From IMG/VR virus record IMGVR_UViG_2778261177_000009, positions 1 through 30,130 of that record: a DNA stretch of 30,130 bases; one strand, given 5' to 3'. Source of the stretch: a virus (taxonomy: Duplodnaviria; Heunggongvirae; Uroviricota; Caudoviricetes). Both the position numbers and the translations under genes were made by a program. The notes beneath the pieces are model-generated. The model had not been told where the DNA came from, searched no databases, and worked only from the letters and a program-made list of their open reading frames with translations. Positions within the stretch are counted from its first letter, which is position 1. Every line of letters begins with the position of its first letter. This document shows positions 1 to 30,130 of the stretch, piece after piece.

Positions 1-516
1 ATGAAATTTAAAAAATGTCTTCTGCCTGTGGCAATGTTAGCGTCATTCACTCTGGCAGGATGCCAGTCAAATGCTGATGATCATGCCGCCGATGTTTATC
101 AAACCGATCAACTGAATACCAAACAAGAAACTAAAACCGTTAATATTATTTCCATTCTTCCCGCAAAAGTTGCCGTAGACAACGCCCAAAATAAACGGAA
201 CGCACAAGCCTTCGGCGCGCTTATTGGCGCTGTCGCTGGCGGTGTTATCGGCCACAACGTCGGGTCTGGCAGCAATTCCGGAACGACAGCAGGTGCAGTT
301 GGCGGCGGAGCTGTAGGCGCGGCAGCGGGTTCTATGGTGAATGATAAAACCTTAGTGGAAGGTGTTTCTTTAACATATAAGGAAGGCACCAAAGTGTATA
401 CCTCCACCCAGGTGGGTAAAGAGTGCCAGTTTACGACAGGTTTAGCCGTTGTTATTACCACGACATATAACGAAACGCGTATTCAGCCAAATACCAAATG
501 TCCTGAAAAGAGCTAA
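1..516 (+). CDS. SlyB/Pcp-family glycine-zipper outer-membrane lipoprotein
   Basis: Signal peptide ending in lipobox LAGC (MLASFTLAGCQ); Gly/Ala-rich zipper core GALIGAVAGGVIGHNVGSG...GAVGGGAVGAAAG typical of SlyB/YcfJ-type lipoproteins. Family assigned from recall only. Confidence 0.6.
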   Translation: MKFKKCLLPVAMLASFTLAGCQSNADDHAADVYQTDQLNTKQETKTVNIISILPAKVAVDNAQNKRNAQAFGALIGAVAGGVIGHNVGSGSNSGTTAGAVGGGAVGAAAGSMVNDKTLVEGVSLTYKEGTKVYTSTQVGKECQFTTGLAVVITTTYNETRIQPNTKCPEKS

Positions 517-531
517 TAATCAGGAGGAGTC

Positions 532-1071
532 ATGAAGAAAGTTTTTCTTTGCGCCATCTTAGCCTCCTTAAGCTATCCGGCTATCGCCTCATCATTGCAG
601 GATCAACTCTCGGCTGTCGCAGAAGCGGAACAGCAAGGTAAAAATGAAGAGCAAAGGCAGCATGACGAATGGGTCGCGGAGCGCAACAGGGAAATCCAGC
701 AAGAGAAGCAACGTCGCGCAAACGCCCAGGCCGCGGCTAATAAAAGAGCGGCAACGGCAGCAGCGAATAAGAAAGCTCGTCAGGATAAACTGGACGCCGA
801 AGCCACTGCGGACAAAAAACGCGATCAAAGTTATGAAGATGAGCTACGCAGCTTAGAGATTCAGAAACAAAAACTGGCGCTGGCGAAAGAAGAAGCCCGC
901 GTTAAGCGCGAAAACGAATTTATCGATCAGGAACTGAAGCACAAAGCTGCGCAAACCGATGTGGTGCAATCTGAAGCTGACGCAAACAGAAATATGACTG
1001 AAGGCGGTCGCGATCTGATGAAAAGCGTGGGCAAAGCAGAAGAGAATAAATCAGATAGCTGGTTTAATTAA
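532..1071 (+). CDS. secreted, highly charged coiled-coil protein of unknown function
   Basis: AGGAGG RBS 6 nt upstream of the ATG; N-terminal Sec-type signal peptide (MKKVFLCAILASLSYPAIASS); remainder rich in K/E/Q/A/R; followed by a terminator. Confidence 0.5.
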   Translation: MKKVFLCAILASLSYPAIASSLQDQLSAVAEAEQQGKNEEQRQHDEWVAERNREIQQEKQRRANAQAAANKRAATAAANKKARQDKLDAEATADKKRDQSYEDELRSLEIQKQKLALAKEEARVKRENEFIDQELKHKAAQTDVVQSEADANRNMTEGGRDLMKSVGKAEENKSDSWFN

Positions 1072-1110
1072 TCGATGTTAGTAACTTCAATCCTATGATT
1101 CGTGAGTATA

Positions 1111-1142
1111 AAAAACCCTCTGTAGTAACAGAGGGTTTTGTT
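1111..1142. terminator. bidirectional rho-independent terminator
   Basis: 8-bp stem CCCTCTGT/ACAGAGGG with 4-nt loop, flanked by AAAAA upstream and TTTTGTT downstream; sits between the convergent plus-strand gene (stop 1071) and minus-strand Rz (stop 1256). Confidence 0.6.
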
Positions 1143-1255
1143 CATTCATAGTGCAGAGTCAAATCATTCCCACTCAATTATTTACAGTCATCGTAACCAA
1201 TTGACTGAAAACAAGTTTATGAAACGATAAATTCTGCATACCGTTTTATATACCG

Positions 1256-1756
1256 TCACCGGGAAATTGTACCCCGCTTCGTCAGTTCATCGTACTGCCT
1301 TTCGCAGACCCTTCCGGCTTCGGCTGCCCGGTCAGCGTATTCTGCCAGTTTTCGGTTTCGTTCGAGAGATTTTTCGAACACGTCGGTAAGCAAAATTCCG
1401 GTGTCTGCGGCTGACGACCCAGCGCCGACAGTGGCGTTATACTGCCTGAGCTGCTCACGGATGGCAACGAGCTGCTGCTGCAGCCGGCCAGCGCGAGCGG
1501 CAGCATCAAGAGCATCATTGCGCGCCTGGTCGATCCTCTGCTGCGCCTCACGTTCATTGGTTGCTTTCTCCTGTTCATCATGTTGACTGGCTTTCTCATC
1601 TTCTGCTTTGCGGTCAGCCTTCGCCTGCGCATACCCGGCGTCGTACTGTCTGTCACCGTGAATATTCCAGGCTATAACGCCGCCGGCCACCAGAGCAGCA
1701 AGCATCGACACGATAAGCAACTGTTTCCAGTATGCTTTCACGAATGCCGTGATCAT
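1256..1756 (-). CDS. Rz-like i-spanin (inner-membrane spanin)
   Basis: Start taken as the internal Met (MITAFVKAYWKQLLIVSMLAALVAGGVIAW), whose ATG overlaps the endolysin stop as ATGA. N-terminal TM helix then charged coiled-coil periplasmic domain; last gene of the lysis cassette. The 211-aa form in the ORF track is an upstream extension. Confidence 0.55.
   Translation of the reverse strand: MITAFVKAYWKQLLIVSMLAALVAGGVIAWNIHGDRQYDAGYAQAKADRKAEDEKASQHDEQEKATNEREAQQRIDQARNDALDAAARAGRLQQQLVAIREQLRQYNATVGAGSSAADTGILLTDVFEKSLERNRKLAEYADRAAEAGRVCERQYDELTKRGTISR
1282..1518 (-). CDS. Rz1-like o-spanin lipoprotein embedded in Rz (+1 frame)
   Basis: Internal Met begins MMLLMLPLALAGCSSSS (lipobox LAGC) followed by a short Pro-rich peptide (PQTPEFCLP); lies wholly inside the Rz reading frame. 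Confidence 0.45.
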   Translation of the reverse strand: MMLLMLPLALAGCSSSSLPSVSSSGSITPLSALGRQPQTPEFCLPTCSKNLSNETENWQNTLTGQPKPEGSAKGSTMN

Positions 1757-2382
1757 GATGCCAGCGCCTTCTTGGCCGACAGGTAACGCACACGGCGATC
1801 GTCGATGCCATTCTGCCCGCCGTTGATGATCTGCGTGACGCGCATCAGGTCGTCGGTGTACTTCAGGCATCCATATTTCACGAAGTACCACGCCGCGCTC
1901 CGCGCTGCATACTCGTCCTGCGCCAGCAGCTCCGGCTGCTTAACCAGATCCACCTTCAAGCCGTTGCCGCAGTCGCGATAGGTGTTCAGCCCGGTGATCT
2001 GGATAAGCCCGCGCCCGCGGTAAAACCAGCCGTCTGTCGGCCCGTTATTCCCCATGCGTTTGCTGTACACCAGATTGGCAATGGCCCGCTGCCTCTCCAG
2101 TGGCAACGATGGTTCACCCTGCCGGCGCCCGAGGGAATTAGCCTGGCCCTGCGTCAGTCGCCCGGCACGGACGAAACCAGCCAGCCCCGCCACGCTGTAA
2201 TTGAAGCTCTCAACGAGCTGGGTAAAGCCAGTGCTTTCATGCCCGGCCTGGGCAATAAACATCGCCTGATCCAGCGGCTTGATGATGCCAAACTCTTTCA
2301 TGGCCGCCACAATGTGCGGATGCCAGCGCGTGGCCAGCGACAAGTTAACGCCGGCAGCTTTCTGAAACTCGTTAATGTCCAT
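1753..2382 (-). CDS. endolysin, glycoside hydrolase family 19 (chitinase-like) lysozyme
   Basis: GAGG RBS; motifs FIAQAGHESTGF ... LVYSKRMGNNGPTDGWFYRGRGLIQITG characteristic of GH19 phage endolysins; sits between holin-like genes and Rz. Confidence 0.75.
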   Translation of the reverse strand: MDINEFQKAAGVNLSLATRWHPHIVAAMKEFGIIKPLDQAMFIAQAGHESTGFTQLVESFNYSVAGLAGFVRAGRLTQGQANSLGRRQGEPSLPLERQRAIANLVYSKRMGNNGPTDGWFYRGRGLIQITGLNTYRDCGNGLKVDLVKQPELLAQDEYAARSAAWYFVKYGCLKYTDDLMRVTQIINGGQNGIDDRRVRYLSAKKALAS

Positions 2383-2677
2383 GTTGCGACCTCGATATCT
2401 TGAAGATTTGCACGACGTTGCCGCGTGTCTTCAGCACCGCGGCGAACATCACAGCATTGATAACGACCTCAGAAAGATCTGCGGTCATAGGGAAGTGGTA
2501 CAGGTATGAGTACGCGGTGCGCAGCGGGATGCTGGCCGCCGCCACGATGAGGAAATAGGCTATCCACCCGCCCCAGCGGCGATGGCGCGATCCGTTGCGC
2601 TGGAAGAACATCACCCGCAGCGCTATACCGCCGCAGATGATGGAATTAGCGATAAGCAGCAGATCATGGCCTGTCAT
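2372..2677 (-). CDS. small membrane protein, holin/antiholin-like
   Basis: GGAGG RBS; about 100 aa with 2-3 predicted TM helices; overlaps both neighbours within the lysis cassette. Confidence 0.5.
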   Translation of the reverse strand: MTGHDLLLIANSIICGGIALRVMFFQRNGSRHRRWGGWIAYFLIVAAASIPLRTAYSYLYHFPMTADLSEVVINAVMFAAVLKTRGNVVQIFKISRSQHGH

Positions 2678-3077
2678 CGTCTTTTCCTCCCGGGATTAAA
2701 TCGCGCGGATTGTCAGAGCGGTGATACAGCCATATCCCAACCCGCACCGCGACAATTGCGGCAACGAACGCGCCGGCGGAGTAGACAATGCCCCGCTCGA
2801 ACGAGTCCTGTGTGATGGTGGGGATCATGCTGGCAACGCCGATAAGGATTGATGCTGTGGGTTTGTAGAAGAGAAGACCGCAGAGAAAGCTGAGTAGCGC
2901 CAGGAGAACGCGGCGCTTGAACGGATACTCAACTGCAGAGGTAACAAAAATTACCGCCCCGGCCAGCGATCCCAGCGCCACTTCAGGAGGTACGCCGGCG
3001 ATGACTGCTGCCAGCGCACCATAGCTAAGCCCCTGATTTATTGTATCAGCGGTTAGCGATGCAGACATGATGACCAC
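2664..3077 (-). CDS. holin-like membrane protein (possible dual start GTG 3077 / ATG 3068)
   Basis: Several hydrophobic helices and a charged C-terminal tail (GGKDDDRP); first gene of the lysis cassette. A strong AAGGAGG RBS lies just upstream but is in frame with a 12-codon upstream ORF, so the exact start is uncertain. Confidence 0.5.
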   Translation of the reverse strand: MVIMSASLTADTINQGLSYGALAAVIAGVPPEVALGSLAGAVIFVTSAVEYPFKRRVLLALLSFLCGLLFYKPTASILIGVASMIPTITQDSFERGIVYSAGAFVAAIVAVRVGIWLYHRSDNPRDLIPGGKDDDRP

Positions 3078-3133
3078 CGTTTACTATGCATGATGAACCT
3101 CCTTAGTTTGGTCAGTCCATCATACACAATAAA

Positions 3134-3151
3134 CCATTTATGGATAAATGG
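3134..3151. promoter_or_regulatory. perfect palindrome CCATTTAT-GG-ATAAATGG upstream of the lysis cassette
   Basis: Exact 8-2-8 inverted repeat in the 109-bp gap before the first holin gene, near a minus-strand -10-like TATGAT (3111..3116). Confidence 0.3.
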
Positions 3152-3186
3152 TAATCATGACAAATGATCATTGAAAACGTGTTTTT

Positions 3187-3459
3187 CTATGACAATAAAA
3201 GAATTGCCTCTTCAACAACCTGCTTTCTTTTTAATAACATCGTTTCAGTAGATGCTTCATTTTCTGCATCAATATACTTGTCTTGAAGTTCAAGTATTTT
3301 TAAATCTATAGCGTCGTCACATTCAATAACTCCACTTGCTATGATTTTGTCACGTTGATTTACTTGCGCTGTAGTGATATCGCTTCCGCTCATGTTTCCA
3401 TAATAATCAACGATAGCCTTGAATAACACATCTGCCTGTTTTGCATCTGAACCAGTCAT
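3187..3459 (-). CDS. small acidic protein translationally coupled to the tailspike
   Basis: Its ATG overlaps the tailspike stop (TAATG); 90 aa, acidic, no TM helix; lies in the same AT-rich block as the tailspike C-terminal domain. Confidence 0.5.
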   Translation of the reverse strand: MTGSDAKQADVLFKAIVDYYGNMSGSDITTAQVNQRDKIIASGVIECDDAIDLKILELQDKYIDAENEASTETMLLKRKQVVEEAILLLS

Positions 3460-5870
3460 TAATTATACCCCGCTATTCTGATTTCTTTCATATAATTGTT
3501 ATTTACGTTATGTGTCATTTTAAATAACACATACCAACTATATGCAAGTCCATGTGTTTCATCTGCCATTTTTACAAAGCCAGGGGCAGTTGACCCCATT
3601 TGAGTTACTATTGTAGTGTTTTCAACTCCAGATGTAGCAACTTTTGAATTAGAAAACGCCGTGTAAGGATCTGTATTTATATCTCCGTCAAACGATATCA
3701 TCTGAATTAAACTTGCTTCAACAGTAGATCCTGCTGCTGCTGCATTCTGATCAGGTGAAATGTTAAATCTTATAAAAGCTCTTATATCATCAATAGCTTT
3801 TATATCATCTGGAACCCTCCACATGAAGTAAAGATCAACACCGTTTTTTGTTGATACTAATTTGTTAAATGTCCATGATAATGTGTCTGCTTTGTCGTTC
3901 AGAATTATTTCTGATGGTCTTAAATAAAAATATCTTCTGAACCAACCAAGAACAGTATTATTGGTTAAAAACCATGATTGCAGGTTTGTGCCACCAAAGC
4001 CTATAGATTTAGGGTTTTTATTTATTTTGTTTCCGCTTGCGTTATTATTTGCGAAATACAACTCATTTATGTATGCCCCCTTACCATGAAATGCATCAAT
4101 AACAGAGTATTTTGCACGAAGAGCGACAACATTATCAGCTGATGCAGAAATGTTTCTTATAATATTCGGCATGTTAGCATCATTATATGAATCATCAGTA
4201 TAGTAGGTGGCTACACCATTAATGCAGTCACCAACATCTATATTCTCAACAAGACAACCTTTTGCATTATTTAATAGAACCATCTCCGAAGATGCTGTAC
4301 GACCTAATTTTGCAGCTCGTAAATCTTTAAACCCACAGTTTTCTACAAAGTTTGTAGCAGCTCCTGAACCATTAATAGTTCCGGCAGTCATAGGCTTAAG
4401 TAGATCACAATCTTCAATCCAGCAATCTGTTGAGTTTGCAATAAAACCAAATGCATAATAAGTGCGAACAAGATCCGCCTTTTCAACGGTAGCACCTTTT
4501 GCAATTACATCATAACAAGATGGAGAAGAGGAAGAACTATCGTTACCAAAGTTAAACAATTGAGTCCAACCATCACCAACCACATCGAAAAATCTTATAT
4601 GCTGTGCATTAACACAATTAAATGCATAGCCTCCCCAATAGCTGGAATCAGTAAACACTGCAGACATGCGCAAGCCATAAACTTTACATTTCTCACACTG
4701 AACATAAGACTGATTATCTCTCAGGTAAGATTTCAGTGGTAACTCTGCCATCGTAGAATCAGCAACGGAAGACGGGTAATTACCGGAATTGTATGCCGCT
4801 TTTGCTTTTTTATAGTTCCATTCTCTGCCACTCCCAAAAACGAAACCACCACGACCATACATTGACAATGGGTTTATCTGTTTTACCGTAGCCCCATATC
4901 CTATAATTACAACATTGCTGGGTACGAACTGAATAAAATCAATCCAATAGGTTTTACCTGGTGTGAAATATGCTACACCGCCACCTAAAGATCGTAACCA
5001 CTCAAACATATTAAACATTTTTTTAGAATTAGCATGAGCGTCTGGCTGGGAATCAGTAATAACGCCCCATGCCTCAGGACAAGTCCACTTACCAATAAGT
5101 TGATTTAAAGATCCAGACCCTGGCATGCCCAGCAAAGACATACCAAGACCATCTTCATGAGATGCTAACTTTATTGCGAGATCTGCTGTATCTGTCATCG
5201 AAAAAACAGGTATTGGCTTTCCGTTGCTATCCCATCCTAACAACGAGTTTTTCCGAACAGATACCGGGCTTAGTTGGTCAACAGTGCTTTCTGGAACCCG
5301 TAGAGTTCTCGCAAAATTACTGTCAATCTTCTGATCAAGAATGGCATCACCAGCTTTCCAGGCATTGGTGTTGTCAACGATCTGCCCATCAACATAATTC
5401 TTCGTGGCTGCGTCCTGCGCCTGTGACGGGTCACGAAGGTTACGAATGCGGTTGTTGAGTGCGTCATAATAGTTCGCGATGAACGACGGCTTGCGCAGCG
5501 CCAGGCGTAGAAAGCTGAAACACTGCTGGATAAGCATGGTCAGCTTGTCGAACGCATCCTCATGGACCTCTGCGAAGAACTTCCCCTGGTTACGGAGGTC
5601 AGTCTCTTGGGTAACTGGGAGGTCGCGCGAGATAGAAATCTGCCATCCGTTGGCCAGCGGTGACATCAGCACGACATTCCCGCCAGAATAGGTACCCGCC
5701 CCGGTAACGGAGTAATCGGTATCCAGAGTCAGCACCGTAATATTTTCGTTAAGGTCAGCGACCTGGACGGTGAGATCTGACTTCTTGAAGATGCGGAACG
5801 TGTACGGGAAAGATGTGGTAACGCCGTTCCCTGTGTAGTCGTTATGGTCGACTTCGGTTGAGACCGTCAT
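3459..5870 (-). CDS. tailspike protein (conserved N-terminal virion-attachment domain plus beta-helix receptor-binding/depolymerase domain)
   Basis: GGAG RBS; 803 aa; N-terminus MTVSTEVDHNDYTGNGVTTSFPYTF recalled as the conserved tailspike anchor of epsilon15/phiV10-type phages; C-terminal two thirds are AT-rich with Gly/Asn/Ser-rich beta-helix-like repeats. Confidence 0.8.
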   Translation of the reverse strand: MTVSTEVDHNDYTGNGVTTSFPYTFRIFKKSDLTVQVADLNENITVLTLDTDYSVTGAGTYSGGNVVLMSPLANGWQISISRDLPVTQETDLRNQGKFFAEVHEDAFDKLTMLIQQCFSFLRLALRKPSFIANYYDALNNRIRNLRDPSQAQDAATKNYVDGQIVDNTNAWKAGDAILDQKIDSNFARTLRVPESTVDQLSPVSVRKNSLLGWDSNGKPIPVFSMTDTADLAIKLASHEDGLGMSLLGMPGSGSLNQLIGKWTCPEAWGVITDSQPDAHANSKKMFNMFEWLRSLGGGVAYFTPGKTYWIDFIQFVPSNVVIIGYGATVKQINPLSMYGRGGFVFGSGREWNYKKAKAAYNSGNYPSSVADSTMAELPLKSYLRDNQSYVQCEKCKVYGLRMSAVFTDSSYWGGYAFNCVNAQHIRFFDVVGDGWTQLFNFGNDSSSSSPSCYDVIAKGATVEKADLVRTYYAFGFIANSTDCWIEDCDLLKPMTAGTINGSGAATNFVENCGFKDLRAAKLGRTASSEMVLLNNAKGCLVENIDVGDCINGVATYYTDDSYNDANMPNIIRNISASADNVVALRAKYSVIDAFHGKGAYINELYFANNNASGNKINKNPKSIGFGGTNLQSWFLTNNTVLGWFRRYFYLRPSEIILNDKADTLSWTFNKLVSTKNGVDLYFMWRVPDDIKAIDDIRAFIRFNISPDQNAAAAGSTVEASLIQMISFDGDINTDPYTAFSNSKVATSGVENTTIVTQMGSTAPGFVKMADETHGLAYSWYVLFKMTHNVNNNYMKEIRIAGYN

Positions 5871-5973
5871 GTTAAATCTCCAGATAGTCGCAGCACCCGT
5901 TGCGCCGCATATCCGGTTATTTTATTACCTGAAAAACCACATATGGATAGATAGACTGTGAATTCGAACAGAT

Positions 5974-5990
5974 ATTACCTTTCAGGTAAT
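5974..5990. promoter_or_regulatory. TTACC-N5-GGTAA palindrome, site A (ATTACCTTTCAGGTAAT)
   Basis: Perfect 7-3-7 inverted repeat in the gap between the tailspike start and the LexA-box gene; member of a six-site family. Confidence 0.5.
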
Positions 5991-6026
5991 TTTAAAAACG
6001 TGCTGGATAGCAAATAAATTATTTGA

Positions 6027-6046
6027 TACTGTATAAATATACAGTT
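6027..6046. promoter_or_regulatory. LexA (SOS) box TACTGTATAAATATACAGTT
   Basis: Matches the E. coli LexA consensus TACTGTATATATATACAGTA at 18 of 20 positions with intact CTGT-N8-ACAG core; ends 20 nt upstream of the ATG at 6066. Confidence 0.7.
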
Positions 6047-6065
6047 ATTGCATGGAGAAGATAAG

Positions 6066-6323
6066 ATGCAGCAGTATCACTATCCACTGGAAGAGGGATT
6101 TACCGAAAGGATTCACACGCCGGGAGGCGTCAGGTCACTGGTGGAGGGATCGCACTTGATGAAATTACTCCGGGATCTCGATAAGGATGGATTTAATGTC
6201 GATGGCCCACTTGCCGAACTGACTGCACTGATTAACTACGTCACCAGCTCACAGATGTCTATGCGGGATCTGCAAACACATCTCGACTATTGTGCCGAAC
6301 AATTACGAAAACAAACCCGGTAA
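6066..6323 (+). CDS. small SOS-regulated protein, candidate antirepressor-type module
   Basis: First in-frame ATG with GGAG RBS (the ORF track starts at a TTG at 6048); LexA box just upstream; about 40 percent identical by eye over about 75 aa to the C-terminal domain of the AntA-domain protein at 7474..8130. Confidence 0.6.
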   Translation: MQQYHYPLEEGFTERIHTPGGVRSLVEGSHLMKLLRDLDKDGFNVDGPLAELTALINYVTSSQMSMRDLQTHLDYCAEQLRKQTR

Positions 6324-6327
6324 ATTT

Positions 6328-6350
6328 AAAGGCCGCAAGAGCGGCCTATC
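6328..6350. terminator. hairpin terminator between convergent genes
   Basis: Stem GGCCGC / GCGGCC with loop AAGA, T-rich sequence on both sides; overlaps the stop of the minus-strand gene 6346..7074. Confidence 0.45.
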
Positions 6351-7074
6351 GTTTCGCTTTGTGCTCATCCCAGCACGTTTTGCACCATGCCATTAAACCA
6401 TCCGCATTTTGATTATTAGGGTAAAAGCTGGTTCGTTTTCTGCGGACATTACAAATTGGGCACCACTTCATATGGCGTGTATTCTTTGGGCCATCGAGAC
6501 ACCTTGCACACCACTTAGTCAATCCATCTGGATTTTTTGACGATTTCCTGAATTTTTCATATGGAAGGTTTATTCTGCATCGCAAGCACTGCTTGCTACC
6601 ACTTGAGACTCTATTAGCTGATTCTTCTTTTGGCGGCGATACAGAAGGTATTCTTGCTGGCTCTGATACTGCCTGAGGTGCTTTTTTAGATGACTGAGAC
6701 GATATGTCATCACCAGGGAATCTTCCATGATATGCCGGAGGCGTTGACACTCCAGGTGGAAGCTCAGCTGTAAACGGCTTTGGCTGAATCAGTTGCCTCT
6801 CTTTTGCTAACTCCTGCTGTTTATAATATGTCTGGATTACCGCACTATCATAAGCAGGAGGTGCGGAAATATTAGGCGCATTACCTCCAGTTTTTTGAAA
6901 CTGAGTAGAGGTGTGTTCTATCACCTGTGTACGATTAATCGTTATCTCTCCATCTTCGGTCTTTATCGTTTTGTTATGATTAACGACCGTACGATCAGAG
7001 ATCTTAGTCTTGTTCTGGTTGATAACGTAAATAATCACCGCAACCACACCAACAACTATCCAGAAAACTTCCAT
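6346..7074 (-). CDS. membrane-anchored protein with two tandem C-x2-C-x22-C-x2-C zinc-ribbon repeats
   Basis: GAGGA RBS; N-terminal TM helix (VFWIVVGVVAVIIYVI), Pro/Ser-rich linker, then two repeats CLRC..(22)..WCARC and CPIC..(22)..WCKTC sharing a DGL-x2-WC core. Confidence 0.6.
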   Translation of the reverse strand: MEVFWIVVGVVAVIIYVINQNKTKISDRTVVNHNKTIKTEDGEITINRTQVIEHTSTQFQKTGGNAPNISAPPAYDSAVIQTYYKQQELAKERQLIQPKPFTAELPPGVSTPPAYHGRFPGDDISSQSSKKAPQAVSEPARIPSVSPPKEESANRVSSGSKQCLRCRINLPYEKFRKSSKNPDGLTKWCARCLDGPKNTRHMKWCPICNVRRKRTSFYPNNQNADGLMAWCKTCWDEHKAKR

Positions 7075-7093
7075 TGCTTTTCCTCACAATAAC

Positions 7094-7110
7094 ATTACCT
7101 TAAAGGTAAT
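7094..7110. promoter_or_regulatory. TTACC-N5-GGTAA palindrome, site B (ATTACCTTAAAGGTAAT)
   Basis: Perfect palindrome 20 bp upstream of the start of the minus-strand gene 6346..7074; includes a TACCTT that could be a plus-strand -10 preceded by TTGCTT. Confidence 0.5.
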
Positions 7111-7186
7111 ATCTTGCTTTCAGGTGATCAAGCGTTAAACGCAACCAACCAAATACGGTTGATTTTAATATTTCTTCGTGTTTATC

Positions 7187-7204
7187 ATTACCTTTGCGGT
7201 AAAT
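7187..7204. promoter_or_regulatory. TTACC-N5-GGTAA palindrome, site B2 (ATTACCTTTGCGGTAAAT)
   Basis: Second copy 93 bp downstream of site B, in the leader of the antirepressor-like gene. Confidence 0.45.
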
Positions 7205-7292
7205 TTACATCGCACTCCTCTTGTGCCATAGTAATCGGGCACTGGCAAAATCCAGTGCCGGGATTGGTCTCCCGGATTACTAAGTGGCGCAT

Positions 7293-7316
7293 ACCACGCC
7301 AGACGTGGTTTTTTTA
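7293..7316 (+). terminator. intrinsic terminator inside the 5' leader of the antirepressor-like gene
   Basis: Stem ACCACG / CGTGGT with loop CCAGA followed by TTTTTTT; preceded by another stable hairpin (GGCACTGG / CCAGTGCC, 7238..7259). Confidence 0.45.
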
Positions 7317-7473
7317 TGCGTATAGCACAGTCATGCCAGAATTATGGTGGGCTGAATGGGGGTCCGAAAGGACGCCGGTACCACTTAGGCCGGTAAGACC
7401 AACTCCGTTCAGTTCACCACCATCTGATTGGTCTCAGCGGTGGTGATGTAATTCGCTAAGTGGAGACACCATC

Positions 7474-8130
7474 ATGAACGCTCAACTCATCCCCGTATTC
7501 AACGGCACTATATCTAACGAAACAGCCCTACTTTGTAATGCCCGCGATCTGCACGCTTTTTTAGGTGTTAAAAAGGTGTTTGCAGCATGGATTACAAATC
7601 GCATTTCAGAATACGAATTCATTGAAAATCAAGACTATATTTTGCTTTCCAATTTGGGAAAGCAAACATCTGGTAGAGGCGGCCACAACCGCAAAGAGTA
7701 CCACCTCACCCTCGATACAGCCAAAGAGCTGGCAATGGTCGAGCGTAACGAAAAAGGTCGCCAGGTGCGACGCTACTTCATTGAATGCGAGAAACGTTTA
7801 AGACAACAAGAAACAAAAGTGGAGAACGTCTTGTCAGGCTTCATGCCCGCCATTATGGAGGCGATCAAGCTGGAAGACAAAAAAGAATACAGCGCCCCAC
7901 TGAAGCCCGGCTACCGCAGCCTGATTCACTCGCCGTCTGGTGTTCTCGGCCTGACGGAGAACTCACTGCTGATGAATCTGCTGAACCAGTTACAGGACGA
8001 CGGGCACGACGTATCGGGCGCGGCGGCGGAACTGACCACCATGTTCTGCTACATCGTCGGTGTGAGCAAATGCCTGCGTAATATCCAGACACACGCGGAA
8101 TACATCAACGACAAGGCAGGGTTCTTCTGA
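7474..8130 (+). CDS. phage antirepressor-like protein, AntA-type N-terminal domain plus C-terminal domain paralogous to 6066..6323
   Basis: GGAG RBS; N-terminal region ([33 protein letters not shown] ... [35 protein letters not shown]) matches the AntA/AntB antirepressor domain from recall; C-terminal about 80 aa aligns with the LexA-box gene product. Confidence 0.7.
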
Positions 8131-8138
8131 CTGGCGGT

Positions 8139-8160
8139 GGCACAGGGATGTGCCTTTAAA
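8139..8160 (+). terminator. hairpin terminator after the antirepressor-like gene
   Basis: Stem GGCACA / TGTGCC with loop GGGA followed by TTTAAATAATT. Confidence 0.4.
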
Positions 8161-8201
8161 TAATTCTGTACAGATTGCAGACTGGGGGTGAATAGCGTAC
8201 T

Positions 8202-8218
8202 ATTACCTTAAAGGTAAA
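8202..8218. promoter_or_regulatory. TTACC-N5-GGTAA palindrome, site C (ATTACCTTAAAGGTAAA)
   Basis: Core 15-mer identical to site B; 42 bp upstream of the start of the two-gene operon at 8260. Confidence 0.5.
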
Positions 8219-8259
8219 CCTGTTTTTATTTTATACCTGTAACTTACCGGAGATTAAAG

Positions 8260-8586
8260 ATGACAAAACTTGGATTCGTGATGAGAGGTCCGGTAAGAAG
8301 CGGAACTCATGCAAAGCGTAGCAAGAGTCGTATTTTTACTGGTAAGGTTGTAGCACGTAAATCAGCTATTGGCTCGTTCAATAGTGAAAATGCGGCATTG
8401 CGCCATATTTTTATCAGCACAAAGCCAAGAGCATCCGCTGATGTGCATACAATGTCTATTCCTATCACAAAGAGTATAAAGCGGATAAAAAAGCTCTCAT
8501 CTGCAGAATCAAAAGAGATATCTTTCCGCCAGCTTAACTCATTAGAAACGCATATGAAGGAAGAGGAATTCGATGTTTTTGAGTGA
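8260..8586 (+). CDS. small basic protein, first gene of a two-gene operon (candidate antitoxin/regulator)
   Basis: GGAG RBS 7 nt upstream; Lys/Arg-rich N-terminal half and acidic C-terminus (EEEFDVFE); overlaps the downstream gene by 14 nt; AT-rich. Confidence 0.45.
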   Translation: MTKLGFVMRGPVRSGTHAKRSKSRIFTGKVVARKSAIGSFNSENAALRHIFISTKPRASADVHTMSIPITKSIKRIKKLSSAESKEISFRQLNSLETHMKEEEFDVFE

Positions 8587-9085
8587 GTATAGCGGGAAGG
8601 TTATACCTACTGGTGAGTTTAAAACTGATGACTTTCTGATTTCGCTAAAAGATGCTTTTAAACAACACTGGCGTCATGGTCATCATCCTGATCTGGGAAA
8701 AGATACTCTTTTTGAAAGACCAGACGAAGTATTAGGTTTCCATCTCAGAAAGGTTCATGTCAATATTGGTGAATATGCATCATATTCATACTCATGTACT
8801 GAACAGTGTTGGGATGAGTGGTCATACGGATTGATTGATGAACAAGGAAATTACAGGCCAAAACCAACCAGTAACGCATATCTCATATATGCAGTCAATG
8901 AAATAAGAGATGCAGCCTTACTAGCTTATTGGGACCCGCCCGCACACACCAAAGCTAACGCAAAAGTTTGGATGGATTCCGTATTGAATTTCACAAAATT
9001 ATTTCATGAACGAACGAATACAGCTCCACTTAGTAGAAATGTTTATCCGTGGGATTATTCGTACAAATCCAAAAAGCCTGCATAG
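8573..9085 (+). CDS. hypothetical protein, weak collinear similarity to YafO-family toxins (candidate toxin or abortive-infection effector)
   Basis: AGGAAGAGGAA RBS inside the upstream gene; by eye three collinear blocks resemble E. coli YafO (GKDTLF vs GRDALY; RKVHVNI vs ERVAHIH; AYLIYA..AALLAY vs AHLVYC..AWLLIA); His-rich motif HWRHGHHPD; AT-rich. Confidence 0.5.
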   Translation: MFLSEYSGKVIPTGEFKTDDFLISLKDAFKQHWRHGHHPDLGKDTLFERPDEVLGFHLRKVHVNIGEYASYSYSCTEQCWDEWSYGLIDEQGNYRPKPTSNAYLIYAVNEIRDAALLAYWDPPAHTKANAKVWMDSVLNFTKLFHERTNTAPLSRNVYPWDYSYKSKKPA

Positions 9086-9166
9086 TAGTTTTTTATGGAC
9101 GAAACAAAAGTCAGTGCTACACTCATTGACGCCACATTGAGGTGGCTTATAGATGGAAATTTCACA

Positions 9167-9328
9167 ATGAAAAAAGCATTTGCTGCACTGTTCGTTTTAT
9201 TGTCTCTGGTAGCTTCAACTCAGGCCTTTGCTGGTCGTTGTCAGCACGACAGCGACACTGCTGCTGACGGCTCCCGCTGCGGTGGGCGTTCTGCGGATTC
9301 CCGCCCGGGCGGCGGTGGCATTCGTTAA
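9167..9328 (+). CDS. possible small secreted Cys-containing peptide
   Basis: Internal Met begins a classic signal peptide MKKAFAALFVLLSLVASTQAFA followed by a 31-aa Gly/Arg/Asp-rich peptide with two Cys; weak RBS and no plus-strand terminator, so coding status is uncertain. Confidence 0.25.
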   Translation: MKKAFAALFVLLSLVASTQAFAGRCQHDSDTAADGSRCGGRSADSRPGGGGIR

Positions 9329-9349
9329 AACAAGGCCGCGAAAGCGGCC
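9323..9349 (-). terminator. rho-independent terminator ending the minus-strand ejection-gene operon
   Basis: Stem GGCCGC / GCGGCC (9334..9349) with loop GAAA; on the minus strand it is followed by TTGTTTTAA. Confidence 0.5.
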
Positions 9350-9350
9350 T

Positions 9351-9362
9351 GTGACATGTCAC
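9351..9362. repeat. 12-bp perfect palindrome GTGACATGTCAC, copy 1
   Basis: Exact 12-mer also at 26569..26580 and 28870..28881; here it abuts the terminator hairpin. Confidence 0.6.
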
Positions 9363-9369
9363 GCTCACG

Positions 9370-9510
9370 TTATGACAAGCCTATGTACCCTGCTACACCA
9401 GATAATATCAAAATAACTGCAACAGCAAATTCGCCATCGTCAATGATACATTTGCGGTTCATAACGCCAAGTGCAACAAGCGCAAACACAACAAGAATAA
9501 AAGCAATCAT
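9370..9510 (-). CDS. unannotated 46-aa two-helix membrane peptide coupled to the upstream ejection gene
   Basis: Hand translation: MIAFILVVFALVALGVMNRKCIIDDGEFAVAVILILSGVAGYIGLS; AAGGATGAG RBS; ATG 9 nt after the TAA stop of the 824-aa gene; followed by the GTGACATGTCAC palindrome and the terminator. Too short for the ORF track. Confidence 0.4.
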   Translation of the reverse strand: MIAFILVVFALVALGVMNRKCIIDDGEFAVAVILILSGVAGYIGLS

Positions 9511-9519
9511 TTCTCATCC

Positions 9520-11994
9520 TTATTGCGGAGTGACATCCTGTGGTCGCCACCAGTATGTCTGGTTAAACTCTTTCTTCGAACGTTGCTCCATTTTACGCAA
9601 ATAACCTGGTGAAAAATACTCCTGCATCTGGTTAAAGATCATGTGATCGAGAGCCGCCTTTAAGTACCAGAGATTCGCACCTGGCATCAGACCTTTCCCC
9701 AGCTTAACCAGATCACCACCAGTCTGCTCATTCTTCCCTTCCACAGCATTTAACGGTATGCCCTGAGCAATCTTCACTACGTCATCAACCAGACCAGCTA
9801 CCGGGCCAAGCATCGACGCCAGCGCGCCGCTTCCGTACCTAGTGTGATCTGACAATAAAAAGTCACCATAAAGGCCAAGGCCACCGCCTTTCAGTAACGC
9901 ACCAAGCCAGAATTTTGCGGAATCATCACCGGTCATATCACGCGGGTTCCTGCCTGATGCCATATCGTTTAGTTGCTGCGACAGCGCGCCAAGGATGGTT
10001 GTGCTGGCAATAAACGTCGCAATGTATGCCGCACGACCACCAGCAGACGGCATACCCATAGCGCGCGACCAGTGACGCATGACAACGGAGATCGGAAACG
10101 ACTTAAACAGAAACACACTGCGGGTTAACTCACCTTTCCATGTTCCGCGCTGGATTCCTGAACCAGTAACCATCTGCTCACGCGCACCAGGAGTGATGAC
10201 CGCCATATCCACTTCTTCGGTCACCGCTCCGAGCAGCTTACGCATCGCTTCAAACTTCACGCGTTCCGGTTCTCCCAAGTGCTCTACAGCAGCATCAGGA
10301 ATACGCATGATGCTCTCCGGCGTAAGCATCGTATCGTTACCCTTTCCCCAGTCCTCCTGTTGCGCCAGTTTCCACACACTCCAGTCTGTATCTGTGATCC
10401 CCTTACTTTTCAGTATGCGGAAATCTGCGTCATCGAGACTGCGAAGATCCGGTGTTCTGGTGACAACTTCGCCCAGGCTACCCATCATGGTGACACCATA
10501 GGCACGCTTATGCGCATCTGACCACGCTGTCAGGCCGCTGGCACGCATTACAGCCGTAGCCGCCCAACGGGACACAGAAGGCCCCATATTGTCCATCGCC
10601 CAGCGGTTAACGCTGCCAAGCAGAGATTCCATTGCCAGACCAGCACGACGGGCCCGCGCCAGTTCTGTGCGGTTCGCCGGATTCATCGCCTCTAACTGAT
10701 TCCTGAATAACTGGTTCATTGGCAGGTTGGTAACCTTCGCAGACAGATACATGGTTCCAAGATCAGAGAACGATGACAGCAACGCGGATCCGAGTCTGCT
10801 GGCAACCAGCCAGTTGCGGATATTGTCAGACCATCGCGCGATGTGCGGATTCGCTACAGGCTGTGTCTTTCCGGAAATAAAGTTGTACAGATTCTCTGTG
10901 TTGTTCGCCAGCCGCTCGACTTTACCGGTTTTACTCGGGTTAGCTGTTGCCGTTTCTGCCTTCACCTGATCAAGAAGAGAGCGGAAAACATGATCGGGGT
11001 TTGGGCCATATGTTTCCACCAGTGCAATATCTTTACTGATACCTTCCAGGTGACCGACCATGATTTCCCATAGAGAGCGATCGCCATAAAGTTGCTGATA
11101 TTGCAGATAGGAATCTGCATCTTTGAAATGTATCTGTCGTGATGCATTACCACGGTTAGCACGTGCGCCGGAAATTCGCATTCCGGTATCAGTAAGCTTA
11201 TTCAGCCCACCAGTAGCGATCGTGTTATAAGCCTCTCCAAGAAATGCAGACAACTCGGCATCGTTCATCAGTTGTCCATCGGCTCGGGTATAATATTTGC
11301 GATCCAGCTTACCTATAACATCGCTAACCCACTTATCCTTTGATACCGCCCCAACCTTTTCCATAGAATGATGTTGAGGTATTCCCCAGTTTTCGAGATA
11401 GCCAATGTCCCCACCAGCATCATTAAACCGGCGGCGCAGCAGCTCTGTAACTTCTCTCCACGCCTTAGCACCTTTTCTTGCTTTAGCATTGCCAGTATTT
11501 TGCCCCCGCATTTCATATACCAGGTCACGTACGCCCGCTTCATCTTCAAACAGACCAAAAAAGCGAGGATCAACTGCTTCGAATGCCTCCTGCAATTGAC
11601 TCAATGCATAATCACGAGTGGCTTTTGTTCTGGATTCAACAGAGAGGAAATTCGATTTACCGTCTGCATTAAAAGCAATAGTACGGTTAAGAGCGCCAAG
11701 TTTCCCATCAGCCCCTTGATAGCTATTGATAAATTTATCCAATCTCTGACGTGCGGCTATAGTGAGAGCCACACGACGTTTCTTTAATGCCGCTTCTCGC
11801 TGTAATTCTTCAGATGCCAATTGTGCTGCACGATACAACCGTTCTGATTCGGACAGTTGTCGCCACGACATCGGGTCATCACGAGCAATGGAGCGCATAT
11901 TTCGATAAATGCGGTCTTCAATGTTCTGTATTTCTCGCGCCGTTAACGTGCGCTGCGCCGCCTGCTGGACCGCTTGTATACATTCCTGTCTCAT
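9520..11994 (-). CDS. large internal virion / DNA-ejection protein
   Basis: 824 aa, last of three consecutive very large minus-strand genes between the head-tail genes and the tailspike; assignment by size and position only. Confidence 0.55.
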   Translation of the reverse strand: MRQECIQAVQQAAQRTLTAREIQNIEDRIYRNMRSIARDDPMSWRQLSESERLYRAAQLASEELQREAALKKRRVALTIAARQRLDKFINSYQGADGKLGALNRTIAFNADGKSNFLSVESRTKATRDYALSQLQEAFEAVDPRFFGLFEDEAGVRDLVYEMRGQNTGNAKARKGAKAWREVTELLRRRFNDAGGDIGYLENWGIPQHHSMEKVGAVSKDKWVSDVIGKLDRKYYTRADGQLMNDAELSAFLGEAYNTIATGGLNKLTDTGMRISGARANRGNASRQIHFKDADSYLQYQQLYGDRSLWEIMVGHLEGISKDIALVETYGPNPDHVFRSLLDQVKAETATANPSKTGKVERLANNTENLYNFISGKTQPVANPHIARWSDNIRNWLVASRLGSALLSSFSDLGTMYLSAKVTNLPMNQLFRNQLEAMNPANRTELARARRAGLAMESLLGSVNRWAMDNMGPSVSRWAATAVMRASGLTAWSDAHKRAYGVTMMGSLGEVVTRTPDLRSLDDADFRILKSKGITDTDWSVWKLAQQEDWGKGNDTMLTPESIMRIPDAAVEHLGEPERVKFEAMRKLLGAVTEEVDMAVITPGAREQMVTGSGIQRGTWKGELTRSVFLFKSFPISVVMRHWSRAMGMPSAGGRAAYIATFIASTTILGALSQQLNDMASGRNPRDMTGDDSAKFWLGALLKGGGLGLYGDFLLSDHTRYGSGALASMLGPVAGLVDDVVKIAQGIPLNAVEGKNEQTGGDLVKLGKGLMPGANLWYLKAALDHMIFNQMQEYFSPGYLRKMEQRSKKEFNQTYWWRPQDVTPQ

Positions 11995-11999
11995 TTAAT

Positions 12000-13802
12000 T
12001 TAACCTCTCAAGAAACACGCCACAGCAACATCAAACAGGCTGGAATCCTGTATTGCCTGCTCACTTTCCCTGTTCGCTTCATCCAGTACTTCACGCGCAC
12101 TGCGCGATTGTGGATTACCATCATCATCCAGCACGGTGATTATCATGTCCGGAGATTCAAGCAGCGAGTCTTCAGCTATACGCAGATCAATATCTCCTGC
12201 CGGATCTGCCGTCATTTTTTGTTCTGTCTGTTGCAATATCTTACCGGGCTCAAAAGGAGCTACTTCGTCTGGCGTCCTGACCTCTGCTGTTTTATAGAAT
12301 GAAACAGCCTGAGCATTAAGTTCACTTTCTGCCTGCTGTCGTCGTGCCAGTTCTGCTCGAGCTTCAAAAAACTGACCGCCAGGCTCATGCGGTGCCAACG
12401 CGTTACGGGAAAATTCCAGGCGCTCTTGTGCCTGCCGGATTCGTTGGTCAATATCGCGAAGTCTGACCTGTTTATCTGATCGAGCACGAGACAAAGCTTT
12501 ACCGCTACCGGTTGGCTCTTCTGCAAGAATTTGTGCGCGCTGTTCAGTGAGATTTTCAATAATTCGTTGGCTATTAGCGATTTCAGACTGGTAAACCTGT
12601 CTATCGCCACGCGGCAAAAGCTGCGCGGCCTGTTCTTCAAGCAACCGATTTTCTATAGCGCGCGCCGTTACTCCATCATCTACAGATGACAGAGCCTCAT
12701 TAACTGCCTGAGACAGCAGACTCTTGCGCCCAGGAATTTCACTGAAAGATGCAGACTCAACAATGCTGGCAACGTCTACAGGTCTCCCCTGGCTAACATC
12801 AGACATAGCTTTTCGCAGAGCCTGAATGTGAGAATTGCGCGAAAGCACGTTGATCGGCACGCCGGGCGCAATATCAATTTCAGCATGATGAGCGGCATTC
12901 GCCGCCAGTGCAGCATCAACATCAACTGGTGAAAAATTTGGTGCGCTTGTAGACTCGCCGCGAGAGTTCATAAATCTGCCGACACCACCAAACGCCACCC
13001 CAAGAACAGCATCAATAGCAATTGCCTGTCGATCCAACACATCATACTGGTTAGCCATTTCGCTATAGCCACCATCACGAAGCGTTTTTGCAGTAAGCCC
13101 ACGCTGTGCCATACCGAACGCAATATTTGTACCTGCGGCATAGGCAATATCTGGCGTTGCACGTACTGCTGTTGCTGCGGCGCGTCGCACTGAACTTTCA
13201 CCCGTCCGCGCAAGCTGGGCCGCTACACCTTCCGCCAGCGCACCACCAGCACGTAACCCGAGGCTCATAGGGATCAGTGTTCCGGCACCAGCAGTAATGC
13301 CCTGCACTAATCCCGCTTCCTGCGCCGTCCTGAAATCAACACCCTGTTCTGTCAGCCGTTCAAACTCAGAAAAACCCTGTAGCGAAGTTACCGCCGCTGC
13401 ACCTCCGACAGGACCACCGAGCGTTGTACCGACAACAGCCTGCCCGCCCATATCGAACAACCCATAAAGAACCTGCCCGGCGGTTCCGGTTGTCGCGGCA
13501 TCAGGCGTCAGCCGCTTAACCTGCTGCTCTGCTAGTTTTCTCTGCTCGGCAATGTATGAAACTGAAGTATCATTGAGCGAGGTGTTTTCGTTAACAAACT
13601 GAGCAATCGGGGATACGATTTTATCCATCCCTGCCCATAGCAACTGATCTGGCTTTGCCACCAGCCCGGAGTACAAACCAGACAATGCCGCTCCTACAGC
13701 ATTGTCGAAAAAACCAACATCGCTGTTAAAGCCAGCTGGATTTGATGCTGCTTCGTCAAGCTGCTGATTCTGGTTTACTGGATTAAGGCCAAAGTAACTC
13801 AT
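12000..13802 (-). CDS. internal virion / ejection protein (Gly/Ala-rich)
   Basis: 600 aa with a Gly/Ala-rich central region; start overlaps the stop of the upstream 837-aa gene. Confidence 0.55.
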   Translation of the reverse strand: MSYFGLNPVNQNQQLDEAASNPAGFNSDVGFFDNAVGAALSGLYSGLVAKPDQLLWAGMDKIVSPIAQFVNENTSLNDTSVSYIAEQRKLAEQQVKRLTPDAATTGTAGQVLYGLFDMGGQAVVGTTLGGPVGGAAAVTSLQGFSEFERLTEQGVDFRTAQEAGLVQGITAGAGTLIPMSLGLRAGGALAEGVAAQLARTGESSVRRAAATAVRATPDIAYAAGTNIAFGMAQRGLTAKTLRDGGYSEMANQYDVLDRQAIAIDAVLGVAFGGVGRFMNSRGESTSAPNFSPVDVDAALAANAAHHAEIDIAPGVPINVLSRNSHIQALRKAMSDVSQGRPVDVASIVESASFSEIPGRKSLLSQAVNEALSSVDDGVTARAIENRLLEEQAAQLLPRGDRQVYQSEIANSQRIIENLTEQRAQILAEEPTGSGKALSRARSDKQVRLRDIDQRIRQAQERLEFSRNALAPHEPGGQFFEARAELARRQQAESELNAQAVSFYKTAEVRTPDEVAPFEPGKILQQTEQKMTADPAGDIDLRIAEDSLLESPDMIITVLDDDGNPQSRSAREVLDEANRESEQAIQDSSLFDVAVACFLRG

Positions 13803-16312
13803 TGCGGAATATCTCCGGAGAATCTCTGACGCTTCTGTGTCAGATTAAGAACAACGGGAGAACCATCATCTTTCAGCAGATAACCAGTACCAAGTTTCAC
13901 CAGGTACTGACTATCGCCGTAACTTTGCAAACCATACTGACCAGGCGGTGTTTTTATCCCGGTGCCGACAACTTGTTCATTCCAAGCCTGATTAACCTGC
14001 TTATCGAATTGCTCTGCAGACATTCCCCACGGCAAAAGGACATTCCCCATTCCGTTATAGTCATGCACGCCACCTGTAGCTACGTTAACAGCCTGTTTCC
14101 AGATATCAGTGTCAATTTCGCCTGATATCACGCCTTTTTTCGCCATCACACCAGCGTAATAATCCTTTGCGATCTCGTATGCCATTGATGCTCCCTGAGC
14201 GTCACCAGCAAATGCATCCTTCACCATGTCAGAAAACTCAAGGCGAAGATCAGCATCTTTAGGCATCGGAATACCTTTCGCATCATCAGTACCTTTACGA
14301 GCCGCCGCGCCAGCAAGAATTGTCTGCGCAGCGGTTTCAGGAGACACGGAAACATCCGGATTAAACCAGTTTTTTTCTGCCAAAATACCACCAGGCTTAT
14401 CCATCAGTATCCCGGCAACGGCAGCAGATGGAGCGTTGGCACTGATCTGCTGTAGTGCTGACATATACACCTGCCCACCACCAGTACTCTGCCTGATGGT
14501 ATCGAGATATGCTGCCTGTTGGGAAACTGGAGCATCACGAAAGAAAACACCGATCTGATTGGCCTCGTCTTTGGAAAAGAACGTCAGTGGAGTGCCATAT
14601 GACTTAGCAAGGTCACTGACCTGAGCGGCACGCAAGGCAACACTCTGTCCAAAGTTATCCTTATTGCTCATGTCGATAGGCTTTGCCTGTCCGGCGGCAA
14701 GAGAAAACTGCACAGGATCCGATTGCCGCTGCTTTATCACCTGATTTGCAGCCGAAACAACGTTGCCATAAAGAGCTGCGCGTGCCGCATACCCCTCCCC
14801 TGTCTCACCAGTATCCGGGCGTAATTGCTCAACATATGCGGTAATGCTGCTTGTCGGCATGTTGCGGAAAGAGCCTATATACTGTCCGGCGATCTGCGTA
14901 TTTCTGAACTCGGTATATCGCAGGTTTCCTTCTCTGACGCCATAAGCTGCAATAAAATCATCCTCACCTGGTGGGTTAGGAAATTCAACGCCACGCATAT
15001 ACGCAGCCGTCGCATCGCGAACCTTGCTGTCAATTATCGTTTTATATTCAGCCTGCTGCTGCCGACGCAGTTGATCCGCCTGTCGCATAAAACTTGCCTG
15101 AGCCTCAGGAGATGCCGCATCGAATGCTGCATTACCGGTATAACGTTTGGTGTTGGTTGGAATTGTTGATAAACCAAGTGCTGCACTGACACCAGCAGTT
15201 AACTGCTGATCACTGTATGGCTGACTACCGTTCTCATGATGGATAATGGCTGCACAAAGCGCCTTCAGAGTATCAGGATTTGATGCATCAAGAGGCTCAT
15301 CAGCAGAAACGCCAAGTTGTTCGCACACTGCTTTGATATACGACATAGTGTCATTTTTATCAGTAGGCGGTGCCCAGCGATTAATTATCTCGCTGACGGT
15401 ATCAATACCCTGCCGCTGATACGACATCAGGTTCCGCCCTAATGCACGAATCCCGTGTTCAGGTGTTTCGAATTTAGCAAATCTACCATCATCACCGGTC
15501 TGGCCTACCCACGGATTAGTTTTGCTGTATTCGAGATTTCCGGGGTTATTGTTGCGTATGCCACGGACACGCTCGGAAGAGCCACTATCTGCTACAGCAC
15601 GGCGAGCTCCAGCAGCAGTATCACTTAACTCGCCATTACTTTGGATGAATGCGGTCGCATTGTTTGCCGACCACTGGGACAATGCTGCATCAGCAACCTT
15701 CTCTTTAAACTCGATTTTCTTGGCCTGTATTTGCTCGTCGCTCCAGCCATGTGCAGCACCGTACTCCTCAATTTGCTGGAAAGTTTGCTTATTAGCCAAT
15801 ACGTATGCGGCATTGTCGCCATACAATGCTGCGGCATTTTTACCATTGTTCAGCAGCGTCGCCTGAAACTGACCTTCTTCGTAGGCATTAATTTGCCCTA
15901 TCTCGTGCCGCCCGGCCTGCGTAGTGAACTGAATGCGCTGCTGCTGTGCCTGCTGCATGAAAGCATTACGAGCCTGTTCATCCGGCAGCGACATAGCCAG
16001 TTGCTCGACCTGGGCATCAAACTGCTGCGTATACTCCTGACCTTTTCCAATAGCATTTTTCCCTTTCAGGTTAAGCAAACCTGTTTCAGGGTTATTCAGC
16101 AGATCGCTGCTTATCTGGCTTAAGCTAAGAGAAGCATCCTGAGCCATAGCAACATTCGCACGCTGTTTTGCCTGCGCAATAATACCTGCATATTGCTCTG
16201 CAACGTCGCCAAGTACATCACCGACATTTGGTGTCTGAAACGATGAGAATCCCTGCGTCGAAATCCCTCTGCTCTGAACCTGACGGCCCGATGTTGTTGG
16301 TACAACTGGCAT
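13799..16312 (-). CDS. large internal virion / ejection protein, possibly with a cell-wall-degrading domain
   Basis: 837 aa; contains a motif RGIRNNNPGNLEY recalled from virion-associated peptidoglycan hydrolase-like proteins. Domain call is low confidence. Confidence 0.55.
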   Translation of the reverse strand: MPVVPTTSGRQVQSRGISTQGFSSFQTPNVGDVLGDVAEQYAGIIAQAKQRANVAMAQDASLSLSQISSDLLNNPETGLLNLKGKNAIGKGQEYTQQFDAQVEQLAMSLPDEQARNAFMQQAQQQRIQFTTQAGRHEIGQINAYEEGQFQATLLNNGKNAAALYGDNAAYVLANKQTFQQIEEYGAAHGWSDEQIQAKKIEFKEKVADAALSQWSANNATAFIQSNGELSDTAAGARRAVADSGSSERVRGIRNNNPGNLEYSKTNPWVGQTGDDGRFAKFETPEHGIRALGRNLMSYQRQGIDTVSEIINRWAPPTDKNDTMSYIKAVCEQLGVSADEPLDASNPDTLKALCAAIIHHENGSQPYSDQQLTAGVSAALGLSTIPTNTKRYTGNAAFDAASPEAQASFMRQADQLRRQQQAEYKTIIDSKVRDATAAYMRGVEFPNPPGEDDFIAAYGVREGNLRYTEFRNTQIAGQYIGSFRNMPTSSITAYVEQLRPDTGETGEGYAARAALYGNVVSAANQVIKQRQSDPVQFSLAAGQAKPIDMSNKDNFGQSVALRAAQVSDLAKSYGTPLTFFSKDEANQIGVFFRDAPVSQQAAYLDTIRQSTGGGQVYMSALQQISANAPSAAVAGILMDKPGGILAEKNWFNPDVSVSPETAAQTILAGAAARKGTDDAKGIPMPKDADLRLEFSDMVKDAFAGDAQGASMAYEIAKDYYAGVMAKKGVISGEIDTDIWKQAVNVATGGVHDYNGMGNVLLPWGMSAEQFDKQVNQAWNEQVVGTGIKTPPGQYGLQSYGDSQYLVKLGTGYLLKDDGSPVVLNLTQKRQRFSGDIPQ

Positions 16313-16324
16313 CTTATTATCCCC

Positions 16325-16864
16325 TTATCGACCGGTTGGAGTGCCAACAGCAGCAGAAATCGGCGCAGCCTTCTGAGAGAACGGGCTCCACGTTCCGCCG
16401 CCCATCTGGTATGCACCGTATGCTTTTAGTGGTGCCGTTAACAAAGTACTGGTCATCGATGATTTAGCAGCCGACTGAGCAGCAGCCCCCTGTGCCTGAG
16501 CATTCATTCCCTGAACCTGATACCCATATGCCTCACGCTGAGCATTATTCACTGTCGTTAACGCATCAAGAGTGCCGAACTGAGCATTATCCGCAAAAAC
16601 GTCAAGAGCTGTTCCGCTACTTAATTCCGCACCGGTAGCCCCCATAGTGGCCGCCGCAGTGCCTGAGCGTTGACGCATTTCACGACGACGCTGATCCGCT
16701 TCAATATTCCCACGATTGATTGAATCCTGTGCCTGAGCTTCAGCAATTTCAGCATTCCGATCAGCTATGGCTGACTGGTATTTTGCCTGCTTGCTCTGGC
16801 TGTACATTGACGCGGCTGTGGATGCCACTGTGACGGCAACCAAAGCGATGGCTGGGTTACACAT
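16325..16864 (-). CDS. internal virion protein (Ala/Gln-rich)
   Basis: 179 aa, low-complexity Ala/Gln-rich; tightly packed in the structural operon. Confidence 0.5.
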   Translation of the reverse strand: MCNPAIALVAVTVASTAASMYSQSKQAKYQSAIADRNAEIAEAQAQDSINRGNIEADQRRREMRQRSGTAAATMGATGAELSSGTALDVFADNAQFGTLDALTTVNNAQREAYGYQVQGMNAQAQGAAAQSAAKSSMTSTLLTAPLKAYGAYQMGGGTWSPFSQKAAPISAAVGTPTGR

Positions 16865-17328
16865 TATTTTCTCTCCATGTGAAATCTGTGGAAATTAAGA
16901 CCAAGAGCACCATAAGGCGCGGCTTCTTCAAGCCTGAATCCAAGCCAGTGCAGCCATGCTTTGGCAACATGGTTTCGCTCGTCGACGTAGTTTTCCAGAC
17001 GCGGATAAACTGCCAGCATCTGCTGCAATACAGGTCGGCAGTGGCGAAGAAATGTCTTCTGATATTTTTCAATACGGCTGGTTCCGACCAGCCAGGGTGT
17101 ACCATTGCCACCGATCATTGACGCCGGAGATACACCAAACATGGTTACCAGTTCTCCGTTCGCGAACCCTGACCAAGCCATAGTCGCAGTGCGAAGACCA
17201 ACACGCAGCGCATCTTCGGTAGTCATCAGCGATACCGCATACAGTTCGTCAATATCAGCCTGACGAACATCCGGCAAAATCATCTGAAGATGCTCTTCGG
17301 TGGCGGGAATAATTCGAACATCGATCAT
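16864..17328 (-). CDS. virion structural/assembly protein
   Basis: 154 aa; start and stop overlap the neighbouring genes. Confidence 0.5.
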   Translation of the reverse strand: MIDVRIIPATEEHLQMILPDVRQADIDELYAVSLMTTEDALRVGLRTATMAWSGFANGELVTMFGVSPASMIGGNGTPWLVGTSRIEKYQKTFLRHCRPVLQQMLAVYPRLENYVDERNHVAKAWLHWLGFRLEEAAPYGALGLNFHRFHMERK

Positions 17329-19799
17329 CAGAATCCCCCAACAGTAAGACGAGGAATAACGGCAAGAACAGACAGCGGCAACGGGTCAAGCTGACGGATT
17401 CTTACACGTCCGTTTTTGCCCCAGTTACTGTCCAGTTTCACTTCTACTTTTCCGGTAGCGTCATCAACAGGATCATCGTAGAACTCGAATTCACGCTGTG
17501 GATATTCGTACCATTTACCGCCGGGCGTAGTCGCCCAGATGCCGCGACTGGCATTCACAACCAGAGTAACGGACGGGATCACCTGTTTTTTGTCCAGCAG
17601 CGTTTCCTGTCCGTTAATGTTGATATCCAGTGTTTCGAATTCAGCAGTTATTGGCAGGCCGATGTGCACAACAGCCCCAGGTGATTCCAGCGTGACGGCA
17701 CCTCCGGAAACCACTTTCTGTGGTTCCACGTTCGCATCAGAGAGAATGTTTACGGTCTGGCCTTCAAGATGAGACAGGCCTCCAAATGTCCGGCGCGCCA
17801 TCTGCCAGTTCGTGGTAGCCACATTCCTGAGGGATGGCGGGACGTTCCTGTTAGCACGAACCACTACAGCGGTATTGCTGGTTACAGAAATGATGTCGCA
17901 ACGTAATTCTTTTGACACTTCATCGCCAGTATCAGGATCAGTTCCGGTATAAGGGAACTGTAGTTGAGCACCGACATCACTACTGGTGAAGTACGCACCA
18001 CCAGAAACACTGATTGTATATTCCGCGCGGTAATCCCATTCGCCAGAACCACTAGTGATGATCATCGTTCTGTCAGACGTATTTCTTCCATCATAGCTAA
18101 GGCCAGAATCAACAAAGAAAGCATCTTCATCGCTGGTAAATAAACGGCTGGACAGTCGCTCGATGTATCTCACTGTTTGCCCGTTAACAGTTCGGTTAAC
18201 GACGAAATACACCGCATCTTCATTGCCTTCGCTGATACTGCATGTGCTTTCATATTTTCCGGTACTGGATTGTGGTGCCCATGCAAAAACCTGCTGATCA
18301 CGCAAATAGGTCATCACCAGTAATTTACCGTCATCACGAATGCAGAAGGCGCTGGAGTAAGGGACAATAGAGAAGCACCAGTCAACAATGCTGTGCTTCT
18401 GAAAAAGATGATTGGCAAGGATGGTCAGGTCGTTCCCCTGATAGCCGTCAACATCGAATGAGTAGGCCAGATCACGGACAACACTGCCTTTCTCCTGGAC
18501 GAACAGGGCAATATTCGCCACGGCAATTGGTGGGACATTGCTCGAGCCATTTGATCCCTGAGAGCTGAATGCAAATGATGATGGGGTTAACACTTTGTTC
18601 TGGTCGCCAGTGATGACGTACTCACCTCCGGAAGTCAGCGCTACCAGCGAACCAACATCAATCAGGTGGCGGATCTCATTAACCTGACGCCCGGCATAGG
18701 TGTAGATAATTCTGTCGTCATCCTGCGTAGGATTGCTTTTGCCAAAATCCTTATAATCCCCAGTACGGCTGGCCCAGATAGTCTGAGGGAACGCAGTCGA
18801 TGCGGCGAAGTAAAGACGTTGTTGATAATAAACAACAGTGCCAGGATAACCATTAACACTGTTCCAGGTATATTTAGCCCATTTATAGCTGGCATTATCC
18901 TCGCCAACGACCTGCGAAGGGATATAGGAAATCACCTCAGCAGTTGCAGTAGTGCCATTTGCAGCAGTGATACGGGCAATGCCAAAACCACTGTGCAGAT
19001 ACTCCCACTCAATGCCAGTATCATCATCACCGGATCCGCCCCAGCCATCCCATGATGTGCCTTCTGTATGCGAAGGGCGCAAAGTGCCTGTTTTGCCTGC
19101 TGTAACGGCGCGATAGTAGTTACTGTCTGCACGGCGAATATCGCCAATCGACGTACTCTTACTGGTTTCCCATACCGGCACTGAATCCACTGCAGGCTGT
19201 TCCAGATAGAATAATTTGCCTACCTGCTCCGCGCCAAAAATAGAGGCGCTTGCCGTTAACGTAATTGTCCCGGTGCTGGCGCTGGCATAAACCGTCACTG
19301 ACTCGTCAATATTGATATCTTCAAATGGCCCGTTCTTCGTTACCACATCAACCAGTTGCCAGTTGTCATGCGCGTAGCGGCGCAACTCTTTCGGCGGGTA
19401 TGCCGGGTGAACCAGCGTAAGCACGTCGGCGCTTTGCGTGAATTTAATTCGGAACAGATCGGCTTCAGTATATGGCGTGGCAATTTCATAAATAACATTG
19501 CTGCTGTTCAGCACCAACGCACCATCTTTGATAACGCGCATGTACTGGTGTCCGAACTCCAGTGCATAAGTCTGAACCGTCGAGAACTGGAACGGGATCA
19601 GACGGCATTTCCGATTTGGGTATTTGGCGGCACCGACAAAACGCGTACCAGGTCGATTCTCAACGCCGCCATACTGCCGCACGATAAAGTTATCGCACTT
19701 GCGCAATGCCACCTGGTACTTCGCCATGTCAATACGCCCGTACAACGACGGTCCAATCTCACCACCGGCAAAGCTGGGCTGGATCCAACTGATAGCCAT
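17328..19799 (-). CDS. large tail/tube or hub structural protein
   Basis: 823 aa immediately after the head-completion genes; assignment by size and position. Confidence 0.55.
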   Translation of the reverse strand: MAISWIQPSFAGGEIGPSLYGRIDMAKYQVALRKCDNFIVRQYGGVENRPGTRFVGAAKYPNRKCRLIPFQFSTVQTYALEFGHQYMRVIKDGALVLNSSNVIYEIATPYTEADLFRIKFTQSADVLTLVHPAYPPKELRRYAHDNWQLVDVVTKNGPFEDINIDESVTVYASASTGTITLTASASIFGAEQVGKLFYLEQPAVDSVPVWETSKSTSIGDIRRADSNYYRAVTAGKTGTLRPSHTEGTSWDGWGGSGDDDTGIEWEYLHSGFGIARITAANGTTATAEVISYIPSQVVGEDNASYKWAKYTWNSVNGYPGTVVYYQQRLYFAASTAFPQTIWASRTGDYKDFGKSNPTQDDDRIIYTYAGRQVNEIRHLIDVGSLVALTSGGEYVITGDQNKVLTPSSFAFSSQGSNGSSNVPPIAVANIALFVQEKGSVVRDLAYSFDVDGYQGNDLTILANHLFQKHSIVDWCFSIVPYSSAFCIRDDGKLLVMTYLRDQQVFAWAPQSSTGKYESTCSISEGNEDAVYFVVNRTVNGQTVRYIERLSSRLFTSDEDAFFVDSGLSYDGRNTSDRTMIITSGSGEWDYRAEYTISVSGGAYFTSSDVGAQLQFPYTGTDPDTGDEVSKELRCDIISVTSNTAVVVRANRNVPPSLRNVATTNWQMARRTFGGLSHLEGQTVNILSDANVEPQKVVSGGAVTLESPGAVVHIGLPITAEFETLDININGQETLLDKKQVIPSVTLVVNASRGIWATTPGGKWYEYPQREFEFYDDPVDDATGKVEVKLDSNWGKNGRVRIRQLDPLPLSVLAVIPRLTVGGF

Positions 19800-20407
19800 C
19801 AGGACAACCTCGCAATGGTAAACTCATCAACCGGTGGCTGTGGTTCCTGTGATTCATTCTGGCTATGCGAGCCAGCACTAAGAATCACGCGATTGTACAT
19901 ATTGAGGGCAAACGTACCGAGGTCTGCATTCCCAGTCAGCGCCATGTTAATAGCTGCCGCAAGACGCCAGGCCAACGCCTCCATAAAAATGGCATCAAAC
20001 ATGTTCACATCTGTAACGCGAGAGACATACTTGAGCCATGCCTGAGGCTGGTCTGTGTAGATCAACTTTCCTGTTCCGTTGGTGTCTGCACCAACTTCGT
20101 ACTGAACGCGCATTGATGCTGTTGGATTGCGTACACCAGGAAGCATAATTTCAGTAATGCGCAGACAATCTGACGGGTACTGGTACGCATATTCCCAGTC
20201 AGGTGGTGGATTGCTCGTATCTGCAAGCGCCACGCGTTTGGTAGCAAAGTTCCAGTCAAAATCAGAAAGCACAGCATCACGGCAGGCCTCAAAGTGCAGC
20301 GAACATTCCCCCGCTTCCTTGCTGGCTTCCGTCAGGCTGTTAATGCTGCGGCTGTTGCCAATATTGGACAGCGCACGATTGCAGATCTCTACTACAGAGG
20401 CCATCAC
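19799..20407 (-). CDS. head-tail adaptor / head completion protein (putative)
   Basis: 202 aa; overlapping start/stop with neighbours; position between capsid genes and the tail hub gene. Confidence 0.5.
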   Translation of the reverse strand: MMASVVEICNRALSNIGNSRSINSLTEASKEAGECSLHFEACRDAVLSDFDWNFATKRVALADTSNPPPDWEYAYQYPSDCLRITEIMLPGVRNPTASMRVQYEVGADTNGTGKLIYTDQPQAWLKYVSRVTDVNMFDAIFMEALAWRLAAAINMALTGNADLGTFALNMYNRVILSAGSHSQNESQEPQPPVDEFTIARLS

Positions 20408-20733
20408 TCACCTCCGTTACCGTACAGAGTTTCAGCCGCTGATTTTTCTACATCCCCGGAAACAGGAGCGATCGCCATATCAGTGATCTGCAGATCGGCG
20501 CTGCGATTAACGCCATCGTCAGTTTCTCTGGCAGACAGGCCTCGAATAACAGCCTTTGCAGTTATCATCACTTCTGTTCCGACGCCCTGAGGTTGCGCCT
20601 TCAGCTTATTCAATGTGTCGTTATTCAGCGTGATGCACAGCCCCCACGGGTATTCATCGCGAGTTCTGGTTTCTCCGCTCTCATCCTGGTAGCTGTCAGT
20701 GCCGGTTTTGAGGTTTACGAGTTCCATATACAC
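20404..20733 (-). CDS. small virion protein
   Basis: 109 aa in the structural operon; no further assignment possible. Confidence 0.45.
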   Translation of the reverse strand: MYMELVNLKTGTDSYQDESGETRTRDEYPWGLCITLNNDTLNKLKAQPQGVGTEVMITAKAVIRGLSARETDDGVNRSADLQITDMAIAPVSGDVEKSAAETLYGNGGE

Positions 20734-20777
20734 TCCTGCAATAAAGGGGCCGAAGCCCCTTGTCTCATCCGCGAGGC

Positions 20778-21122
20778 TTACACGCCCAGTTCTTTACGCT
20801 TATCTGCGATCTTCTCGCGGAGCGTTTCTGCTTTGGCGTTATGGTGTGGCTTCTCGTTAAAGAGCAATTCGTACTCTTCACGGAGCTTATCCAGTTCACC
20901 ATCATCTGACACATCGTTGATGATTTTGGTGCTGGTTGCTGCCATAGACACCTTTCCTGCTACCTTTGCTTTTGCCTGTCTGGCTGCATCGTTAACAGGT
21001 TCCAGTGCGCTACCAGGCTCACCTTCGTATTCGATTTCTGCCCCCTCCGGCCACAGAGTGTTATGGATATGAGAGAGGCGCAGAACGCGGTATCTTGGTT
21101 TCTCACCTGACATCGATATCAC
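20778..21122 (-). CDS. small head-associated protein
   Basis: 114 aa; adjacent to the capsid and putative decoration genes. Confidence 0.45.
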   Translation of the reverse strand: MISMSGEKPRYRVLRLSHIHNTLWPEGAEIEYEGEPGSALEPVNDAARQAKAKVAGKVSMAATSTKIINDVSDDGELDKLREEYELLFNEKPHHNAKAETLREKIADKRKELGV

Positions 21123-21123
21123 C

Positions 21124-21561
21124 TTAACCAGTTACTTTTGAGCGGATCGGATACGGCGTATTGGCATCAACATCAAGACTGATACCAGCAGTGAATTTGC
21201 CAGCCGTTAGTGGGCCAGTTGCGACGGAGTAGTTAACACGCAGATATCGCTGAACACCGGCAGGCACCTTTGCAGAAACAACTCGTTTACCTGCTGTCAG
21301 GGCGGTCTTTGCCAGTGCGCCACTATCATAAATAGTGGTCCATGAGCTGTTATCCTCACTCGTCTGCAACTGGATGTTTACAGTTGCATCACCGCTTGCC
21401 GCGGCGGCTGTGTTAACCTGCGCCCAAAACTCAAGCGGGTAACCCACGCCGATATCACGATGTTTTCCGTCAATTGGACCGAGATCGATTACGTCAGTAG
21501 AAGCCGCGGTATTCGTAACCGCCTGAGCTTCGGAGAACATCAACAGTTTGTCGGTGATCAT
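21124..21561 (-). CDS. capsid decoration / Ig-like head protein (putative)
   Basis: 145 aa, beta-rich composition; directly downstream of the major capsid gene. Confidence 0.5.
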   Translation of the reverse strand: MITDKLLMFSEAQAVTNTAASTDVIDLGPIDGKHRDIGVGYPLEFWAQVNTAAAASGDATVNIQLQTSEDNSSWTTIYDSGALAKTALTAGKRVVSAKVPAGVQRYLRVNYSVATGPLTAGKFTAGISLDVDANTPYPIRSKVTG

Positions 21562-21612
21562 CTTCTTTCTCCATTAGTGGGTCTGTTACGACCCACAGGT
21601 TAATAACAGGCG

Positions 21613-22605
21613 TTACACCACGCGGGCTTCTGTTTCCAGAAGCGCATCAGTTTCACGGATTGGTACACCACGGAATGAAGTCCACCACTCGCCTTCAGTC
21701 TCTTTTACGCTGATAGCCAGAGATGTTTTCTCCAGAGACTGCAGATCAAGAGCCTGGCCTACAGTGCGGTTCATGTAGAACACCGGGCGGCCCATGCCAC
21801 GGTTTGGAATGCGATGCAGTGCTTTAACCATCAACTTCGCAATATTTGCGGCAGAGGAAGGTTCTGAAAGATTGCTGACATCGATGTTTGCAATGCGAAC
21901 AACATAACGCCAGTCACGCAGAGCAAGTCCGTTGTCCCATTTGTAATGGGTGCGATAGCCTTCGTACTTGCCGCCATTAGCATCTTCCAGTGTCACCTGG
22001 CCTTTATCTTCCATCTGGATGCCAGCCTTCTGCCCTTTCGGGAAGATGCCATGCACGGTGTTTTCGCCCCACACCACTAACCAGATTGAGGTGTTATCTG
22101 TACCCGTGCCACCAGCATCAATGATGTTCTGAGCATTACCCGCAGACAGGCTGGAATAGCGGGAGGACAGTCCCATAAACTGCTGAGGGTTAACGCTGGA
22201 ATCACCATAAAACAGCGTCTGCGCCATCTGCTGATTCATCGCTTCAATAAATGCGCGGTCTTCAGACAGGCGGAATTCAGCGGTATTGCCGTTCAGATCA
22301 GCCAGTGATTTATCGACTTCAGCATAGGTTTCCAGCATGCCAACGGAATCGGTTACCTGCACTGTGGTTGATTTGCTTGGCTGTACTCCATAGTTCAGCA
22401 AACGCCAGGTAGCTGAAGGTAAACCAGAACGAATGGTGGTTCGGTGTCCGGTAGGAAGGTTCCCTTCGACAAAAGGCATATCCTGAAGGATCGGGTTAGT
22501 TTGACCGAGAAGCTCGATAATCTTATCGACTTTCCCGTTTGGATCGACGCGCTTACCCCAGTCAGCCAGCGTTAGCGCAGTTAAGCCTTTAACAGCCATT
22601 GTCAT
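21613..22605 (-). CDS. major capsid protein (HK97-fold type, putative)
   Basis: 330 aa; follows portal and scaffold-like genes in canonical head-module order. Confidence 0.65.
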   Translation of the reverse strand: MTMAVKGLTALTLADWGKRVDPNGKVDKIIELLGQTNPILQDMPFVEGNLPTGHRTTIRSGLPSATWRLLNYGVQPSKSTTVQVTDSVGMLETYAEVDKSLADLNGNTAEFRLSEDRAFIEAMNQQMAQTLFYGDSSVNPQQFMGLSSRYSSLSAGNAQNIIDAGGTGTDNTSIWLVVWGENTVHGIFPKGQKAGIQMEDKGQVTLEDANGGKYEGYRTHYKWDNGLALRDWRYVVRIANIDVSNLSEPSSAANIAKLMVKALHRIPNRGMGRPVFYMNRTVGQALDLQSLEKTSLAISVKETEGEWWTSFRGVPIRETDALLETEARVV

Positions 22606-22613
22606 TTCCTCTC

Positions 22614-23315
22614 TTATTTGCCATAGAGCACTTCGGCCGCACTACGCTGGCCTTCATTACCACCAGTGACCATGCCATCTTCAGACATCGCCTTTCCGAT
22701 TTTCACGAACGTTTTGACCAGGTCAGGGTGATTACCCAGTCCGGTGGTGTTCAGATATTCTTTGAGTTCAGGTGTCCCGAACTGGTCAAGCGCACGCTGT
22801 GCGGCGCTAAGGTTAGAAATCAACTTGTCGCCACCGATTTCTTTGTCAGCTTTTACATCCGCAGCCCACTGCTCGGTTGTTTTCTGCCAGGCTTCTGCCT
22901 GGCGCTGCTGAACACCTGCCAGAATCTTCGGATAAGCATCAACCAGCTTTTGCGCTTGCTCGTTGGTCAGGTTTAGTTCTCGCGCCACCGGCTCGAATTC
23001 CTTCAACGCTTCTGTATCCAGCTCTACGCCTTCGGCAGCCTGAAACTCGTACTTCTCAGGCGCACCCTCTGGTTTATCGCCGTCCTTTTTTTCATCCTGC
23101 TTATCGTTTTCAGGCTTTTTGTCAGCAGCAGGTTTATCGCCATCAGCAACAGGTTGTGGCTTATCACCTTCCTGTTGTGATGGATCACCAACTGGAGCAG
23201 GGTTATCACCTGCAGGCGCTGACGGTTCTGAAGCAGCCGGAGCTGCTCCACCATCGACTGGTTGCTCATTGCAAAGACGGCTATACAGCAAACGCTCAAA
23301 TAAATTCATGATCAC
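22614..23315 (-). CDS. scaffolding protein (putative)
   Basis: Acidic Pro/Asp/Lys-rich N-terminal half and helical C-terminal half; between portal and capsid. True start may be the Met of MNLFERLL two codons in. Confidence 0.5.
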   Translation of the reverse strand: MIMNLFERLLYSRLCNEQPVDGGAAPAASEPSAPAGDNPAPVGDPSQQEGDKPQPVADGDKPAADKKPENDKQDEKKDGDKPEGAPEKYEFQAAEGVELDTEALKEFEPVARELNLTNEQAQKLVDAYPKILAGVQQRQAEAWQKTTEQWAADVKADKEIGGDKLISNLSAAQRALDQFGTPELKEYLNTTGLGNHPDLVKTFVKIGKAMSEDGMVTGGNEGQRSAAEVLYGK

Positions 23316-23608
23316 TCCTGTTCACTGGCCTCTTTGGCCATCTTCAAATACTGTTCAGGGCAATGCGCCATAACGCGCTGAAACAGTTCCAGCGCCAGAT
23401 TGCGTTGCCCCTCATTAAATGCCATTGCCATAGCGTCCATCGGTGAGATAGCGGAAAACACACGGCCTTTCTCCAGCACCGACCAGACAACGCGACGCCC
23501 CTGTTCACTGCTCATGACAAAGCGAATGTCATCAATTTCACGCTGTGCCATGTCACGTTGCTTACGGGCGTTTTCTTCTTTCAGTTGATCGTCTTCGTAA
23601 TCTGTCAT
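23312..23608 (-). CDS. small head-assembly-associated protein
   Basis: 98 aa; overlaps the portal stop and scaffold start. Confidence 0.45.
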   Translation of the reverse strand: MTDYEDDQLKEENARKQRDMAQREIDDIRFVMSSEQGRRVVWSVLEKGRVFSAISPMDAMAMAFNEGQRNLALELFQRVMAHCPEQYLKMAKEASEQE

Positions 23609-25284
23609 TGTGATTGCCCACCCTGACCACTAACTGCATTCGCCATAGCTGACAAAACACTCGGATCCGAAGTTTTAGCTTCGCTTAGCGTCTTGGCCCC
23701 CTGTGCCGCCGCCATCCCCATCGCCATCATTTGTTGCTGCTGTTGCTGCTGTGCCCGTTGCTGGCGCGCCTGCTCAACCTGTTCCTGCGGAACAATGACG
23801 GTTGGAGACACTCCGGACATATCAGCGAATGCATCGATCGCCTGATCAACGTTGAGTTTGTCGAGAGCTTCTGGTTTCGCTTGCGCAAGTTGACCAATGA
23901 AGTTAACCGTGGACGCGAGACTGGACAGGCCGATAGACTTCTGCGCCTGAGCCATGACGGAAATGTATTCGACCTTCAGGGGCATACCTTCCATCGCGTC
24001 AGGCGGTGGTGGCAGCATGTTTTTACGCACCATCATCGAGAAAGCGCGGTCAATGAGAGGATTAAGACATTCGTCGTTCAGACGCTCCAGAACCGGCCCC
24101 AACATCAGAAGTTTTTCTTCTTTCATTTCGATCACTGCTTCAACAGGCATCGAGCGGGTATTGATGTTCTGCAACATCATGAACAGATCGACAAAGTAGG
24201 CGCTGTTAATGATTTGGCGAGTGTCCTGAATGTCTGCTACCAGATCTGCTGTACTGGGGTTAACCAGATAAGCAGGCCTGAAACCATCCTGACCAGTAAT
24301 CTGATCGATATACGTGATGTCGCCAGGAAGAAGGGAGGCGCGCTGATTCTTGAGGGAAGTCGGAGCAACCATCGGCGGATTGGTGGCTTTATCAATCAAC
24401 TGCGACTTGCGCTTCTGGAGAAGCTGCAATGCCTTAACAGGTCCAAGCGCCAGCATACCCGGGCATGATGAACCATAAACATCTTCGCCGTTAACTTCCC
24501 AGCGCGGAGCCATAATTGGAAACTCATCGAATCCGGACTCACGCAACAACTTGTCGTTATCGCCACCAACCTCGTAATAAACCGATTTGAATGGCTTGTT
24601 CTTGCTATCCAACTTCGATGTGTCGCGGTCAATGTTCGGGTAAACCGAATGCATCACTTCAACCCACTTCTCGTAGGTGCCGCTTTCCCACATGCTTTTT
24701 ACGGATTCGCTGACGTTATTTAGCCCGAACTCCTGAACAAGCTGACGAACAGTCATAGAGAACTTGCGAAAACAGGTGTCAACACTGCCACGAGGTGAGT
24801 TAGCCAGGTAGTAACTGCCTATCGGGAATGGCATTGTGCGAATGATGTCCTCATCATCCTCCAGTACCGCCATTGCACCGGTGCTGTATGTGCCGAGGCT
24901 TCCGTATAACTGCGGCAGCGACTGATAGAGATTCGACTTATTGAACATATCGTTCATGCGGTTCTGCACCGCCTCAAGCCACAACTTAACAGGGCCATAA
25001 TCCATCATTTCAGGATCTGGCGTAGCCAGGCGAAACCACGGACGCGCGGGGCTTGTGATGCCTGACATCATGCCGCTGGCGAGAGTGCGCGCCGCCATGG
25101 TCCCGGTCGAATCAATAATGCGTGTATTGCGCCGATCGTTACGGTTGGCCTCAGAAGTCAGAAAGCGGGAACCACGCGGGTTGATGTAATCACTCAACTC
25201 GCGCCAGTGCGGCTCGAACGACTGACGCTCGCTTTCAAGTTGTGCGAACTGTTTGTTCAATCGCTCTTTAGTTGTTTCCGCCAT
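23605..25284 (-). CDS. portal protein
   Basis: 559 aa; first large gene of the head module after the terminase genes; Gln/Ala-rich C-terminal tail. Confidence 0.7.
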   Translation of the reverse strand: MAETTKERLNKQFAQLESERQSFEPHWRELSDYINPRGSRFLTSEANRNDRRNTRIIDSTGTMAARTLASGMMSGITSPARPWFRLATPDPEMMDYGPVKLWLEAVQNRMNDMFNKSNLYQSLPQLYGSLGTYSTGAMAVLEDDEDIIRTMPFPIGSYYLANSPRGSVDTCFRKFSMTVRQLVQEFGLNNVSESVKSMWESGTYEKWVEVMHSVYPNIDRDTSKLDSKNKPFKSVYYEVGGDNDKLLRESGFDEFPIMAPRWEVNGEDVYGSSCPGMLALGPVKALQLLQKRKSQLIDKATNPPMVAPTSLKNQRASLLPGDITYIDQITGQDGFRPAYLVNPSTADLVADIQDTRQIINSAYFVDLFMMLQNINTRSMPVEAVIEMKEEKLLMLGPVLERLNDECLNPLIDRAFSMMVRKNMLPPPPDAMEGMPLKVEYISVMAQAQKSIGLSSLASTVNFIGQLAQAKPEALDKLNVDQAIDAFADMSGVSPTVIVPQEQVEQARQQRAQQQQQQQMMAMGMAAAQGAKTLSEAKTSDPSVLSAMANAVSGQGGQSQ

Positions 25285-25298
25285 TTCAATGACTCCGG

Positions 25299-25505
25299 TT
25301 ACTGACCAAGCAGCGTTTTACCGCTGGTATTAGCGGTTGATGTGTCGCCCTGAGAACCGGTAAGCAGCGTAGAACTACGACCAGCAGCAGCGCGACGGCG
25401 ACGTGTTTCTTCGTCGCGGGCATCAACAACGGCGGCATCCTGCTCCTGTGGTGCTGCCTGAACTTCTGGTGTTGCAGGCACTGATGGTGAGCTACCCATG
25501 CACAT
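25299..25505 (-). CDS. small Ala/Gln/Ser-rich protein preceding the portal
   Basis: GGAG RBS 8 nt upstream of the ATG; 68 aa, low complexity; stop is 15 nt from the portal start. Confidence 0.4.
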   Translation of the reverse strand: MCMGSSPSVPATPEVQAAPQEQDAAVVDARDEETRRRRAAAGRSSTLLTGSQGDTSTANTSGKTLLGQ

Positions 25506-25573
25506 ATCAATGACTCCGTACGCAATTAAATTATTACCAATTTAACCACATATGTTTTATTTATCGTAGGCAG

Positions 25574-25602
25574 TTGACATTTAACGCACGAATTATTACC
25601 TT
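25574..25602 (+). promoter_or_regulatory. sigma70-like promoter (TTGACA, 17-bp spacer, TACCTT) overlapping palindrome site D
   Basis: Perfect -35 hexamer TTGACA at 25574..25579; the TAnnnT hexamer TACCTT at 25597..25602 lies inside the palindrome; oriented toward the tRNA and the plus-strand ORF. Confidence 0.45.
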
Positions 25603-25611
25603 TAAGGTAAC
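25595..25611. promoter_or_regulatory. TTACC-N5-GGTAA palindrome, site D (ATTACCTTTAAGGTAAC)
   Basis: Same motif as sites A-C; lies between the portal-proximal gene (start 25505) and the tRNA island. Confidence 0.5.
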
Positions 25612-25932
25612 CAAAGAGCTCATTCCGGTTACTAACCTGACTGGCTTGTCGTTAAATTGAACAGGTGGAGTGAGCTTTTATTTTGAGCAGTACGGCGTAT
25701 GGCACATGCGCCGATAGCGGTCTGGATACGTTTAAGGGGCACCCTCCCTTGCTCGGGCAAACGAACCAGGTAGCCGGAATGTGCAAGTCGAGCGGTTTTA
25801 TTCCGCGCACGGGGATTCACCATCCCGGCGATTCGGTGTGACGCCTCGGAAGAGACGAGGGTACAACGATGAGAGCATTTATGGAGCCGCGACAAAGTGT
25901 GGTGCCTTAACAGGCTAAGTGCTCTCAGCGTT

Positions 25933-26009
25933 GTGGCATTAGCTCAGTCGGACAGAGCAACCGCCTTCTAAGCGGTTGGTCGCAGGTTCGAATCCTGCAT
26001 GCCACGCCA
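25933..26009 (+). tRNA. tRNA-Arg (anticodon UCU), phage-borne
   Basis: Hand-folded cloverleaf: acceptor GTGGCAT/ATGCCAC, D-stem GCTC/GAGC, anticodon stem ACCGC/GCGGT with loop CTTCTAA, T-arm GCAGG-TTCGAAT-CCTGC, discriminator G and encoded CCA. T-arm matches E. coli argU as recalled. Confidence 0.85.
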
Positions 26010-26052
26010 GAATCACGCCTAAGGACCGTGATGCCAGAAGTTCCAGGTGCTT

Positions 26053-26094
26053 GGCGGTGATGGTTTCCCTTGAAGAACTATCACCGCCCTTTTT
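26053..26094 (+). terminator. hairpin terminator downstream of the tRNA
   Basis: 9-bp stem GGCGGTGAT / ATCACCGCC with 18-nt loop followed by CTTTTT. Confidence 0.45.
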
Positions 26095-26172
26095 ACAGCA
26101 GGACGCCATTGCGATGACTTCATGCTGTAAACCAGTACAGCCACGGAAGGCATAACTCATTGCTTCCAGTTC

Positions 26173-26196
26173 GCCCGGTTCGCCGGGCATTTTTTT
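26173..26196 (+). terminator. strong intrinsic terminator 12 nt upstream of the ORF at 26208
   Basis: Stem GCCCGG / CCGGGC with loop TTCG followed by ATTTTTTT, ending just before the RBS AAGGTGAG. Confidence 0.55.
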
Positions 26197-26207
26197 AAGG
26201 TGAGATT

Positions 26208-26564
26208 ATGAACGACCAGCAAATAGAAAAAGAAATCGTTGAGAAAGGAAAAACCGCTCCGCGAGTTACGCCCCAATATATCGAAAGCATCATTCTTGAA
26301 GAGCATTTCTTTACTGCTTATGACGGTATTCGTGCCGCCAGTATGGGCGTTGGCGATACGTGGACAGCGCATAAATCTACAGACCTCCTTACTTTCTGCG
26401 TACTGGTGCTGAAGAATGGCTTCACCGTCACCGGAGAGAGCGCATGTGCAAGCCCGGAAAACTTTGATGCAGAAATTGGTCGGAAGATTGCCCGGCAGAA
26501 TGCTGTAAACAAAATCTGGATGCTTGAAGGTTACTTGCTGAAGCAGAAGTTAAGCGAGCAATAA
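26208..26564 (+). CDS. conserved small phage protein, possibly N4 Gp49 / Sf6 gp66-like (moron)
   Basis: AAGGTGA RBS; 118 aa; plus-strand gene inside a minus-strand module with its own terminator; family call from recall is uncertain. Confidence 0.55.
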   Translation: MNDQQIEKEIVEKGKTAPRVTPQYIESIILEEHFFTAYDGIRAASMGVGDTWTAHKSTDLLTFCVLVLKNGFTVTGESACASPENFDAEIGRKIARQNAVNKIWMLEGYLLKQKLSEQ

Positions 26565-26568
26565 CACC

Positions 26569-26580
26569 GTGACATGTCAC
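26569..26580. repeat. 12-bp perfect palindrome GTGACATGTCAC, copy 2
   Basis: Exact repeat of 9351..9362; sits 4 nt upstream of the terminator hairpin. Confidence 0.6.
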
Positions 26581-26583
26581 AAA

Positions 26584-26612
26584 CAGCCAGCCTATGAGCT
26601 GGCTTTGTTTTA
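26584..26612 (+). terminator. rho-independent terminator of the plus-strand moron
   Basis: Stem AGCCAGC / GCTGGCT with loop CTATGA followed by TTTGTTTT. Confidence 0.6.
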
Positions 26613-26654
26613 TCCTCACCAGAGGATATCAACGACATTATCCCCACCAGCGGA

Positions 26655-28130
26655 TTAAGCATAGGGATCGTAATCTGTAATGGCCTTTCCTTGCTGGTTC
26701 TGCTGACCTGGAATTCGCAGACGCTTCGACACAGGGAAAGCAAACGTCAGCAATAGCGCATCGCCTTTACCCGGCGAACGCCCAAGCCGCTCCTTGATAT
26801 CTTCCTTCGGTTCGATAACGATTTTACCGTCCACTCGAACTTTGTACTCTGCCGCCGACAGGTCGTCCGCTGTTTCCTGGTCATCAAGCATCCCGCCCAG
26901 CCTCAGCCATGTCTTGCATGAGTTGAACATCTCCCCACGCTTGTTGAGCATCTGCGGGTCAGTAGACGCGCCACCGAACGGAACAAGTTGCCATGTGCGC
27001 CCCCAACCGTCACCGATTGACTTCAGACCGGTACCGTAACCAAAGTCGATGAACACTGCGTCAGCCTGATACAGGTCTTCAAAGTCAGCGATACGCTTCG
27101 CCATAATCAGATCGTCGGTAGTCTTGTTGCCAGTCCACAGCACCTTACTGTGTAGCCCCTGCCGCAGGTATATCACCGCGTCATCAACGCCTAAATATGC
27201 CGGGTCAACACCGATTATCACCGGAGCATGCGCCACCTGCGCAGCGGTTACCACCCGTTTCATTGCCTCATCAGTAAGACCGGTAGGGATAAACTGCAAT
27301 TCAGATGCATCAGGGAATATGCCGCGCACACGGATTTTAACGAAGTAGCTGTCTTCCCCGTAGTCATCAACCCATTTCTGCAACTGCTGTTTGTTAGTGC
27401 CTTCCACCGTCCGGCTGTCAATCTGCGCAGTTTTCCAGCGGTGTTTATATTTGCGGAAACATTCGCGGAAACGCCCGGTGTTACGTGTAGGGTTTCCGAA
27501 CGCCACCCAGATAATCTCAGTGTCTTCGTCCGTAAGCGCACCCTCAGCAACTTCCCACACCAGATCCGCAATGTTCGACGCTTCATCGAATACCACGATG
27601 ATGCGTTTGCGCTCGTTGTGTAGTCCGGCGAATGCCTCAGTGTTGTGCTCAGACCAGGGGATTGCGTCAGCTCGCCACCGCTTGTCGTGCCCAGGATCAT
27701 TGCTGTACATCGCGGTAGCGGTACAGGTAAACCAGTCTTTCGTGATAGCAAGGTTCGACCACTTGATAATTTCCGGCCAGGTCTTCGTTCGTAGCTGGTT
27801 GTCGGTGTTGGCAGTCACCACGACCTTACAATCCTCGCAAGTGGACATGCCCCAGTTGATCAGCATTGAGATGAATGCGGATTTACCAATACCGTGACCA
27901 GAAGCGCGTGCCAGCATAAGCGGCTGATAGCGCGTCTCTGGATTCTGCAGGTGATCACGTATCTCTCGGAACGCATCAGCCTGCCACTGACGTGGGCCGG
28001 TGGCATGTGCCAGTTCAGTCCCCTCTTCCCCCCACGGGAACGCATAGAGGGCATAGCCAAGCGGATCGTGAGTGAACCCTGCAATATCCTCGATCAACTG
28101 CTCTTCAGGAGATAACGCTGTATCTGTCAC
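26655..28130 (-). CDS. terminase large subunit
   Basis: 491 aa; Walker A-like GHGIGKS and Walker B-like IIVVFDEAS; start overlaps the stop of the upstream small gene as in terS-terL pairs; precedes the portal. Confidence 0.75.
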   Translation of the reverse strand: MTDTALSPEEQLIEDIAGFTHDPLGYALYAFPWGEEGTELAHATGPRQWQADAFREIRDHLQNPETRYQPLMLARASGHGIGKSAFISMLINWGMSTCEDCKVVVTANTDNQLRTKTWPEIIKWSNLAITKDWFTCTATAMYSNDPGHDKRWRADAIPWSEHNTEAFAGLHNERKRIIVVFDEASNIADLVWEVAEGALTDEDTEIIWVAFGNPTRNTGRFRECFRKYKHRWKTAQIDSRTVEGTNKQQLQKWVDDYGEDSYFVKIRVRGIFPDASELQFIPTGLTDEAMKRVVTAAQVAHAPVIIGVDPAYLGVDDAVIYLRQGLHSKVLWTGNKTTDDLIMAKRIADFEDLYQADAVFIDFGYGTGLKSIGDGWGRTWQLVPFGGASTDPQMLNKRGEMFNSCKTWLRLGGMLDDQETADDLSAAEYKVRVDGKIVIEPKEDIKERLGRSPGKGDALLLTFAFPVSKRLRIPGQQNQQGKAITDYDPYA

Positions 28131-28759
28131 TGATTACCATCCTGACGTTCTTTGAGTCGCTTCCTGGCTGCTGCTATGCGATCAGCAATTGTCACATTCA
28201 CATTAACATCCAGACGTTCTTTGAACGCGTTAACGTCGACGTGCTTACCGATGAGCTCGAGGTTTTTCACCTTGTCGGGCCATTTCACCTTCTTCAGGAT
28301 ATGCTCGACATCCTCAACAGAGAGATCCGCCTCGCCATTCTCTTTTTGCAGGGAAGCCTGGGTTGTCTTGATGGTAGCGATATCCATAGCACTGAGAGAG
28401 GTACGCCAGACCTTCGGCCATTCAGCGATCGGCTTCATCCCGCCGTCATCGTTCAGTATATCCAGCACGTCCATCTGGTCGATCTCCACCAGGCGCATGA
28501 GAACGTAATCAGCACTGACGCGCATTCGTTTGTTGCGCTCCTCCATCAACTCGGCAATCCGTTTTTGAATGCGTTCATCGCGCATCATGACACTGGCTTT
28601 AACTGCCGCTGTATTTGGGGAGAATCCTGCGTTAATCGCTGCCTGAGTCTGGTTTTCAGGCGTTTTGATGTATGACTGGCAATAAGCCTCCTGCATTGCT
28701 GTTAGTGGCTTAAATTGCGTTGATTTGCGTTTATAGGTTTTAGGTTCAGCAGGCATCAT
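28127..28759 (-). CDS. terminase small subunit (putative)
   Basis: Immediately upstream of and overlapping terL. Start taken as the first ATG (MMPAEPK) with GGTGG RBS; the ORF track extends to a TTG at 28837 across a tandem repeat, which is judged non-coding leader. Confidence 0.5.
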   Translation of the reverse strand: MMPAEPKTYKRKSTQFKPLTAMQEAYCQSYIKTPENQTQAAINAGFSPNTAAVKASVMMRDERIQKRIAELMEERNKRMRVSADYVLMRLVEIDQMDVLDILNDDGGMKPIAEWPKVWRTSLSAMDIATIKTTQASLQKENGEADLSVEDVEHILKKVKWPDKVKNLELIGKHVDVNAFKERLDVNVNVTIADRIAAARKRLKERQDGNQ

Positions 28760-28776
28760 AACCACCGTGGTAATAG

Positions 28777-28791
28777 TTACCGTTGTGGTAA
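28777..28791. promoter_or_regulatory. TTACC-N5-GGTAA palindrome, site E (TTACCGTTGTGGTAA)
   Basis: Formed at the junction of a tandem 18-bp direct repeat (GTGGTAATAGTTACC / GTGGTAATAGTACC, 28767..28798); 18-32 bp upstream of the proposed terS start. Confidence 0.4.
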
Positions 28792-28869
28792 TAGTACCAT
28801 GCAAAATAAAGCCGCCATAGTTGGCGGCAGTATTCAAAACCCGTCAAATTCATCATGCATAATCTACTC

Positions 28870-28881
28870 GTGACATGTCAC
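28870..28881. repeat. 12-bp perfect palindrome GTGACATGTCAC, copy 3
   Basis: Exact repeat; in the gap between the nin-like genes and terS. Confidence 0.6.
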
Positions 28882-29072
28882 ACTATTAATTTCGTTTCAT
28901 GCCAGCCTTTAGTCACCCAGCATTGCGAGTCACCATTACACGGGCATGAATTAACTGGAACTCTCTCGCCGCACTTACCGCAACGTTTTCTGCTGATCGA
29001 TTTTATACGCCCGCGCACACGTGCACCATCCAGATAGGCACATCCGTCCGCAATTAACACATATAGGCCACA

Positions 29073-29354
29073 TCATTTTTCCTCTTTTGGTTTATGAATC
29101 TGAATGGTCATGCCGCTTTGAGTGGTGACTACAACGACAGAACCAGGCTGAAGGCTGTTAAGATTGAATGCTTCGTAAAACGAATCCAAGGCTAGTGCTT
29201 TTTTATTCTTTCGGTTCCACCAACGCCATCCCTTGCTACAGGCTACACTGACAATCCACTGCCCACTCCTGTAAGCCATATAAAACCAGATGAGCAAAAC
29301 CTGAAGGAATGCTATCCAGTCAATAATCGTATATTTCGCGAAGGAGTCCATCAC
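29073..29354 (-). CDS. small membrane protein
   Basis: 93 aa with one strongly hydrophobic helix (IAFLQVLLIWFYMAY); start overlaps the stop of the upstream gene. Confidence 0.45.
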   Translation of the reverse strand: MMDSFAKYTIIDWIAFLQVLLIWFYMAYRSGQWIVSVACSKGWRWWNRKNKKALALDSFYEAFNLNSLQPGSVVVVTTQSGMTIQIHKPKEEK

Positions 29355-29668
29355 TTCACCTCCTGCTGCGGTGCTGCTGGCATTTCACGCCAGTGCGTAA
29401 CTGAGTGCGGATCCGGATATTCGGTGCCATCATCCCAGCGATTGCCATTCCACATTGCAGACCACATCTCACCGTCTTCATACATGACCATTACCGGAAT
29501 TAACTTATCCGGCATTCTCTCACTACAGCTTATCCAACCATCCGGAGTTACCGGATAGTTGCCAGCCTGAACAGTAGGCATATCAGGACCTTTGCGAATC
29601 GCCCTGGCAAGATCGATTGGGTCGTCGTACAACCAGTCACCTGTTTGCGGATGATTGGCTTCTGCCAA
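29351..29668 (-). CDS. DUF551-like phage protein
   Basis: C-terminal motif VTHWREMPAAP resembles the THWMPLPEPP signature recalled for DUF551 proteins of lambdoid nin regions. Confidence 0.5.
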   Translation of the reverse strand: MAEANHPQTGDWLYDDPIDLARAIRKGPDMPTVQAGNYPVTPDGWISCSERMPDKLIPVMVMYEDGEMWSAMWNGNRWDDGTEYPDPHSVTHWREMPAAPQQEVK

Positions 29669-29743
29669 TTGTGCAGCCCACTCCAGGCCGTCTTTGTGTC
29701 CTTGCAGATAGTCCAGCGGTAACTCATCACTATTACTTACAGG

Positions 29744-30130
29744 TTAGGCCTGAAGCATGGCGGCGCGGCAGGCGTTCCAGCCTCTCACCTCTGCAATAGC
29801 GGCAACAGCATCGACCGCGTACATTTTAAGAGGGTTAGGCATTGGTTTTTCTTCAGGTACTACTGGCACTGGAGGGGCGGCATAAACAGGAATAACGTCC
29901 GATTGCTCTTTATTGCTTTCATCCGTCAAAGCCCAGAATAATTTTCCGTCCGGATGTTTGAAAATATAAGCAACTGGTTCTGCGCTATCAGCTTCGCGCC
30001 GCTTCTGTAGCTCTGCTGCCATTGCTCTCACGACTTCAACTGGTACCCTTGCAGCAAACTCTATGTTGGTGATCAGCTCATTAAGATATTGCTCGCTGGG
30101 ATACTGTTTCTTATCGGTTATAGTGGCCAT
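29744..30130 (-). CDS. hypothetical phage early/nin-region protein
   Basis: 128 aa; the ATG is the last three bases of the window (reverse strand); Pro-rich linker. Confidence 0.45.
   Translation of the reverse strand: MATITDKKQYPSEQYLNELITNIEFAARVPVEVVRAMAAELQKRREADSAEPVAYIFKHPDGKLFWALTDESNKEQSDVIPVYAAPPVPVVPEEKPMPNPLKMYAVDAVAAIAEVRGWNACRAAMLQA

Follow-up and report, generated by a model that had tools for sequence, protein, structure and literature searches.

A Klebsiella-type receptor-binding module and a small coupled gene in the tailspike locus of a phiV10-like Escherichia coli prophage

The tailspike encoded by a phiV10-like (Uetakevirus) prophage of E. coli joins an anchor of the phage backbone to an AT-rich enzymatic receptor-binding domain (RBD) from the gene pool of Klebsiella phages. 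This conclusion is supported by composition, homologues, tract identity, a structural model and fold matches, and it agrees with the original prediction of a conserved anchor fused to a foreign receptor-binding module. The prophage adjoins yfgI, its backbone is 97% identical to that of phiV10, and it was analysed as a stretch of 30,130 nucleotides (the window). Directly downstream of the tailspike lies a gene for a protein of 90 amino acids (aa). On the whole, we favour the reading that the two genes form a host-range cassette placed in the prophage, with the 90-aa gene serving as the assembly partner of the RBD. Exchange of tailspike modules is the main route of host change in such phages. 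The module swap itself is ordinary; the partner gene is undescribed. The features of the locus are as follows.

3459..5870, minus strand: tailspike open reading frame (ORF), 803 aa
5387..5870, minus strand: particle-binding anchor of phiV10/epsilon15 (Uetakevirus) type, tailspike codons 1-161, with backbone composition (GC3 0.62-0.73)
5157..5386, minus strand: neck or linker of Klebsiella-prophage type, tailspike codons 162-238, of intermediate GC
3462..5156, minus strand: AT-rich receptor-binding/enzymatic module, tailspike codons 239-803, assigned by homology and an AlphaFold2 model
4050..4600, minus strand: internal divergent patch within the predicted beta-helix, residues ~423-607, from sliding identity to a Klebsiella prophage (L015)
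3457..3461, minus strand: TAATG stop/start overlap of the tailspike and the 90-aa ORF, read from the sequence
3187..3459, minus strand: ORF of the putative small partner protein, 90 aa, acidic, with four predicted helices and a match to phrog_19895
3078..3186, minus strand: AT-rich spacer between the 90-aa ORF and the holin genes, GC 0.33
2388..3077, minus strand: two holin genes matching Pfam Phage_holin_8 and Phage_holin_3_7, GC about 0.57-0.59

Composition and origin of the exchanged tract

The GC content is 0.506 in tailspike codons 1-242 and 0.492 in the whole window, and it falls to 0.372 in codons 243-803, 0.355 in the 90-aa ORF and 0.33 in the spacer 3078-3186. The lowest values of the 30-kb window are found in 400-nt windows across 3200-4200 (0.335-0.36). 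Within the tailspike gene, GC3 drops from 0.62-0.73 in codons 1-165 to 0.15-0.37 from codon 180 to the end. The GC windows and the GC3 step confirm that part of the tailspike and the downstream gene are AT-rich, as originally proposed. The switch itself also stands; its position, first placed at 190 codons or 5300, is slightly earlier, at about codons 165-180 (window ~5330-5380), where it coincides with breakpoints in DNA similarity at 5386-5390.

When the two halves of the protein were compared separately, the N-terminus led to phiV10-type E. coli phages and the C-terminus to Klebsiella phages. Neither uniform GC content nor the same homologues for both halves, which had been named as contrary evidence, was found. 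At the DNA level, the anchor shares 77-79% identity with phiV10-type phages and, from 5386-5388, 89-92% with other E. coli prophage alleles of the same locus. These other alleles next to yfgI carry SGNH, GH28 or other beta-helix modules, and similarity to them resumes at 5386-5388. Residues 1-165/240 of the tailspike are matched by many PHROG tail families, and the anchor matches the N-terminal domain of Dpo31/Dpo36 in the PDB (E 1e-24).

From 2388 to about 5390, the tract comprising the holins, the 90-aa gene, the RBD and the neck is 96.5-100% identical at the DNA level to Klebsiella pneumoniae prophages (L015), whereas identity of the anchor to L015 falls to about 57%. The spacer 3078..3186 is 95.5-96.5% identical to L015, and the holin genes reach 96.5-100% with L015 as against only 72-75% with other E. 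coli alleles of the prophage. The predicted acquisition of an AT-rich module therefore holds as a foreign mosaic, but not in its extent, since the latest exchange tract (~2388-5390) also takes in the two GC-rich holin genes. A terminator-like site was sought in the spacer and was not found. Only 5 of 5,426 complete E. coli genomes carry the cassette, and the recent transfer may have run either from Klebsiella to E. coli or in the reverse direction.

It might be argued that the AT-richness is a by-product of amino-acid composition and not of foreign origin, as Asn, Ser, Thr, Ile and Tyr are abundant in beta-helix spikes. However, the drop is greatest at third codon positions (GC3 from ~0.68 to ~0.25), and low GC continues through the 90-aa gene and the non-coding spacer. 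Because of the GC3 drop and the pattern of identity to L015, high in the tract and low in the anchor, this explanation is refuted, and we assign it practically no weight.

Two junctions lie inside the tailspike gene, one between anchor and neck at about codon 161 and the other between neck and RBD at about codons 239-243, where the neck ends in ...DLAIKLAS and the module begins with HEDGLG. The neck DNA is 97-99.5% identical to L015. At the protein level, residues 125-238 equal those of the K. pneumoniae prophage fibre P0116 except for one I/V change, the RBD of P0116 being unrelated, and similarity to the neck of the KN1 depolymerase 9m4c extends over residues 135-248. In the Klebsiella prophage L016, a Din-invertase crossover site falls opposite the codons for residues 233-238; a remnant of such a site was sought in the window, and none was found. 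Further inside the module, the patch at 4050..4600 has an identity to L015 of 0.71-0.85 between flanks of 0.99-1.00, and judging by this profile it arose by a secondary recombination within the gene, as compared with the Klebsiella prophage allele.

Modular tailspikes with a conserved anchor and an exchangeable enzymatic RBD are known from epsilon15/phiV10-like and other Enterobacteriaceae phages (Latka et al. 2019, PMC6872550; PMC10408124). The present tailspike likewise combines a backbone anchor with a foreign beta-helix module, the two having been exchanged at the conserved YYDALNNRIRNLRDP...ATKNYVD hinge. It differs from the usual modular tailspikes in that the allele is rare in E. coli and belongs to the Klebsiella gene pool, and in that the exchanged tract adds a neck, a small partner gene and holins. 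It provides an example of recent exchange between Klebsiella and E. coli at a near-identical DNA level, with the junctions mapped.

The receptor-binding module and its family

The AlphaFold2 model of the RBD (pLDDT 90.6, trimmed alignment) predicts a helix cap at residues ~275-294, followed by a right-handed beta-helix (~298-652) and, at the C-terminus, a beta-sandwich (~663-802). The best Foldseek matches are phage tailspike depolymerases, namely the Depo32, HK620, K2-2, KP32gp38 and CBA120 spikes, at a probability of 1.0; the beta-helix that had been anticipated is thus present in the model. An S74 domain (Peptidase_S74, PF13884) at the spike C-terminus gave no Pfam match in the 803-aa protein, and the model ends in the beta-sandwich.

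The RBD matches phrog_14442 (E 2e-229), and across the enzymatic and C-terminal region it aligns with its family at 34-73% identity and 86-94% coverage, with HMM scores of 600-860 bits. Amino-acid identity is 72-73% to the fibres of KpnS_VR6602 and pYD38-A, 42-44% to JD001, KPV811 and L016, and 34-37% to proteins of Webervirus, Przondovirus, Taipeivirus and Gamaleyavirus. Among the acidic residues of the family, E350 and D444 are invariant and E529 nearly so; these are candidate catalytic carboxylates. By these homologies, the RBD is a member of the Klebsiella K57/K68-type capsule depolymerase family.

The characterised relatives are the K57/K68 group (PMC13385381) and K57 beta-galactosidases, an activity known only for Dep_kpv79 and Dep_kpv767, both of which were active when produced by themselves in E. 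coli (PMC7693772). An O-antigen lyase or hydrolase had been suggested originally; the closest characterised relatives degrade Klebsiella capsule instead. Homology to K57/K68-type depolymerases is full-length, at 34-44% to JD001, KPV811, KWBSE43-6 and Przondovirus and 72% to KpnS_VR6602, the assayed enzymes themselves standing outside the alignment. The same beta-helix and beta-sandwich architecture is predicted, and the module has been shuffled among podo-, myo- and siphoviruses. Unlike the K57/K68-type depolymerases, the module here has E. coli as its host, and its clade is known from sequence alone. Because identity to the members nearest the characterised enzymes is about 35-44%, the substrate may differ. 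The putative trimeric spike would bind and hydrolyse a capsule-like or O-polysaccharide and would thereby decide which E. coli strains are adsorbed.

The small gene coupled to the module

The downstream gene starts on the tailspike stop, as predicted: the junction reads ...GGGTATAATTAATGACTGGT..., in which one base of TAATG is common to the TAA stop and the ATG start. Most homologous loci show the same -1 overlap or a gap of 0 to +3 nt. Across about 45 contexts in at least seven unrelated phage lineages, the 90-aa gene always lies 0-3 nt after, or overlaps, an RBD of the same family. It is directly downstream of the RBD in Roufvirus, Jedunavirus, Drulisvirus, Taipeivirus and Gamaleyavirus, and the same order occurs in a Bonnellvirus-like contig, in Uetakevirus-like prophages and in myovirus prophages. 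In every lineage examined, both the RBD and the 90-aa gene are AT-rich. The small gene is present at 29 of the 55 assessable viral RBD loci, and the number of small-ORF loci without the RBD is zero. The original view that the gene was brought in with the module is supported by this co-inheritance, which is seen wherever the 90-aa gene occurs. Strict synteny could also reflect linkage and not function.

RBD homologues in Przondovirus, Webervirus and some other lineages stand without the 90-aa gene, and no recognisable substitute was found there. KpV79, for which a small gene is unconfirmed, did not come up among the close matches that JD001 retrieved from the phage collection. Against a strict need for the 90-aa protein stand both its absence from several RBD lineages and the activity of Dep_kpv79 and Dep_kpv767 alone (PMC7693772). 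Other small ORFs that follow tailspikes (L005, 98 aa; L010, 99 aa; L016, 85 aa; L073, 94 aa; L050; L072) are unrelated to the 90-aa family.

The only PHROG match of the 90-aa protein is the uncharacterised phrog_19895 (E 3.5e-30). Its family is seen as 55 clusters among 5.8e9 proteins and as 18 representatives among 1.84e9; every member is a standalone protein of 56-97 aa, and an HMM search of the 1.84 billion representatives found neither fusions nor distant relatives. A Pfam/NCBI-style domain search with the protein and 41 relatives gave no match at E up to 10, and a PDB sequence search with the family profile gave nothing meaningful. When the AlphaFold2 model (pLDDT 87.6) was compared with the PDB and BFVD by Foldseek, only a member of its own family, from KWBSE43-6, was recovered.

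Tail-fibre assembly proteins (Mu U/U', P1 U, P2 gpG, lambda Tfa; Caudo_TAP) are likewise encoded directly after the fibre gene. In Klebsiella prophages (L016-L018), the 90-aa gene and the RBD lie within a Din-invertase segment with the variable fibre, at the position of Mu U or P1 U, and in the P2-like prophage L101 the 90-aa gene occupies the gpG slot. Like the tail-fibre assembly genes, it is paired specifically with one RBD family and exchanged jointly with it. It is important to note the differences: the 90-aa protein is all-helical and much smaller than Tfa proteins, it shares no Pfam, PDB sequence or fold match with the known fibre chaperones (Caudo_TAP; Mu U, P2 G, lambda Tfa), and its gene is dispensable in several RBD lineages. 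The chaperone role raised originally is putative, for a protein that resembles a diverged small-terminase paralogue; an assembly role linked to the RBD is our leading guess. The 90-aa protein would then aid the maturation of the spike or its assembly onto the particle, being useful and not indispensable.

Relationship to small terminases and possible function

In a profile comparison by hhalign, the 90-aa family aligned with small terminases (TerS) of the Bonnellvirus/Waewaevirus type at 95.8% probability (E 6.8e-9, 79 collinear columns), with a score of 50.3 as against shuffle maxima of 17.7 and 34.7. Single family members gave no match to PF11123 or phrog_891 even at E 1-10, and the fold search of the model returned no TerS. 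The T7 gp18-type TerS (phrog_1351) was tried as a relative and shows no relation (hhalign probability 0.3%). In Bonnellvirus and Waewaevirus, and in Lidtsur, J8-65 and LIMEzero, TerS directly follows the tailspike. From these profile similarities, the 90-aa protein is probably a diverged paralogue of the T7-type small terminase (PF11123 DNA_Packaging_2; phrog_891), which it resembles in length, all-helical character and post-tailspike position. It differs from that protein in lacking a basic insertion of ~12 residues, in falling below the Pfam/PHROG thresholds and in having no TerL after its gene. Only in L048 is the 90-aa gene found beside T7-type TerS/TerL, as an extra gene in the order RBD, small ORF, TerS, TerL; in the window, holins come next. 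Unlike the T7-type TerS, the 90-aa gene occurs in phages with unrelated packaging enzymes, and the present prophage has terminase genes of its own; those annotated in phiV10-type phages match the structural region of the window, elsewhere than the 90-aa gene.

A possible course of events is that the gene derived from the small-terminase gene directly after the tailspike in T7-like podoviruses (Bonnellvirus, Waewaevirus), lost the basic insertion and was kept as the cognate partner of the RBD, with translational coupling ensuring that the protein would be made in step with it. We propose tentatively, and with well under even confidence, that the 90-aa protein arose as a small-terminase paralogue and was exapted as the dedicated partner of a single depolymerase family; it would then represent a new class of trans-acting accessory of receptor-binding proteins. 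As such an accessory, it may be a spike maturation or attachment factor, or a minor spike component, that moves among podo-, sipho- and myoviruses and through invertible switches.

The same terminase homology, remote as it is, and the ancestral adjacency of tailspike and TerS also fit a reading in which the gene is a terminase-derived remnant that hitch-hikes because junctions happen beyond it, with a function unrelated to the tailspike (DNA binding or regulation). Many lineages indeed keep the RBD without the 90-aa gene, recombinant enzymes of the family are active alone (PMC7693772), and a recombination junction can fall within the gene, at codon ~47 in the L020 lineage. Yet the family is under purifying selection (dN/dS 0.06-0.41 over deep divergence) and conserves its length and the motifs Y19, C47, D52 and Q59. 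Moreover, the gene is retained where terminases are unrelated to that of T7, is never apart from the RBD in the ~45 contexts, switches jointly with it in the invertible segment and keeps its tight translational coupling across all lineages. We therefore regard a mere remnant as unlikely.

A more elaborate alternative takes the 90-aa protein as a decoy, that is, a late-made TerS mimic that disrupts the packaging of competing T7-like phages on the same capsule type. It would explain a TerS-like profile match without the basic insertion, and the podoviruses Przondovirus and Drulisvirus, whose RBDs belong to the same family, are therefore rivals on the same hosts. But the idea is purely speculative. 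The TerS type resembled is that of Bonnellvirus/Waewaevirus and not that of Przondovirus, podoviruses with a TerS of their own also carry the 90-aa gene (L048, KPV811), and late expression from a prophage protects no lysogen; we consider a decoy very improbable.

Whether one gene or two make up the swappable unit has a bearing on phage engineering and on the production of depolymerases. Should spike maturation or attachment benefit from the 90-aa partner, it ought to be included in RBD-swap designs and with recombinant K57/K68-type enzymes. If descent from a small terminase is true, this would be an unusual recruitment of a packaging protein to a host-recognition module. The family is small, with 18 representatives in 1.84 billion proteins, and lends itself readily to genetic analysis.

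A conversion function had also been suggested for the gene, and the slot between tailspike and lysis genes does hold conversion genes in the sister allele L006 (GtrA and a glycosyltransferase fragment). A moron for lysogenic conversion or superinfection exclusion is nevertheless even harder to credit than a decoy. Unlike the O-antigen conversion proteins GtrABC and Oac, the 90-aa protein is predicted to be a soluble four-helix protein without domain matches, and transmembrane segment, signal peptide and enzyme domain are all absent from it. Its ORF begins within the stop codon of the tailspike, a late structural gene to which it is coupled, and it is found in the strictly virulent Drulisvirus, Gamaleyavirus, Taipeivirus, Jedunavirus and Roufvirus.

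The tailspike gene and its neighbours

The window begins within the E. coli chromosome (yfgH, yfgI), and the remainder is a prophage which, judged by its sequence, is a Uetakevirus; in the structural region it shares 97% identity with phiV10 and with O157 typing phages 9 and 10. Two holin genes and a GH19 endolysin gene follow the tailspike gene. Two entries of the ORF listing are central here:

3459..5870, minus strand, tailspike ORF, 803 aa
3187..3459, minus strand, small ORF, 90 aa

At their junction, GGGTATAATTAATGACTGGT, one base belongs both to the TAA stop of the tailspike and to the ATG that follows. GC content is 0.506 in tailspike codons 1-242 and 0.372 in codons 243-803, with 0.355 in the 90-aa ORF and 0.33 in the spacer 3078-3186 (whole window, 0.492); 400-nt windows across 3200-4200 mark the AT-richness maximum of the 30 kb. 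The original prediction that most of the tailspike and the 90-aa gene are AT-rich relative to the anchor is confirmed. It had placed the step after ~190 codons; the step exists but lies near codons 165-180, with GC3 at 0.62-0.73 up to ~codon 165 and at 0.15-0.37 from codon 180 onward. A second AT-rich island (8200-9200, GC 0.38-0.39) holds a 108-aa ORF overlapping a 170-aa ORF with the RefSeq name YafO-family toxin, whose Pfam match is weak (19.7 bits, under the cut-off); this pair is probably a toxin-antitoxin moron.

The receptor-binding module

The spike is a beta-helix member of a known depolymerase family. Residues 243-803, within the receptor-binding module (RBD), share 72-73% identity with fibres of KpnS_VR6602, a Klebsiella siphovirus, and of the Roufvirus phages pYD38-A and pIS4-A, 42-44% with proteins of JD001, KPV811 and a Klebsiella myovirus prophage, and 34-37% with proteins of Webervirus, Przondovirus, Taipeivirus and Gamaleyavirus. 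The N-terminal domains of these homologues are varied (PF18668, PF09008, PF03906 and PF27114 among them). The AlphaFold2 model of the RBD (pLDDT 90.6) comprises a helix cap, a right-handed beta-helix and a C-terminal beta-sandwich; sequence search of the PDB gave no solved structure for it, and its top PDB fold matches are phage tailspike depolymerases at ~10% identity. E350 and D444 are invariant and E529 nearly so. The characterised relatives Dep_kpv79 of Jedunavirus and Dep_kpv767 of Przondovirus hydrolyse the Klebsiella K57 capsule, for which these beta-galactosidases are specific (PMC7693772). The K57/K68 group of DepoCatalog, with 30-40% identity, includes lytic and temperate phages, and podo- and myoviruses alike (PMC13385381). 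In its E. coli hosts the spike would degrade a surface polysaccharide.

Siphovirus copies are also AT-rich (RBD module GC 0.36-0.39, flanks 0.45, small ORF 0.30), so the module looks foreign in every setting examined. Standalone bacterial proteins of ~430 aa (P0107-P0111, from Rahnella and others), annotated as GH28-related, are 35-38% identical to the RBD over about half its length, which places the enzymatic core outside phage spikes too.

Exchange with Klebsiella prophages

The tract has moved recently between genera. Three Klebsiella pneumoniae prophages (L013-L015), located via the 90-aa protein, match window 2388..~5390 at 96.5-100% DNA identity; this tract consists of the holins, spacer, 90-aa gene, RBD and neck, and in the anchor identity falls to ~57%. 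The holins have a Klebsiella-like GC of 0.57-0.59 and are only 72-75% identical to other E. coli alleles, versus 96.5-100% to the Klebsiella prophages, which indicates that the most recent exchange carried ~3 kb and not the AT-rich core alone. A patch at 4050-4600 (residues ~423-607) is 71-85% identical to the Klebsiella prophage allele between flanks of 99-100%, and this lower identity suggests a further, intragenic recombination within the beta-helix, which might change substrate contacts. The lysis cassette (1753-3077) is mosaic as well, with GC-rich holins (0.57-0.62), the GH19 endolysin here and a CHAP-domain enzyme at the equivalent site of the Klebsiella prophages.

Within the tailspike there are two junctions, one in a conserved hinge at ~codons 125-161 and one at residues ~239-243. 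Residues 125-238 equal those of a Klebsiella prophage fibre (P0116) save one I/V change, and the RBD of P0116 is unrelated; in RBD homologues of other phage families, similarity begins at residue 233-243. The prophage also occupies this site in other E. coli strains, where its spike modules differ, and these sister alleles regain DNA similarity to the window at 5386-5388:

Sister allele 1: SGNH hydrolase spike, no downstream gene
Sister allele 2: GH28-related spike, then an unrelated 98-aa ORF
Sister allele 3: another beta-helix spike, then GtrA

The window's own module was found in 5 of 5,426 complete E. coli genomes, every time at the yfgI locus. A 242-aa protein (6346-7074, phrog_6762), with a hydrophobic N-terminal stretch and C-terminal Cys-rich repeats weakly matching endonuclease VII, Lar-like and Stc1 zinc-ribbon families, is kept in every sister allele.

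The 90-aa gene and its contexts

The RBD and the 90-aa gene form a two-gene unit that is mobile between phage families. At every locus examined an RBD of this family stands directly upstream of the small gene; the two overlap by one base (-1) or lie 0 to +3 nt apart, the start calls being ambiguous in a few loci. The contexts are as follows:

Roufvirus, Jedunavirus, Drulisvirus, Taipeivirus and Gamaleyavirus phages
A Bonnellvirus-like contig
Uetakevirus-like prophages of E. coli, Klebsiella and Pantoea
Myovirus prophages, with upstream RBD genes confirmed by HMM

At the 55 assessable viral RBD loci, the gene is present in 29 and absent in 26; absences cluster on the Przondovirus/Webervirus side of the RBD tree, outside which the gene is lost sporadically, and no disguised homologue was found at the RBD loci without it.

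The sole family match of the protein is the functionally unannotated phrog_19895. A word-indexed search of 5.8 billion proteins gave 55 clusters; when 1.84 billion representatives were searched exhaustively by HMM, 18 proteins emerged, all standalone and 56-97 aa long. Members with a named source come from Klebsiella, Escherichia and Pantoea. Its dN/dS of 0.06-0.41 marks the ORF as a real gene under constraint. The predicted model has four helices (pLDDT 87.6) and no fold match in PDB and BFVD save one family member. Near-identity between the L020/L040 lineage and the window breaks off midway through the small ORF, at 3317 (codon ~47), at a conserved I-x-C-D-D motif, and the C-terminal half is ~50% identical; the N-terminal half thus moves with the RBD and the C-terminal half with the downstream DNA. 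Small proteins of chimeric make-up evidently survive.

The Klebsiella myovirus prophages L016-L018 (region L016:3655-8871) have an invertible segment flanked by a Din-family invertase gene, with the inverted repeat GTAAACCTGGGTTCAAAC at both its ends (4272-4301 and 8117-8146; core TAAACCTGGGTT). Within it, a promoterless RBD, 42% identical to the window's from residue 233, faces with its small gene an expressed spike C-terminus and an unrelated 85-aa gene, and inversion switches the spike between two RBD and small-gene cassettes, one of the window's RBD family. The crossover site lies in VNLGSN codons aligned with residues 233-238 of the window tailspike. By positional analogy only, the layout resembles the Mu G and P1 C segments, where the small genes U and U' encode fibre assembly proteins.

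A probable link to the small terminase

The 90-aa family is probably homologous to T7-type small terminases (TerS), as profile comparison suggests. In the Bonnellvirus-like contig L048 (1739-6449) the order is RBD, small gene, T7-type TerS and large terminase (TerL); its TerS is bona fide (PF11123 at 61.7 bits; phrog_891), and this is the only locus where the small gene adjoins its presumed ancestor. The family profile matches the L048 TerS over 79 columns at 92% probability, and an alignment of five TerS at 95.8% (E 6.8e-9). The real score of 50.3 lies above the maxima of 17.7 in 40 column shuffles and 34.7 in 40 seven-column block shuffles, and above the 12.8 of the reversed alignment. The TerS gene of Lidtsur, J8-65 and LIMEzero starts 1-9 nt past the tailspike gene, the same relative position as that of the small gene. 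TerS has a basic insertion of ~12 residues that the small family lacks. Single sequences of the family did not reach threshold against PF11123 and phrog_891, T7 gp18-type TerS gave no match to the family, and the fold search with the 90-aa model gave no TerS match.

Proposed role of the partner and related arrangements

Every small gene found has an RBD beside it, whereas RBDs often occur with no small gene, and this asymmetry is the main argument for a functional dependence. The small gene is itself under constraint. Because there are lineages without it and recombinant enzymes are active (PMC7693772), we argue that the partner is helpful rather than essential. Translational coupling would produce it in step with the spike, on or with which it would act; maturation or attachment is the likeliest step.

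That tailspikes are mosaic and depolymerase domains shuffled is already well known, and the window RBD extends a known Klebsiella family by a new member borne by E. coli. Latka et al. entered these small ORFs as hypothetical proteins only (PMC6872550), and we found no paper addressing them; nor did we find a description of the cassette as an obligate two-gene unit, of the apparent terminase ancestry of the partner, or of its presence in invertible host-range switches.

A P2-like prophage (L101:1-5475) carries an RBD-family gene after the baseplate genes V-W-J-I, with a second, conventional tail-fibre gene next after the small gene. By positional analogy only, the RBD gene occupies the gpH slot of P2 and the small gene the gpG slot; P2 gpG is a fibre assembly protein. 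Other tailspikes have close downstream ORFs of 85-99 aa (L005:4520-4816, L010:1463-1762, L016:6295-6552 and L073:4091-4375), unrelated to the 90-aa family and to one another (phrog_1443, phrog_18037 and two without a family). Small genes directly after spike genes may be a general, unstudied pattern.

What the first reader, a model, noticed from the sequence alone, without database searches (positions are those of the whole stretch)
5974..8130. Near-consensus LexA box in front of a small gene whose product is paralogous to the C-terminal domain of an AntA-type antirepressor
TACTGTATAAATATACAGTT (6027..6046) matches the LexA consensus at 18 of 20 positions and lies 20 nt upstream of the gene at 6066..6323. 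That 85-aa product aligns by eye at about 40 percent identity over about 75 residues with the C-terminal domain of the 218-aa AntA-domain protein at 7474..8130 (for example IHTPGGVRSLVEGSHLMKLLRDLDKDGFNVDGPLAELT vs [38 protein letters not shown]; QTH..Y conserved). This suggests an SOS-inducible stand-alone copy of an antirepressor effector domain, comparable to LexA-controlled antirepressors such as Tum of phage 186 and the Gifsy prophage antirepressors, but with a duplicated-domain arrangement I do not recognise as described.
Basis: partly seen in the sequence, partly recalled or inferred. Interest (0 to 1): 0.7.

Follow-up and report, generated by a model that had tools for sequence, protein, structure and literature searches.

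The report
SOS-controlled phage antirepressor plus fused paralogue
The small gene behind the LexA box is the E. coli-prophage version of an already characterised, DNA-damage-inducible antirepressor (Ant of Salmonella phage SPC32H); its fold also forms the tail of a second, RNA-controlled antirepressor 1.2 kb downstream, which is a modest new detail.

Summary
TACTGTATAAATATACAGTT (6027-6046) is the only near-consensus LexA box in the window. The 85-aa product of 6066-6323 aligns with residues 137-210 of the 218-aa AntA protein (7474-8130) at 42% identity, E=5e-16.

The small protein is not new. It is 88% identical to Ant of phage SPC32H (PDB 5D50), a LexA-repressed antirepressor that breaks up the Rep repressor tetramer. 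The window is an epsilon15-like (Uetakevirus) E. coli prophage, and the gene sits in the same slot as in SPC32H.

The larger gene is a modular antirepressor: an AntA N-domain plus an Ant-like C-domain. It has separate controls:
- a conserved operator-like palindrome abutting its promoter;
- an isrK sRNA followed by a C4 antisense RNA, as in the phage P1 immI region. The two C4 loops match sites in isrK and at the gene's ribosome-binding site, and these co-vary across relatives (three specificity types).

The Ant-like domain occurs only in phages that also encode a Rep homologue. It is fused to at least five different N-domains.

Verdict: this is a known circuit with a new member. The two-sensor, shared-effector-domain arrangement appears undescribed in the papers I could search. 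Interest is moderate to low.

The parts
5974..5990 (.). 17-bp palindrome ATTACCTTTCAGGTAAT, a candidate Rep operator in the tailspike/ant divergent intergenic region
   Evidence: TTACC-N5-GGTAA: 6 exact sites in the window, 0.49 expected for sites with up to 1 mismatch. Arms are invariant and the spacer varies across 9 phages. The orthologous site in epsilon15 is annotated 'protein_bind: repressor, lysogeny'.
6004..6032 (+). Candidate ant promoter: -35 TGGATA (6004-6009), 17-nt spacer, -10 TACTGT (6027-6032). An alternative -35 TTGATA (6023-6028) would use a weak -10 at 6046-6051.
   Evidence: By eye. CTGGA(T/A)A and TACTGT are conserved in the 9-phage alignment. The consensus scan did not call a promoter here. 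Either choice places the LexA box over the core promoter. Inferred, not mapped.
6027..6046 (.). LexA box TACTGTATAAATATACAGTT
   Evidence: 18 of 20 matches to consensus; unique in the window, 0 in 100 shuffles; conserved in orthologous position.
6066..6323 (+). ant: 85-aa antirepressor, orthologue of SPC32H Ant
   Evidence: 88% identity to PDB 5D50 chain E, E=5.6e-47. PHROG 450, E=8e-48. Same slot between tailspike and structural genes as SPC32H ant.
6330..6347 (.). G+C-rich hairpin ending ant and the convergent 242-aa gene
   Evidence: Terminator-like site; the sequence is.
7094..7110 (.). Palindrome ATTACCTTAAAGGTAAT, 20 nt upstream of the ATG (7074) of the 242-aa gene on the minus strand
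   Evidence: also present in TL-2011b.
7187..7203 (.). Palindrome ATTACCTTTGCGGTAAA abutting the -35 of the isrK promoter; candidate Rep operator of the second antirepressor operon
   Evidence: Its centre lies at -44 (-41 in phiV10) from the isrK 5' end in six phages of three genera. Arms are invariant and the spacer varies.
7204..7232 (+). Promoter-like site: TTTACA, 17-nt spacer, CATAGT (preceded by TG). The expected start is about 7239, which is the isrK 5' end.
   Evidence: Promoter scan; both hexamers conserved across six phages.
7239..7315 (+). isrK-type sRNA with its own terminator. It carries the upstream copies of both C4 target sites: TTGGTCT (7264-7270) and CTAAGTGG (7280-7287).
   Evidence: Rfam RF01394, 67.7 bits against a gathering score of 50; complementarity to C4.
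7340..7424 (+). C4-type antisense RNA with loop CCACUUAG (7381-7388) and single-stranded AGACCAA (7396-7402)
   Evidence: Rfam RF01695, 61.2 bits against a gathering score of 45. Its loops co-vary with their targets across relatives.
7428..7465 (+). Downstream C4 target sites in the mRNA leader: TTGGTCT (7428-7434) and CTAAGTGG (7456-7463). The second overlaps the Shine-Dalgarno GGAG (7462-7465) of the antirepressor gene.
   Evidence: Exact complementarity; compensatory changes in TL-2011b/phiV10 and in Tyrion/Klebsiella phages.
7474..8130 (+). 218-aa modular antirepressor: AntA domain (aa 22-92, nt 7537-7749), helical linker, Ant-like C-domain (aa 137-213, nt 7882-8112)
   Evidence: Pfam AntA, E=4.3e-26. 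C-domain against 5D50_E, E=4.1e-13. 42% identity to ant. Fold match TM 0.85. PHROG 377 'anti-repressor Ant'.
8202..8218 (.). Palindrome ATTACCTTAAAGGTAAA between the antirepressor gene and the next gene pair

Best explanation
The window is the late and accessory region of an epsilon15-like (Uetakevirus) E. coli prophage. The lysogeny repressor Rep of such phages is not in the window. In the characterised relative it is not cleaved on induction; an antirepressor inactivates it.

Circuit 1 (known from SPC32H, inferred here by orthology):
- In a lysogen, host LexA sits on the box at 6027-6046, which overlaps the ant promoter.
- DNA damage leads to LexA self-cleavage and ant is transcribed.
- The 85-aa Ant binds the C-terminal domain of Rep, splits the Rep tetramer into dimers and releases it from its operators. 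The lytic genes switch on.

Circuit 2 (inferred):
- A second antirepressor (7474-8130) carries a paralogue of the Ant fold as its C-terminal domain, behind an AntA N-domain.
- It has two locks. The first is a candidate Rep operator abutting its promoter. The second is a P1-immI-type RNA switch: the C4 RNA, made from the same transcript, pairs through two loops with two sites in the leader, one over the ribosome-binding site, and blocks translation.
- The short isrK RNA upstream carries the same two sites. It probably competes for C4 and so opens translation, as IsrK does for AnrP in the Salmonella prophage Gifsy-1.
- Circuit 2 would therefore fire once Rep has begun to fail, reinforcing induction. 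It would also fire from an incoming phage whose C4 type differs from the resident's (anti-immunity).

Both proteins are proposed to act on the same Rep through the shared domain.
For: Shown computationally here:
- ant is 88% identical to the crystallised SPC32H Ant and lies in the same genomic slot.
- The LexA box is unique in the window and positionally conserved across four host genera. A diverged Ant relative (P0153) has a 17/20 box; another (P0139) has none.
- The C-domain of the 218-aa protein is homologous to Ant by sequence and by predicted fold.
- Among 50,697 phage records, the Ant domain occurs in 35. All 35 also encode a full-length Rep homologue. The fused C-domain is confined to that same set.
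- Stx phages share only the AntA N-domain, at about 91% DNA identity, and not the C-domain. So the C-domain tracks Rep and the N-domain does not.
- The same C-domain is fused to AntA, Bro-N, P22_AR_N, Phage_pRha and ORF6N N-domains.
- isrK and C4 score above the Rfam gathering thresholds. They precede the fused gene in every relative checked.
- The C4 loops and both target pairs co-vary in three types: CCACUUAG/AGACCAA, CCUUUUAG/ACGCCAA and CCUUUGUAG/AGACCAA.
- The palindrome sits at -44 from isrK in six phages. The same motif clusters around rep in SPC32H and phiv142-3. The epsilon15 record annotates it as a repressor-binding site.

From the literature:
- Ant is made after LexA cleavage (PMC7380047).
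- An Ant tetramer binds two Rep dimers and breaks the tetramer (PMC9638917).
- IsrK activates translation of the downstream antirepressor AnrP (PMC4825925).
- Overexpressing the Bro-N/Ant-like protein of phage ZX5 cut lysogens about 1000-fold (PMC9782041). ZX5's Rep is 100% identical to that of the window's E. coli relatives, and its C-domain is 92% identical to the window's.
Against: - rep is not in the window. I could not find the source genome among complete E. coli genomes. The cognate Rep is therefore assumed from relatives.
- Nothing here shows that the fused C-domain binds Rep. It is only 42% identical to Ant.
- Ant is 88% conserved between SPC32H and this phage, but the Ant-binding C-domain of Rep is only 37% identical. 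Transfer of specificity is not guaranteed even for the small protein.
- Calling the palindromes Rep operators rests on their distribution and on a depositor's annotation, not on data I could read. The primary SPC32H and epsilon15 papers were not available.
- The ant promoter hexamers are weak and unmapped.
- In phiV10 the fused gene is split by a frameshift. So it is dispensable in at least one lineage.
Confidence: 0.72

Rival explanations
1. The Ant-like C-domain of the 218-aa protein is only an oligomerisation scaffold. Ant is a tetramer, so the fold could serve that role alone. Target recognition would then lie in the AntA N-domain, which would act on a different repressor, for example the CI of co-resident lambdoid prophages. 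On this view the two genes do not converge on Rep.
For: The AntA N-domain is about 91% identical at the DNA level to those of Stx and lambdoid phage antirepressors that lack this C-domain. Identity between the C-domain and Ant is only 42%. Antirepressor cross-talk between unrelated prophages is documented (FsoA of Fels-1 acting on Gifsy-2; PMC3121763).
Against: The C-domain occurs only in phages that encode Rep, whichever of five N-domains it is attached to. A generic oligomerisation module would not be expected to be so restricted. The family has only 59 clusters among 1.84 billion representative proteins. The Bro-N/Ant-like protein of ZX5 shifted that phage away from lysogeny.
Confidence: 0.15
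2. The fused antirepressor is an anti-immunity weapon aimed mainly at other phages. It would be expressed from an infecting genome to inactivate the Rep of a resident relative whose C4 RNA is of a different type, and would play little part in induction of its own prophage.
For: phiv142-3 and phiV10 have 100% identical Rep but different C4 and target types and different N-domains. This is the phage P1/P7 situation (own knowledge). The phiV10 record already calls the gene 'putative anti-immunity protein'. The module is an accessory insert that is absent from the Salmonella members.
Against: This is compatible with the main explanation rather than opposed to it. The operator at the promoter predicts derepression during the phage's own induction as well. 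There are no superinfection data.
Confidence: 0.1
3. The LexA-box match or the protein similarity is coincidental, or the small ORF is not a real gene.
For: None found. The consensus promoter scan did not call a promoter in front of ant.
Against: 0 of 100 shuffles give a box this good. The box and the ORF are conserved across genera. 529 of 5426 complete E. coli genomes carry the locus at 90% identity or more. The homologue has been crystallised.
Confidence: 0.01

Closest known systems
Ant / Rep / LexA switch of Salmonella phage SPC32H (Kim & Ryu 2013, J Virol 87:11775; Kim et al. 2016, PNAS 113:E2480; PDB 5D50)
   Same: The small protein is 88% identical over its full length. The gene position and orientation are the same. 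The LexA box is at the same distance from the start codon. The dispersed TTACC-N5-GGTAA palindromes are the same.
   Different: The host is E. coli. The Rep of the E. coli relatives is only 42% identical to SPC32H Rep, and 37% in the Ant-binding domain. SPC32H has no second antirepressor and no isrK/C4.
immI region of phages P1/P7 (c4 antisense RNA, icd, ant1/2; promoter under C1 operator Op51), recalled from own knowledge, and the related P4 CI RNA / seqA-seqC system (cited in PMC4825925)
   Same: C4 RNA family member. Two loops pair with two sites both upstream and downstream of C4, and the downstream pair masks the ribosome-binding site. Specificity types co-vary. A candidate primary-repressor operator lies at the promoter.
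   Different: There is no icd-like leader ORF; C4 ends 49 nt before the antirepressor ATG. The antirepressor protein is unrelated to P1 Ant in its C-domain. The primary repressor is Rep rather than C1.
isrK-orf45-anrP locus of the Salmonella prophage Gifsy-1 (Hershko-Shalev et al. 2016, PMC4825925)
   Same: An isrK family RNA with its own terminator is followed by a processed stable RNA and an antirepressor gene. Translation of that gene needs IsrK in trans.
   Different: The phage type is different and there is no orf45. The effector here carries the Ant-like domain. I did not compare the sequence with AnrP.
LexA-controlled antirepressors Tum (phage 186), AntC (N15) and GfoA/GfhA/GftA (Gifsy), described in PMC3121763
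   Same: The logic is the same: an uncleavable repressor is inactivated by a small protein whose gene lies outside the immunity region and is repressed by LexA. Fels-1 FsoA is a precedent for a homologous antirepressor under phage-repressor control instead of LexA.
   Different: No sequence relationship was detected. Pfam gives no DinI or Tum-like hit for either protein. The stoichiometry also differs: an Ant tetramer with two Rep dimers against an A2B2 complex for GfoR-GfoA.
P22 immI (arc, mnt, sar RNA, ant)
   Same: In the relative TL-2011b a third protein with the Ant-like C-domain has a P22_AR_N N-domain. It sits next to an Arc-like repressor and a sar RNA.
   Different: That module is not present in this window.

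Membership tests
SPC32H-type Ant (small LexA-controlled antirepressor; PDB 5D50 chains E-H; PHROG 450) | Full-length sequence homology to the roughly 86-aa Ant | tested here: met
   E=5.6e-47, residues 2-84 against 3-85, 88% identity. PHROG 450, E=8.3e-48.
SPC32H-type Ant (small LexA-controlled antirepressor; PDB 5D50 chains E-H; PHROG 450) | LexA box over the promoter directly upstream | tested here: met
   An 18/20 box at 6027-6046, unique in the window and conserved with SPC32H and epsilon15. This is in silico only.
SPC32H-type Ant (small LexA-controlled antirepressor; PDB 5D50 chains E-H; PHROG 450) | Position between the tailspike and the large structural genes of a Uetakevirus genome, transcribed divergently from the tailspike | tested here: met
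   Window ORF map compared with SPC32H, phiV10 and phiv142-3.
SPC32H-type Ant (small LexA-controlled antirepressor; PDB 5D50 chains E-H; PHROG 450) | Cognate Rep repressor encoded by the same phage | tested here: inconclusive
   No Rep in the window. All 35 phage records with Ant carry Rep. An E. coli prophage with an identical ant segment carries Rep.
SPC32H-type Ant (small LexA-controlled antirepressor; PDB 5D50 chains E-H; PHROG 450) | Binds the Rep C-domain and disassembles the tetramer; SOS-dependent expression | not testable with these tools
   Needs biochemistry and genetics.
P1-type immI / isrK-C4 controlled antirepressor operon | C4-family RNA and isrK-family RNA in tandem upstream of an antirepressor gene | tested here: met
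   RF01695 at 61.2 bits (gathering score 45) and RF01394 at 67.7 bits (gathering score 50). AntA domain protein directly downstream.
P1-type immI / isrK-C4 controlled antirepressor operon | Two C4 loops complementary to paired sites upstream and downstream, the downstream pair at the ribosome-binding site | tested here: met
   Exact 7- and 8-nt matches at 7264/7280 and 7428/7456. Three co-varying types across five loci.
P1-type immI / isrK-C4 controlled antirepressor operon | Leader ORF (icd in P1, orf45 in Gifsy-1) translationally coupled to the antirepressor | tested here: not met
   Only 49 nt separate the end of C4 (7424) from the ATG at 7474, and the downstream site overlaps that gene's own Shine-Dalgarno.
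P1-type immI / isrK-C4 controlled antirepressor operon | Operon promoter under the primary repressor | tested here: inconclusive
   A conserved palindrome lies at -44. The motif is annotated as a repressor site in epsilon15. I had no access to binding data.
AntA/AntB antirepressor (Pfam PF08346) | AntA domain above the gathering score | tested here: met
   91.7 bits against a cut-off of 27, residues 22-92.
Tum (186) / DinI-fused antirepressors | Sequence relationship (Tum N-half or DinI-like half) | tested here: not met
   No DinI or Tum family among the Pfam hits at E<=0.1 for either protein. No direct pairwise comparison with Tum was made.

The most novel reading that the evidence does not exclude
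E. coli, Enterobacter and Klebsiella epsilon15-like phages have a bipartite immunity system of the phage P1/P7 kind that has not been described for this group. One repressor (Rep) would be attacked by two paralogous copies of the same effector domain, each wired to a different sensor. The first sensor is LexA (DNA damage). The second is a Rep-operator promoter combined with an IsrK/C4 RNA switch. Phages with 100% identical Rep carry different C4 and target types. A superinfecting relative could therefore escape the resident C4, express its antirepressor and induce or overrun the resident prophage. The Ant fold would be a portable Rep-specific effector cassette that has been grafted onto at least five N-domains and three regulatory modules (LexA, C4/isrK, Arc/sar).
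Probability: 0.4. Interest if true: 0.55.

Novelty: new member of a known kind. Interest (0 to 1): 0.35.

Why it matters
- Annotation gap: the characterised antirepressor Ant is still labelled 'hypothetical protein' in about 10% of complete E. coli genomes (529 of 5426). Its PHROG family carries no function. The one functional study of an E. coli relative examined only the larger Bro-N protein and never mentions LexA or SPC32H.
- Induction studies: SOS induction of these prophages, which include O157-associated phiV10-type phages, most likely runs through the small gene. Recognising this changes which gene should be deleted or monitored.
- Natural experiment: the shared domain under two or three different control modules, with co-varying C4 types on an identical Rep background, allows a test of how antirepressor specificity and immunity specificity evolve separately.

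None of this overturns existing models.

Tried and rejected
- Primary papers: Kim & Ryu 2013, Kim et al. 2016 and Kropinski et al. 2007 are not held. Operator and interface details had to be inferred from sequence, GenBank annotation and citing papers.
- First palindrome pattern: it was mistyped by one base and gave no hits. The corrected search is.
- Second CTGT-N8-ACAG (5956-5971): rejected as a LexA site because it has a G/C-containing spacer and is not conserved.
- Whole-RNA duplex energies of C4 against the leader or isrK: uninformative against shuffles (36/500 and 124/500). The argument rests on the exact two-site matches and their covariation instead.
- Source genome: the ant-antA segment is 100% identical to E. 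coli MB31, but the right end of the window differs. No complete genome matches it fully.
- Other libraries: NCBIfam and PADLOC gave nothing for any gene in the region.
- AlphaFold N-domain: too low in confidence (pLDDT below 50) to interpret.
- Homologue search with the small protein: it returned only close stand-alone relatives. The profile search of representatives was needed to see the fused forms.
- LexA box across the family: a 7/8-arm, 17/20 box precedes a diverged stand-alone Ant relative (P0153), and a 7/8-arm, 15/20 box precedes the stand-alone 89-aa gene beside the pRha-fused P0132. No convincing box was found for a third, P0139.
Full report
**Observation.** TACTGTATAAATATACAGTT lies at 6027-6046 and matches the LexA consensus at 18 of 20 positions. 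It is the only site in the window within three mismatches of the consensus, and none appeared in 100 shuffles. It ends 19 nt before the ATG at 6066, with GGAG at 6054-6057. The 85-aa product of 6066-6323 aligns without gaps to residues 137-210 of the 218-aa protein encoded at 7474-8130, at 42% identity, E=5e-16. The larger protein has an N-terminal AntA domain, E=4.3e-26.

**What the small gene is.** It is not a new protein.
- It matches the 'Anti-repressor protein' chains of PDB 5D50 at E=5.6e-47 and 88% identity over the full length. 5D50 is the Rep-Ant complex of Salmonella phage SPC32H.
- The window is the late and accessory region of an epsilon15-like podovirus (genus Uetakevirus). Its closest relatives are Escherichia phages phiv142-3, TL-2011b and phiV10.
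- In SPC32H, epsilon15, phiV10, phiv142-3 and the window, the gene sits in the same slot. It is transcribed divergently from the tailspike and convergently with the large structural genes.
- An alignment of the upstream region from nine phages of four host genera shows conserved LexA-box arms with a variable spacer.
- Of two diverged stand-alone relatives examined, one (P0153) keeps a LexA-like box with 7 of 8 arm positions; the other (P0139) has no convincing box. The stand-alone gene beside the pRha-fused P0132 also has a 7/8-arm box.
- According to papers I could read, Ant is made after LexA cleavage (PMC7380047, citing Kim & Ryu 2013). It is a tetramer that binds two Rep dimers and breaks the DNA-binding Rep tetramer (PMC9638917, citing Kim et al. 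2016).

**What the larger gene is.**
- Its C-terminal domain is a true paralogue of Ant: E=4.1e-13 against 5D50_E. In an AlphaFold model whose C-domain has pLDDT 70-88, the top PDB fold match is the Ant chain, with TM 0.85 and rmsd 1.1 A.
- The domain family is small: 59 clusters among 1.84 billion representative proteins. It occurs both stand-alone and at the C-terminus of proteins of 130-320 aa.
- The N-terminal partners are AntA, Bro-N, P22_AR_N, Phage_pRha and ORF6N.
- Among 50,697 phage records, the Ant domain occurs in 35. Every one of these also encodes a full-length Rep homologue. The fused form is restricted to the same set.
- In contrast, the AntA N-domain is shared at about 91% DNA identity with Stx and lambdoid phages that lack this C-domain.

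The C-domain thus travels with Rep while the N-domain does not. This is the main argument that the C-domain is the Rep-directed part. It is an inference; no binding was tested. One indirect experiment exists. Overexpressing the Bro-N/Ant-like protein of phage ZX5 reduced lysogens about 1000-fold (PMC9782041). ZX5's Rep is 100% identical to that of the window's E. coli relatives, and its C-domain is 92% identical to the window's.

**How the larger gene is controlled.**
- Rfam finds an isrK sRNA (7239-7315, 67.7 bits) and a C4 antisense RNA (7340-7424, 61.2 bits) directly upstream of the gene.
- The C4 hairpin loop CCACUUAG and the single-stranded AGACCAA are exactly complementary to CUAAGUGG and UUGGUCU. 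Both sites occur inside isrK (7280, 7264) and again in the leader (7456, 7428). The leader copy of CUAAGUGG overlaps the Shine-Dalgarno sequence.
- The same module precedes the fused antirepressor in TL-2011b, phiV10, phiv142-3, Enterobacter phage Tyrion, a Klebsiella phage and one further prophage carrying a pRha-type N-domain.
- The loop and target sequences differ between these loci and co-vary in all three places. TL-2011b and phiV10 have CCUUUUAG/ACGCCAA. Tyrion and the Klebsiella phage have CCUUUGUAG/AGACCAA.

From my own knowledge, this is the architecture of the P1/P7 immI region (c4, target sites a1/b1 and a2/b2). It also resembles the Gifsy-1 isrK-anrP locus, where IsrK in trans is needed for translation of the antirepressor (PMC4825925). 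Unlike P1 and Gifsy-1, there is no leader ORF here.

**The palindromes.**
- TTACC-N5-GGTAA occurs six times exactly in the window, against 0.49 expected for sites with up to one mismatch. All six lie between transcription units.
- In SPC32H and phiv142-3 the same motif clusters on both sides of rep and in front of the early, terminase, head and tailspike units.
- The epsilon15 GenBank record annotates these sites as repressor-binding.
- One copy lies between the tailspike and ant (5974-5990).
- Another abuts the -35 of the isrK promoter. Its centre lies at -44 (-41 in phiV10) in six phages from three genera, with invariant arms and a variable spacer.

I read them as Rep operators. This is inferred, and I had no access to binding data. 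If correct, the second antirepressor operon is repressed by Rep, much as P1 immI is repressed by C1.

**Proposed mechanism.**
1. DNA damage removes LexA and Ant is made. Ant disassembles Rep.
2. Loss of Rep opens the lytic promoters and also the isrK-C4-antirepressor operon.
3. IsrK relieves the C4 block, so a second Rep-directed protein accumulates and reinforces the switch.
4. The same operon on an incoming genome would act as an anti-immunity function unless the resident prophage supplies a matching C4.
5. phiv142-3 and phiV10 have identical Rep but different C4 types. Immunity between such phages may therefore be decided at this locus, as for P1 and P7.

Step 1 is established for SPC32H and inferred here. 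Steps 2-5 are inferred.

**Caveats.**
- rep is outside the window and I could not identify the source genome.
- Ant is 88% conserved between SPC32H and this phage, but the Ant-binding domain of Rep is only 37% identical. I cannot explain this.
- The ant promoter hexamers are weak and unmapped.
- In phiV10 the fused gene is split by a frameshift.
- The main rival is that the fused C-domain only oligomerises the protein while the AntA domain targets another repressor. The strict co-occurrence with Rep speaks against this, but it is not excluded.

**Novelty and score.**
- The LexA-Ant-Rep circuit, the AntA family and the isrK/C4 switch are each known.
- What I did not find described in the searchable literature is threefold: that the second antirepressor of the E. 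coli, Enterobacter and Klebsiella members carries an Ant paralogue as its C-domain, that it sits under a C4/isrK switch with several specificity types, and that the domain is shuffled among five N-domains.
- There is also a plain annotation gap. The small gene is 'hypothetical protein' in 529 of 5426 complete E. coli genomes, and its PHROG family has no function assigned.
- I rate this a new member of a known kind, with interest 0.35.

Noticed in passing
window 6346-7074 (-): A 242-aa protein with an N-terminal membrane helix and C-terminal cysteine-rich repeats. It belongs to PHROG 6762 (unknown function) and has weak zinc-ribbon hits of endonuclease VII, Lar-like and Stc1 type. It is inserted between ant and isrK and has its own operator-like palindrome 20 nt upstream of the ATG. 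TL-2011b annotates it only as a misc_feature.
   Followed up: partly
window 8260-8586 and 8573-9085 (+): An overlapping gene pair of 108 aa and 170 aa. The 170-aa protein is YafO-toxin-like, with Pfam E=9.5e-4 below the cut-off; its TL-2011b homologue is annotated as a YafO family toxin. This may be a toxin-antitoxin moron. It is preceded by the palindrome at 8202-8218. There is no PADLOC hit.
   Followed up: partly
Ant (window 6066-6323) compared with Rep of relatives (L004 33739-34335; L005 32364-32948): The antirepressor is 88% identical between SPC32H and the E. coli phages. Rep is only 42% identical overall: 54% in the DNA-binding N-domain and 37% in the Ant-binding C-domain. The effector is far better conserved than its target. 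Possible causes are mosaic recombination or broad specificity.
   Followed up: partly
L001 (TL-2011b) 9463-10647: A third protein with the Ant-like C-domain (P22_AR_N N-domain, 313 aa) lies next to an Arc-like repressor and a sar RNA. One phage therefore carries the same domain under LexA, C4/isrK and Arc/sar control.
   Followed up: partly
L003 (phiV10) 5571-6250: The second antirepressor is split into two annotated genes, p23 and p22, by a frameshift inside the Ant-like domain. The same split is seen in O157 typing phages 9 and 10.
   Followed up: no
L016 6001-6960 (protein P0132): The called 319-aa ORF runs across isrK (6003-6080) and C4 (6103-6189). Its N-terminus is therefore almost certainly over-extended, and the real Phage_pRha/Ant-like protein probably starts after C4.
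   Followed up: no
window 25933-26009 (+): A tRNA-Arg (anticodon UCU) lies between the head and terminase gene blocks, next to another operator-like palindrome at 25596.
   Followed up: no
window 5916-5946: A conserved block, TATTACC..AAACC..ATATG.AT, contains a lone TTACC half-site between the tailspike start and the full palindrome. It is invariant in nine phages. The epsilon15 record places an IHF site nearby.
   Followed up: no
window 7439-7446: The leader sequence GGTGGTGA is complementary to the 3' strand of the C4 closing stem (7414-7421). This is conserved in all five loci examined, so it could form an alternative pairing in the unprocessed transcript.
   Followed up: no

Follow-up and report, generated by a model that had tools for sequence, protein, structure and literature searches.

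A predicted membrane-anchored protein with two Cys4 zinc modules, encoded in the immunity region of an epsilon15/phiV10-like Escherichia coli prophage

Does a temperate phage really encode a protein that holds two zinc fingers on a membrane anchor, and if so, what would such a protein do in the region of the genome that governs immunity? The question is raised by an open reading frame in a 30,130-nucleotide stretch of DNA from a Caudoviricetes virus (IMG/VR record IMGVR_UViG_2778261177_000009, positions 1 to 30,130; hereafter, the window). The frame runs on the minus strand from 7074 to 6346 and has a product of 242 amino acids. A first-pass annotation had described a transmembrane (TM) helix, a Pro/Ser-rich linker and two C-terminal zinc modules, and had suggested three roles: superinfection exclusion, sequestration of a regulator, or sensing of incoming DNA.

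An accessory gene and its cassette

The CDS (6346–7074, minus strand) is a full-length member of phrog_6762, a family of unknown function: residues 1–242 of the product match profile positions 1–242 of 242 in PHROGs with an E value of 1.2e-149. The first round of homologue search returned 33 clusters, with full-length homologues to ~40% identity, and the architecture is common to 48 further clusters at 50% identity. Comparison of 20 E. coli alleles gave a dN/dS of 0.26 for the whole gene; the zinc domain stands at 0.07 and the linker at 0.62. These values support translation of the frame. The Cys pattern is kept in 55 of 55 homologues. Neither of the two doubts attached to the original reading, that the pattern is not conserved or that the frame is untranslated, is thus borne out. 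The annotators of TL-2011b called no CDS at this place, and some alleles are frameshifted (~34 member sequences vs 424 in the intact cluster), as a spurious or decaying frame without function might lead one to expect. The TL-2011b copy of the frame is nevertheless intact and full-length homologues occur across many genera; the strong constraint on the zinc domain and the end-to-end phrog_6762 match also speak against decay. As far as sequence evidence goes, that reading is refuted, and we allow it scarcely any probability.

We conclude that purifying selection acts on a real gene; its architecture, fold class and placement in the immunity region are likewise established. It belongs to the accessory (moron-type) genes of an epsilon15/phiV10-like E. 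coli prophage. All database names for members of the family are "hypothetical", the window protein gave no match in a PADLOC scan and no usable match in an NCBIfam scan, and literature searches returned no paper on the family.

The gene occupies a cassette of approximately 860 bp (6325–7185) made up of a terminator, the gene, its ribosome-binding site and an operator/promoter, which is absent from phiV10 and most relatives. The cassette site is a P1-like immI region, in which IsrK-like and C4-like RNAs are followed by ant. Among 5426 complete E. coli genomes, the cassette was found in 133 (~2.5%), vs 529 with the neighbouring gene, and about a quarter of epsilon15/phiV10-like E. coli prophages carry it. 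A GC-rich hairpin terminator at the stop codon (6330–6347, minus strand) is common to this gene and the convergent ORF 6048–6323.

Anchor, tether and zinc modules

The N-terminal TM helix (residues 3–20; 7015–7068, minus strand) is predicted from AlphaFold2, hydropathy and flanking charges to be an N-out/C-in signal anchor. The mean Kyte-Doolittle hydropathy of residues 1–18 is 2.66, and AlphaFold2 places a helix at residues 3–20 with a pLDDT near 90; the architecture given in the first-pass annotation is correct. A basic n-region is absent, K22, K24 and R28 come after the helix, and in 41 of the 55 homologues the positive charge is greater on the C-flank than on the N-flank. A cleavable signal peptide was considered and rejected: the protein has no basic n-region, its hydrophobic run is 18 residues long, and no AxA-type site is present.

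The anchor is followed by a conserved juxtamembrane segment (residues 26–55; 6910–6999, minus strand), delimited by alignment and predicted by AlphaFold2, at a low pLDDT of 45–56, to form a beta-hairpin with an E-D-G-E turn. Residues 56–158 (6601–6909, minus strand) form a variable tether rich in Pro, Ser, Ala and Gln (15, 14, 11 and 9 of 103 residues, respectively) that is disordered in the AlphaFold2 model, in keeping with the alignment and the dN/dS of the linker. Across the family, the spacer between the TM helix and the zinc domain ranges from 41 to 175 aa.

Module 1 (residues 161–193; 6496–6594, minus strand) has the pattern K-x-C-x2-C-x22-C-x2-C with F175, D183-G184 and W188, and module 2 (residues 203–235; 6370–6468, minus strand) has the same spacing and an extra basic patch, R211–R214. 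The cysteines fall at C163-x2-C166-x22-C189-x2-C192 and C205-x2-C208-x22-C231-x2-C234, so the identical spacing noticed earlier stands. The two modules align without gaps with 13 of 37 positions identical (BLASTP E = 2e-7, single comparison). Only the eight cysteines and W188 are invariant family-wide, in 55 sequences with identities down to 21–30%. The zinc domain is modeled with a pLDDT of 89.6, and DSSP puts the first CxxC of a module in a beta region and the second at the opening of a helix, a confidently predicted zinc-knuckle-plus-helix arrangement that would be expected to bind zinc.

The first-pass annotation had likened the spacing to that of the Ogr/Delta fingers, and the two do share 22 residues between their Cys pairs. 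Kinship is not supported: the window protein has no match to Ogr_Delta (PF04606) at E<=1, and that family is absent from those matched at E<=0.01 by the 55 members. P2 Ogr, which is soluble and has one finger only, makes contact with RNA polymerase, and its second Cys pair is C-x4-C, whereas the window protein has C-x2-C as the second pair of both modules, two fingers and a TM anchor. We reject Ogr/Delta identity on these grounds.

Among solved structures, the top Foldseek match was the tandem zinc finger of Stc1 (2LUY; E = 4.6e-3, prob 0.84). Stc1 (PF12898) is also the sole Pfam family matched, with 21.0 bits (E = 5e-4) for the window protein, short of the gathering cut-off of 24.8 bits. The match appears at E<=0.01 in 20 of the 55 family members (best E = 1.8e-6), and soluble relatives of the module score 32–61 bits, above the curated cut-off. 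With its eight invariant cysteines and 2LUY as the top PDB match, the domain has two consecutive Cys4 fingers of the Stc1 fold. In BFVD, the fold was matched (E about 1e-7) by the finger arrays at the N terminus of viral HNH/EndoVII nucleases; the PHROG families matched beyond phrog_6762 were 'endonuclease VII', HNH, primase and Lar-like ones. The modules also resemble Hpy99I and PacI in their Cys4 scaffolds, a likeness confined to the scaffold, and in a sequence search of the PDB the sole match, a marginal one, was to PacI (E = 0.12). The window protein and the 55 members gave no Pfam match to Endonuclease_7 or HNH, and the broad family alignment has no position at which His, Asn or Tyr is conserved. 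The window protein does not have the beta-beta-alpha-Me motif with its catalytic His (or Tyr) and metal-binding Asn/His, and a degenerate nuclease was rejected because no catalytic-type residue is conserved. The modules are Stc1-type Cys4 fingers, and their closest solved fold is the zinc scaffold of the beta-beta-alpha-Me nucleases Hpy99I and PacI, stripped of catalytic residues.

The same module occurs in soluble proteins as arrays of 3–12 copies, some of them fused to SF1 or SF2 helicases and wHTH domains. The net charge of the zinc domain is +14 here and +14 on average in the family, and modules of every class are basic, at +4 to +8 each. The helicase- and wHTH-fused arrays and the basic charge suggest that the modules bind nucleic acid. 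Against this, a protein ligand is possible because the tandem finger of Stc1 is a protein-binding module.

The positive-inside charges, the Cys4 chemistry and the relationship to intracellular enzymes suggest that the zinc domain faces the cytoplasm. The opposite topology (N-in/C-out) would give a periplasmic, disulfide-bonded Cys-rich domain that blocks the ejection conduit from outside, as classical Sie proteins do. Eight cysteines could make four disulfides, and the Sie proteins described as blocking injection mostly work at the membrane or outside it (PMC10883804). However, the positive charges follow the TM helix, a domain charged +14 is a poor translocation substrate, and the sequence has neither a signal-peptide-like n-region nor a cleavage site. 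The confident zinc-knuckle-plus-helix model, and the fact that all relatives of the module are found in nucleases or helicases, presumably cytoplasmic, also point away from the periplasm, and we regard a periplasmic domain as highly improbable.

Putative promoter and operator, and genomic neighbourhood

A Shine-Dalgarno sequence, GAGGA (7081–7085, minus strand), is read 6 nt ahead of the ATG. Upstream lies a perfect palindrome, ATTACC-N5-GGTAAT (ATTACCTTAAAGGTAAT, 7094–7110), a putative immunity-repressor operator 19 bp away from the ATG that holds a putative -10 element, TACCTT (7103–7108). Both the palindrome upstream of the start and the divergence of the gene from the ant operon had been described correctly. 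Eight palindrome sites were observed vs 0.9 expected; TL-2011b, which encodes a 194-aa HTH repressor, AEW24553, has 17, including the cI/cro and PL-like regions, and the palindrome is found at the same position, -33 to -40, in 7 related loci. A putative -35 element, TTGATC (7126–7131, minus strand), lies 17 bp from TACCTT and is suggested by the cross-lineage layout: TTGACC or TTGAAC, a 17-bp spacer and TACCTT recur in Enterobacter-, Serratia- and Citrobacter-type loci. A standard sigma-70 scan reported no promoter for the gene, the proposed one being below its threshold; we propose it because TTGAyC-17-TACCTT is conserved across lineages, not for the quality of the match. The paper on vB_EcoP_ZX5, a close relative that does not carry the gene, contains no operator or repressor-site data.

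In the window and its enteric relatives, the palindrome behaves like an immunity-repressor operator. Since the putative -10 lies inside it, repression in the stable lysogen is predicted for these phages, which would suit exclusion of the classical kind, expressed in the lysogen, less well than a role that is early or at the time of induction.

Since the promoter is apparently one of a dispersed repressor regulon and its -10 is covered by the operator, expression would be expected on infection or induction. The protein might then aid the phage's own early development by tethering its genome or transcripts to the membrane for replication, transcription or protection. Such a protein would resemble p16.7 of phi29, in which a TM helix at the N terminus is combined with a DNA-binding domain at the C terminus; the basic zinc domain, one module of which matches a PHROG annotated as Lar-like restriction alleviation (E = 2.7e-9), is also in line with this. 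Yet about three in four E. coli prophages that are otherwise closely similar do without the gene, as do phiV10, ZX5 and others, and it is thus not needed for growth. In lambdoid-type phages, moreover, it sits in the cI transcription unit, which lysogens express, and its orientation relative to the late genes varies between the window and related loci. A service to early development seems decidedly unlikely to us.

Relatives of the same architecture occur across the Gammaproteobacteria, from Escherichia to Acinetobacter, Aeromonas, Pseudoalteromonas and Haemophilus, either at the immI position or beside a CI repressor gene, often in the cI operon. In several lineages (L013, L016, L020, L094/L098/L101 and L104) the gene lies on the same strand, 15–54 bp downstream of a CI-type (HTH_3 + Peptidase_S24) gene; in L014/L102, one small ORF intervenes. 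The record of Aeromonas phage phiARM81mr is annotated with Cro, the CI repressor and then the family gene, p22, after an 18-bp gap. The gene is convergent with cI in L103, and convergent with and abutting it in L015 and L019. The immI gap between tailspike and ejection-protein genes, beside antirepressors, is occupied in epsilon15-like prophages of Escherichia, Enterobacter, Serratia and Superficieibacter, and the Acinetobacter prophage L012 has the gene in the same tail-protein/ejection-protein gap (its small neighbours were left out of the scan). In L002, L004, L079, L083 and L085, the gene borders the antirepressor region, with the last of the ejection-protein genes as its neighbour.

Downstream neighbours include several small ORFs that start with signal-peptide-like hydrophobic N termini, and one lineage has a downstream staphylococcal-nuclease homologue with an Excalibur domain.

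The cI-adjacent and immI-type positions are those of lambda rexAB and P22 sieA, and exclusion and defence functions have classically been found among prophage genes at these two locations (rexAB, sieA, sieB and the lactococcal sie genes). Because of this recurrent location beside cI or ant, exclusion or defence appears to be the best supported of the three roles first suggested. Alternatively, the protein could be an accessory of the immunity circuit. On that account, the fingers would hold a protein (a repressor, an antirepressor, a sigma or late factor, or a host factor) at the membrane, or the finger domain would itself be a regulator freed by cleavage of the tether. The charge of the domain and its conserved Lys/Arg positions are, however, common to nuclease- and helicase-fused modules, and no conserved partner gene was found downstream, where the neighbours differ in every lineage. 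Since cI and immI regions are general moron hotspots, linkage taken alone is also weak evidence. We consider a circuit accessory of this kind unlikely.

A candidate exclusion protein and its known counterparts

It is plausible, though short of probable, that the protein is a cytoplasm-facing, membrane-tethered nucleic-acid binder that acts in phage-phage conflict, like AbiP, PdpSau or SieA and not homologous to them. It would be a single-pass inner-membrane protein with only two residues outside the membrane and the remainder in the cytoplasm, where the TM helix would be followed by the conserved hairpin, a flexible tether of ~100 residues and the two tandem Cys4 fingers of Stc1 / His-Me-scaffold type. 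On the cytoplasmic side of the membrane the fingers, strongly basic and devoid of catalytic residues, may take hold of nucleic acid such as phage DNA leaving the ejection conduit or early transcripts. The outcome would be either a block to the entry or establishment of the superinfecting genome (superinfection exclusion) or an abortive response like that of AbiP or PdpSau. Some observations run against this reading: the protein lacks an effector domain through which to abort infection, except if its TM helix and hairpin form oligomers, and known Sie proteins act mostly on the outer side, while the domain predicted here is cytoplasmic.

Only tentatively do we suggest that the family is a previously unrecognised and widespread single-gene exclusion or abortive-infection system of Gammaproteobacterial temperate phages, in which a catalytically dead tandem targeting module of viral His-Me nucleases on its long tether captures incoming phage DNA or early RNA, and the TM helix and hairpin turn capture into a block or membrane damage. 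Encoded at cI or ant loci, such a system would be to SieA a counterpart facing the cytoplasm, and to AbiP/PdpSau an analogue built on zinc fingers. The family has the addresses of classical exclusion genes, yet no name, PADLOC model or literature was found for it. If exclusion or abortion holds true, it would be a sensor of new design, in which zinc fingers descended from the targeting modules of nucleases are tethered to the membrane, and would bear directly on the host range of phage therapy in E. coli, Enterobacter, Serratia and Acinetobacter. Should sequestration of a regulator prove true instead, the gene would add a new element to the antirepressor immunity circuit of epsilon15/P1 type.

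How does the protein compare with characterized systems? Two consecutive Cys4 fingers are found both here and in Stc1, a soluble protein of fission yeast that connects Ago1 with the CLRC complex; the fingers in the window are membrane-tethered, very basic and phage-encoded. The His-Me enzymes (HNH, Endonuclease VII, PacI, Hpy99I) differ in that the window protein carries no nuclease domain and has exactly two modules, at its extreme C terminus, together with a TM anchor. As with lambda rexAB, the family gene lies directly downstream of cI on the same strand, at the short gaps given above, in several lineages. Unlike rexAB, it is a single gene of unrelated sequence, and the window copy is in immI, not immC.

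P22 sieA has the map position described above for L002, L004, L079, L083 and L085, and SieA, like the window protein, is an inner-membrane accessory protein of temperate short-tailed phages. SieA has three predicted TM segments, compared with one here, and no zinc fingers, and it targets the periplasmic/membrane conduit of gp20 and gp16 (PMC10883804); the Pfam, PHROG and PADLOC matches of the window protein carry no exclusion annotation. In AbiP of Lactococcus, an N-terminal TM helix precedes a basic cytoplasmic domain whose nucleic-acid binding has been demonstrated (PMC13064643). PdpSau, encoded by an S. aureus prophage, combines a TM helix with a basic cytoplasmic OB-like domain, for which nucleic-acid binding is predicted from the fold, and depolarises infected cells (PMC10127798). 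The window protein resembles both in being a single protein with an N-terminal TM helix and a basic, predicted cytoplasmic domain, and it shares with PdpSau its origin in a prophage. AbiP and PdpSau use an OB-like domain in Gram-positive hosts where the window protein has zinc fingers, and there is no relationship in sequence or fold.

Architecture and conservation of the zinc-finger protein

The zinc-finger gene (6346-7074, minus strand, read from 7074 to 6346) is preceded by a Shine-Dalgarno sequence, GAGGA, 6 nt 5' of its ATG. The first-pass annotation described its 242-aa product as an N-terminal transmembrane (TM) helix, a Pro/Ser-rich linker, and two C-x2-C-x22-C-x2-C modules, and the sequence, its hydropathy, and an AlphaFold2 model all agree with this description. 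Residues 1-18 have a mean Kyte-Doolittle hydropathy of 2.66, and a helix is modeled at residues 3-20 with pLDDT near 90. Residues 56-158, rich in Pro, Ser, Ala, and Gln, are disordered in the model. The zinc domain is modeled with confidence (residues 160-242, pLDDT above 90; mean 89.6 when modeled alone). Module 1 (C163-x2-C166-x22-C189-x2-C192) and module 2 (C205-x2-C208-x22-C231-x2-C234) align without gaps at 35% identity (E = 2e-7, single comparison). The post-membrane segment, residues 22-55, is also conserved among homologues (T..G..ER pattern) and is predicted, with low confidence, to form a beta-hairpin.

Variable cysteines in homologues or an untranslated ORF had been named as grounds for discarding the annotation. 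All eight Cys are unchanged across 31 Enterobacterales homologues and, together with W188, in an alignment of 55 diverse homologues, most of which share 21%-40% identity with the window protein. For the whole gene, dN/dS across 20 distinct E. coli alleles was 0.26; it was lowest in the zinc domain (0.07), rose to 0.30 in the TM/hairpin region, and was highest in the linker (0.62), values that contradict an untranslated ORF. The retention of Cys and the dN/dS pattern indicate that the gene is translated and that its zinc domain is under the strongest constraint. Linker frameshifts occur in a minority of database alleles, and an ORF without function is extremely improbable. In the near-identical E. 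coli alleles P0008, P0010, P0017, and P0182, such frameshifts give 120- to 167-aa products that retain the TM helix and hairpin and lose the zinc fingers; these alleles may be genuine pseudogenes or reflect errors of assembly.

The C-terminal flank of the TM helix is more positive than the N-terminal flank in 41 of the 55 aligned members, and the zinc domain carries a net charge of +14 in the window protein (family mean +14, median pI 9.8). This charge distribution, the Cys4 chemistry, and the occurrence of the module in nucleases and helicases suggest that the protein is oriented N-out/C-in, its fingers facing the cytoplasm. A Cys-rich protein acting as a blocker in the periplasm is, on the same evidence, very unlikely.

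Relatives of the modules and extent of the family

The fingers had been likened to those of Ogr/Delta activators. This likeness was not borne out: Ogr_Delta matched neither the window protein (E <= 1) nor any of the 55 members (E <= 0.01), and on this evidence the modules are not Ogr/Delta fingers. The sole Pfam family found for the window protein was Stc1 (21 bits, below the cut-off of 24.8), which 20 of the 55 members also matched (E <= 0.01). The best solved structure retrieved by Foldseek was the Stc1 tandem zinc finger, 2LUY; the best predicted viral structures were N-terminal finger arrays of HNH/EndoVII nucleases from phages and giant viruses (E about 1e-7). PHROG matches of the window protein, to "endonuclease VII," HNH, primase, and Lar-like families, agree with this kinship. 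In both modules the second CxxC opens a helix (DSSP on the models), a zinc-knuckle-plus-helix (treble-clef) arrangement, as modeled, like that of LIM/Stc1 and His-Me scaffolds. Since His, Asn, and Tyr are nowhere conserved in the 55-sequence alignment, the modules themselves are not nucleases.

A profile search against 1.84 billion representatives yielded 1732 matches (E <= 1e-3). Many are soluble proteins in which the module is repeated 3-12 times, in some cases with fusion to helicases of SF1 or SF2 and to wHTH domains; several soluble proteins exceed the Stc1 cut-off. All classes share the consensus K-x-C-x2-C...F...DGL...C-K-x-C, and their modules each carry a net charge of +4 to +8.

Homologues of the window protein formed 33 clusters in a first search. 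A further 48 clusters (50% identity) share its architecture, namely an N-terminal TM helix, a spacer, and exactly two modules, with x22 spacing in nearly all and the protein ending 1-12 residues past the last Cys. The spacer between TM helix and modules spans 41-175 aa in the 55 aligned members. Scans of genomes and viral contigs found members in Escherichia, Superficieibacter, Enterobacter, Citrobacter, Salmonella, Serratia, Providencia, Pectobacterium, Buttiauxella, Edwardsiella, Yersinia, Aeromonas, Acinetobacter, Oceanobacter, Marinobacterium, Neptunomonas, Pseudoalteromonas, and Haemophilus, and a single-module relative in Neisseria. Database names are all "hypothetical" or "uncharacterised," the PHROGs entry (phrog_6762) has no assigned function, and literature searches found no paper describing the family. 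Two distant members, P0077 and P0084, carry the precomputed Pfam accession PF27269.1; parts of these proteins may already fall within a family in a newer Pfam release.

An accessory cassette in immunity regions

Over the stretches searched, the window is 100% identical to a prophage in the chromosome of E. coli strain MB31, and matches in the tailspike, ejection-protein, portal, and terminase genes place the phage in the epsilon15/phiV10 group (Uetakevirus). Alignment with phiV10 reveals an insertion of ~860 bp in the window (roughly 6325-7185), which contains a terminator hairpin (6330-6347), the zinc-finger gene, its RBS, and a palindrome. In phiV10, ZX5, HEMP4, phiv142-3, and others, both cassette flanks are matched and the gene is absent. 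TL-2011b is the only sequenced phage with the cassette; its intact 242-aa ORF lies inside a 1089-bp GenBank misc_feature, "similar to hypothetical protein" (6528-7616 of locus L001, record positions 34153-35241), that also spans the sRNA region. Of 5426 complete E. coli genomes, 133 have the cassette and 529 the adjacent epsilon15-gp19-like gene; therefore, about a quarter of such prophages carry the cassette.

As annotated at first pass, the zinc-finger gene is divergent from the antirepressor operon. Directly 5' of the antirepressor gene (ant, 7474-8130, plus strand, AntA domain) lie two plus-strand RNAs scoring above their Rfam gathering scores, one like the Hfq-binding sRNA IsrK (7239-7315, 67.7 bits) and a C4 antisense RNA (7340-7424, 61.2 bits). 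These RNAs mark the region as a P1/P7-type immI (c4-ant) control region, here in an epsilon15-like podophage. The small ORF convergent with the zinc-finger gene (6048-6323, plus strand) is the epsilon15 gp19 homologue (phrog_450). Its product shares homology with the last ~85 residues of the antirepressor, phrog_450 also matches Ant residues 135-216, and the ORF is a stand-alone version of Ant's C-terminal domain. Downstream of ant, a 170-aa ORF (8573-9085, plus strand) matched the YafO toxin family below threshold (19.7 bits, cut-off 25) and phrog_1651 (unknown function in PHROGs) over its full length; we regard it as a possible toxin-like moron of this immI region.

Relatives repeatedly occupy two genomic addresses. 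The first is the gap between tailspike and ejection-protein genes of epsilon15-like prophages, where in enteric lineages the gene adjoins Bro-N, KilA-N/ANT, pRha, or AntA-type antirepressor genes and is often the last before the ejection-protein gene. In Acinetobacter (L012) the same gap, as read from the large neighbours, is bordered by a T7-tail-fibre-like gene on one side and three large virion-protein genes on the other. The second address is directly beside a CI-type repressor gene (HTH_3 plus Peptidase_S24 by Pfam). There the gene lies 15-54 bp 3' of cI on the same strand (L013, L016, L020, L094/L098/L101, L104), follows cI after one small membrane ORF (L014/L102), or is convergent with cI (L015, L019, L103; abutting in L015 and L019). 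Aeromonas phage phiARM81mr is annotated in the order Cro, CI repressor, 18-bp gap, zinc-finger gene. Lambda rexAB and P22 sieA lie at these positions. No conserved downstream partner gene was found across the neighbourhoods, and the gene is therefore a single-gene module. In Marinobacterium-type prophages (L016 8654-9307, L104 5654-6307) the next gene overlaps the zinc-finger gene by 34 nt; in L016 its product has a staphylococcal-nuclease domain and an Excalibur calcium-binding domain, and the order is cI, zinc-finger gene, nuclease gene. A rival reading of the zinc-finger gene, as an element of the immunity circuit that sequesters a protein, we consider unlikely.

The palindrome noted upstream of the gene start is present at 7094. 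Its sequence, ATTACC-N5-GGTAAT, occurs eight times in the window against 0.9 expected, among others at 5974, 7094, 7187, 8202, 25595, 28758, and 28776; those at 5974, 7187, 8202, and 25595 precede plus-strand gene islets. The copy at 25595 precedes tRNA-Arg(TCT) (25933-26009, plus strand), in a plus-strand islet that interrupts the minus-strand late operon between its portal and terminase genes. The complete TL-2011b genome (L009) has 17 sites against 1.3 expected, including some in the cI/cro intergenic region and some that flank a consensus leftward (PL-like) promoter just downstream of the repressor gene. The sites are spread over many promoter regions, and one lies just 5' of the small terminase gene. 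They are most simply read as scattered operators of the phage's 194-aa HTH repressor (HTH_3, S24 domain absent by Pfam), a pattern that resembles the P1 C1 multi-operator regulon.

The layout 5' of the gene is conserved between the window and loci of the Enterobacter, Citrobacter, and Serratia types: a putative promoter, TTGAyC-17 bp-TACCTT, has its TACCTT within the palindrome, which lies 33-40 nt 5' of the ATG. This layout predicts that the window-type gene is off in the stable lysogen and on upon infection or induction, whereas co-transcription with cI in the cI-linked lineages predicts expression in lysogens. The two timings conflict; partial repression or an early/establishment role is possible. 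A protein helping the phage's own early development would match expression on infection, and, for a gene missing from so many close relatives, seems doubtful. A second perfect palindrome, TGTGACATGTCACA, lies ~25 bp 5' of the -35 of the zinc-finger gene in several enteric relatives (L078, L079, L083, and L010) and is absent from the window; it resembles CRP half-sites, but with a 4-bp rather than a 6-bp spacer.

Possible function and precedents

Context favours a role in exclusion or defence; superinfection exclusion was among the roles envisaged in the first-pass annotation. Our leading, tentative proposal is that the window protein is a membrane-tethered binder of nucleic acids turned against other phages. 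We base it on an accessory gene under purifying selection, a TM anchor with a long tether of variable sequence, a strongly basic tandem finger with relatives attached to nucleases and helicases, and obligate placement in immunity regions with no partner gene. No PADLOC model matched the window protein. Two characterised proteins, neither a homologue, serve as functional precedents. In AbiP, a TM helix and a sequence-independent RNA/ssDNA-binding domain are both required (PMC13064643). PdpSau, encoded by a prophage, pairs a TM helix with a basic OB-like domain in the cytoplasm and depolarises infected cells (PMC10127798). The zinc-finger gene would be classed with a known kind, the membrane-anchored exclusion/Abi proteins of prophages.

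Follow-up and report, generated by a model that had tools for sequence, protein, structure and literature searches.

An IsrK-like leader RNA and a c4-type antisense RNA precede the antirepressor gene of an epsilon15/phiV10-like E. coli prophage

The leader in front of the antirepressor gene ant is a copy of a known phage RNA immunity module, which consists of an IsrK-like terminated leader and a c4 antisense RNA. It lies in the window, that is, the whole analyzed stretch of 30,130 nucleotides, and is carried by an E. coli prophage of the epsilon15/phiV10 type. With a probability of about 80%, positions 7188 to 7473 make up the regulatory leader of an immI-like "anti-immunity" operon that is built like the c4-icd-ant operon of P1 and P7 and in which c4 blocks the translation of ant. 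The family membership, the structure, the complementarities with their co-variation and the overlap with the ribosome-binding site are directly supported by this analysis. Knowledge of this class goes back to 1990 (P1/P7), and Hershko-Shalev et al. examined it in Gifsy-1 in 2016 (PMC4825925); the module found here is real, functional-looking and ordinary, and the known mechanism is unchanged.

The gene behind the leader encodes a protein that matches Pfam AntA (PF08346, 91.7 bits) and PHROG 377, "anti-repressor Ant" (2.5e-66), and PGAP named it "antA/AntB antirepressor family protein." In the Uetakevirus ZX5, overexpression of the homologously placed antirepressor pushes the phage towards lysis, and the paper describing this makes no mention of the element (PMC9782041). 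No RNA is annotated at the leader in RefSeq or at the corresponding place in the phiV10, TL-2011b and ZX5 records. The neighbors of the locus are a tail fiber gene, a membrane protein and a YafO-like toxin, and 482 of 5,426 complete E. coli genomes contained similar DNA; 12 genomes reached at least 99% identity. The elements of the locus are as follows.

7095-7109, no strand assigned: operator-like palindrome TTACCTTAAAGGTAA (site B), in the gap that separates the leader from the divergent gene 6346-7074
7159-7188: second promoter candidate, TTGATT-18-TATCAT, from a consensus scan
7188-7202, no strand assigned: operator-like palindrome TTACCTTTGCGGTAA (site B2), with 2 nt between it and the -35 hexamer and its center near -44 of the predicted start
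7204-7232, + strand: promoter-like site, a consensus match only (TTTACA 7204-7209, 17-nt spacer, TG 7224-7225, CATAGT 7227-7232)
7239-7315, + strand: IsrK-type short leader RNA (hairpin 1 7239-7258, hairpin 2 7259-7274, linker, intrinsic terminator)
7264-7270, + strand: upstream target b1, UUGGUCU, which can pair with c4 7396-7402 and sits in the hairpin 2 loop
7280-7287, + strand: upstream target a1, CUAAGUGG, which can pair with a' in c4 (7381-7388)
7293-7315, + strand: intrinsic terminator, ACCACG-CCAGA-CGUGGU, then a U run
7340-7424, + strand: c4-type antisense RNA gene, with two hairpins enclosed by a long helix, and ACC(A) as its tRNA-like 3' end
7381-7388, + strand: recognition site a', CCACUUAG, carried in its loop by the second hairpin of c4
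7396-7402, + strand: recognition site b', AGACCAA, single-stranded, on the 3' side of the second hairpin of c4
7428-7434, + strand: downstream target b2, UUGGUCU, complementary to b', some 6 nt beyond the 3' end of the mature c4 (C7421/A7422)
7456-7463, + strand: downstream target a2, CUAAGUGG, overlapping the ant Shine-Dalgarno GGAG 7462-7465, 8 nt before the ATG
7474-8130, + strand: ant, AntA-family antirepressor, 218 aa, ATG at 7474

The c4 RNA and its target sites

A preliminary description of this DNA had listed a second palindrome, a stable hairpin, a terminator and a further 157 nt in front of ant. Each of these is present at, or within one base of, the positions given there. The 157 nt (7317-7473, up to the ATG at 7474) contain a c4 RNA that had been overlooked and that is the key element of the leader.

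The C4 model of Rfam (RF01695) matched the + strand over its entire length (positions 1 to 87 of 87) with 61.2 bits, as opposed to a gathering score of 45, and our own model R1 scored 91.6 bits. The folding and covariation analyses that the preliminary description had called for both came out in favor of a structured RNA. The predicted fold of c4 has an energy of -41.2 kcal/mol (z = -5.5 relative to dinucleotide shuffles, 0 of 200 being as stable), and the leader from 7226 to 7480 reached z = -5.0, again with 0 of 200 dinucleotide shuffles as stable. In an alignment of 74 distinct homologues, which was itself fitted to the model, 99.5% of cells were paired, and 21 of the 27 pairs showed compensatory changes, as opposed to 5 to 9 in slid controls.

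Placed by homology with the annotated 77-nt c4 of P7, the mature RNA probably extends from G7346 to C7421 or A7422, a length of 76 to 77 nt. Its ends are conserved: G is found at +1 in 73 of the 74 homologues, CC at the 3' end in 72 and an A at the next position in 52. The sequence prerequisites for processing, an AU|GG 5' end and an ACC(A) 3' tail, are thus present and conserved. Hartmann et al. reportedly found in 1995 that the 5' end of c4 is made by RNase P.

Two short stretches of c4, a' and b', are complementary to one pair of sites upstream and another downstream of it (the a/b letters were taken from the GenBank annotation of APSE-7). The composite pattern UUGGUCU-N(5-35)-CUAAGUGG has exactly two matches on the + strand, at 7264-7287 and 7428-7463, and one reverse complement, which lies inside c4; these three matches compare with 0.01 expected. 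The perfect complementarities are short, 8 and 7 nt. The whole-molecule duplex energies of c4 and its targets only modestly beat those of shuffled sequences (19 to 53 of 500 were as good), and nested duplex folding opens c4. Since duplex energies were not informative, the length of the perfect complement was used instead, with non-cognate c4 RNAs as controls. When the c4 of each of 91 distinct loci was compared with the sequences flanking it, the longest perfect complement averaged 7.4, 8.3, 7.0 and 7.0 nt for a1, a2, b1 and b2, respectively, versus 4.9, 5.0, 5.2 and 5.1 nt for the non-cognate controls.

The recognition sites co-vary with both sets of targets in about 90 related viral loci. 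Among 101 c4 matches, the a' loop occurred in 51 different forms and b' in 16, all of them accompanied by fitting targets whose positions are fixed; the c4 alleles of phiV10 or TL-2011b, for example, carry UCCUUUUAG as a' and UACGCCAA as b'. The a2 match stops 6 to 13 nt short of the start codon and reaches into the Shine-Dalgarno GGAG in 72 of 90 related loci, the downstream starts having been called anchored on a2 (13 GTG calls at -1 are probably wrong). The control of the antirepressor at the RNA level that had been proposed from the first look at this DNA is supported.

The terminated leader, its promoter and the operator-like palindromes

The short leader RNA matched the isrK model of Rfam (RF01394) over its full length (positions 1 to 77 of 77) with 67.7 bits, above the gathering score of 50 (E = 1e-13), and a match to c4-a1b1 (RF03163) fell just under the cut-off. 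The stable hairpin of the preliminary description belongs to this leader; it pairs GGCACTGG (7238-7245) with CCAGTGCC (7252-7259) over 8 bp around a 6-nt loop. In 41 related leaders the positions of the hairpin and of the terminator are conserved, with compensatory changes, which affect 5 of the 7 pairs of hairpin 1. The related loci were fetched by a pattern that fixes part of b1 (CCGGGNTTGG), so the diversity of the b sites is under-sampled and the conservation of hairpin 2 is partly imposed.

The terminator was detected independently of the isrK match and is a real and conserved part of the leader. Its stem (7293-7309) consists of 6 bp, 4 of them G-C, closed by a 5-nt loop, with a predicted energy of -7.6 kcal/mol. 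The seven T that had been reported after it occupy 7309-7315, and the first of them is able to pair in the stem. Among relatives its position is conserved and its sequence is variable. Being weak, the terminator is probably leaky, and its strength is compatible with read-through. As for the small RNA of about 200 nt that had been suggested for this region, the prediction of a small RNA stands, whereas a single molecule of that size gives way to two elements of about 77 nt, the leader RNA (7239-7315) and c4 (7340-7424).

The predicted transcription start, near 7239, coincides with position 1 of the isrK model, and a -10-like sequence (CATAGT, TATAGT or TATACT) is conserved 6 to 7 nt before hairpin 1 in the 41 related leaders. 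The promoter scan as a whole returned as many sites as in shuffled sequence, i.e., a chance level. The palindrome next to the promoter, site B2, has the form TTACC-N5-GGTAA. Six exact copies of this form are found in the window versus 0.5 expected, two copies lie in the cI/cro-like intergenic region, and the prophage contains at least 14. Site B2 is kept at the same place in phiV10 and TL-2011b, with its 5-nt spacer inverted in phiV10. It is probably bound by the HTH repressor of the prophage, and the location of its center near -44 also fits activation instead of repression. No LexA box was found at the leader promoter, and good boxes occur elsewhere. The candidate for the prophage repressor, a protein of 194 aa (WP_000836290.1), has an HTH_3 domain and no peptidase S24 domain; such a repressor would not cleave itself, which makes its inactivation by an antirepressor plausible.

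Several open reading frames in the leader were considered as genes and rejected. The 110-codon frame at 7114-7446, which starts with TTG and which the preliminary description had rightly taken for spurious, has no Shine-Dalgarno sequence and no Pfam match and is frame-shifted in TL-2011b and phiV10. In TL-2011b, whose DNA is 86% identical, the terminator differs by a 1-nt indel; because of the resulting frameshift, the homologous ORF (91 aa) ends in an unrelated C-terminal part. The 37-codon tail of the same frame, from the ATG at 7333, was rejected along with the whole. An orf45-type coupling ORF was not retained either: the frame from the AUG at 7344 stops after 3 codons and that from the AUG at 7356 after 10, at a stop that falls inside the a' loop. 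Across 79 loci the ORF from the conserved AUG spans 3 to more than 400 codons and is therefore not a conserved coding feature.

Related systems and alternative explanations

The closest layout is that of P1 and P7. In the P7 record, in which the C1 operator, the 77-nt c4, icd and ant are annotated, the arrangement equals that of the window position for position, save for the icd-like ORF. The order common to P1/P7 and the window is operator, promoter, a pair of hairpins with b1, a1, terminator-like hairpin, c4, b2 and a second a site, a2, over the Shine-Dalgarno sequence of the first ORF. In P7, GATTGTGAGG precedes the icd ATG, which places a2 over the ribosome-binding site of the first ORF, as in the window. 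Also shared are the location of c4 on the strand of its target gene, the same three-helix fold, the recognition of two sites and the residence of specificity in a' and b'. In P1, the direct target of c4 is icd, and ant is repressed through translational coupling and polarity. Here, by contrast, the first ORF after c4 is the AntA antirepressor itself, without an intervening icd-like ORF or an icd-to-ant coupling step, so the coupling part of the P1 mechanism cannot apply as such. The presence of icd after c4 is a feature of P1/P7 and not of the RNA family. Across relatives, the genes downstream of c4 are of antirepressor type (AntA, Bro-N, ORF6N, KilA-N and Rha). Of 77 distinct ORFs downstream, about 22 have only 57 to 81 aa and take the place of icd; since one representative showed no more than a marginal similarity to P7 Icd (E = 0.004 over 18 residues), they were not called icd. 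The window further differs from P1/P7 in its host element, an integrated epsilon15/phiV10-like podovirus prophage as opposed to a P1-like plasmid prophage, in its operator, a TTACC-N5-GGTAA palindrome rather than an asymmetric 17-bp C1 operator, and in the score of the isrK model, which is above the cut-off here and below it in P7 (43.7 bits). The recognition sequences also differ, implying a different immunity specificity. The experimental precedent for c4 in P1/P7 is summarized in PMC12197685 and PMC8198154.

The same two RNAs occur in the same order before a Bro-N antirepressor-type gene in the APSE phages of Hamiltonella (LR794151; PMC7313666). There, a' and b' are annotated at the same places of c4, and the DNA is 72% similar to the window, whereas the alleles of a' and b' (GUCCUUGUUAG and AGUCUCAA) and the domain family encoded downstream are different. 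Rouil et al. (2020) did not recognize the upstream a1/b1 in isrK and noted a match in a distant polymerase gene (PMC7313666).

The IsrK-orf45(STnc1160)-anrP locus of Gifsy-1 resembles the window in having a short terminated RNA, a read-through mRNA and a c4-like element before an antirepressor gene, and there, too, part of IsrK is complementary to part of c4 (PMC4825925). The effect shown for the short RNA in Gifsy-1 is activation, and the function of c4 (STnc1160) is unresolved there (PMC4825925). One could accordingly suppose that the long transcript is silent through pairing of IsrK with c4 in cis, that short IsrK opens it in trans, that ant is coupled to an orf45, and that the module mainly serves to activate Ant. 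Besides the high isrK score, this account would explain why b1 and its flank (7259-7270) are complementary to the b' region of c4 (7396-7407) at 10 of 12 positions, a pairing that corresponds to helix b-I of Gifsy-1 (G28/G31 with C162/C159), and why the orf45 AUGs, 107 and 119 from the IsrK start, align within 1 nt with those at 7344 and 7356, the alignment resting on the numbering in PMC4825925. We consider it unlikely: with the orf45-like frame closed after a few codons, translational coupling through orf45 is not available here, and the ORF is not conserved in length among relatives. In the minimum-energy fold of 7226-7480, IsrK and c4 form separate domains, and the target of the c4 loop lies on the ant Shine-Dalgarno sequence itself, which distinguishes the window from Gifsy-1 and makes a coupling ORF unnecessary. 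Nor is an antQ-type antiterminator gene evident beside the locus. What survives of this account is the idea that short IsrK may titrate c4 as a decoy, which we keep in the preferred reading, repression of ant translation by c4.

P4 CI and N15 CB act by premature transcription termination. If the c4-like RNA worked in this way, it would bind a1/b1 (or a2/b2) on the nascent transcript and cause attenuation at 7293-7315 or downstream. Like c4, CI with seqA/seqC of P4 and CB of N15 are small RNAs from the leader of their own operon with complementary sites on both sides (PMC3632133); IsrK/C4 have been described as structural homologues of P4 seqA/CI RNA, and the N15 antirepressor is controlled by a small processed RNA (PMC3632133, PMC4825925). 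Within the window, a1 ends only 5 nt before the terminator stem, an intrinsic terminator separates the upstream targets from c4 throughout the family, and a putative weak pairing of UGGCG (7285-7289) with CGCCA (7297-7301) could rival the terminator and would become available once c4 binds. With just 5 bp, however, this candidate antiterminator is short, and it was not found to be conserved, whereas the conserved overlap of a2 with the Shine-Dalgarno sequence is a signature of translational control, to which the sequence here would point in contrast to P4 and N15. Termination as the main mode of control is thus very unlikely; it could occur in addition to blocking of the ribosome-binding site. 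In P22, the sar RNA comes from the strand opposite to ant and shows full complementarity to the ribosome-binding region of that gene. The preliminary description had drawn an analogy with it, and sar likewise keeps antirepressor synthesis off in a temperate enterobacterial phage. The analogy fails in its particulars: no sar match was obtained with Rfam at E up to 10 in 6000-9000, minus-strand promoter- or terminator-like sites are absent from 7111-7473, and neither arc or mnt genes nor a signal for an opposite-strand transcript are present. All elements here are on the ant strand, and the RNA would act via two sites of short complementarity. P1/P7 c4 and Gifsy-1 IsrK are the appropriate analogues. 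A sar-like system, a plain 5' untranslated region with a chance terminator or a small protein-coding gene might have been entertained for a region that is long and structured and contains a 110-codon ORF; with an ORF that matches no family and is frame-shifted in TL-2011b, and with two Rfam families above their gathering scores and showing covariation, we find all three hardly credible.

A model for the control of the antirepressor

From this arrangement we infer the processing of c4, the direction of regulation (repression), the decoy role of the leader RNA and the control of the promoter by a repressor. Transcription would start near 7239, from a promoter that abuts the operator-like palindrome, and most transcripts would probably end at the weak terminator (7293-7315), yielding an IsrK-like RNA of about 77 nt that carries b1 and a1. 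Transcripts that read through would contain the tRNA-like c4 RNA (about 7346-7421), which, by analogy with P1/P7, where RNase P makes the 5' end, would be cut out of the leader. Its a' and b' would then pair with a2 and b2 on the same or on other ant mRNAs. Because a2 overlaps the Shine-Dalgarno sequence, c4 would block ribosome binding, and Ant would not be made; in its absence the repressor would stay active, which would amount to a sequence-specific secondary immunity.

Since the IsrK-like RNA has both target sites, it could titrate c4 in the manner of a decoy, like short IsrK in Gifsy-1, and with such a role the balance between termination and read-through would set the switch. By analogy with Gifsy-1, where this was shown (PMC4825925), read-through of the terminator would decide the amounts of c4 and of ant mRNA; the attenuator that had been suggested for this region holds in this sense only.

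A more far-reaching interpretation, which is possible but which we regard as doubtful, combines a self-contained RNA ratio switch with possible activation by the repressor, a large combinatorial code of specificity and an arms race. Without icd and without an open orf45, a single promoter would give the decoy (a1/b1) and, by read-through, c4 together with its target, and the output of Ant would be set by the efficiency of the terminator and by differing stabilities of the RNAs. A repressor bound near -44 might activate the promoter and thereby keep c4 high in lysogens. Family-wide, at least 51 a' loops and several b' alleles reassort freely, and on one viral contig there are four tandem c4-ant cassettes, each with its own address. 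This diversity of specificities, together with the tandem cassettes, suggests an arms race between co-resident prophages over the control of antirepressors.

The module accounts for an otherwise puzzling gap of 360 nt in the window, and its reading as a c4-type leader shows by what probable means antirepressor synthesis is held off in this prophage. The recognition code, with its two sites, allows predictions of cross-protection and cross-induction among prophages.

The leader of ant and its two structured RNAs

An Rfam scan of the region upstream of ant, the AntA-family antirepressor gene at 7474-8130 (+), returned three matches on the positive strand: isrK, C4 antisense RNA and c4-a1b1. The features of the leader are as follows.

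7114-7446, 110-codon ORF with a TTG start
7226-7278, positive strand, c4-a1b1 match (39.9 bits, just under the cut-off)
7239-7315, positive strand, isrK match (67.7 bits; gathering score 50)
7264-7270 and 7428-7434, b1 and b2 (UUGGUCU), both complementary to b'
7280-7287 and 7456-7463, a1 and a2 (CUAAGUGG), both perfectly complementary to a'
7340-7424, positive strand, C4 antisense RNA match (61.2 bits; gathering score 45)
7381-7388, a' (CCACUUAG), loop of the second c4 hairpin
7396-7402, b' (AGACCAA), single-stranded in c4

The preliminary description of this leader had pointed to two palindromes, a hairpin and a terminator 157 nt ahead of the RBS, and had taken the 110-codon ORF to be spurious. 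The palindromes are present (7095-7109 and 7188-7202), as are the 8-bp hairpin at 7238-7259 and the terminator (stem 7293-7309, T run to 7315), with 157 nt separating the latter from the ATG at 7474. The ORF is indeed spurious: it had no family match, and its C-terminal part is changed by a 1-nt indel in TL-2011b. The folding check proposed at that time found the leader far more stable than shuffled sequence (z = -5.0). Hairpin and terminator are real, being IsrK-type hairpin 1 and its terminator, but the 157 nt hold a c4-type RNA that had been missed. A sar-like antisense system, the analogy offered earlier, was rejected as a reading of the leader, as was a plain UTR.

Among related leaders, 5 of the 7 pairs of IsrK hairpin 1 covary, in line with the proposed covariation check, and a terminator hairpin with a T run occurs in every case, its sequence differing from leader to leader. 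A -10-like CATAGT or TATAGT lies 6-7 nt upstream of hairpin 1, which supports a transcription start near 7239. The terminator is weak, with a predicted energy of -7.6 kcal/mol. The 14 nt directly 3' of it (7316-7329, ATGCGTATAGCACA) are near-invariant in the window, TL-2011b and phiV10, and the adjoining terminator stem differs among the three; ATGCGTATAGCACA might act either as a signal for processing or as a second promoter element, cf. P2c4 of P1. The IsrK-to-c4 leader of related loci falls into two length classes, of ~112 nt and ~152 nt, with a1 at ~-56 and ~-95 relative to c4, respectively; the longer class mostly precedes small ORFs of 62-65 codons.

The c4 RNA folds into a 17-bp closing helix enclosing two hairpins (-41.2 kcal/mol, z = -5.5), and by homology the mature form would extend from G7346 to C7421 or A7422 (76-77 nt). 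The arrangement UUGGUCU-N(5-35)-CUAAGUGG was found only at 7264-7287 and 7428-7463, plus its reverse complement in c4 (3 matches versus 0.01 expected). The downstream copy of CUAAGUGG, a2, overlaps the GGAG Shine-Dalgarno sequence of ant (7462-7465). When 7423-7477 was folded alone (predicted -18.6 kcal/mol), GGUCUC of b2 paired with GGAGAC of the Shine-Dalgarno region; this predicted pairing may be allele-specific or a coincidence, since other b alleles in the family are unable to form it.

Recognition alleles among related loci

Related loci were fetched by scanning IMG/VR with a segment conserved in the upstream hairpins, and a covariance model built from four c4 sequences was used to search 100 sources (the window and 99 loci). 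This search found 101 c4 copies, nearly all just downstream of the upstream hairpins. Across 74 distinct sequences the c4 structure was 99.5% paired, with both-side changes at 21 of the 27 pairs versus 5-9 with slid partners, counts that are biased towards the structure by the fitting of the alignment to the covariance model. The ends are tRNA-like: G at +1 in 73/74, CC at the 3' end in 72/74 and A as the next nucleotide in 52/74. RNase P processing has been reported for the c4 RNA of P1 and P7, and by analogy the conserved ends would fit the same processing here.

The 101 matches carried 51 a' loops and 16 b' variants; b-site diversity is under-sampled, because part of b1 is fixed in the pattern used for fetching. 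When 91 distinct loci were compared with their own flanks, each c4 matched at fixed positions. The longest perfect complement averaged 7.4, 8.3, 7.0 and 7.0 nt at a1, a2, b1 and b2, respectively, as opposed to 4.9, 5.0, 5.2 and 5.1 nt for non-cognate c4 RNAs. In 72 of 90 loci, the a2 match ended 6-13 nt upstream of the start codon, into the Shine-Dalgarno sequence. The a' of the window was found elsewhere beside b' ACGCCAA, and its b' beside other loops; judged from these sequences, a' and b' undergo reassortment. The genes that follow c4 in the family encode AntA, Bro-N, ORF6N, KilA-N or Rha proteins, or are small ORFs of 57-81 codons.

One IMG/VR contig (L089, 2347-4998, minus strand) contains four tandem c4-type RNA genes at intervals of ~850 bp. 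No two share an a' loop, three b' alleles occur among the four, and each gene has matching targets and is followed by an ORF of ~177 codons. On sequence grounds, these form an array of c4-antirepressor cassettes, each with a different address.

The prophage, its probable operators and Ant

Positions 7075-7480 are 100% identical to the E. coli MB31 chromosome, and 482 of the 5,426 complete E. coli genomes contain similar DNA. The window starts within yfgH/yfgI, followed by late genes of the prophage, whose remaining part reaches an integrase adjoining guaA, the attachment site for phiV10, epsilon15 and ZX5 (PMC9782041). With TL-2011b (86% over 92% of the query) and phiV10 as its nearest phage records, the prophage is classed as epsilon15/phiV10-like. 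At the leader, no RNA gene is annotated in RefSeq or in the phage records, the sole entry in that of phiV10 being a 'putative rho-independent terminator'. The prophage also carries a tRNA-Arg gene (anticodon TCT, 25933-26009), located between its packaging and early regions.

The palindrome TTACC-N5-GGTAA occurs in six exact copies in the window (5975, 7095, 7188, 8203, 25596 and 28777) versus 0.5 expected. The other arm holds 10 copies with at most one mismatch versus 0.3 expected; counted together with the flank, six of these are exact, including two that also belong to the six of the window, and four have one mismatch. In L126, the DNA with the remaining prophage part, copies lie at 13170, 13232, 13944, 13992, 14329, 16275, 16337 and 18959. 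The cI/cro-like intergenic region, between the gene for a 194-aa protein with an HTH_3 domain and a small divergent gene, holds one exact copy and another with one mismatch; the palindrome thus most likely serves as the primary repressor's operator. Copies are spread across the entire prophage and also lie upstream of several accessory genes, a many-operator regulon that recalls P1 C1. At the leader promoter, the copy at 7188-7202 directly adjoins the -35 hexamer; it is kept in phiV10 and has its parallel in Op(c4) of P1 and P7. Being centred near -44, it would be compatible with either sign of control.

No S24 self-cleavage domain was found in the 194-aa repressor candidate, and antirepressors are for this reason probably the route to prophage induction. 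In ZX5, the antirepressor encoded at the homologous position favoured the lytic cycle when overexpressed (PMC9782041).

An 85-aa ORF (6066-6323, ATG at 6066) shares 42% identity with Ant residues 137-210, and PHROGs 450 and 15539 are common to both. A consensus LexA box, CTGTATAAATATACAG, lies ~20 nt upstream of it (6029-6044), itself preceded by a second CTGT-N8-ACAG (5956-5971) and a repressor-type palindrome (5975-5989). By its sequence, the ORF looks like a separate SOS-controlled small antirepressor with the Ant C-terminal domain. Directly downstream of ant, overlapping genes at 8260-8586 and 8573-9085 follow the palindrome copy at 8203-8217. PGAP assigns the second to the YafO-family type II toxins, with a weak Pfam match, and the two are possibly a toxin-antitoxin pair carried as cargo. 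On the minus strand inside ant, a promoter-like TTGTCT-17-CATAAT (7880-7852) and, ~80 nt on, a weak terminator-like hairpin (7771-7757) would delimit a putative antisense RNA of ~95 nt; these signals are probably a coincidence, since the promoter scan was at chance level.

Proposed control of ant in comparison with P7 and Gifsy-1

We propose that leader transcription would begin at ~7239 and that the weak terminator would end most transcripts, yielding the IsrK-like RNA. Read-through would produce c4, presumably excised and stable, which would pair with b2 and a2 and cover the Shine-Dalgarno sequence, so that no Ant is made. The IsrK-like RNA would be able to titrate c4. The sequence comparisons show family membership, structure, complementarity, co-variation and overlap with the ribosome-binding site; c4 processing, the sign of regulation, the role as decoy and the function of the operator are inferred.

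The P7 record, which annotates the C1 operator Op(c4), a 77-nt c4 RNA, icd and ant1/2, has the same layout part for part. The second upstream hairpin has UUAGCAG in its loop, a sequence that recurs directly after c4; GAUUGUG follows ~10 nt beyond the first copy, then a terminator-like hairpin with a U run, then c4; and GAUUGUGAGG lies over the Shine-Dalgarno sequence of the first ORF. The main difference is that this first ORF is icd in P7 and ant itself in the window.

In Gifsy-1, isrK-orf45-anrP is transcribed from the IsrK promoter, and a share of the transcripts extends past the terminator. Pairing of mid-IsrK with the 3' portion of 'orf45' makes this long RNA translationally silent, short IsrK supplied in trans switches translation on via orf45 coupling, and a stable processed RNA, STnc1160, lies at the position of c4 (PMC4825925). 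The cis pairing has a counterpart in the window (7259-7270 with 7396-7407), and AUGs at 7344 and 7356 correspond in position to the two of orf45. In the window, stop codons close this frame after 3 and 10 codons, and the length of the ORF from the orf45-like AUG varies across the family. Translational coupling was ruled out for the window on these two grounds, and the closed frame disfavours Gifsy-type activation by way of a coupled ORF. The decoy part of the Gifsy-1 model is plausible by analogy, since the short RNA has the same sites as the mRNA target. RNA-dependent premature termination, as in P4 and N15, is possible in addition to c4 pairing at ant.

The class is already well known from P1/P7 c4, P4 CI, N15 CB, Gifsy-1 IsrK and an annotated pair in APSE phage. 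The copy in the window is an unannotated member, with its own specificity alleles, in an epsilon15/phiV10-like prophage; it would act on ant directly, with neither icd nor orf45 in between, an arrangement common in the family.

Follow-up and report, generated by a model that had tools for sequence, protein, structure and literature searches.

Introduction

In Escherichia coli K-12, YafO has been characterized by experiment as a translation-dependent mRNA interferase, which is neutralised by YafN (PMC2814082). PF_YafO is one of the 13 BECR-fold RelE/ParE families, and its modules follow the order antitoxin gene, then toxin gene (PMC11980606).

The DNA studied here, referred to as the window, is a whole stretch of 30,130 nucleotides (IMG/VR record IMGVR_UViG_2778261177_000009), which corresponds to an epsilon15/phiV10-like (Uetakevirus) prophage of E. 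coli. A first-pass annotation, made from the sequence without database searches, had proposed that two overlapping genes at 8202-9085, here called A and B, form a toxin-antitoxin (TA) or abortive-infection module in which the second gene is YafO-like. The regulatory surroundings of the pair recall phages P1 and P7, where the C1 repressor has many dispersed operators and the c4 antisense RNA of immI controls ant. Literature searches returned nothing on toxicity, RNase activity, binding or expression of the A-B pair, and nothing specific on the operator or on these protein accessions.

Genomic Organization of the A-B Pair

The features of the region and its immediate flanks are the following.

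8139-8154, plus strand: hairpin GGCACAgggaTGTGCC (GGCACA-ggga-TGTGCC) followed by TTTAAATAATT, just 3' of the antA stop codon; terminator-like
8175-8203, plus strand: candidate sigma-70 promoter TTGCAG-N17-TACTAT, inferred from sequence
8202-8218, no strand: palindrome ATTACCTTAAAGGTAAA, a copy of the dispersed phage operator ATTACC-N5-GGTAA(T); backbone, left boundary of the cargo
8219-9088, plus strand: exchangeable cargo cassette with A and B, 870 bp, GC ~0.39, from blastn breakpoints and composition profile
8260-8586, plus strand: gene A, 108 aa, pI 10.6, from the ORF scan; putative antitoxin
8557-8586, plus strand: translational-coupling junction, with the B Shine-Dalgarno AAGGAAGAGGA at 8557-8567, the B ATG at 8573 and the A stop codon at 8584-8586
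8573-9085, plus strand: gene B, 170 aa; long-form YafO-family (RelE/ParE BECR-fold) toxin, putative mRNA endoribonuclease
9095-9350, plus strand: backbone ORF for a small secreted/membrane protein (53-77 aa; phrog_3117/phrog_14503) and bidirectional terminator

The layout agrees with what had been described from the sequence: the two plus-strand ORFs overlap by 14 nt, the ribosome binding site of B is located within A, and both genes lie in an AT-rich block (GC 0.38-0.40 against 0.46-0.56 in the flanks). They belong to a short plus-strand accessory island formed by an 86-aa gene, the antA antirepressor, A, B and the small secreted protein, with minus-strand tail-fibre and virion-protein genes on either side. 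The stretch 8202-9085 matches E. coli MB31 at 100% identity; in that strain the prophage is located between guaA and yfgG-yfgI. The exact pair was absent from 50,697 phage records, where the matches were flanks or relatives below 50% identity.

Loci carrying both genes were examined in E. coli, Salmonella, Serratia, Citrobacter and metagenomes. In every locus fetched by means of either protein, an A of 104-112 aa was found directly 5' of a 170-aa B, and the ATG...TGA overlap of 14 nt was identical in all 11 related loci, so that a small upstream gene, tightly linked to the toxin gene and co-inherited with it, as in type II TA systems, accompanies B in each of them. Homologues of A are few and 41-52% identical, and those of B are 66-82% identical.

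The limits of the cassette were established by blastn against phiv142-3, TL-2011b and phiV10. Since the homology to phiv142-3 and TL-2011b ends at 8218, just past the operator, and resumes at 9089, the cargo corresponds to 8219-9088. The same slot contains a 59-aa ORF and a YafO-like toxin in TL-2011b and two unrelated ORFs in phiv142-3, and it is empty in phiV10. The phiv142-3 cargo was also considered as a YafO-like candidate and was rejected (hhalign probability 1%, no Pfam match). The region from 9089 onwards is common to phiv142-3 and TL-2011b and includes the hairpin of the bidirectional terminator, placed at 9333-9350 by the terminator scan. Given that the scan detected no terminator between B and the backbone small-protein ORF, the A-B transcript probably ends at this hairpin.

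Assignment of B to the YafO Family

Comparison of B with the Pfam profile YafO_toxin (PF13957) gave a match of 19.7 bits (E 9.5e-4) that covers profile positions 7-100 of 101 and remains below the gathering threshold of 25. All of the close homologues (10 of 10) matched the same profile at E <= 0.1, with a best E of 2e-5, and the homologue P0009, 76% identical to B, carries a precomputed PF13957 match. With K-12 YafO as the only sequence on one side, hhalign lacked sensitivity for the B subfamily, and an alignment-versus-alignment comparison was used instead. The B subfamily (alignment A1) and a set of short canonical YafO proteins (alignment A7, whose five members besides K-12 YafO were drawn from the matches of the B-profile search) were aligned with a probability of 99.1% and E 6.7e-19 over 114 columns, residues 21-150 of B corresponding to residues 17-132 of YafO. 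B is thus homologous to K-12 YafO.

The family is small. An exhaustive search with the B profile among 1.84 billion representative proteins retrieved only 54 clusters at 50% identity, including proteins of 133-135 aa that resemble canonical YafO. Residues F29, G42, H62 and H125 of B are invariant across 42 family members, K-12 YafO among them, and from this conservation H62 and H125 are likely to be the catalytic pair. Across genera, B has evolved under strong purifying selection (pN 0.13-0.19 against a saturated pS of ~0.8); truncated or frameshifted copies are present in the databases (P0030, P0048 and P0075).

It had been noted that B carries a Cys-containing insertion of 17 aa and a His-rich motif. 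The insertion is present, between the HVH strand and the PTS strand and with a CW..W motif, but in relation to K-12 YafO it measures ~19 residues; a C-terminal extension is also found. In the His-rich motif, the only residues that never vary among members of the close subfamily are G36, H37 and H38, and in the whole family only G36 is nearly invariant.

The AF2 model of B, based on a shallow alignment of 22 sequences, has the alpha/beta fold of the RelE/HigB type. A Foldseek search with this model produced no significant match in PDB or BFVD, and sequence searches of PDB with A, B and K-12 YafO detected no solved YafO structure and no relatives. The resemblance to YafO perceived in the first-pass annotation is therefore sustained by the Pfam match, the profile-profile comparison and the fold. 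B had already been identified as such in RefSeq, under the name "type II toxin-antitoxin system YafO family toxin", which appears in 69 of 5,426 complete E. coli genomes.

Gene A as a Putative Antitoxin

A is basic, as had been observed, with an acidic tail (EEEFDVFE), and the earlier remark that it belongs to no recognised antitoxin family also stood: there was no match in Pfam, NCBIfam, PADLOC or PDB and no similarity to any known antitoxin family. Its sole family match was phrog_5933, of uncharacterised function. In the alignment of A homologues (alignment A2) the N-terminus MTKLGFVMRG..KR.K is invariant and the C-terminus ISFR.L.SLE..MKEEEFD.FE is conserved, the latter corresponding to a helix (81-107) with the acidic/aromatic tail. 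By the same alignment and by pN/pS, residues ~25-80 are hypervariable and evolve near neutrality, while both ends are constrained. AF2 predicted disorder except for this one confident helix, and no DNA-binding domain was detected with Pfam, NCBIfam or AF2. Of the two elements of type II TA autoregulation, the cassette showed neither: no DNA-binding domain in the putative antitoxin and no operator of its own. Profile search and structure prediction, suggested as checks in the first-pass annotation, produced the sub-threshold YafO match and the RelE/HigB fold of B, but no PADLOC match for either protein and a poor model of A (pLDDT 60, a single confident helix).

Other YafO-like toxins are accompanied by unrelated small upstream proteins of 59, 67, 69, 73 or 97 aa. 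By branch, the partner has 59 aa in TL-2011b, 139 aa in EC.W1-9 and 67, 69 or 73 aa in metagenomic and plasmid loci; in the K-12 branch it is YafN, a Phd/YefM protein that matches PF02604 (E 1.5e-7). The last 37 residues of A align end-to-end with the C-terminus of the 139-aa partner of EC.W1-9 (hhalign E 3e-4), and with an HMM built on the C-termini of A this partner was the top non-family match among 2,537 decoy ORFs. Taking into account both the alignment of the tails and the rank among decoys, the C-terminus of A suggests a portable toxin-binding module. Whether the EC.W1-9 partner was included in the HMM or left out, neither YafN nor the 59-aa partner of TL-2011b nor the 67-, 69- and 73-aa partners were recovered among the 2,537 decoys. 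A had no match to PF02604 (Phd/YefM N-terminal domain) and none to YafN by BLASTP. A relationship between the C-termini of A and YafN was considered and is at most a lead: hhalign gave the alignment that had been expected, limited to the C-terminal 28 residues, but with a nonsignificant E of 0.11; the visual likeness between the YafN tail …DMTDDDFNDFKE and the A tail …HMKEEEFDVFE has no statistical support.

To judge by its sequence, with conserved ends and a hypervariable middle, A fits an antitoxin. It is probably the cognate antitoxin of B and belongs to no known antitoxin family.

Palindrome, Promoter and Regulatory Setting

A count of ATTACC-N5-GGTAA over the window gave 15 strand matches where 0.25 would be expected, corresponding to 7-8 sites. 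The motif precedes both the 86-aa gene and the tail-fibre gene, stands twice before antA, once before A and once before the portal operon, and is found twice at the start of terS; the gene of the HTH repressor (WP_000836290) in the same prophage has copies on both sides. The copy before A is imperfect (GGTAAA). phiV10, which does not have the A-B cassette, contains ~13 copies at equivalent places, and in TL-2011b and phiv142-3 the same hairpin and palindrome stand ahead of quite different cargo. Across 8 divergent loci (alignment A3) the arms of the palindrome are invariant and the spacer is variable. The palindrome as an autoregulatory operator of A was ruled out by its 7-8 copies in the window and by its presence in phiV10 without A.

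The first-pass annotation had given the pair an operator of its own and a terminator before it, and each of these claims was in part upheld. The palindrome at 8202-8218 is real, but it is a phage-wide site and not the operon's own. The hairpin at 8139-8154 is conserved in alignment A3 with a compensatory change of A-T to G-C (GGCACA/TGTGCC against GGCGCA/GCGCC) and is part of the phage backbone rather than of the cassette, but the terminator scan did not call it, its T-run being too weak.

The candidate promoter of A has a weak -35 (3/6), and its -10 runs two bases into the operator (TACTAT/TACC, the slash marking the end of the -10). The same register, TAnnAT/TACC, is shared by strong promoters of canonical type; it is observed at the antA promoter, TTGATT-18-TATCAT/TACC, at the early-left promoter, TTGACA-17-AATCAT/TACC, and at TTGATT-17-TTTAAT. 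Such overlap is the geometry of a repressor operator that covers the transcription start, as read from these predicted promoters. Upstream of antA, Rfam matches were obtained to a P1-type c4 antisense RNA, its a1/b1 targets and an isrK-like RNA. Considering that the antirepressor lies within a classical immunity-I circuit, it must be silent in lysogens. From the -10 overlap and the presence of the antirepressor in this circuit, we infer that the main prophage repressor (or Cro) uses the palindrome as its operator. As it also precedes late genes, the palindrome may instead be an activator site. Since the cassette is inserted immediately behind a copy of the operator, its transcription may well be gated by the repressor; we consider the chances of this putative gating of the A-B pair to be about even.

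Interpretation and Rival Explanations

We consider it somewhat probable that the region is a YafO-family type II TA cassette, a piece of exchangeable cargo in an epsilon15/phiV10-like (Uetakevirus) prophage, with A and B in the roles proposed. The TA reading of the first-pass annotation gains from the profile matches, the profile-profile homology to YafO, the RelE/HigB fold and the strict synteny of A and B with their 14-nt overlap. B would be a toxic RelE-fold endoribonuclease which, like E. coli YafO, cleaves translated mRNA and arrests protein synthesis. A, basic and largely disordered, would bind and neutralise B by means of its C-terminal amphipathic helix and acidic/aromatic tail. The overlap would couple the translation of B to that of A and keep the level of A at least equal to that of B, and no B is expected in the absence of A. 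No DNA-binding domain is apparent in A, and the cassette, which has no private operator, is inserted right behind one copy of the dispersed 17-bp phage operator. Because this operator overlaps the -10 and no private one is present, the prophage repressor would most likely govern transcription of A-B from the weak sigma-70 promoter. Expression would be low in stable lysogens and would be switched on, together with the antirepressor, after infection or induction.

A more far-reaching form of this interpretation, which we hold as speculative and on balance doubtful, is that the TA pair has lost its self-regulation, answers through the dispersed operator to the master repressor of the prophage and is produced only on infection or induction as an early function of the phage; A would then found a new antitoxin family lacking a DNA-binding domain, its C-terminal helix being a portable YafO-neutralising module placed on unrelated N-termini in different phages. 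If the pair were such a repressor-gated early function, it could serve for host translation shut-off, as an abortive-induction checkpoint or as a weapon against co-infecting phages.

The abortive-infection reading, in which the lysogen expresses A and B constitutively from the prophage as a defence moron, appears unlikely to us. An infecting phage that shuts off host expression or degrades A would free B, which would cleave mRNA and abort the infection. RelE-superfamily TA modules can act in defence (PMC11980606), the cassette is AT-rich foreign cargo located in a variable accessory hotspot of the prophage, and a distant family member adjoins a RexA-like gene; moreover, some basal expression of A-B is possible because the operator copy before A is imperfect. 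Against this, PADLOC-DB v2 had no match at E <= 1 for A, B or their neighbours, the NCBIfam scan of the same proteins gave nothing useful, and in the literature searched no defence phenotype was found for YafO-family modules. The sole regulatory element is, in addition, an operator in the same -10 register as the one before the antirepressor. This architecture suggests that the pair is repressed in lysogens along with the antirepressor, which is unlike a defence moron expressed by the lysogen. The wiring argues weakly against constitutive lysogen defence, and this part of the first-pass annotation was not borne out.

Another explanation shares the mechanism of the TA cassette that we favour and differs only on the benefit: a selfish or addiction cassette with no dedicated phage or host function, whose loss after expression would be harmful and which would spread as a passenger, through recombination at the hotspot flanked by operators. 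We regard it as quite unlikely. The different cargoes of sister phages in the same slot and the lack of any in phiV10 are in agreement with it, as are the patchy distribution (69/5,426 E. coli genomes, and the exact pair in no sequenced phage record) and the truncated or frameshifted copies of B (P0030, P0048, P0075); the strong purifying selection on B across genera and the exact architecture kept by the pair speak against it. It should be noted that such selection and architecture are also compatible with selfish maintenance. Very improbable, in our estimation, is that A is not an antitoxin and instead is an independent early phage protein that shares the operon of B, or that B is a nontoxic RelE-fold protein serving some other purpose. 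Examples of an independent A would be a nucleic-acid-binding or host-targeting factor. A has no antitoxin family match or predicted folded DNA-binding domain, its invariant N-terminus MTKLGFVMRG..KR.K has no explanation, and some RelE/ParE-fold proteins, for example ParE, are not RNases (PMC11980606). This is opposed by the absolute co-occurrence of A and B, the conserved translational coupling, the C-terminal module that A has in common with the partner of another YafO-like toxin, and the two histidines of B conserved with the experimentally toxic YafO of K-12.

Under the TA cassette reading, the YafO family, small as it is with 54 clusters at 50% identity, would gain an uncharacterised long-form branch, and phrog_5933 would be a new partner family without a DNA-binding domain. 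It also points to a slot just behind a repressor operator of Uetakevirus prophages where toxin-like cargo is swapped, and A-B would be one example of a TA pair under a phage repressor instead of self-control. Overall, this appears to be a fairly ordinary TA pair in an unusual regulatory setting. Current views are not overturned, given that antitoxin shuffling and prophage-borne TA modules are well known.

Comparison with Known Systems

The regulatory context, and not the TA pair itself, can be compared with the immunity system of P1/P7. Both systems repeat a single operator sequence ahead of numerous transcription units and have, 5' of the antirepressor, a c4 antisense RNA and its a1/b1 targets; the prophage described here differs in that its operator is a symmetric ATTACC-N5-GGTAAT palindrome and its phage is a podovirus.

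The solved structures of HigB, RelE, YoeB and YafQ show 7-15% sequence identity to B, with Foldseek scores that are not significant, and the gene order of HigB modules is the reverse of that of A-B (PMC11980606). The likeness to K-12 yafN-yafO is closer: B is homologous to YafO over nearly its whole length (hhalign 99.1%), both toxins contain the motifs G[KR]D, RP, H-x-H, [TS][SN][DN]..[LIV]Y and AH, and both operons are tightly coupled with the antitoxin gene before the toxin gene. However, B has 170 aa against the 132 aa of YafO, and it carries the ~19-residue CW..W insertion and the C-terminal extension. YafN is a Phd/YefM protein, whereas A is not and has no detectable DNA-binding domain. 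Finally, yafNO is part of the SOS-regulated dinB operon, whereas A-B is phage cargo behind a phage operator.

Two further pairs, both from related phages, have a toxin of this family preceded by a small overlapping ORF. In EC.W1-9 (139 aa and 168 aa) the toxin is 47% identical to B and the partner carries the A-like C-terminal module, but the pair is located at a different genome site. The N-terminal regions of this partner and of the 59-aa partner of TL-2011b are unrelated to A. In TL-2011b (gp45-gp44) the toxin is 33% identical to B, and the pair is found in the very slot that A-B fills here, with the same operator ahead of it.

Occupants of the Slot in Related Phages

In phage phiv142-3, the insertion slot behind the operator holds two open reading frames:

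L003 (phiv142-3 locus) 3331-3498: ORF of 55 aa
L003 3519-3959: ORF of ~146 aa with a TTG start, unannotated apart from a fragment in the phage record

The ~146-aa product displays the pattern HYH...SNECIHY...REH, which recalls RelE-like toxins. It had zero matches in Pfam, and its comparison with the YafO family by hhalign gave a probability of just 1%. In phage EC.W1-9 the hotspot behind the operator carries an unrelated pair of overlapping genes for proteins of 108 and 167 aa, the second of which has a TM segment at its C-terminal end. This phage also has a YafO-like gene, 47% identical to B (the YafO-family toxin of the cassette) and accompanied by a 139-aa partner, and this pair sits at a site different from the cassette slot, with the antirepressor on one side and the 86-aa gene on the other. 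In L027 (the EC.W1-9 locus) the YafO-like pair is found at 2092-3007 and the hotspot pair at 33-834.

Distant Branch and Apparently Altered Copies of B

A distant branch of YafO-like proteins of 170 aa, 28-34% identical to B across 61-62% of the length, was found on plasmid- or ICE-like contigs (L019-L023, L028-L030). A 73-aa ORF is located upstream every time, separated by a gap of ~70 nt, and the contigs that reach far enough upstream conserve a divergent 330-aa gene, its place being taken in L023 by a 426-aa gene. One locus adjoins a RexA-like gene and another a RelE/HTH pair. Such neighbours may point to a module of three genes or to a location within a defence island. Three database entries (P0030, P0048, and P0075) resemble frameshifted or truncated copies of B, and in P0075 the C-terminal residues of A (the putative antitoxin), MKEEEFDV, are apparently fused to the N-terminus of B. 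These entries could reflect inactivation of the toxin in some genomes or assembly errors.

Neighbours of the Cassette and Regulatory Elements

The following features surround the cassette in the window:

6346-7074, minus strand: gene of a 242-aa protein, divergent from antA (the antirepressor gene), with two operator copies in between
7226-7278, plus strand: c4 a1/b1 target element (Rfam, 39.9 bits, slightly under the gathering score of 46.7)
7239-7315, plus strand: isrK Hfq-binding RNA (Rfam, 67.7 bits, above gathering score)
7340-7424, plus strand: C4 antisense RNA (Rfam, 61.2 bits, above gathering score)
9095-9328, plus strand: backbone small ORF, 53-77-aa signal-peptide protein (phrog_14503, "membrane associated protein")
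9333-9350: bidirectional terminator between the two backbone small ORFs
9370-9510, minus strand: backbone small ORF, 46-aa two-TM protein

The 242-aa protein combines an N-terminal TM helix with two C-terminal CxxC...CxxC zinc-ribbon repeats and showed weak matches to Stc1, endonuclease VII, HNH, and Lar-like PHROGs. The signal-peptide protein is high in Gly, Arg, and Asp and is missing in phiV10. In some related prophages a minus-strand gene of the Rap1a family, which is known for T6SS effector immunity, lies directly downstream of the A-B pair and heads the virion-protein operon (L006/L007 4557-4940; L016 4873-5295).

The 17-bp palindrome ATTACC-N5-GGTAAT precedes nearly all transcription units in Uetakevirus genomes, brackets the repressor gene on either side, and frequently overlaps the -10 hexamer by 2 nt. 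Its copies were located as follows:

Window: 5974-5990, 7094-7110, 7187-7203, 8202-8218, 25595-25611, 28758-28792; with 1 mismatch, 4713
L024 (a further locus): 1169-1247, 1943-1959, 4274-4352
L026 (phiV10): ~13 sites

No account of this palindrome was found in the literature searched. The Rfam matches that span 7226-7424 (plus strand), 5′ of antA, together make up an antisense circuit of the P1/P7 immI type governing the antirepressor. The scattered palindrome, for its part, looks like a candidate dispersed operator system in the style of P1 C1, the likeness being the many scattered copies of one putative operator sequence.

What the first reader, a model, noticed from the sequence alone, without database searches (positions are those of the whole stretch)
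9351..28881. Three exact copies of the 12-bp palindrome GTGACATGTCAC at module boundaries
An exact 12-mer is not expected to recur even once by chance in 30 kb, yet three copies occur at 9351, 26569 and 28870. They mark junctions between blocks: the end of the ejection-gene operon, the moron/terL boundary, and the gap upstream of terS. Two copies sit 2-4 nt on the 5' side of a terminator hairpin that ends TTTGTTTT. The element could be a protein-binding site, part of a composite terminator, or a conserved boundary sequence that mediates module exchange.
Basis: seen in the sequence. Interest (0 to 1): 0.5.

Follow-up and report, generated by a model that had tools for sequence, protein, structure and literature searches.

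The report
Conserved palindrome tied to phage regulator
The three copies of GTGACATGTCAC are real and conserved, and they travel through many unrelated temperate phages together with one small uncharacterised regulator gene whose stop codon lies inside one copy, so they are most likely that protein's DNA-binding sites, marking the ends of transcription units.

Summary
In detail: GTGACATGTCAC occurs exactly at 9351, 26569 and 28870, against about 0 expected. The window is a phiV10/epsilon15-like podophage (Uetakevirus). The same 12-mer sits at the same three places in relatives that are only about 78% identical.

The element tracks a gene. Copy 28870 contains the TGA stop codon of the p55/gp49 gene (PHROG 536, "transcriptional regulator", no Pfam family). 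In 76 of 76 evaluable loci chosen by that protein, the palindrome lies at its stop.

Unrelated phages with a 31-65% identical homologue (ZF40, phiKO2, Vibrio K303, a P2-like Yersinia phage) also carry GTGAC-N2-GTCAC. Three of them have three copies each, against 0.02-0.06 expected. The half-sites never change; the central 2 bp do.

My best reading is that this is the operator of a dimeric phage DNA-binding protein, placed at operon ends, probably acting as a transcriptional roadblock, insulator or autoregulatory site. Binding was not tested.

Homology breakpoints cluster at the palindromes (22-fold), so "module boundary" holds as a correlation. The half-sites equal those of host matS (MatP site), but the spacer is 1 bp shorter.

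In this window p55 is truncated. I found no publication describing the motif.

The parts
28870..28881 (.). Palindrome copy a. It contains the TGA stop codon (28880-28878, - strand) of the p55-family gene remnant and lies upstream of terS.
   Evidence: The equivalent copy is present in phiV10, epsilon15, Tyrion, SPN1S, 65FD and a Klebsiella prophage. It is present in 76/76 loci chosen by p55 and in 65/68 loci chosen by terL.
28881..29030 (-). Remnant of the p55/gp49-family regulator gene (PHROG 536). Only residues 63-112 (the Cys-rich C-terminal half) are kept; the N-terminal basic helix and the beta-alpha-alpha part are deleted in this window.
   Evidence: tblastn gives 96% identity over residues 63-112 only. 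Related E. coli prophages carry DUF4752-ASCH-p55-terS at this place.
28811..28830 (-). Hairpin plus T run between copy a and the terS coding sequence (terminator-like).
   Evidence: The equivalent hairpin is annotated as a terminator in epsilon15 at 39646-39672.
26569..26580 (.). Palindrome copy b, at the convergent junction between terL (- strand) and the inserted accessory (moron) gene (+ strand). It starts 4 nt after that gene's stop codon.
   Evidence: It is conserved in relatives and present in 59/68 terL-chosen loci. Many different convergent genes all end 3-4 nt from it.
26585..26613 (+). Hairpin AGCCAGC...GCTGGCT plus TTGTTTTAT, 4 nt 3' of copy b. It is a strong terminator for the accessory-gene strand and a weak one (GTTTG tail) for the terL strand.
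   Evidence: phiV10 annotates the same hairpin as a terminator.
26208..26564 (+). Accessory (moron) gene of Pfam family PF13876 (N4 gp49 / Sf6 gp66 family), whose 3' end abuts copy b.
9351..9362 (.). Palindrome copy c, at the convergent junction between the end of the late (ejection-protein) operon (- strand) and the end of the antirepressor operon (+ strand).
   Evidence: It is conserved in phiV10 (19493), epsilon15 (19517), Tyrion (20377), SPN1S (19662) and 65FD (39566).
9325..9350 (-). Hairpin AGGCCGC-TTTC-GCGGCCT plus TGTTTTAA, directly 3' of copy c on the - strand. It is the terminator of the late operon; in the + direction the palindrome occupies the place where a T run would be.
   Evidence: It is annotated as a terminator in phiV10 and epsilon15.
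9370..9510 (-). Last late gene (46-aa membrane protein, phrog_7892). Its stop codon is 8 nt upstream of copy c.
5423..5434 (.). GTGACGGGTCAC: intact half-sites with a different centre, inside the tailspike ORF. Whether it is functional is unknown.

Best explanation
GTGACATGTCAC (more generally YGTGAC-N2-GTCACR) is most likely the cognate DNA recognition site of the phage-encoded p55/gp49 protein family (PHROG 536). This is a roughly 112-aa protein with an N-terminal basic helix, a beta-alpha-alpha segment that looks like a ribbon-helix-helix (RHH) fold, and a conserved Cys-rich C-terminus. It probably binds as a symmetric dimer.

In phiV10/epsilon15-like phages the sites lie at the 3' ends of transcription units:
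- on the regulator's own stop codon, at the end of the early-right operon, just before terS;
- at each of the two convergent junctions (terL against the accessory gene; late operon against the antirepressor operon). There the site occupies the side of the shared hairpin that has no T run.

The proposed action is inferred, not shown. The bound protein would act as a transcriptional roadblock or insulator. It would limit read-through out of its own operon, which would also autoregulate it, as LacI does at the O3 operator in the 3' end of lacI. It would also stop transcription that enters a convergent operon from the direction in which the hairpin is a poor terminator.

Because the site is kept while neighbouring cargo genes are exchanged, mosaic breakpoints pile up at its edges.

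In this particular window the regulator gene has lost its N-terminal half. The sites are then either served from elsewhere or are recent orphans.
For: SHOWN
- Three exact copies against about 0 expected.
- The same 12-mer sits at the three equivalent intergenic places in epsilon15, SPN1S, Tyrion, 65FD, phiV10 and a Klebsiella prophage, although coding DNA is only about 78-82% identical.
- The palindrome lies at the stop codon of p55 homologues in 76/76 evaluable IMG/VR loci chosen by the protein. This holds whatever follows the gene: a terminator, a ribosome-binding site plus gene, or a LexA-box promoter. It holds down to about 46% amino-acid identity.
- In loci chosen by terL, 68/68 carry p55, 65/68 have site a and 59/68 have site b.
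- Unrelated phages that carry a homologue also carry the half-sites. Myovirus ZF40 has three copies of TGTGACATGTCACA. N15-like phiKO2 has three copies of GTGACTGGTCAC. Vibrio siphovirus K303 has three copies of GTGAC(GC/AC)GTCAC. Each count compares with 0.02-0.06 expected. In ZF40 and phiKO2 one copy lies at or next to the homologue's stop codon; in K303 none does (the nearest is 226 nt downstream).
- The P2-like Yersinia phage has TGTGACGCGTCACA on the homologue's stop codon, plus a second imperfect copy. An Aeromonas phage homologue (30% identity) has a degenerate copy, ATGACATGGCAC, on its stop codon. Lambda, which has no homologue, has none.
- The half-site GTGAC is invariant while the central 2 bp vary (AT, CT, AC, GC, TG). 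That fits two-fold readout of duplex DNA better than a hairpin kept by covariation.
- The RNA hairpin is weak: -1.2 to -2.8 kcal/mol, against -7.9 for lambda boxB.
- The PHROG label is 'transcriptional regulator'. The predicted secondary structure is helix-strand-helix-helix. Two divergent members give weak hits to the NCBIfam model PRK11675, 'LexA regulated protein'.

PRECEDENT
- A single RHH dimer (ArtA) reads a roughly 10-bp site (PMC2777438).

INFERRED
- The roadblock/insulator role rests on placement at operon ends.
Against: - No binding was tested.
- The AlphaFold2 monomer model is poor (pLDDT 57). Foldseek, Pfam and PDB profile searches give nothing, so the RHH assignment is weak.
- Phage BUCT708 has two exact palindromes but no detectable p55 homologue.
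- The SPN1S clade has replaced the N-terminal basic helix, and this window has lost the whole N-terminal half, yet all sites are intact.
- The beta-strand residues differ among distant homologues that share the same half-site.
- Geometry gives no obvious synergy between a roadblock and the adjacent hairpin.
- In ZF40 two sites lie inside genes in the early region, not at operon ends, so the function may differ between phages.
- 7 of 68 relatives lack site b.
Confidence: 0.5

Rival explanations
1. The palindrome works in RNA. It would be a 3'-UTR or intercistronic operator (UGUGA-CAUG-UCACR mini-hairpin) bound by p55 through its arginine-rich N-terminus or zinc domain. It would control the adjacent terminator (antitermination or termination, like RAT/LicT or nut/N) or the translation of the next gene (like phage Mu Com or MS2 coat protein).
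For: In the window and its relatives all three copies lie inside transcribed 3' ends, upstream of a hairpin with a U run on the strand where that terminator works. In many other loci the palindrome directly abuts the Shine-Dalgarno sequence of the next gene. The p55 N-terminus (AERKAAQRARQ) resembles arginine-rich RNA-binding motifs; this comparison is from my own knowledge.
Against: The hairpin is only 4-5 bp with a 4-nt loop, at -1.2 to -2.8 kcal/mol. There are no compensatory changes: the stem sequence is invariant from Vibrio to Escherichia phages. Positions 5 and 8 (C and G) would lie in the loop yet stay complementary, as expected for two-fold DNA half-sites. No Rfam family overlaps the sites.
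Confidence: 0.15
2. The sites are recognised by the host Ter-macrodomain protein MatP, or p55 is a phage mimic or competitor of MatP. The half-sites are identical to matS (GTGACRNYGTCAC). The phage would use them to position, condense or insulate its DNA, or to interfere with MatP/MukBEF handling.
For: The matS consensus is GTGACRNYGTCAC (PMC6907758). MatP is itself an RHH protein (my own knowledge). Phages with p55 homologues infect Enterobacterales, Vibrio and Aeromonas; MatP/matS are reported for enterobacteria and vibrios (PMC4177673). BUCT708 keeps palindromes without p55. K303 also carries one perfect matS 13-mer.
Against: The spacer is 2 bp, not 3, in every conserved copy. True matS is absent from 500 Escherichia/Salmonella prophages and is thought to be counter-selected there (PMC3603311); that argues against MatP-binding sites in a prophage integrated outside Ter. 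p55 shows no detectable sequence similarity to MatP. The link to the p55 gene would remain unexplained if the host protein were the only reader.
Confidence: 0.12
3. The palindrome is a recombination or boundary sequence that itself mediates exchange of gene cassettes (an attC-like or homing target), which would explain why it sits at mosaic junctions.
For: HSP ends are enriched 22-fold within 15 nt of the copies. At site b at least eight unrelated convergent genes all end 3-4 nt from the palindrome. At sites a and c one flank is conserved and the other is highly variable.
Against: No recombinase is associated with it. Each junction has a single copy, not a flanking pair. 12 bp is too short for homologous recombination. 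In ZF40, phiKO2 and L058-type phages copies lie inside conserved coding sequences rather than at cassette ends. A conserved functional site next to swappable cargo predicts the same breakpoint pattern.
Confidence: 0.08
4. The palindrome is an integral part of composite intrinsic terminators (an upstream element that strengthens hairpin-dependent termination) with no dedicated protein.
For: Spacing to the hairpin is 0-4 nt at two sites and is conserved although the hairpin sequences differ between clades. Terminator-like hairpins with T runs were predicted and are annotated in relatives.
Against: At site a the distance is 22-38 nt and variable. Many copies in other phages have no terminator nearby. 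An upstream element would not need exact 12-bp two-fold symmetry, nor would it co-occur with one protein family.
Confidence: 0.07

Closest known systems
matS, the 13-bp site of the E. coli Ter-macrodomain organiser MatP (GTGACRNYGTCAC)
   Same: Both have identical 5-bp inverted half-sites GTGAC/GTCAC and a variable centre. Both occur as a few dispersed copies per replicon. MatP reads its site as an RHH dimer, and p55 has an RHH-like secondary-structure pattern. The host range of p55 phages overlaps the MatP clade.
   Different: The spacer is 2 bp, not 3, so the site is 12 bp with an even-numbered symmetry axis. The sites lie on phage DNA, at gene ends. p55 has no detectable sequence similarity to MatP and carries a Cys-rich C-terminus instead of MatP's four-helix bundle and coiled coil. 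True matS is absent from prophages.
The lac O3 operator in the 3' end of lacI (roadblock producing truncated lacI mRNA and tmRNA tagging; from my own knowledge, Abo et al. 2000)
   Same: The operator overlaps the 3' end of the regulator's own gene. Binding would block the polymerase at the end of the gene and limit both the regulator and read-through into the next unit.
   Different: Here the site covers the stop codon itself and is repeated at two other operon ends. No looping partner next to a promoter is evident. Nothing is shown experimentally.
Operators of small ribbon-helix-helix repressors (P22 Arc/Mnt, CopG, pSK41 ArtA)
   Same: The site is a short (10-13 bp) symmetric sequence that one dimer could read. 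ArtA binds a roughly 10-bp ACATGACATG core as a single dimer (PMC2777438). The setting is a phage or plasmid.
   Different: Those operators overlap promoters (the -35 element for ArtA). The window's sites lie at 3' ends and convergent junctions, with no conserved promoter. The RHH fold of p55 is unproven.
Lambda nut/boxB with N, and Q with its binding element (antitermination sites placed ahead of terminators; the regulator is the last gene of the early-right operon)
   Same: The regulator gene is the last early-right gene, directly upstream of the late genes, and site a precedes a terminator in front of terS. ZF40 has one site in each early operon, as nutL and nutR are placed.
   Different: There is no stable stem-loop and no boxA. 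The sequence is a perfect DNA palindrome. ZF40 and phiKO2 already have a separate Q-like protein. Sites b and c would drive read-through into antisense DNA.
SlmA-binding sequence (GTGAGTACTCAC)
   Same: Both are 12-bp palindromes sharing GTGA....TCAC.
   Different: SlmA needs G at position 5 and prefers a pyrimidine at position 6 (PMC3020112). The phage site has C and A at those positions, so this match is rejected.

Membership tests
matS / MatP site | Inverted half-sites GTGAC and GTCAC | tested here: met
   All three window copies and all conserved copies in the other phages have them. The consensus is from PMC6907758.
matS / MatP site | 13-bp site with a 3-bp R-N-Y spacer | tested here: not met
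   The spacer is 2 bp in every conserved copy. No GTGAC-N3-GTCAC occurs in the window or in seven Uetakevirus genomes.
matS / MatP site | Bound by MatP; confined to the Ter macrodomain | not testable with these tools
   No binding data are available. The sites are on phage DNA. Prophages of Escherichia and Salmonella lack true matS (PMC3603311).
MatP protein family (for p55) | Detectable homology to MatP (Pfam MatP domains; RHH core) | tested here: not met
   BLASTP gives E=1.3. hhalign gives probability below 1% with two different p55 profiles. There is no Pfam hit.
Ribbon-helix-helix repressor with its operator | Short two-fold symmetric DNA site of about 8-13 bp | tested here: met
   The site is a 12-bp perfect palindrome that extends to YGTGACATGTCACR.
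Ribbon-helix-helix repressor with its operator | Cognate protein with a beta-alpha-alpha fold forming a dimer | tested here: inconclusive
   The predicted order is helix, short strand, two helices, but pLDDT is only 57. There are no Foldseek, PDB or Pfam matches. Two members give weak NCBIfam hits (E about 0.05) to PRK11675, 'LexA regulated protein'.
Ribbon-helix-helix repressor with its operator | Operator overlaps the regulated promoter | tested here: not met
   No promoter element is conserved at a fixed distance. The right flank of site a varies among at least 8 types. Sites b and c lie at convergent 3' ends.
Intrinsic (rho-independent) terminator, composite form | The element forms part of the GC-rich stem or U tract | tested here: not met
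   The palindrome lies outside the stems, 0-4 nt (sites c, b) or 22-38 nt (site a) upstream. Its own RNA hairpin is worth only -1.2 to -2.8 kcal/mol.
nut/boxB-type or RAT-type antiterminator RNA | Stable stem-loop kept by compensatory changes, on the transcript ahead of a terminator | tested here: not met
   The position ahead of terminators is met in the window. But the stem is weak and its sequence is invariant, with no covariation across hosts. No Rfam match was found.
SlmA-binding sequence | G, T, A, G at positions 1, 2, 4, 5 and a pyrimidine at position 6 | tested here: not met
   Position 5 is C and position 6 is A. The requirement is from PMC3020112.
Packaging site or physical genome end | The genome ends map to the sequence | tested here: not met
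   The phiV10 and Tyrion records are opened inside the palindrome only because each record ends at (phiV10) or 2 nt after (Tyrion) the stop codon of its last gene. The epsilon15 record is opened 49 nt further on. There are three copies per genome, and copies occur in phages with other terminases.

The most novel reading that the evidence does not exclude
p55 and its GTGAC-N2-GTCAC sites form a phage-borne counterpart of the host MatP/matS system. The reading is of the same half-sites at a spacing one base pair shorter, so the host protein would not bind them (or the phage protein would compete for them). The system would spread as a portable gene-plus-site unit through podo-, myo- and siphoviruses, N15-like plasmid prophages and P2-like phages of the MatP-bearing bacteria. 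Its job would be to organise or insulate the phage chromosome, or to interfere with MatP/MukBEF-dependent handling of DNA, rather than to act as a classical promoter repressor.
Probability: 0.12. Interest if true: 0.85.

Novelty: new member of a known kind. Interest (0 to 1): 0.55.

Why it matters
If the pairing holds, it gives a function and a defined DNA target to a protein family with hundreds of members. All 120 homologues listed (of 720 found) that carry any source name are called 'hypothetical protein' or 'phage protein'. The family is present in all 68 evaluable phiV10/epsilon15-like phage loci sampled. It also occurs in Vibrio, Klebsiella, Yersinia, Pectobacterium and Aeromonas phages.

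The pairing would also explain where transcription units end in this phage group, whose gene regulation has hardly been studied. It gives a concrete reason why mosaic junctions fall where they do.

An operator sitting on the regulator's own stop codon, and at the T-run-less side of shared hairpins, is an unusual layout. It can be tested directly.

The identity of the half-sites with matS raises a cheap, decisive question: does the host protein, the phage protein, or both bind, and does the 1-bp spacing decide which?

Practically, phiV10- and SPN1S-type phages are used as reporter and biocontrol phages. Insertions are often made at exactly these intergenic junctions.

Tried and rejected
- Genome end or pac site. 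The phiV10 and Tyrion records open inside the palindrome, but this follows the convention of ending the record at (or 2 nt after) the last stop codon. The epsilon15 record opens elsewhere.
- SlmA site. Rejected on positions 5 and 6.
- CRP/FNR-type site. The spacing between GTGA and TCAC is 4 bp, not 6 (my own knowledge).
- Prophage repressor operator. The epsilon15 record annotates a different palindrome (ATTACC-N5-GGTAAT) as the repressor site and does not annotate this one.
- Late promoter with the palindrome as the -35 element. GTGACA followed 17-18 bp later by a weak -10 can be drawn at site a. It is not conserved across the variable right flanks, and nothing comparable exists at sites b and c.
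- A degenerate fourth copy at the Rz stop codon in epsilon15 and SPN1S. It is not conserved in the window.
- Structure route. The AlphaFold2 monomer was poor, Foldseek against the PDB gave nothing, and the PDB profile search gave nothing. Pfam, NCBIfam and PADLOC gave no significant family.
- p55 against MatP. Not significant.
- Literature. No paper in the searchable corpus holds any of the 12-mers in a phage context. The MatP-matS structure paper could not be read.
- Looking for Uetakeviruses without p55, to see whether the sites decay. None were found among 68 loci.
- Count of the 12-mer in a host chromosome. Not possible with these tools, because collection scans need at least 14 specified bases.
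- IMG/VR scan of the 14-mer. It also returned 46 loci with no phiV10-like protein or p55-family hit within the stretch retrieved. Most were coding-sequence coincidences repeated among related contigs. A few were arrays of GTCACG-like repeats that I did not pursue.

Full report
**1. Observation**

GTGACATGTCAC occurs exactly three times in the window, at 9351, 26569 and 28870. None of 100 dinucleotide-preserving shuffles contains a single copy. Allowing two mismatches adds 23545 (GTGCCATGTCAC, in a coding region) and 5423 (GTGACGGGTCAC). With the centre left free (GTGACNNGTCAC) there are four matches against 0.02 expected.

- Copy 26569 is 4 nt 5' of a + strand hairpin followed by TTGTTTTAT.
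- Copy 9351 directly abuts a - strand hairpin followed by TGTTTTAA.
- Copy 28870 lies 38 nt upstream (on the - strand) of a third hairpin with a T run, which precedes the terS coding sequence.

**2. What the window is**

The window is a phiV10/epsilon15-like temperate podophage (genus Uetakevirus) with the late genes on the - strand. It is about 97-98% identical to phiV10 over the head genes and about 78% identical to epsilon15.

In phiV10 coordinates the three places are:
- (a) between the last gene of the early-right operon (p55) and terS;
- (b) between the terL terminator and the 3' end of a convergent inserted accessory ('moron') gene;
- (c) between the last late gene (p21) and its terminator, opposite the convergent antirepressor operon.

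**3. Conservation**

The same 12-mer occupies the same three places in several relatives:

| Phage | Positions | Notes |
|---|---|---|
| epsilon15 | 2142, 19517, 39612 | |
| SPN1S | 2174, 19662, 38653 | |
| Tyrion | 2702, 20377, 41755 | last copy wraps the record end |
| 65FD | 16702, 19880, 39566 | 16702 has one central mismatch |
| phiV10 | 2262, 19493, record junction | junction copy has one mismatch |

The phiV10 and Tyrion records are opened inside the palindrome. This only reflects ending the record at, or 2 nt after, the stop codon of the last gene. It is not evidence for a physical genome end.

The epsilon15 GenBank record annotates terminators, IHF sites and a different palindrome (ATTACC-N5-GGTAAT, labelled 'repressor'). 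It does not annotate this element. No paper in the searchable corpus contains the 12-mer or its variants in a phage context.

**4. The element tracks a gene**

In all these phages the TGA inside copy (a) is the stop codon of p55 (epsilon15 gp49). p55 belongs to PHROG 536, labelled 'transcriptional regulator'. It has no Pfam family.

A scan of IMG/VR for TGTGACATGTCACG showed that the palindrome follows p55 homologues whatever comes next. What follows may be a terminator plus terS, a ribosome-binding site plus another gene, or a LexA-box promoter. This holds down to about 46% amino-acid identity.

Two samples that were not chosen by the motif confirm the link:
- In 80 loci chosen by the protein, 76 of 76 evaluable have the exact 12-mer at the gene's end.
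- In 68 evaluable loci chosen by terL, all carry p55. Of these, 65 have site a and 59 have site b with intact half-sites.

**5. Unrelated phages**

Phages of quite different types that encode a homologue also carry the half-sites:

| Phage | Type | Identity to p55 | Sites | Position relative to the homologue |
|---|---|---|---|---|
| ZF40 | Pectobacterium myovirus | 65% | 3 x TGTGACATGTCACA | one copy 3 nt after its stop |
| phiKO2 | N15-like plasmid prophage | 37% | 3 x GTGACTGGTCAC | one copy on its stop codon |
| K303 | Vibrio siphovirus | 31% | 3 x GTGAC(GC/AC)GTCAC | none at its stop (nearest is 226 nt downstream); one copy 19 nt upstream of terS |
| vB_YenM_56.17 | P2-like Yersinia phage | 42% | TGTGACGCGTCACA plus an imperfect copy 27 nt later | first copy on its stop codon |
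| 13AhydR10PP | Aeromonas phage | 30% | degenerate ATGACATGGCAC only | on its stop codon |
| Lambda | no homologue | none | none | not applicable |

For ZF40, phiKO2 and K303 the shuffle expectation is 0.02-0.06 per genome. Across all of these phages the half-site GTGAC never changes, while the central dinucleotide does (AT, CT, AC, GC, TG).

**6. DNA or RNA?**

Several points favour sequence-specific reading of duplex DNA by a symmetric dimer:
- The half-sites are invariant and show no compensatory changes.
- The symmetry extends to the flanking Y/R positions.
- Positions 5 and 8 stay complementary although they would lie in an RNA loop.
- The RNA hairpin is weak: -1.2 to -2.8 kcal/mol, against -7.9 for lambda boxB.
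- No Rfam family overlaps the sites.

The RNA reading keeps some weight. In this phage group every copy lies in a transcribed 3' end ahead of a terminator. Elsewhere it often abuts the next gene's Shine-Dalgarno sequence.

**7. The protein**

p55 has three recognisable parts:
- a conserved N-terminal basic helix (AERKAAQRARQ);
- a short strand and two helices in the order expected for a ribbon-helix-helix domain;
- a conserved Cys-rich C-terminus (CxxC-x8-CxC-x5-C).

The AlphaFold2 monomer model is poor (pLDDT 57), as an obligate dimer might be. Foldseek, the PDB profile search and Pfam gave nothing. Two divergent members give weak hits (E about 0.05) to the NCBIfam model PRK11675, 'LexA regulated protein'. 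The DNA-binding fold is therefore an inference.

ArtA of plasmid pSK41 shows that one RHH dimer can read a site of about 10 bp (PMC2777438).

**8. Placement and likely action**

In Uetakeviruses the sites mark the ends of transcription units. The starts of those units carry the other palindrome, ATTACC-N5-GGTAAT.

At the two convergent junctions the palindrome always lies on the side of the shared hairpin that has no T run. This holds although the hairpin sequences differ between clades.

I therefore favour a roadblock or insulator role:
- At sites b and c it would block polymerases arriving from the direction in which the hairpin terminates poorly.
- At site a it would limit read-through from the early-right operon into terS. 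It would also autoregulate p55 by truncating its own message, as LacI does at O3 in the 3' end of lacI (my own knowledge).

This step is inferred. Three things argue against a general rule. The geometry gives no obvious synergy with the hairpin. In ZF40 two sites lie inside early genes, always read as x-D-M-S-x. ZF40 and phiKO2 also have separate Q-like antiterminators, so p55 is not the general late activator.

**9. Module boundaries**

BLASTN of the window against all related loci gives 850 HSP ends. Of these, 78 lie within 15 nt of a palindrome, against 3.6 expected.
- At site b at least eight unrelated convergent genes all stop 3-4 nt from the palindrome.
- At site a the p55 side is conserved and the terS side is highly variable.
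- At site c the late-gene side varies and the hairpin side is conserved.

Whether the sequence causes the exchange is not shown. Selection for a functional site amid exchangeable cargo gives the same pattern.

**10. Comparison with known sites**

The half-sites are identical to those of matS, the 13-bp site of the host Ter-macrodomain protein MatP (GTGACRNYGTCAC; PMC6907758). MatP is an RHH protein (my own knowledge). The spacer here is 2 bp, not 3, in every conserved copy. None of the Uetakevirus genomes has a true matS.

Bobay et al. found no matS in 500 Escherichia and Salmonella prophages and argued that it is counter-selected there (PMC3603311). p55 shows no detectable similarity to MatP. 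So this is not a matS site and p55 is not a demonstrable MatP homologue. The resemblance is still close enough to deserve a direct binding test.

The SlmA site (GTGAGTACTCAC) is excluded, because SlmA needs G at position 5 and prefers a pyrimidine at position 6 (PMC3020112).

**11. Caveats specific to this window**

Only residues 63-112 of p55 are encoded here (29030-28881). Related E. coli prophages carry DUF4752-ASCH-p55-terS, so the window has a deletion of roughly 0.4 kb that removes the ASCH gene and the N-terminal half of p55. The three sites are nevertheless intact. Either the deletion is recent, or an intact copy lies outside the window, or the sites do not depend on p55.

Two further caveats apply:
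- The SPN1S clade has replaced the basic helix yet keeps all sites.
- BUCT708 has two exact palindromes and no p55 homologue.

These are the main reasons for keeping confidence at about 0.5.

**12. Verdict**

The best-supported interpretation is a conserved protein-recognition site paired with an uncharacterised, widely distributed phage regulator. In this phage group the site is placed at operon ends and coincides with mosaic junctions.

It is a new member of a known kind (a regulator-operator pair) with an unusual layout and an intriguing matS-like sequence. Interest is moderate to high. The decisive experiments are simple gel-shift, ChIP and Term-seq tests.

Noticed in passing
window 5974, 7094, 7187, 8202, 25595, 28758, 28776: A second repeated palindrome, ATTACC-N5-GGTAAT (0-1 mismatches). 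It lies at the starts of transcription units: upstream of the tailspike gene, in the antirepressor region, upstream of the portal operon, and at the start of terS. The epsilon15 GenBank record labels the equivalent sites 'repressor' binding sites.
   Followed up: partly
window 28881-29072: The p55-family gene is truncated to its C-terminal 50 codons and joined to a DUF4752 gene (29073-29354). Related E. coli prophages have an ASCH-domain gene and a full p55 in between, so the window carries a deletion of about 0.4 kb. This junction (about 29025) is also the strongest hotspot of BLASTN alignment ends in the window.
   Followed up: yes
window 7239-7315 and 7340-7424 (+): Rfam matches above the gathering score to the isrK Hfq-binding sRNA and the C4 antisense RNA (P1/P7 immI type). 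Both lie directly upstream of the AntA-type antirepressor gene (7474-8130), which suggests antisense-RNA control of ant in this podophage.
   Followed up: no
window 6027-6046: A LexA-box-like sequence, TACTGTATAAATATACAGTT, between the tailspike gene start and the first ORF of the antirepressor operon. It matches the SOS-controlled ant arrangement known from SPC32H-type phages (my own knowledge).
   Followed up: no
window 25933-26009 (+): A tRNA-Arg (anticodon TCT) in the inserted accessory-gene region between terL and the portal operon. It is also annotated in E. coli O157 typing phage 9.
   Followed up: partly
window 28811-28837 (- strand): The terS ORF as listed (and as annotated in phiV10) starts at a TTG that overlaps a terminator-like hairpin with a T run. 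The real start is more likely the ATG just after the T run (about 28804), so the hairpin would sit in the leader.
   Followed up: no
window 23545-23556; phiV10 (L001) 5306: A one-mismatch copy (GTGCCATGTCAC on the + strand, GTGACATGGCAC on the coding strand) inside the small gene after the portal gene. It recurs in 30 related loci, probably because the coding sequence is conserved.
   Followed up: partly
L026, L045, L055, L060, L074, L112 (IMG/VR loci): Unrelated viral contigs in which the 14-mer sits inside arrays of GTCACG/CGTGAC-like repeats (for example ...catgtcacgcccctgtcacgccctgtcacgcgtgacgctGTGACATGTCAC...). These may be iterons or sites of another protein that reads a similar half-site.
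   Followed up: no
L208 (ZF40) 5125 and 7622; L058 6515; L215 (BUCT708) 32255: When the palindrome lies inside a gene it is always read in the same frame, as x-Asp-Met-Ser-x. This occurs in two unrelated gene families: a CII-like activator and an early-left gene. The CII-like gene of BUCT708 lacks the palindrome at the equivalent codons.
   Followed up: partly

Follow-up and report, generated by a model that had tools for sequence, protein, structure and literature searches.

Morons, in the sense of Juhala and Hendrix, are extra phage genes that are either present or absent, differ in base composition from their surroundings, and carry their own terminator and promoter. HK97 gp15 is the product of such a moron, inside the tail gene block, and T4 Imm is a protein of 83 amino acids. 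Imm is cited as a blocker of DNA entry (PMC12373910). In phage P22, the sieA gene is located between gene 16 and gene 9; the SieA protein, of 162-164 amino acids, spans the membrane with three helices, has an FxRYPxEAxxFNK motif on the cytoplasmic side, and is expressed from its own promoter (PMC10883804). Three types of SieA, less than 30% identical, are carried by 22 of 66 P22-like phages (PMC10883804).

The window analysed here is a 30,130 nucleotide stretch of DNA, derived from a phiV10/epsilon15-like (Uetakevirus) prophage of E. coli. The gene of interest occupies positions 9370..9510 of the minus strand, starts with ATG, and encodes 46 amino acids. Reading along this strand, a gene for an 824 amino acid protein (9520..11994) is followed by the peptide gene, a terminator, an inverted AntA/B module with C4/isrK RNA, and the tailspike gene (3459..5870). 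The module is of the immI type, comprising an isrK/C4 antisense RNA and an AntA/B antirepressor. The 824 amino acid product is an internal virion (ejection) protein, encoded by the last structural gene of the late operon, and is matched over its full length by PHROG 684 ("virion structural protein"). In tblastn searches, it is ~30% identical to both epsilon15 gp17 and BcepC6B gp17. Hardies et al. assigned epsilon15 gp17 to the T7 gp16/IVP-D family (PMC4819975). Hence, as a homologue of the two gp17 proteins, the 824 amino acid protein is T7 gp16/IVP-D-like. Its C-terminal third contains hydrophobic stretches.

An earlier note on this DNA placed the peptide ATG 9 nt after the stop codon of the 824 amino acid gene, behind a ribosome binding site, and described the two genes as coupled. 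Direct reading of the sequence agrees. The ribosome-binding region, TAAGGATGAG (9513..9522, minus strand), overlaps the upstream TAA and contains a Shine-Dalgarno-like AAGGA at 9521-9517. Between the TAA (9522-9520) and the ATG (9510) there are exactly 9 nt, GGATGAGAA. The TAAGGA sequence, and a spacing of 9-10 nt, are kept in almost all loci from which the peptide ORF was recovered. The coupling is a translational linkage, evident from the 9 nt gap, to a gene homologous to that for epsilon15 gp17. We conclude that the peptide gene is coupled to the late operon. Note that its GC content is 39%, compared with 50.6% for the 824 amino acid gene.

The peptide, MIAFILVVFALVALGVMNRKCIIDDGEFAVAVILILSGVAGYIGLS, begins MIAFILVV and ends YIGLS. 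Its GRAVY score of 1.78 is the highest among 99 ORFs of 40-60 amino acids in the window, with the runner-up scoring 1.02. AlphaFold2 predicts a helical hairpin (helices H2-19 and H25-45, pLDDT 92) with polar residues confined to the tip (N18-R19-K20...D24-D25-G26-E27). The second helix has a small-residue motif, S37-G38-x-A40-G41-Y-x-G44, and inspection of the C-terminus, ...AGYIGLS, found no charged residue past E27. ORF length is uninformative in this region, where 62 ORFs of at least 20 amino acids overlap the 4 kb around the peptide gene.

We compared 31 distinct nucleotide alleles. Variable sites number 29, 16, and 42 at codon positions 1, 2, and 3, respectively. The Nei-Gojobori dN/dS ratio is ~0.24 for the 31 alleles, and 0.13-0.40 relative to the window copy. 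Both the reading frame and the loop motif are retained down to 62-67% nucleotide identity, and the most distant family members keep the core motif NRKG-I-[DG]..E[FL], together with GVAGYxG. The earlier note had named frame-disrupting variation in relatives as evidence against the gene. Such variation is mostly absent, and the ORF is intact in 41 of 50 IMG/VR loci. Among these 50 loci, early 1-nt deletions affect two, the frame shifts at codon 41 in one lineage (4 contigs), and a further lineage (3 contigs) no longer has the stop codon. Frameshifted alleles occur beside an intact 824-codon ejection gene. The description of a two-helix membrane peptide with a charged loop is borne out by the predicted hairpin and by purifying selection. 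We conclude that this is a real protein-coding gene and the last cistron of the late operon, which encodes virion and ejection proteins. On the structural model, its product is a 46-residue helical hairpin located in the inner membrane.

The earlier note had called the gene unannotated. This is true only of the ORF track used at that stage, and is wrong for public records. PHROG 7892 matches residues 1-46 of 46 (E = 5.5e-33), and copies in phages match the full 46 residues at 85-100% identity. The phiV10 copy is PhiV10p21 (YP_512275.1), a [quoted passage not shown]. The SPN1S copy is annotated as SPN1S_0020, and a 99.4% identical E. coli prophage carries PGAP annotation WP_000559990.1. Hence, the gene is not new: phiV10 p21, WP_000559990.1, and PHROG 7892 are the same thing, in records without an assigned function, so its existence is not news. 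It was found in 54 of 5,426 complete E. coli genomes. Peptides at least 74% identical are encoded by phages or prophages of E. coli O157:H7 and O146:H21, Salmonella Typhimurium and Heidelberg, Citrobacter, and Hafnia. When a profile HMM was run against 1.84 billion representatives, only 5 matches came back, all in the same narrow family, with no remote link to any characterised one. There was no above-threshold Pfam match for the peptide. A hit to DUF5367 (13.5 bits, with a cut-off of 25) was discarded as hydrophobic-segment noise. PADLOC matched none of the cassette proteins described below. Family members lie directly behind an IVP-D-like ejection gene and ahead of a terminator. One distant member (~45% identical) follows a non-orthologous last internal-virion gene, encoding 1129 amino acids.

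At least six unrelated cassettes, including the peptide gene, share one slot behind ejection genes that are 96-100% identical. They encode the 46 amino acid hairpin; a 57 amino acid hairpin with a 98 amino acid three-helix protein (the pair in phiv142-3); a small membrane ORF with a lipoprotein; a lipoprotein alone; and the two-helix proteins epsilon15 gp18 (64 amino acids) and Tyrion gp19 (103 amino acids). The lipoprotein carries an LVGC lipobox, and all of the cassettes encode envelope proteins. We classified cassettes by the distance between stop codon and palindrome (see below) at 80 loci, where the ejection gene C-terminus is 96-100% identical. Four classes emerged: ~157 nt (n = 32, the 46 amino acid type), ~488 nt (n = 36), 596 nt (n = 8), and 386 nt (n = 1). 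Identity with phiv142-3 stops exactly at TAAGGA, and the other breakpoint is at the palindrome. In hhalign comparisons, the 46 amino acid family had no homology to either epsilon15 gp18 or the 57 amino acid peptide. The distant relatives BcepC6B, VP2, MPK9, YeP6, and vB_EcoM_APEC have no such ORF. For the 98 amino acid cassette, divergence is too low for dN/dS to be estimated. We conclude that the peptide gene is outside the conserved virion machinery, and that the slot is exchangeable, with this gene as one of its alleles. The left boundary of the slot is the ribosome-binding region, where the Shine-Dalgarno sequence overlaps the ejection gene stop. The gene is very probably an accessory membrane-peptide cassette.

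The right boundary of the slot is a perfect 12-bp palindrome, GTGACATGTCAC (9351..9362). The window contains three exact copies, and one with a single mismatch, where 0.04 would be expected. In phiV10, SPN1S, epsilon15, Tyrion, and phiv142-3, the palindrome occupies the same place after every cassette type, and it also precedes terminator-like hairpins at two other module borders. It may be a protein-binding site or a recombination anchor. The ZX5 paper makes no mention of the palindrome or of operators. As the earlier note had it, a terminator follows. This intrinsic terminator (9327..9350, minus strand) ends the late operon and has an AGGCCGC/GCGGCCT stem, a TTTC loop, and a TGTTTT tail. The RNA folds with an energy of -19.7 kcal/mol (z = -2.0). 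It is annotated in phiV10 and epsilon15, and the GGCCGC-N4-GCGGCC arrangement is conserved throughout the genus. On the plus strand, the hairpin has no T tail. No sigma-70-like promoter was found upstream of the peptide ATG in the ~800 nt scanned (9511-10300, minus strand). Scanning 8900-10300 gave a single promoter match, inside the peptide ORF. The last 25 codons of the ejection gene have its lowest third-position diversity (0.122, compared with 0.16-0.28). In this test for a hidden element, the dip is small, and the ribosome site or recombination would explain it just as well.

Of the three roles suggested in the earlier note, superinfection exclusion, as an accessory function, is the one that the genomic context favours. 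By analogy, we infer when the peptide would be expressed, what it might target, and that it may have exclusion activity. The most likely mechanism would be as follows. In an infected cell or a lysogen, the peptide would sit in the inner membrane and disturb the ejection proteins that related phages insert there on arrival. DNA entry would then be blocked, as in exclusion of the P22 SieA or T4 Imm type. That the peptide interferes with phage DNA entry at the inner membrane in this way is a tentative proposal, with somewhat less than an even chance of being right. Like sieA, the gene has the last ejection gene on one side and, past an adjoining immI-type region, the tailspike gene on the other. 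The sequence does not resemble SieA: by inspection, there is no FxRYPxEAxxFNK motif, and PHROG 7892 is the only family match. Against exclusion, expression in the lysogen would be required, yet the two genes leave no room between them for a promoter, the scan of the upstream gene's 3' end detected none, and the dip in third-position diversity there is weak. Since unrelated cassettes pair with the same ejection protein, a tight and specific protein-protein fit is also argued against. Note that types A and B of P22 SieA show the same tolerance of partner (PMC10883804).

A bolder version of the exclusion proposal has three parts. The slot would be a dedicated hypervariable envelope-cassette locus of Uetakevirus, the hairpin would be a minimal blocker of T7-gp16-like ejection channels, and GTGACATGTCAC would be functional. 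The palindrome might regulate whether transcription runs through the terminator into the genes for the tailspike and lysis, or anchor cassette exchange. We regard this combination as doubtful. If true, the 46 amino acid hairpin would be the smallest superinfection-exclusion protein known.

Other possible roles for the peptide are in lysis timing, as a virion accessory, or as a toxin. A gene so tightly coupled to that for a T7-gp16-like protein, with the 9-nt spacing conserved, might encode a helper or partner of that protein. The peptide could be a virion-carried component of the inner-membrane channel, or a chaperone or "immunity" peptide, stopping new ejection protein from inserting into the membrane of the producing cell. 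Given the hydrophobic stretches in the C-terminal third of the 824 amino acid protein, both proteins would meet in the inner membrane. Several observations make such a role unlikely. Nearly identical (96-100%) ejection genes precede unrelated cassettes, and the peptide family is also found behind the non-orthologous 1129 amino acid gene. Furthermore, the homologous ejection genes of BcepC6B, VP2, MPK9, and YeP6 do without such a partner, and peptide frameshifts exist alongside intact ejection genes.

A role in lysis timing is similarly improbable. As a small holin, antiholin, or membrane-depolarising peptide, made late with the virion proteins, it would tune the timing of inner-membrane permeabilisation. 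Class II holins and pinholins, such as phage 21 S68, are small, have two transmembrane helices, and are expressed late. Holins have a charged, usually basic, cytoplasmic tail at the C-terminus, and their genes neighbour that for the endolysin. In T7, the holin gene 17.5 is placed at the end of the structural block. Our peptide is apparently expressed from the final gene of the late operon, just as gene 17.5 ends its block, and pairs two helices with a glycine/small-residue motif, as in oligomerising membrane peptides. In the same direction, the 98 amino acid protein of the alternate cassette has an LrgA-like match, albeit sub-threshold (E = 0.09). The likeness to class II holins extends to size, helix number, and apparent late expression, but not to the charged C-terminal tail or the endolysin neighbour, since the peptide ends ...GYIGLS and has neither. 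A complete lysis cassette, with two holin-type genes, a GH19 endolysin, and a spanin, is located elsewhere (~1270-3080, minus strand), at least ~6.3 kb from the peptide gene and beyond the tailspike. In addition, a lipoprotein alone can fill the slot, the gene is missing from related phages, and frameshifted alleles exist. The holin-like role suggested in the earlier note is disfavoured by the missing tail and the separate lysis cassette.

Surface conversion has a lower probability still, and we consider it quite improbable. In this scenario, the peptide is a small inhibitor of a host envelope-biosynthesis enzyme, comparable to epsilon15 gp21, D3 Iap, and the 40-90 amino acid "Gnarl" proteins that alter O-antigen. 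Uetakeviruses are seroconverting, phiV10 carries Oac, and gp21, the alpha-polymerase inhibitor of epsilon15, is a 66 amino acid two-helix hairpin. Small stand-alone phage proteins are able to alter LPS (PMC12373910). However, gp21 and the peptide are not homologous (hhalign probability 0.06%). The phages and prophages that encode peptides at least 74% identical have hosts whose O-antigens are unrelated, while targets of the Wzy type are specific to a serotype. The conversion genes lie beyond the tailspike, rather than adjacent to the peptide gene. Epsilon15 gp21 and Pseudomonas D3 Iap resemble the peptide in being very small and hydrophobic, with gp21 also forming a two-helix hairpin, but are non-homologous, serotype-specific, and linked to conversion genes. 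Neither homology, nor such linkage, nor serotype specificity was found for the peptide.

The earlier note also raised a toxic peptide, for which we found no positive evidence. This would be a type-I-toxin-like or abortive-infection peptide, and antisense RNA made from the convergent immI-like operon would counter its mRNA. The peptide is indeed small and very hydrophobic, and the plus strand operon (C4/isrK RNA, antirepressor, YafO toxin pair, and small secreted peptide) heads towards its gene. Because the plus strand hairpin has no T tail, read-through antisense transcription is conceivable. However, the promoter scan identified no promoter belonging to the peptide gene, no Rfam antisense family maps over it, and there is no PADLOC match. 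The gene is coupled to a structural gene, and its product has two helices, forming a hairpin, where such toxins usually have one. We judge a toxin to be very unlikely. Finally, while short ORFs are frequent in the region and a few relatives have frameshifts, a chance ORF without function is effectively refuted by the selection analysis (dN/dS ~0.24, with the frame retained at 62% nucleotide identity). The conserved Shine-Dalgarno sequence and spacing, and the outlying hydrophobicity, also speak against it.

What is added here is context. Directly behind the T7-gp16-like ejection gene, epsilon15/phiV10-type phages have a fixed slot where unrelated small inner-membrane proteins, or a lipoprotein, interchange. 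The breakpoints are a ribosome site common to these phages and the conserved palindrome. If these cassettes are exclusion factors, they would be compact and readily testable probes of how podovirus ejection proteins cross the inner membrane, and 46 residues are trivially synthesised or expressed. They would then also account for some of the resistance that lysogens show to phages of the phiV10 and SPN1S types. Such phages serve to detect E. coli O157 and to control Salmonella biologically. A role of the cassettes in lysis or in the virion would, instead, make the finding routine.

We finish by setting the locus beside the systems introduced above. T4 Imm and HK97 gp15 are, like our peptide, small phage-encoded inner-membrane proteins. 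They are non-homologous, Imm is made early, and HK97 gp15 is made from the prophage, whereas only coupling to the late operon is evident for the peptide. Consistent with a moron, the gene is present or absent by allelic replacement, has deviant GC content, and is followed by a terminator. Unlike a moron, it has just 9 nt of intergenic DNA, with no promoter-like site upstream. P22 SieA shares the location, between the last ejection gene and the immI/tailspike region, and is also an inner-membrane, accessory protein of several types. It differs in having ~160 amino acids, three helices, a motif, and its own promoter, compared with 46 amino acids, two helices, and neither motif nor promoter detected. 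Epsilon15 gp18, Tyrion gp19, and the phiv142-3 pair differ in size and helix number, with no detectable homology, but occupy the same slot and have the same envelope character. Each of the Uetakevirus cassettes examined starts at, or beside, the upstream stop codon, and ends at GTGACATGTCAC and the terminator. Closest of all are phiV10 p21, SPN1S_0020, WP_000559990.1, and PHROG 7892, which differ in nothing: they share the family, the position behind the 824 amino acid gene, and the palindrome with its terminator.

The window is an epsilon15/phiV10-group prophage (genus Uetakevirus) of E. coli, integrated adjoining yfgI, and is 99.4% identical to the prophage of strain MB31. The late operon occupies the minus strand. 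Genes for the small and large terminase subunits are followed by portal, capsid, and tail genes and then by those for a T7-gp14-family core protein, an 837-aa protein with PHROG matches of transglycosylase type, a 600-aa protein, and an 824-aa protein. Note that a tRNA-Arg gene (anticodon TCT; 25933-26009, plus strand) lies in the terminase-portal gap, on the opposite strand. The 824-aa protein (9520..11994, minus strand) is about 30% identical to gp17 of epsilon15 and gp17 of BcepC6B. Both gp17 proteins are homologous to T7 gp16 (internal virion protein D), according to Hardies et al. (PMC4819975). Hence, the earlier note was fair in calling the 824-aa gene the last ejection gene.

Directly downstream is a 46-codon ORF (9370..9510, minus strand; translation MIAFILVVFALVALGVMNRKCIIDDGEFAVAVILILSGVAGYIGLS). 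Its ATG is separated by 9 nt (GGATGAGAA) from the TAA stop codon of the 824-aa gene, which the AAGGA ribosome site overlaps. The ORF itself ends with TAA, followed by 7 nt, a perfect palindrome, GTGACATGTCAC (9351-9362), a GC-rich hairpin, AGGCCGC-TTTC-GCGGCCT, and TGTTTT. Each of these elements is as the earlier note described. The gene was also said to be unannotated, and for public records this is incorrect. In phage phiV10 it is PhiV10p21, a 'putative integral membrane protein; two predicted transmembrane helices', and the terminator is annotated as well. It is also annotated in SPN1S and related Salmonella phages, in RefSeq by PGAP (WP_000559990.1), and in PHROG 7892. The gene is present in 54 of 5,426 complete E. 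coli genomes. No Pfam match above threshold, and no PADLOC match, was found for the peptide. Among 1.84 billion representative proteins, a profile search matched just five, all from the same peptide family. Hence, this is a narrow family of enterobacterial phages, unconnected to any characterised protein.

Length alone does not prove that the ORF is a gene: 62 ORFs of 20 aa or longer lie in or across the same 4 kb. Three independent lines of evidence, from composition, conservation, and selection, establish that it is. First, the GRAVY score of 1.78 is the highest among 99 window ORFs of 40-60 aa (the next is 1.02), and an AlphaFold2 model is a two-helix hairpin (residues 2-19 and 25-45; mean pLDDT 92). 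Second, 42 clusters of at least 74% identity, with members in E. coli, Salmonella, Citrobacter, and Hafnia, are present in a large protein database. Almost all are in fact 46 aa long, 55-aa entries being upstream-start miscalls, and the loop MNRKgIIeDGEF is nearly invariant. The ribosome site, conservation of which had been proposed as a check, is also kept in relatives (TAAGGA with 9-10 nt spacing). Third, in 31 distinct nucleotide alleles, from IMG/VR loci, phage records, and assemblies, there are 29, 16, and 42 variable sites at codon positions 1, 2, and 3, and mean dN/dS is 0.24. Copies with just 62-67% DNA identity, where dS is saturated, retain both frame and loop. Frame disruption, named in the earlier note as a possible refutation, is mostly absent, with the ORF intact at 41 of 50 IMG/VR loci. 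The others have an insertion at codon 41 (one lineage, L046-049), a lost stop codon (one lineage, L042-044), or early 1-nt deletions (two loci, L051 and L058). In both of the latter the 824-codon gene is still intact. Therefore, either prophage carriage does not require the peptide or the two deletions are sequencing errors. We conclude that the ORF is not neutral.

The peptide is one of several occupants of a slot between the stop codon of the 824-aa gene and the palindrome. In phage phiv142-3, the match to the window is about 99% both in the 824-aa gene and past the terminator, and the peptide is replaced. Identity ends at TAAGGA and returns at CGTGACATGTCAC. Between these points are an unrelated 57-aa two-helix ORF, starting 9 nt past the stop, and a 98-aa three-helix protein (PHROG 3075). 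We sorted 80 IMG/VR loci, with an ejection-gene C-terminus 96-100% identical to that of the window, by distance from stop codon to palindrome. The 46-aa hairpin accounts for 32 loci (about 157 nt), and the 57-aa hairpin with the 98-aa protein for 36 (about 488 nt), plus two cut by contig ends. Eight loci (596 nt) encode a small membrane ORF and a lipoprotein (lipobox LVGC, PHROG 3716), and one (386 nt) the lipoprotein only. The lipoprotein is 126-138 aa long (for example, L081 3259-3639 and L086 3436-3852). The small membrane ORF of the 596-nt cassette seems split between two frames (41 aa and 43 aa) and may be a frameshifted two-helix hairpin. In other members of the genus, the slot holds gp18 in epsilon15 (64 aa, two hydrophobic helices, PHROG 29212) and gp19 in Tyrion (103 aa, two helices). 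Profile comparison of the 46-aa family with epsilon15 gp18 and with the 57-aa peptide detected no homology.

No membrane ORF follows the homologous ejection gene in the distant phages BcepC6B, VP2, MPK9, YeP6, and vB_EcoM_APEC; in BcepC6B and VP2 a tail-fibre gene comes directly after. At locus L146, conversely, the family is represented by a 45-aa member with about 45% identity to the window peptide; it lies behind a non-orthologous 1129-aa gene and after a Tyrion-gp19-like 92-aa membrane ORF. Hence, the 46-aa peptide is a portable accessory module rather than a partner tied to the ejection protein. A GC content of 39%, compared with 50.6% in the 824-aa gene, fits a portable module, with hydrophobic codons contributing to the drop.

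The right boundary of the slot is conserved. Behind all cassette types, in phiV10, SPN1S, epsilon15, Tyrion, and phiv142-3, the palindrome is followed by GGCCGC-N4-GCGGCC and a T tract, although the ejection proteins of epsilon15 and phiV10 are just ~30% identical. Palindrome and hairpin also occur in the diverged loci L052 and L053 and are missing from the more distant L145 and L146. Within the window, this is the sole recurring 12-mer palindrome, with three exact copies and one one-mismatch copy (23545-23556) against 0.04 expected. Besides the copy ending the ejection operon, exact copies lie beside the hairpin after the large terminase gene (26569-26580; on the plus strand it precedes that hairpin and T tract) and about 40 nt upstream of another hairpin and T tract, immediately ahead of the small terminase gene (28870-28881). 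On the appropriate strand, all three exact copies thus precede terminator-like hairpins, each at a module border. The palindrome may be a protein-binding site or a recombination anchor. Just upstream of the copy preceding the small terminase gene is a short Cys-rich ORF (MMWPICVNCGRMCLSGWCTCARAYKIDQQKTLR; 28990-29075, minus strand) that, speculatively, may encode a zinc-finger-type late regulator. We conclude that the peptide gene is real but not new. What is added is a sharply bounded, conserved slot of interchangeable envelope-protein cassettes behind a T7-gp16-like gene.

The peptide is a selected inner-membrane-type hairpin, translationally coupled to the late operon, with a terminator right after, accessory, and exchangeable with other envelope proteins. 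By analogy, we infer that it may function in superinfection exclusion. From the inner membrane, where the peptide would sit, it would counter the membrane-inserting ejection proteins of related phages as they infect. This reading is suggested by a position paralleling that of sieA, by cassettes that all encode envelope proteins, lipoprotein included, and by unrelated alleles replacing one another at a single locus, as those of conflict genes typically do. Its main weakness is expression. There is no space for a promoter between the two genes, a promoter scan upstream of the peptide gene found none, and the final 25 codons of the 824-aa gene show just slightly raised conservation at synonymous sites. 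Hence, late lytic expression is the only kind that the sequence supports, and three rivals stay alive. The peptide could adjust lysis timing, but it lacks a charged C-terminal tail and a complete lysis cassette exists separately. It could be a virion or chaperone partner of the ejection protein; cassette swapping, the 1129-aa gene context, and the frameshifted alleles argue against this. The third rival, a type-I-toxin-like peptide, has nothing positive in its favour. Inhibition of O-antigen polymerase, as by epsilon15 gp21, is unlikely, since the same peptide occurs in hosts with unrelated O-antigens and has no homology to gp21. Interest in the locus is modest; it would be greater were a 46-residue peptide found to stop DNA from entering, or were the palindrome to turn out to be a site of regulation or recombination.

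Past the terminator, a P1-type immI-like module converges on the peptide gene from the opposite strand. Rfam matches at 7226-7424 (plus strand) are to isrK (67.7 bits), C4 antisense RNA (61.2 bits), and c4-a1b1 (39.9 bits, below the gathering score of 46.7). An AntA/AntB antirepressor gene (7474..8130, plus strand) is directly downstream. Together, these form an immI-like control module of the P1/P7 type, which separates the ejection genes from the tailspike gene (3459..5870, minus strand). The module also holds, on the plus strand and within the accessory region of the prophage, a gene that PGAP names as a YafO-family type II toxin (8573..9085, 170 aa). The overlapping 108-aa ORF (8260..8586) presumably encodes its antitoxin. 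A small plus-strand ORF (9167..9328; longer form 9095..9328) converges on the same terminator as the peptide gene. It encodes a signal peptide (MKKAFAALFVLLSLVASTQAFA) and a Gly/Arg/Asp-rich 31-residue tail, and is hypothetical in RefSeq and a 'putative transmembrane anchored protein' in phage TL-2011b. The lysis cassette follows the tailspike gene on the minus strand. Its DUF2514 (Rz-like spanin) gene (~1274-1756, minus strand) is a pseudogene with an internal stop according to PGAP in the MB31 prophage; from that annotation, the lysis module may be defective.

The order of ejection genes, membrane protein, immI-type module, and tailspike corresponds to the arrangement in phage P22. In that phage, sieA has its place between genes 16 and 9, and mutations escaping it map to C-terminal regions of the ejection proteins gp16 and gp20 (PMC10883804). 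SieA is found in only 22 of 66 P22-like phages and comes in three types that share under 30% identity; the two types that were tested did not differ in exclusion (PMC10883804). The genomic logic of the slot is, in this sense, sieA-like.
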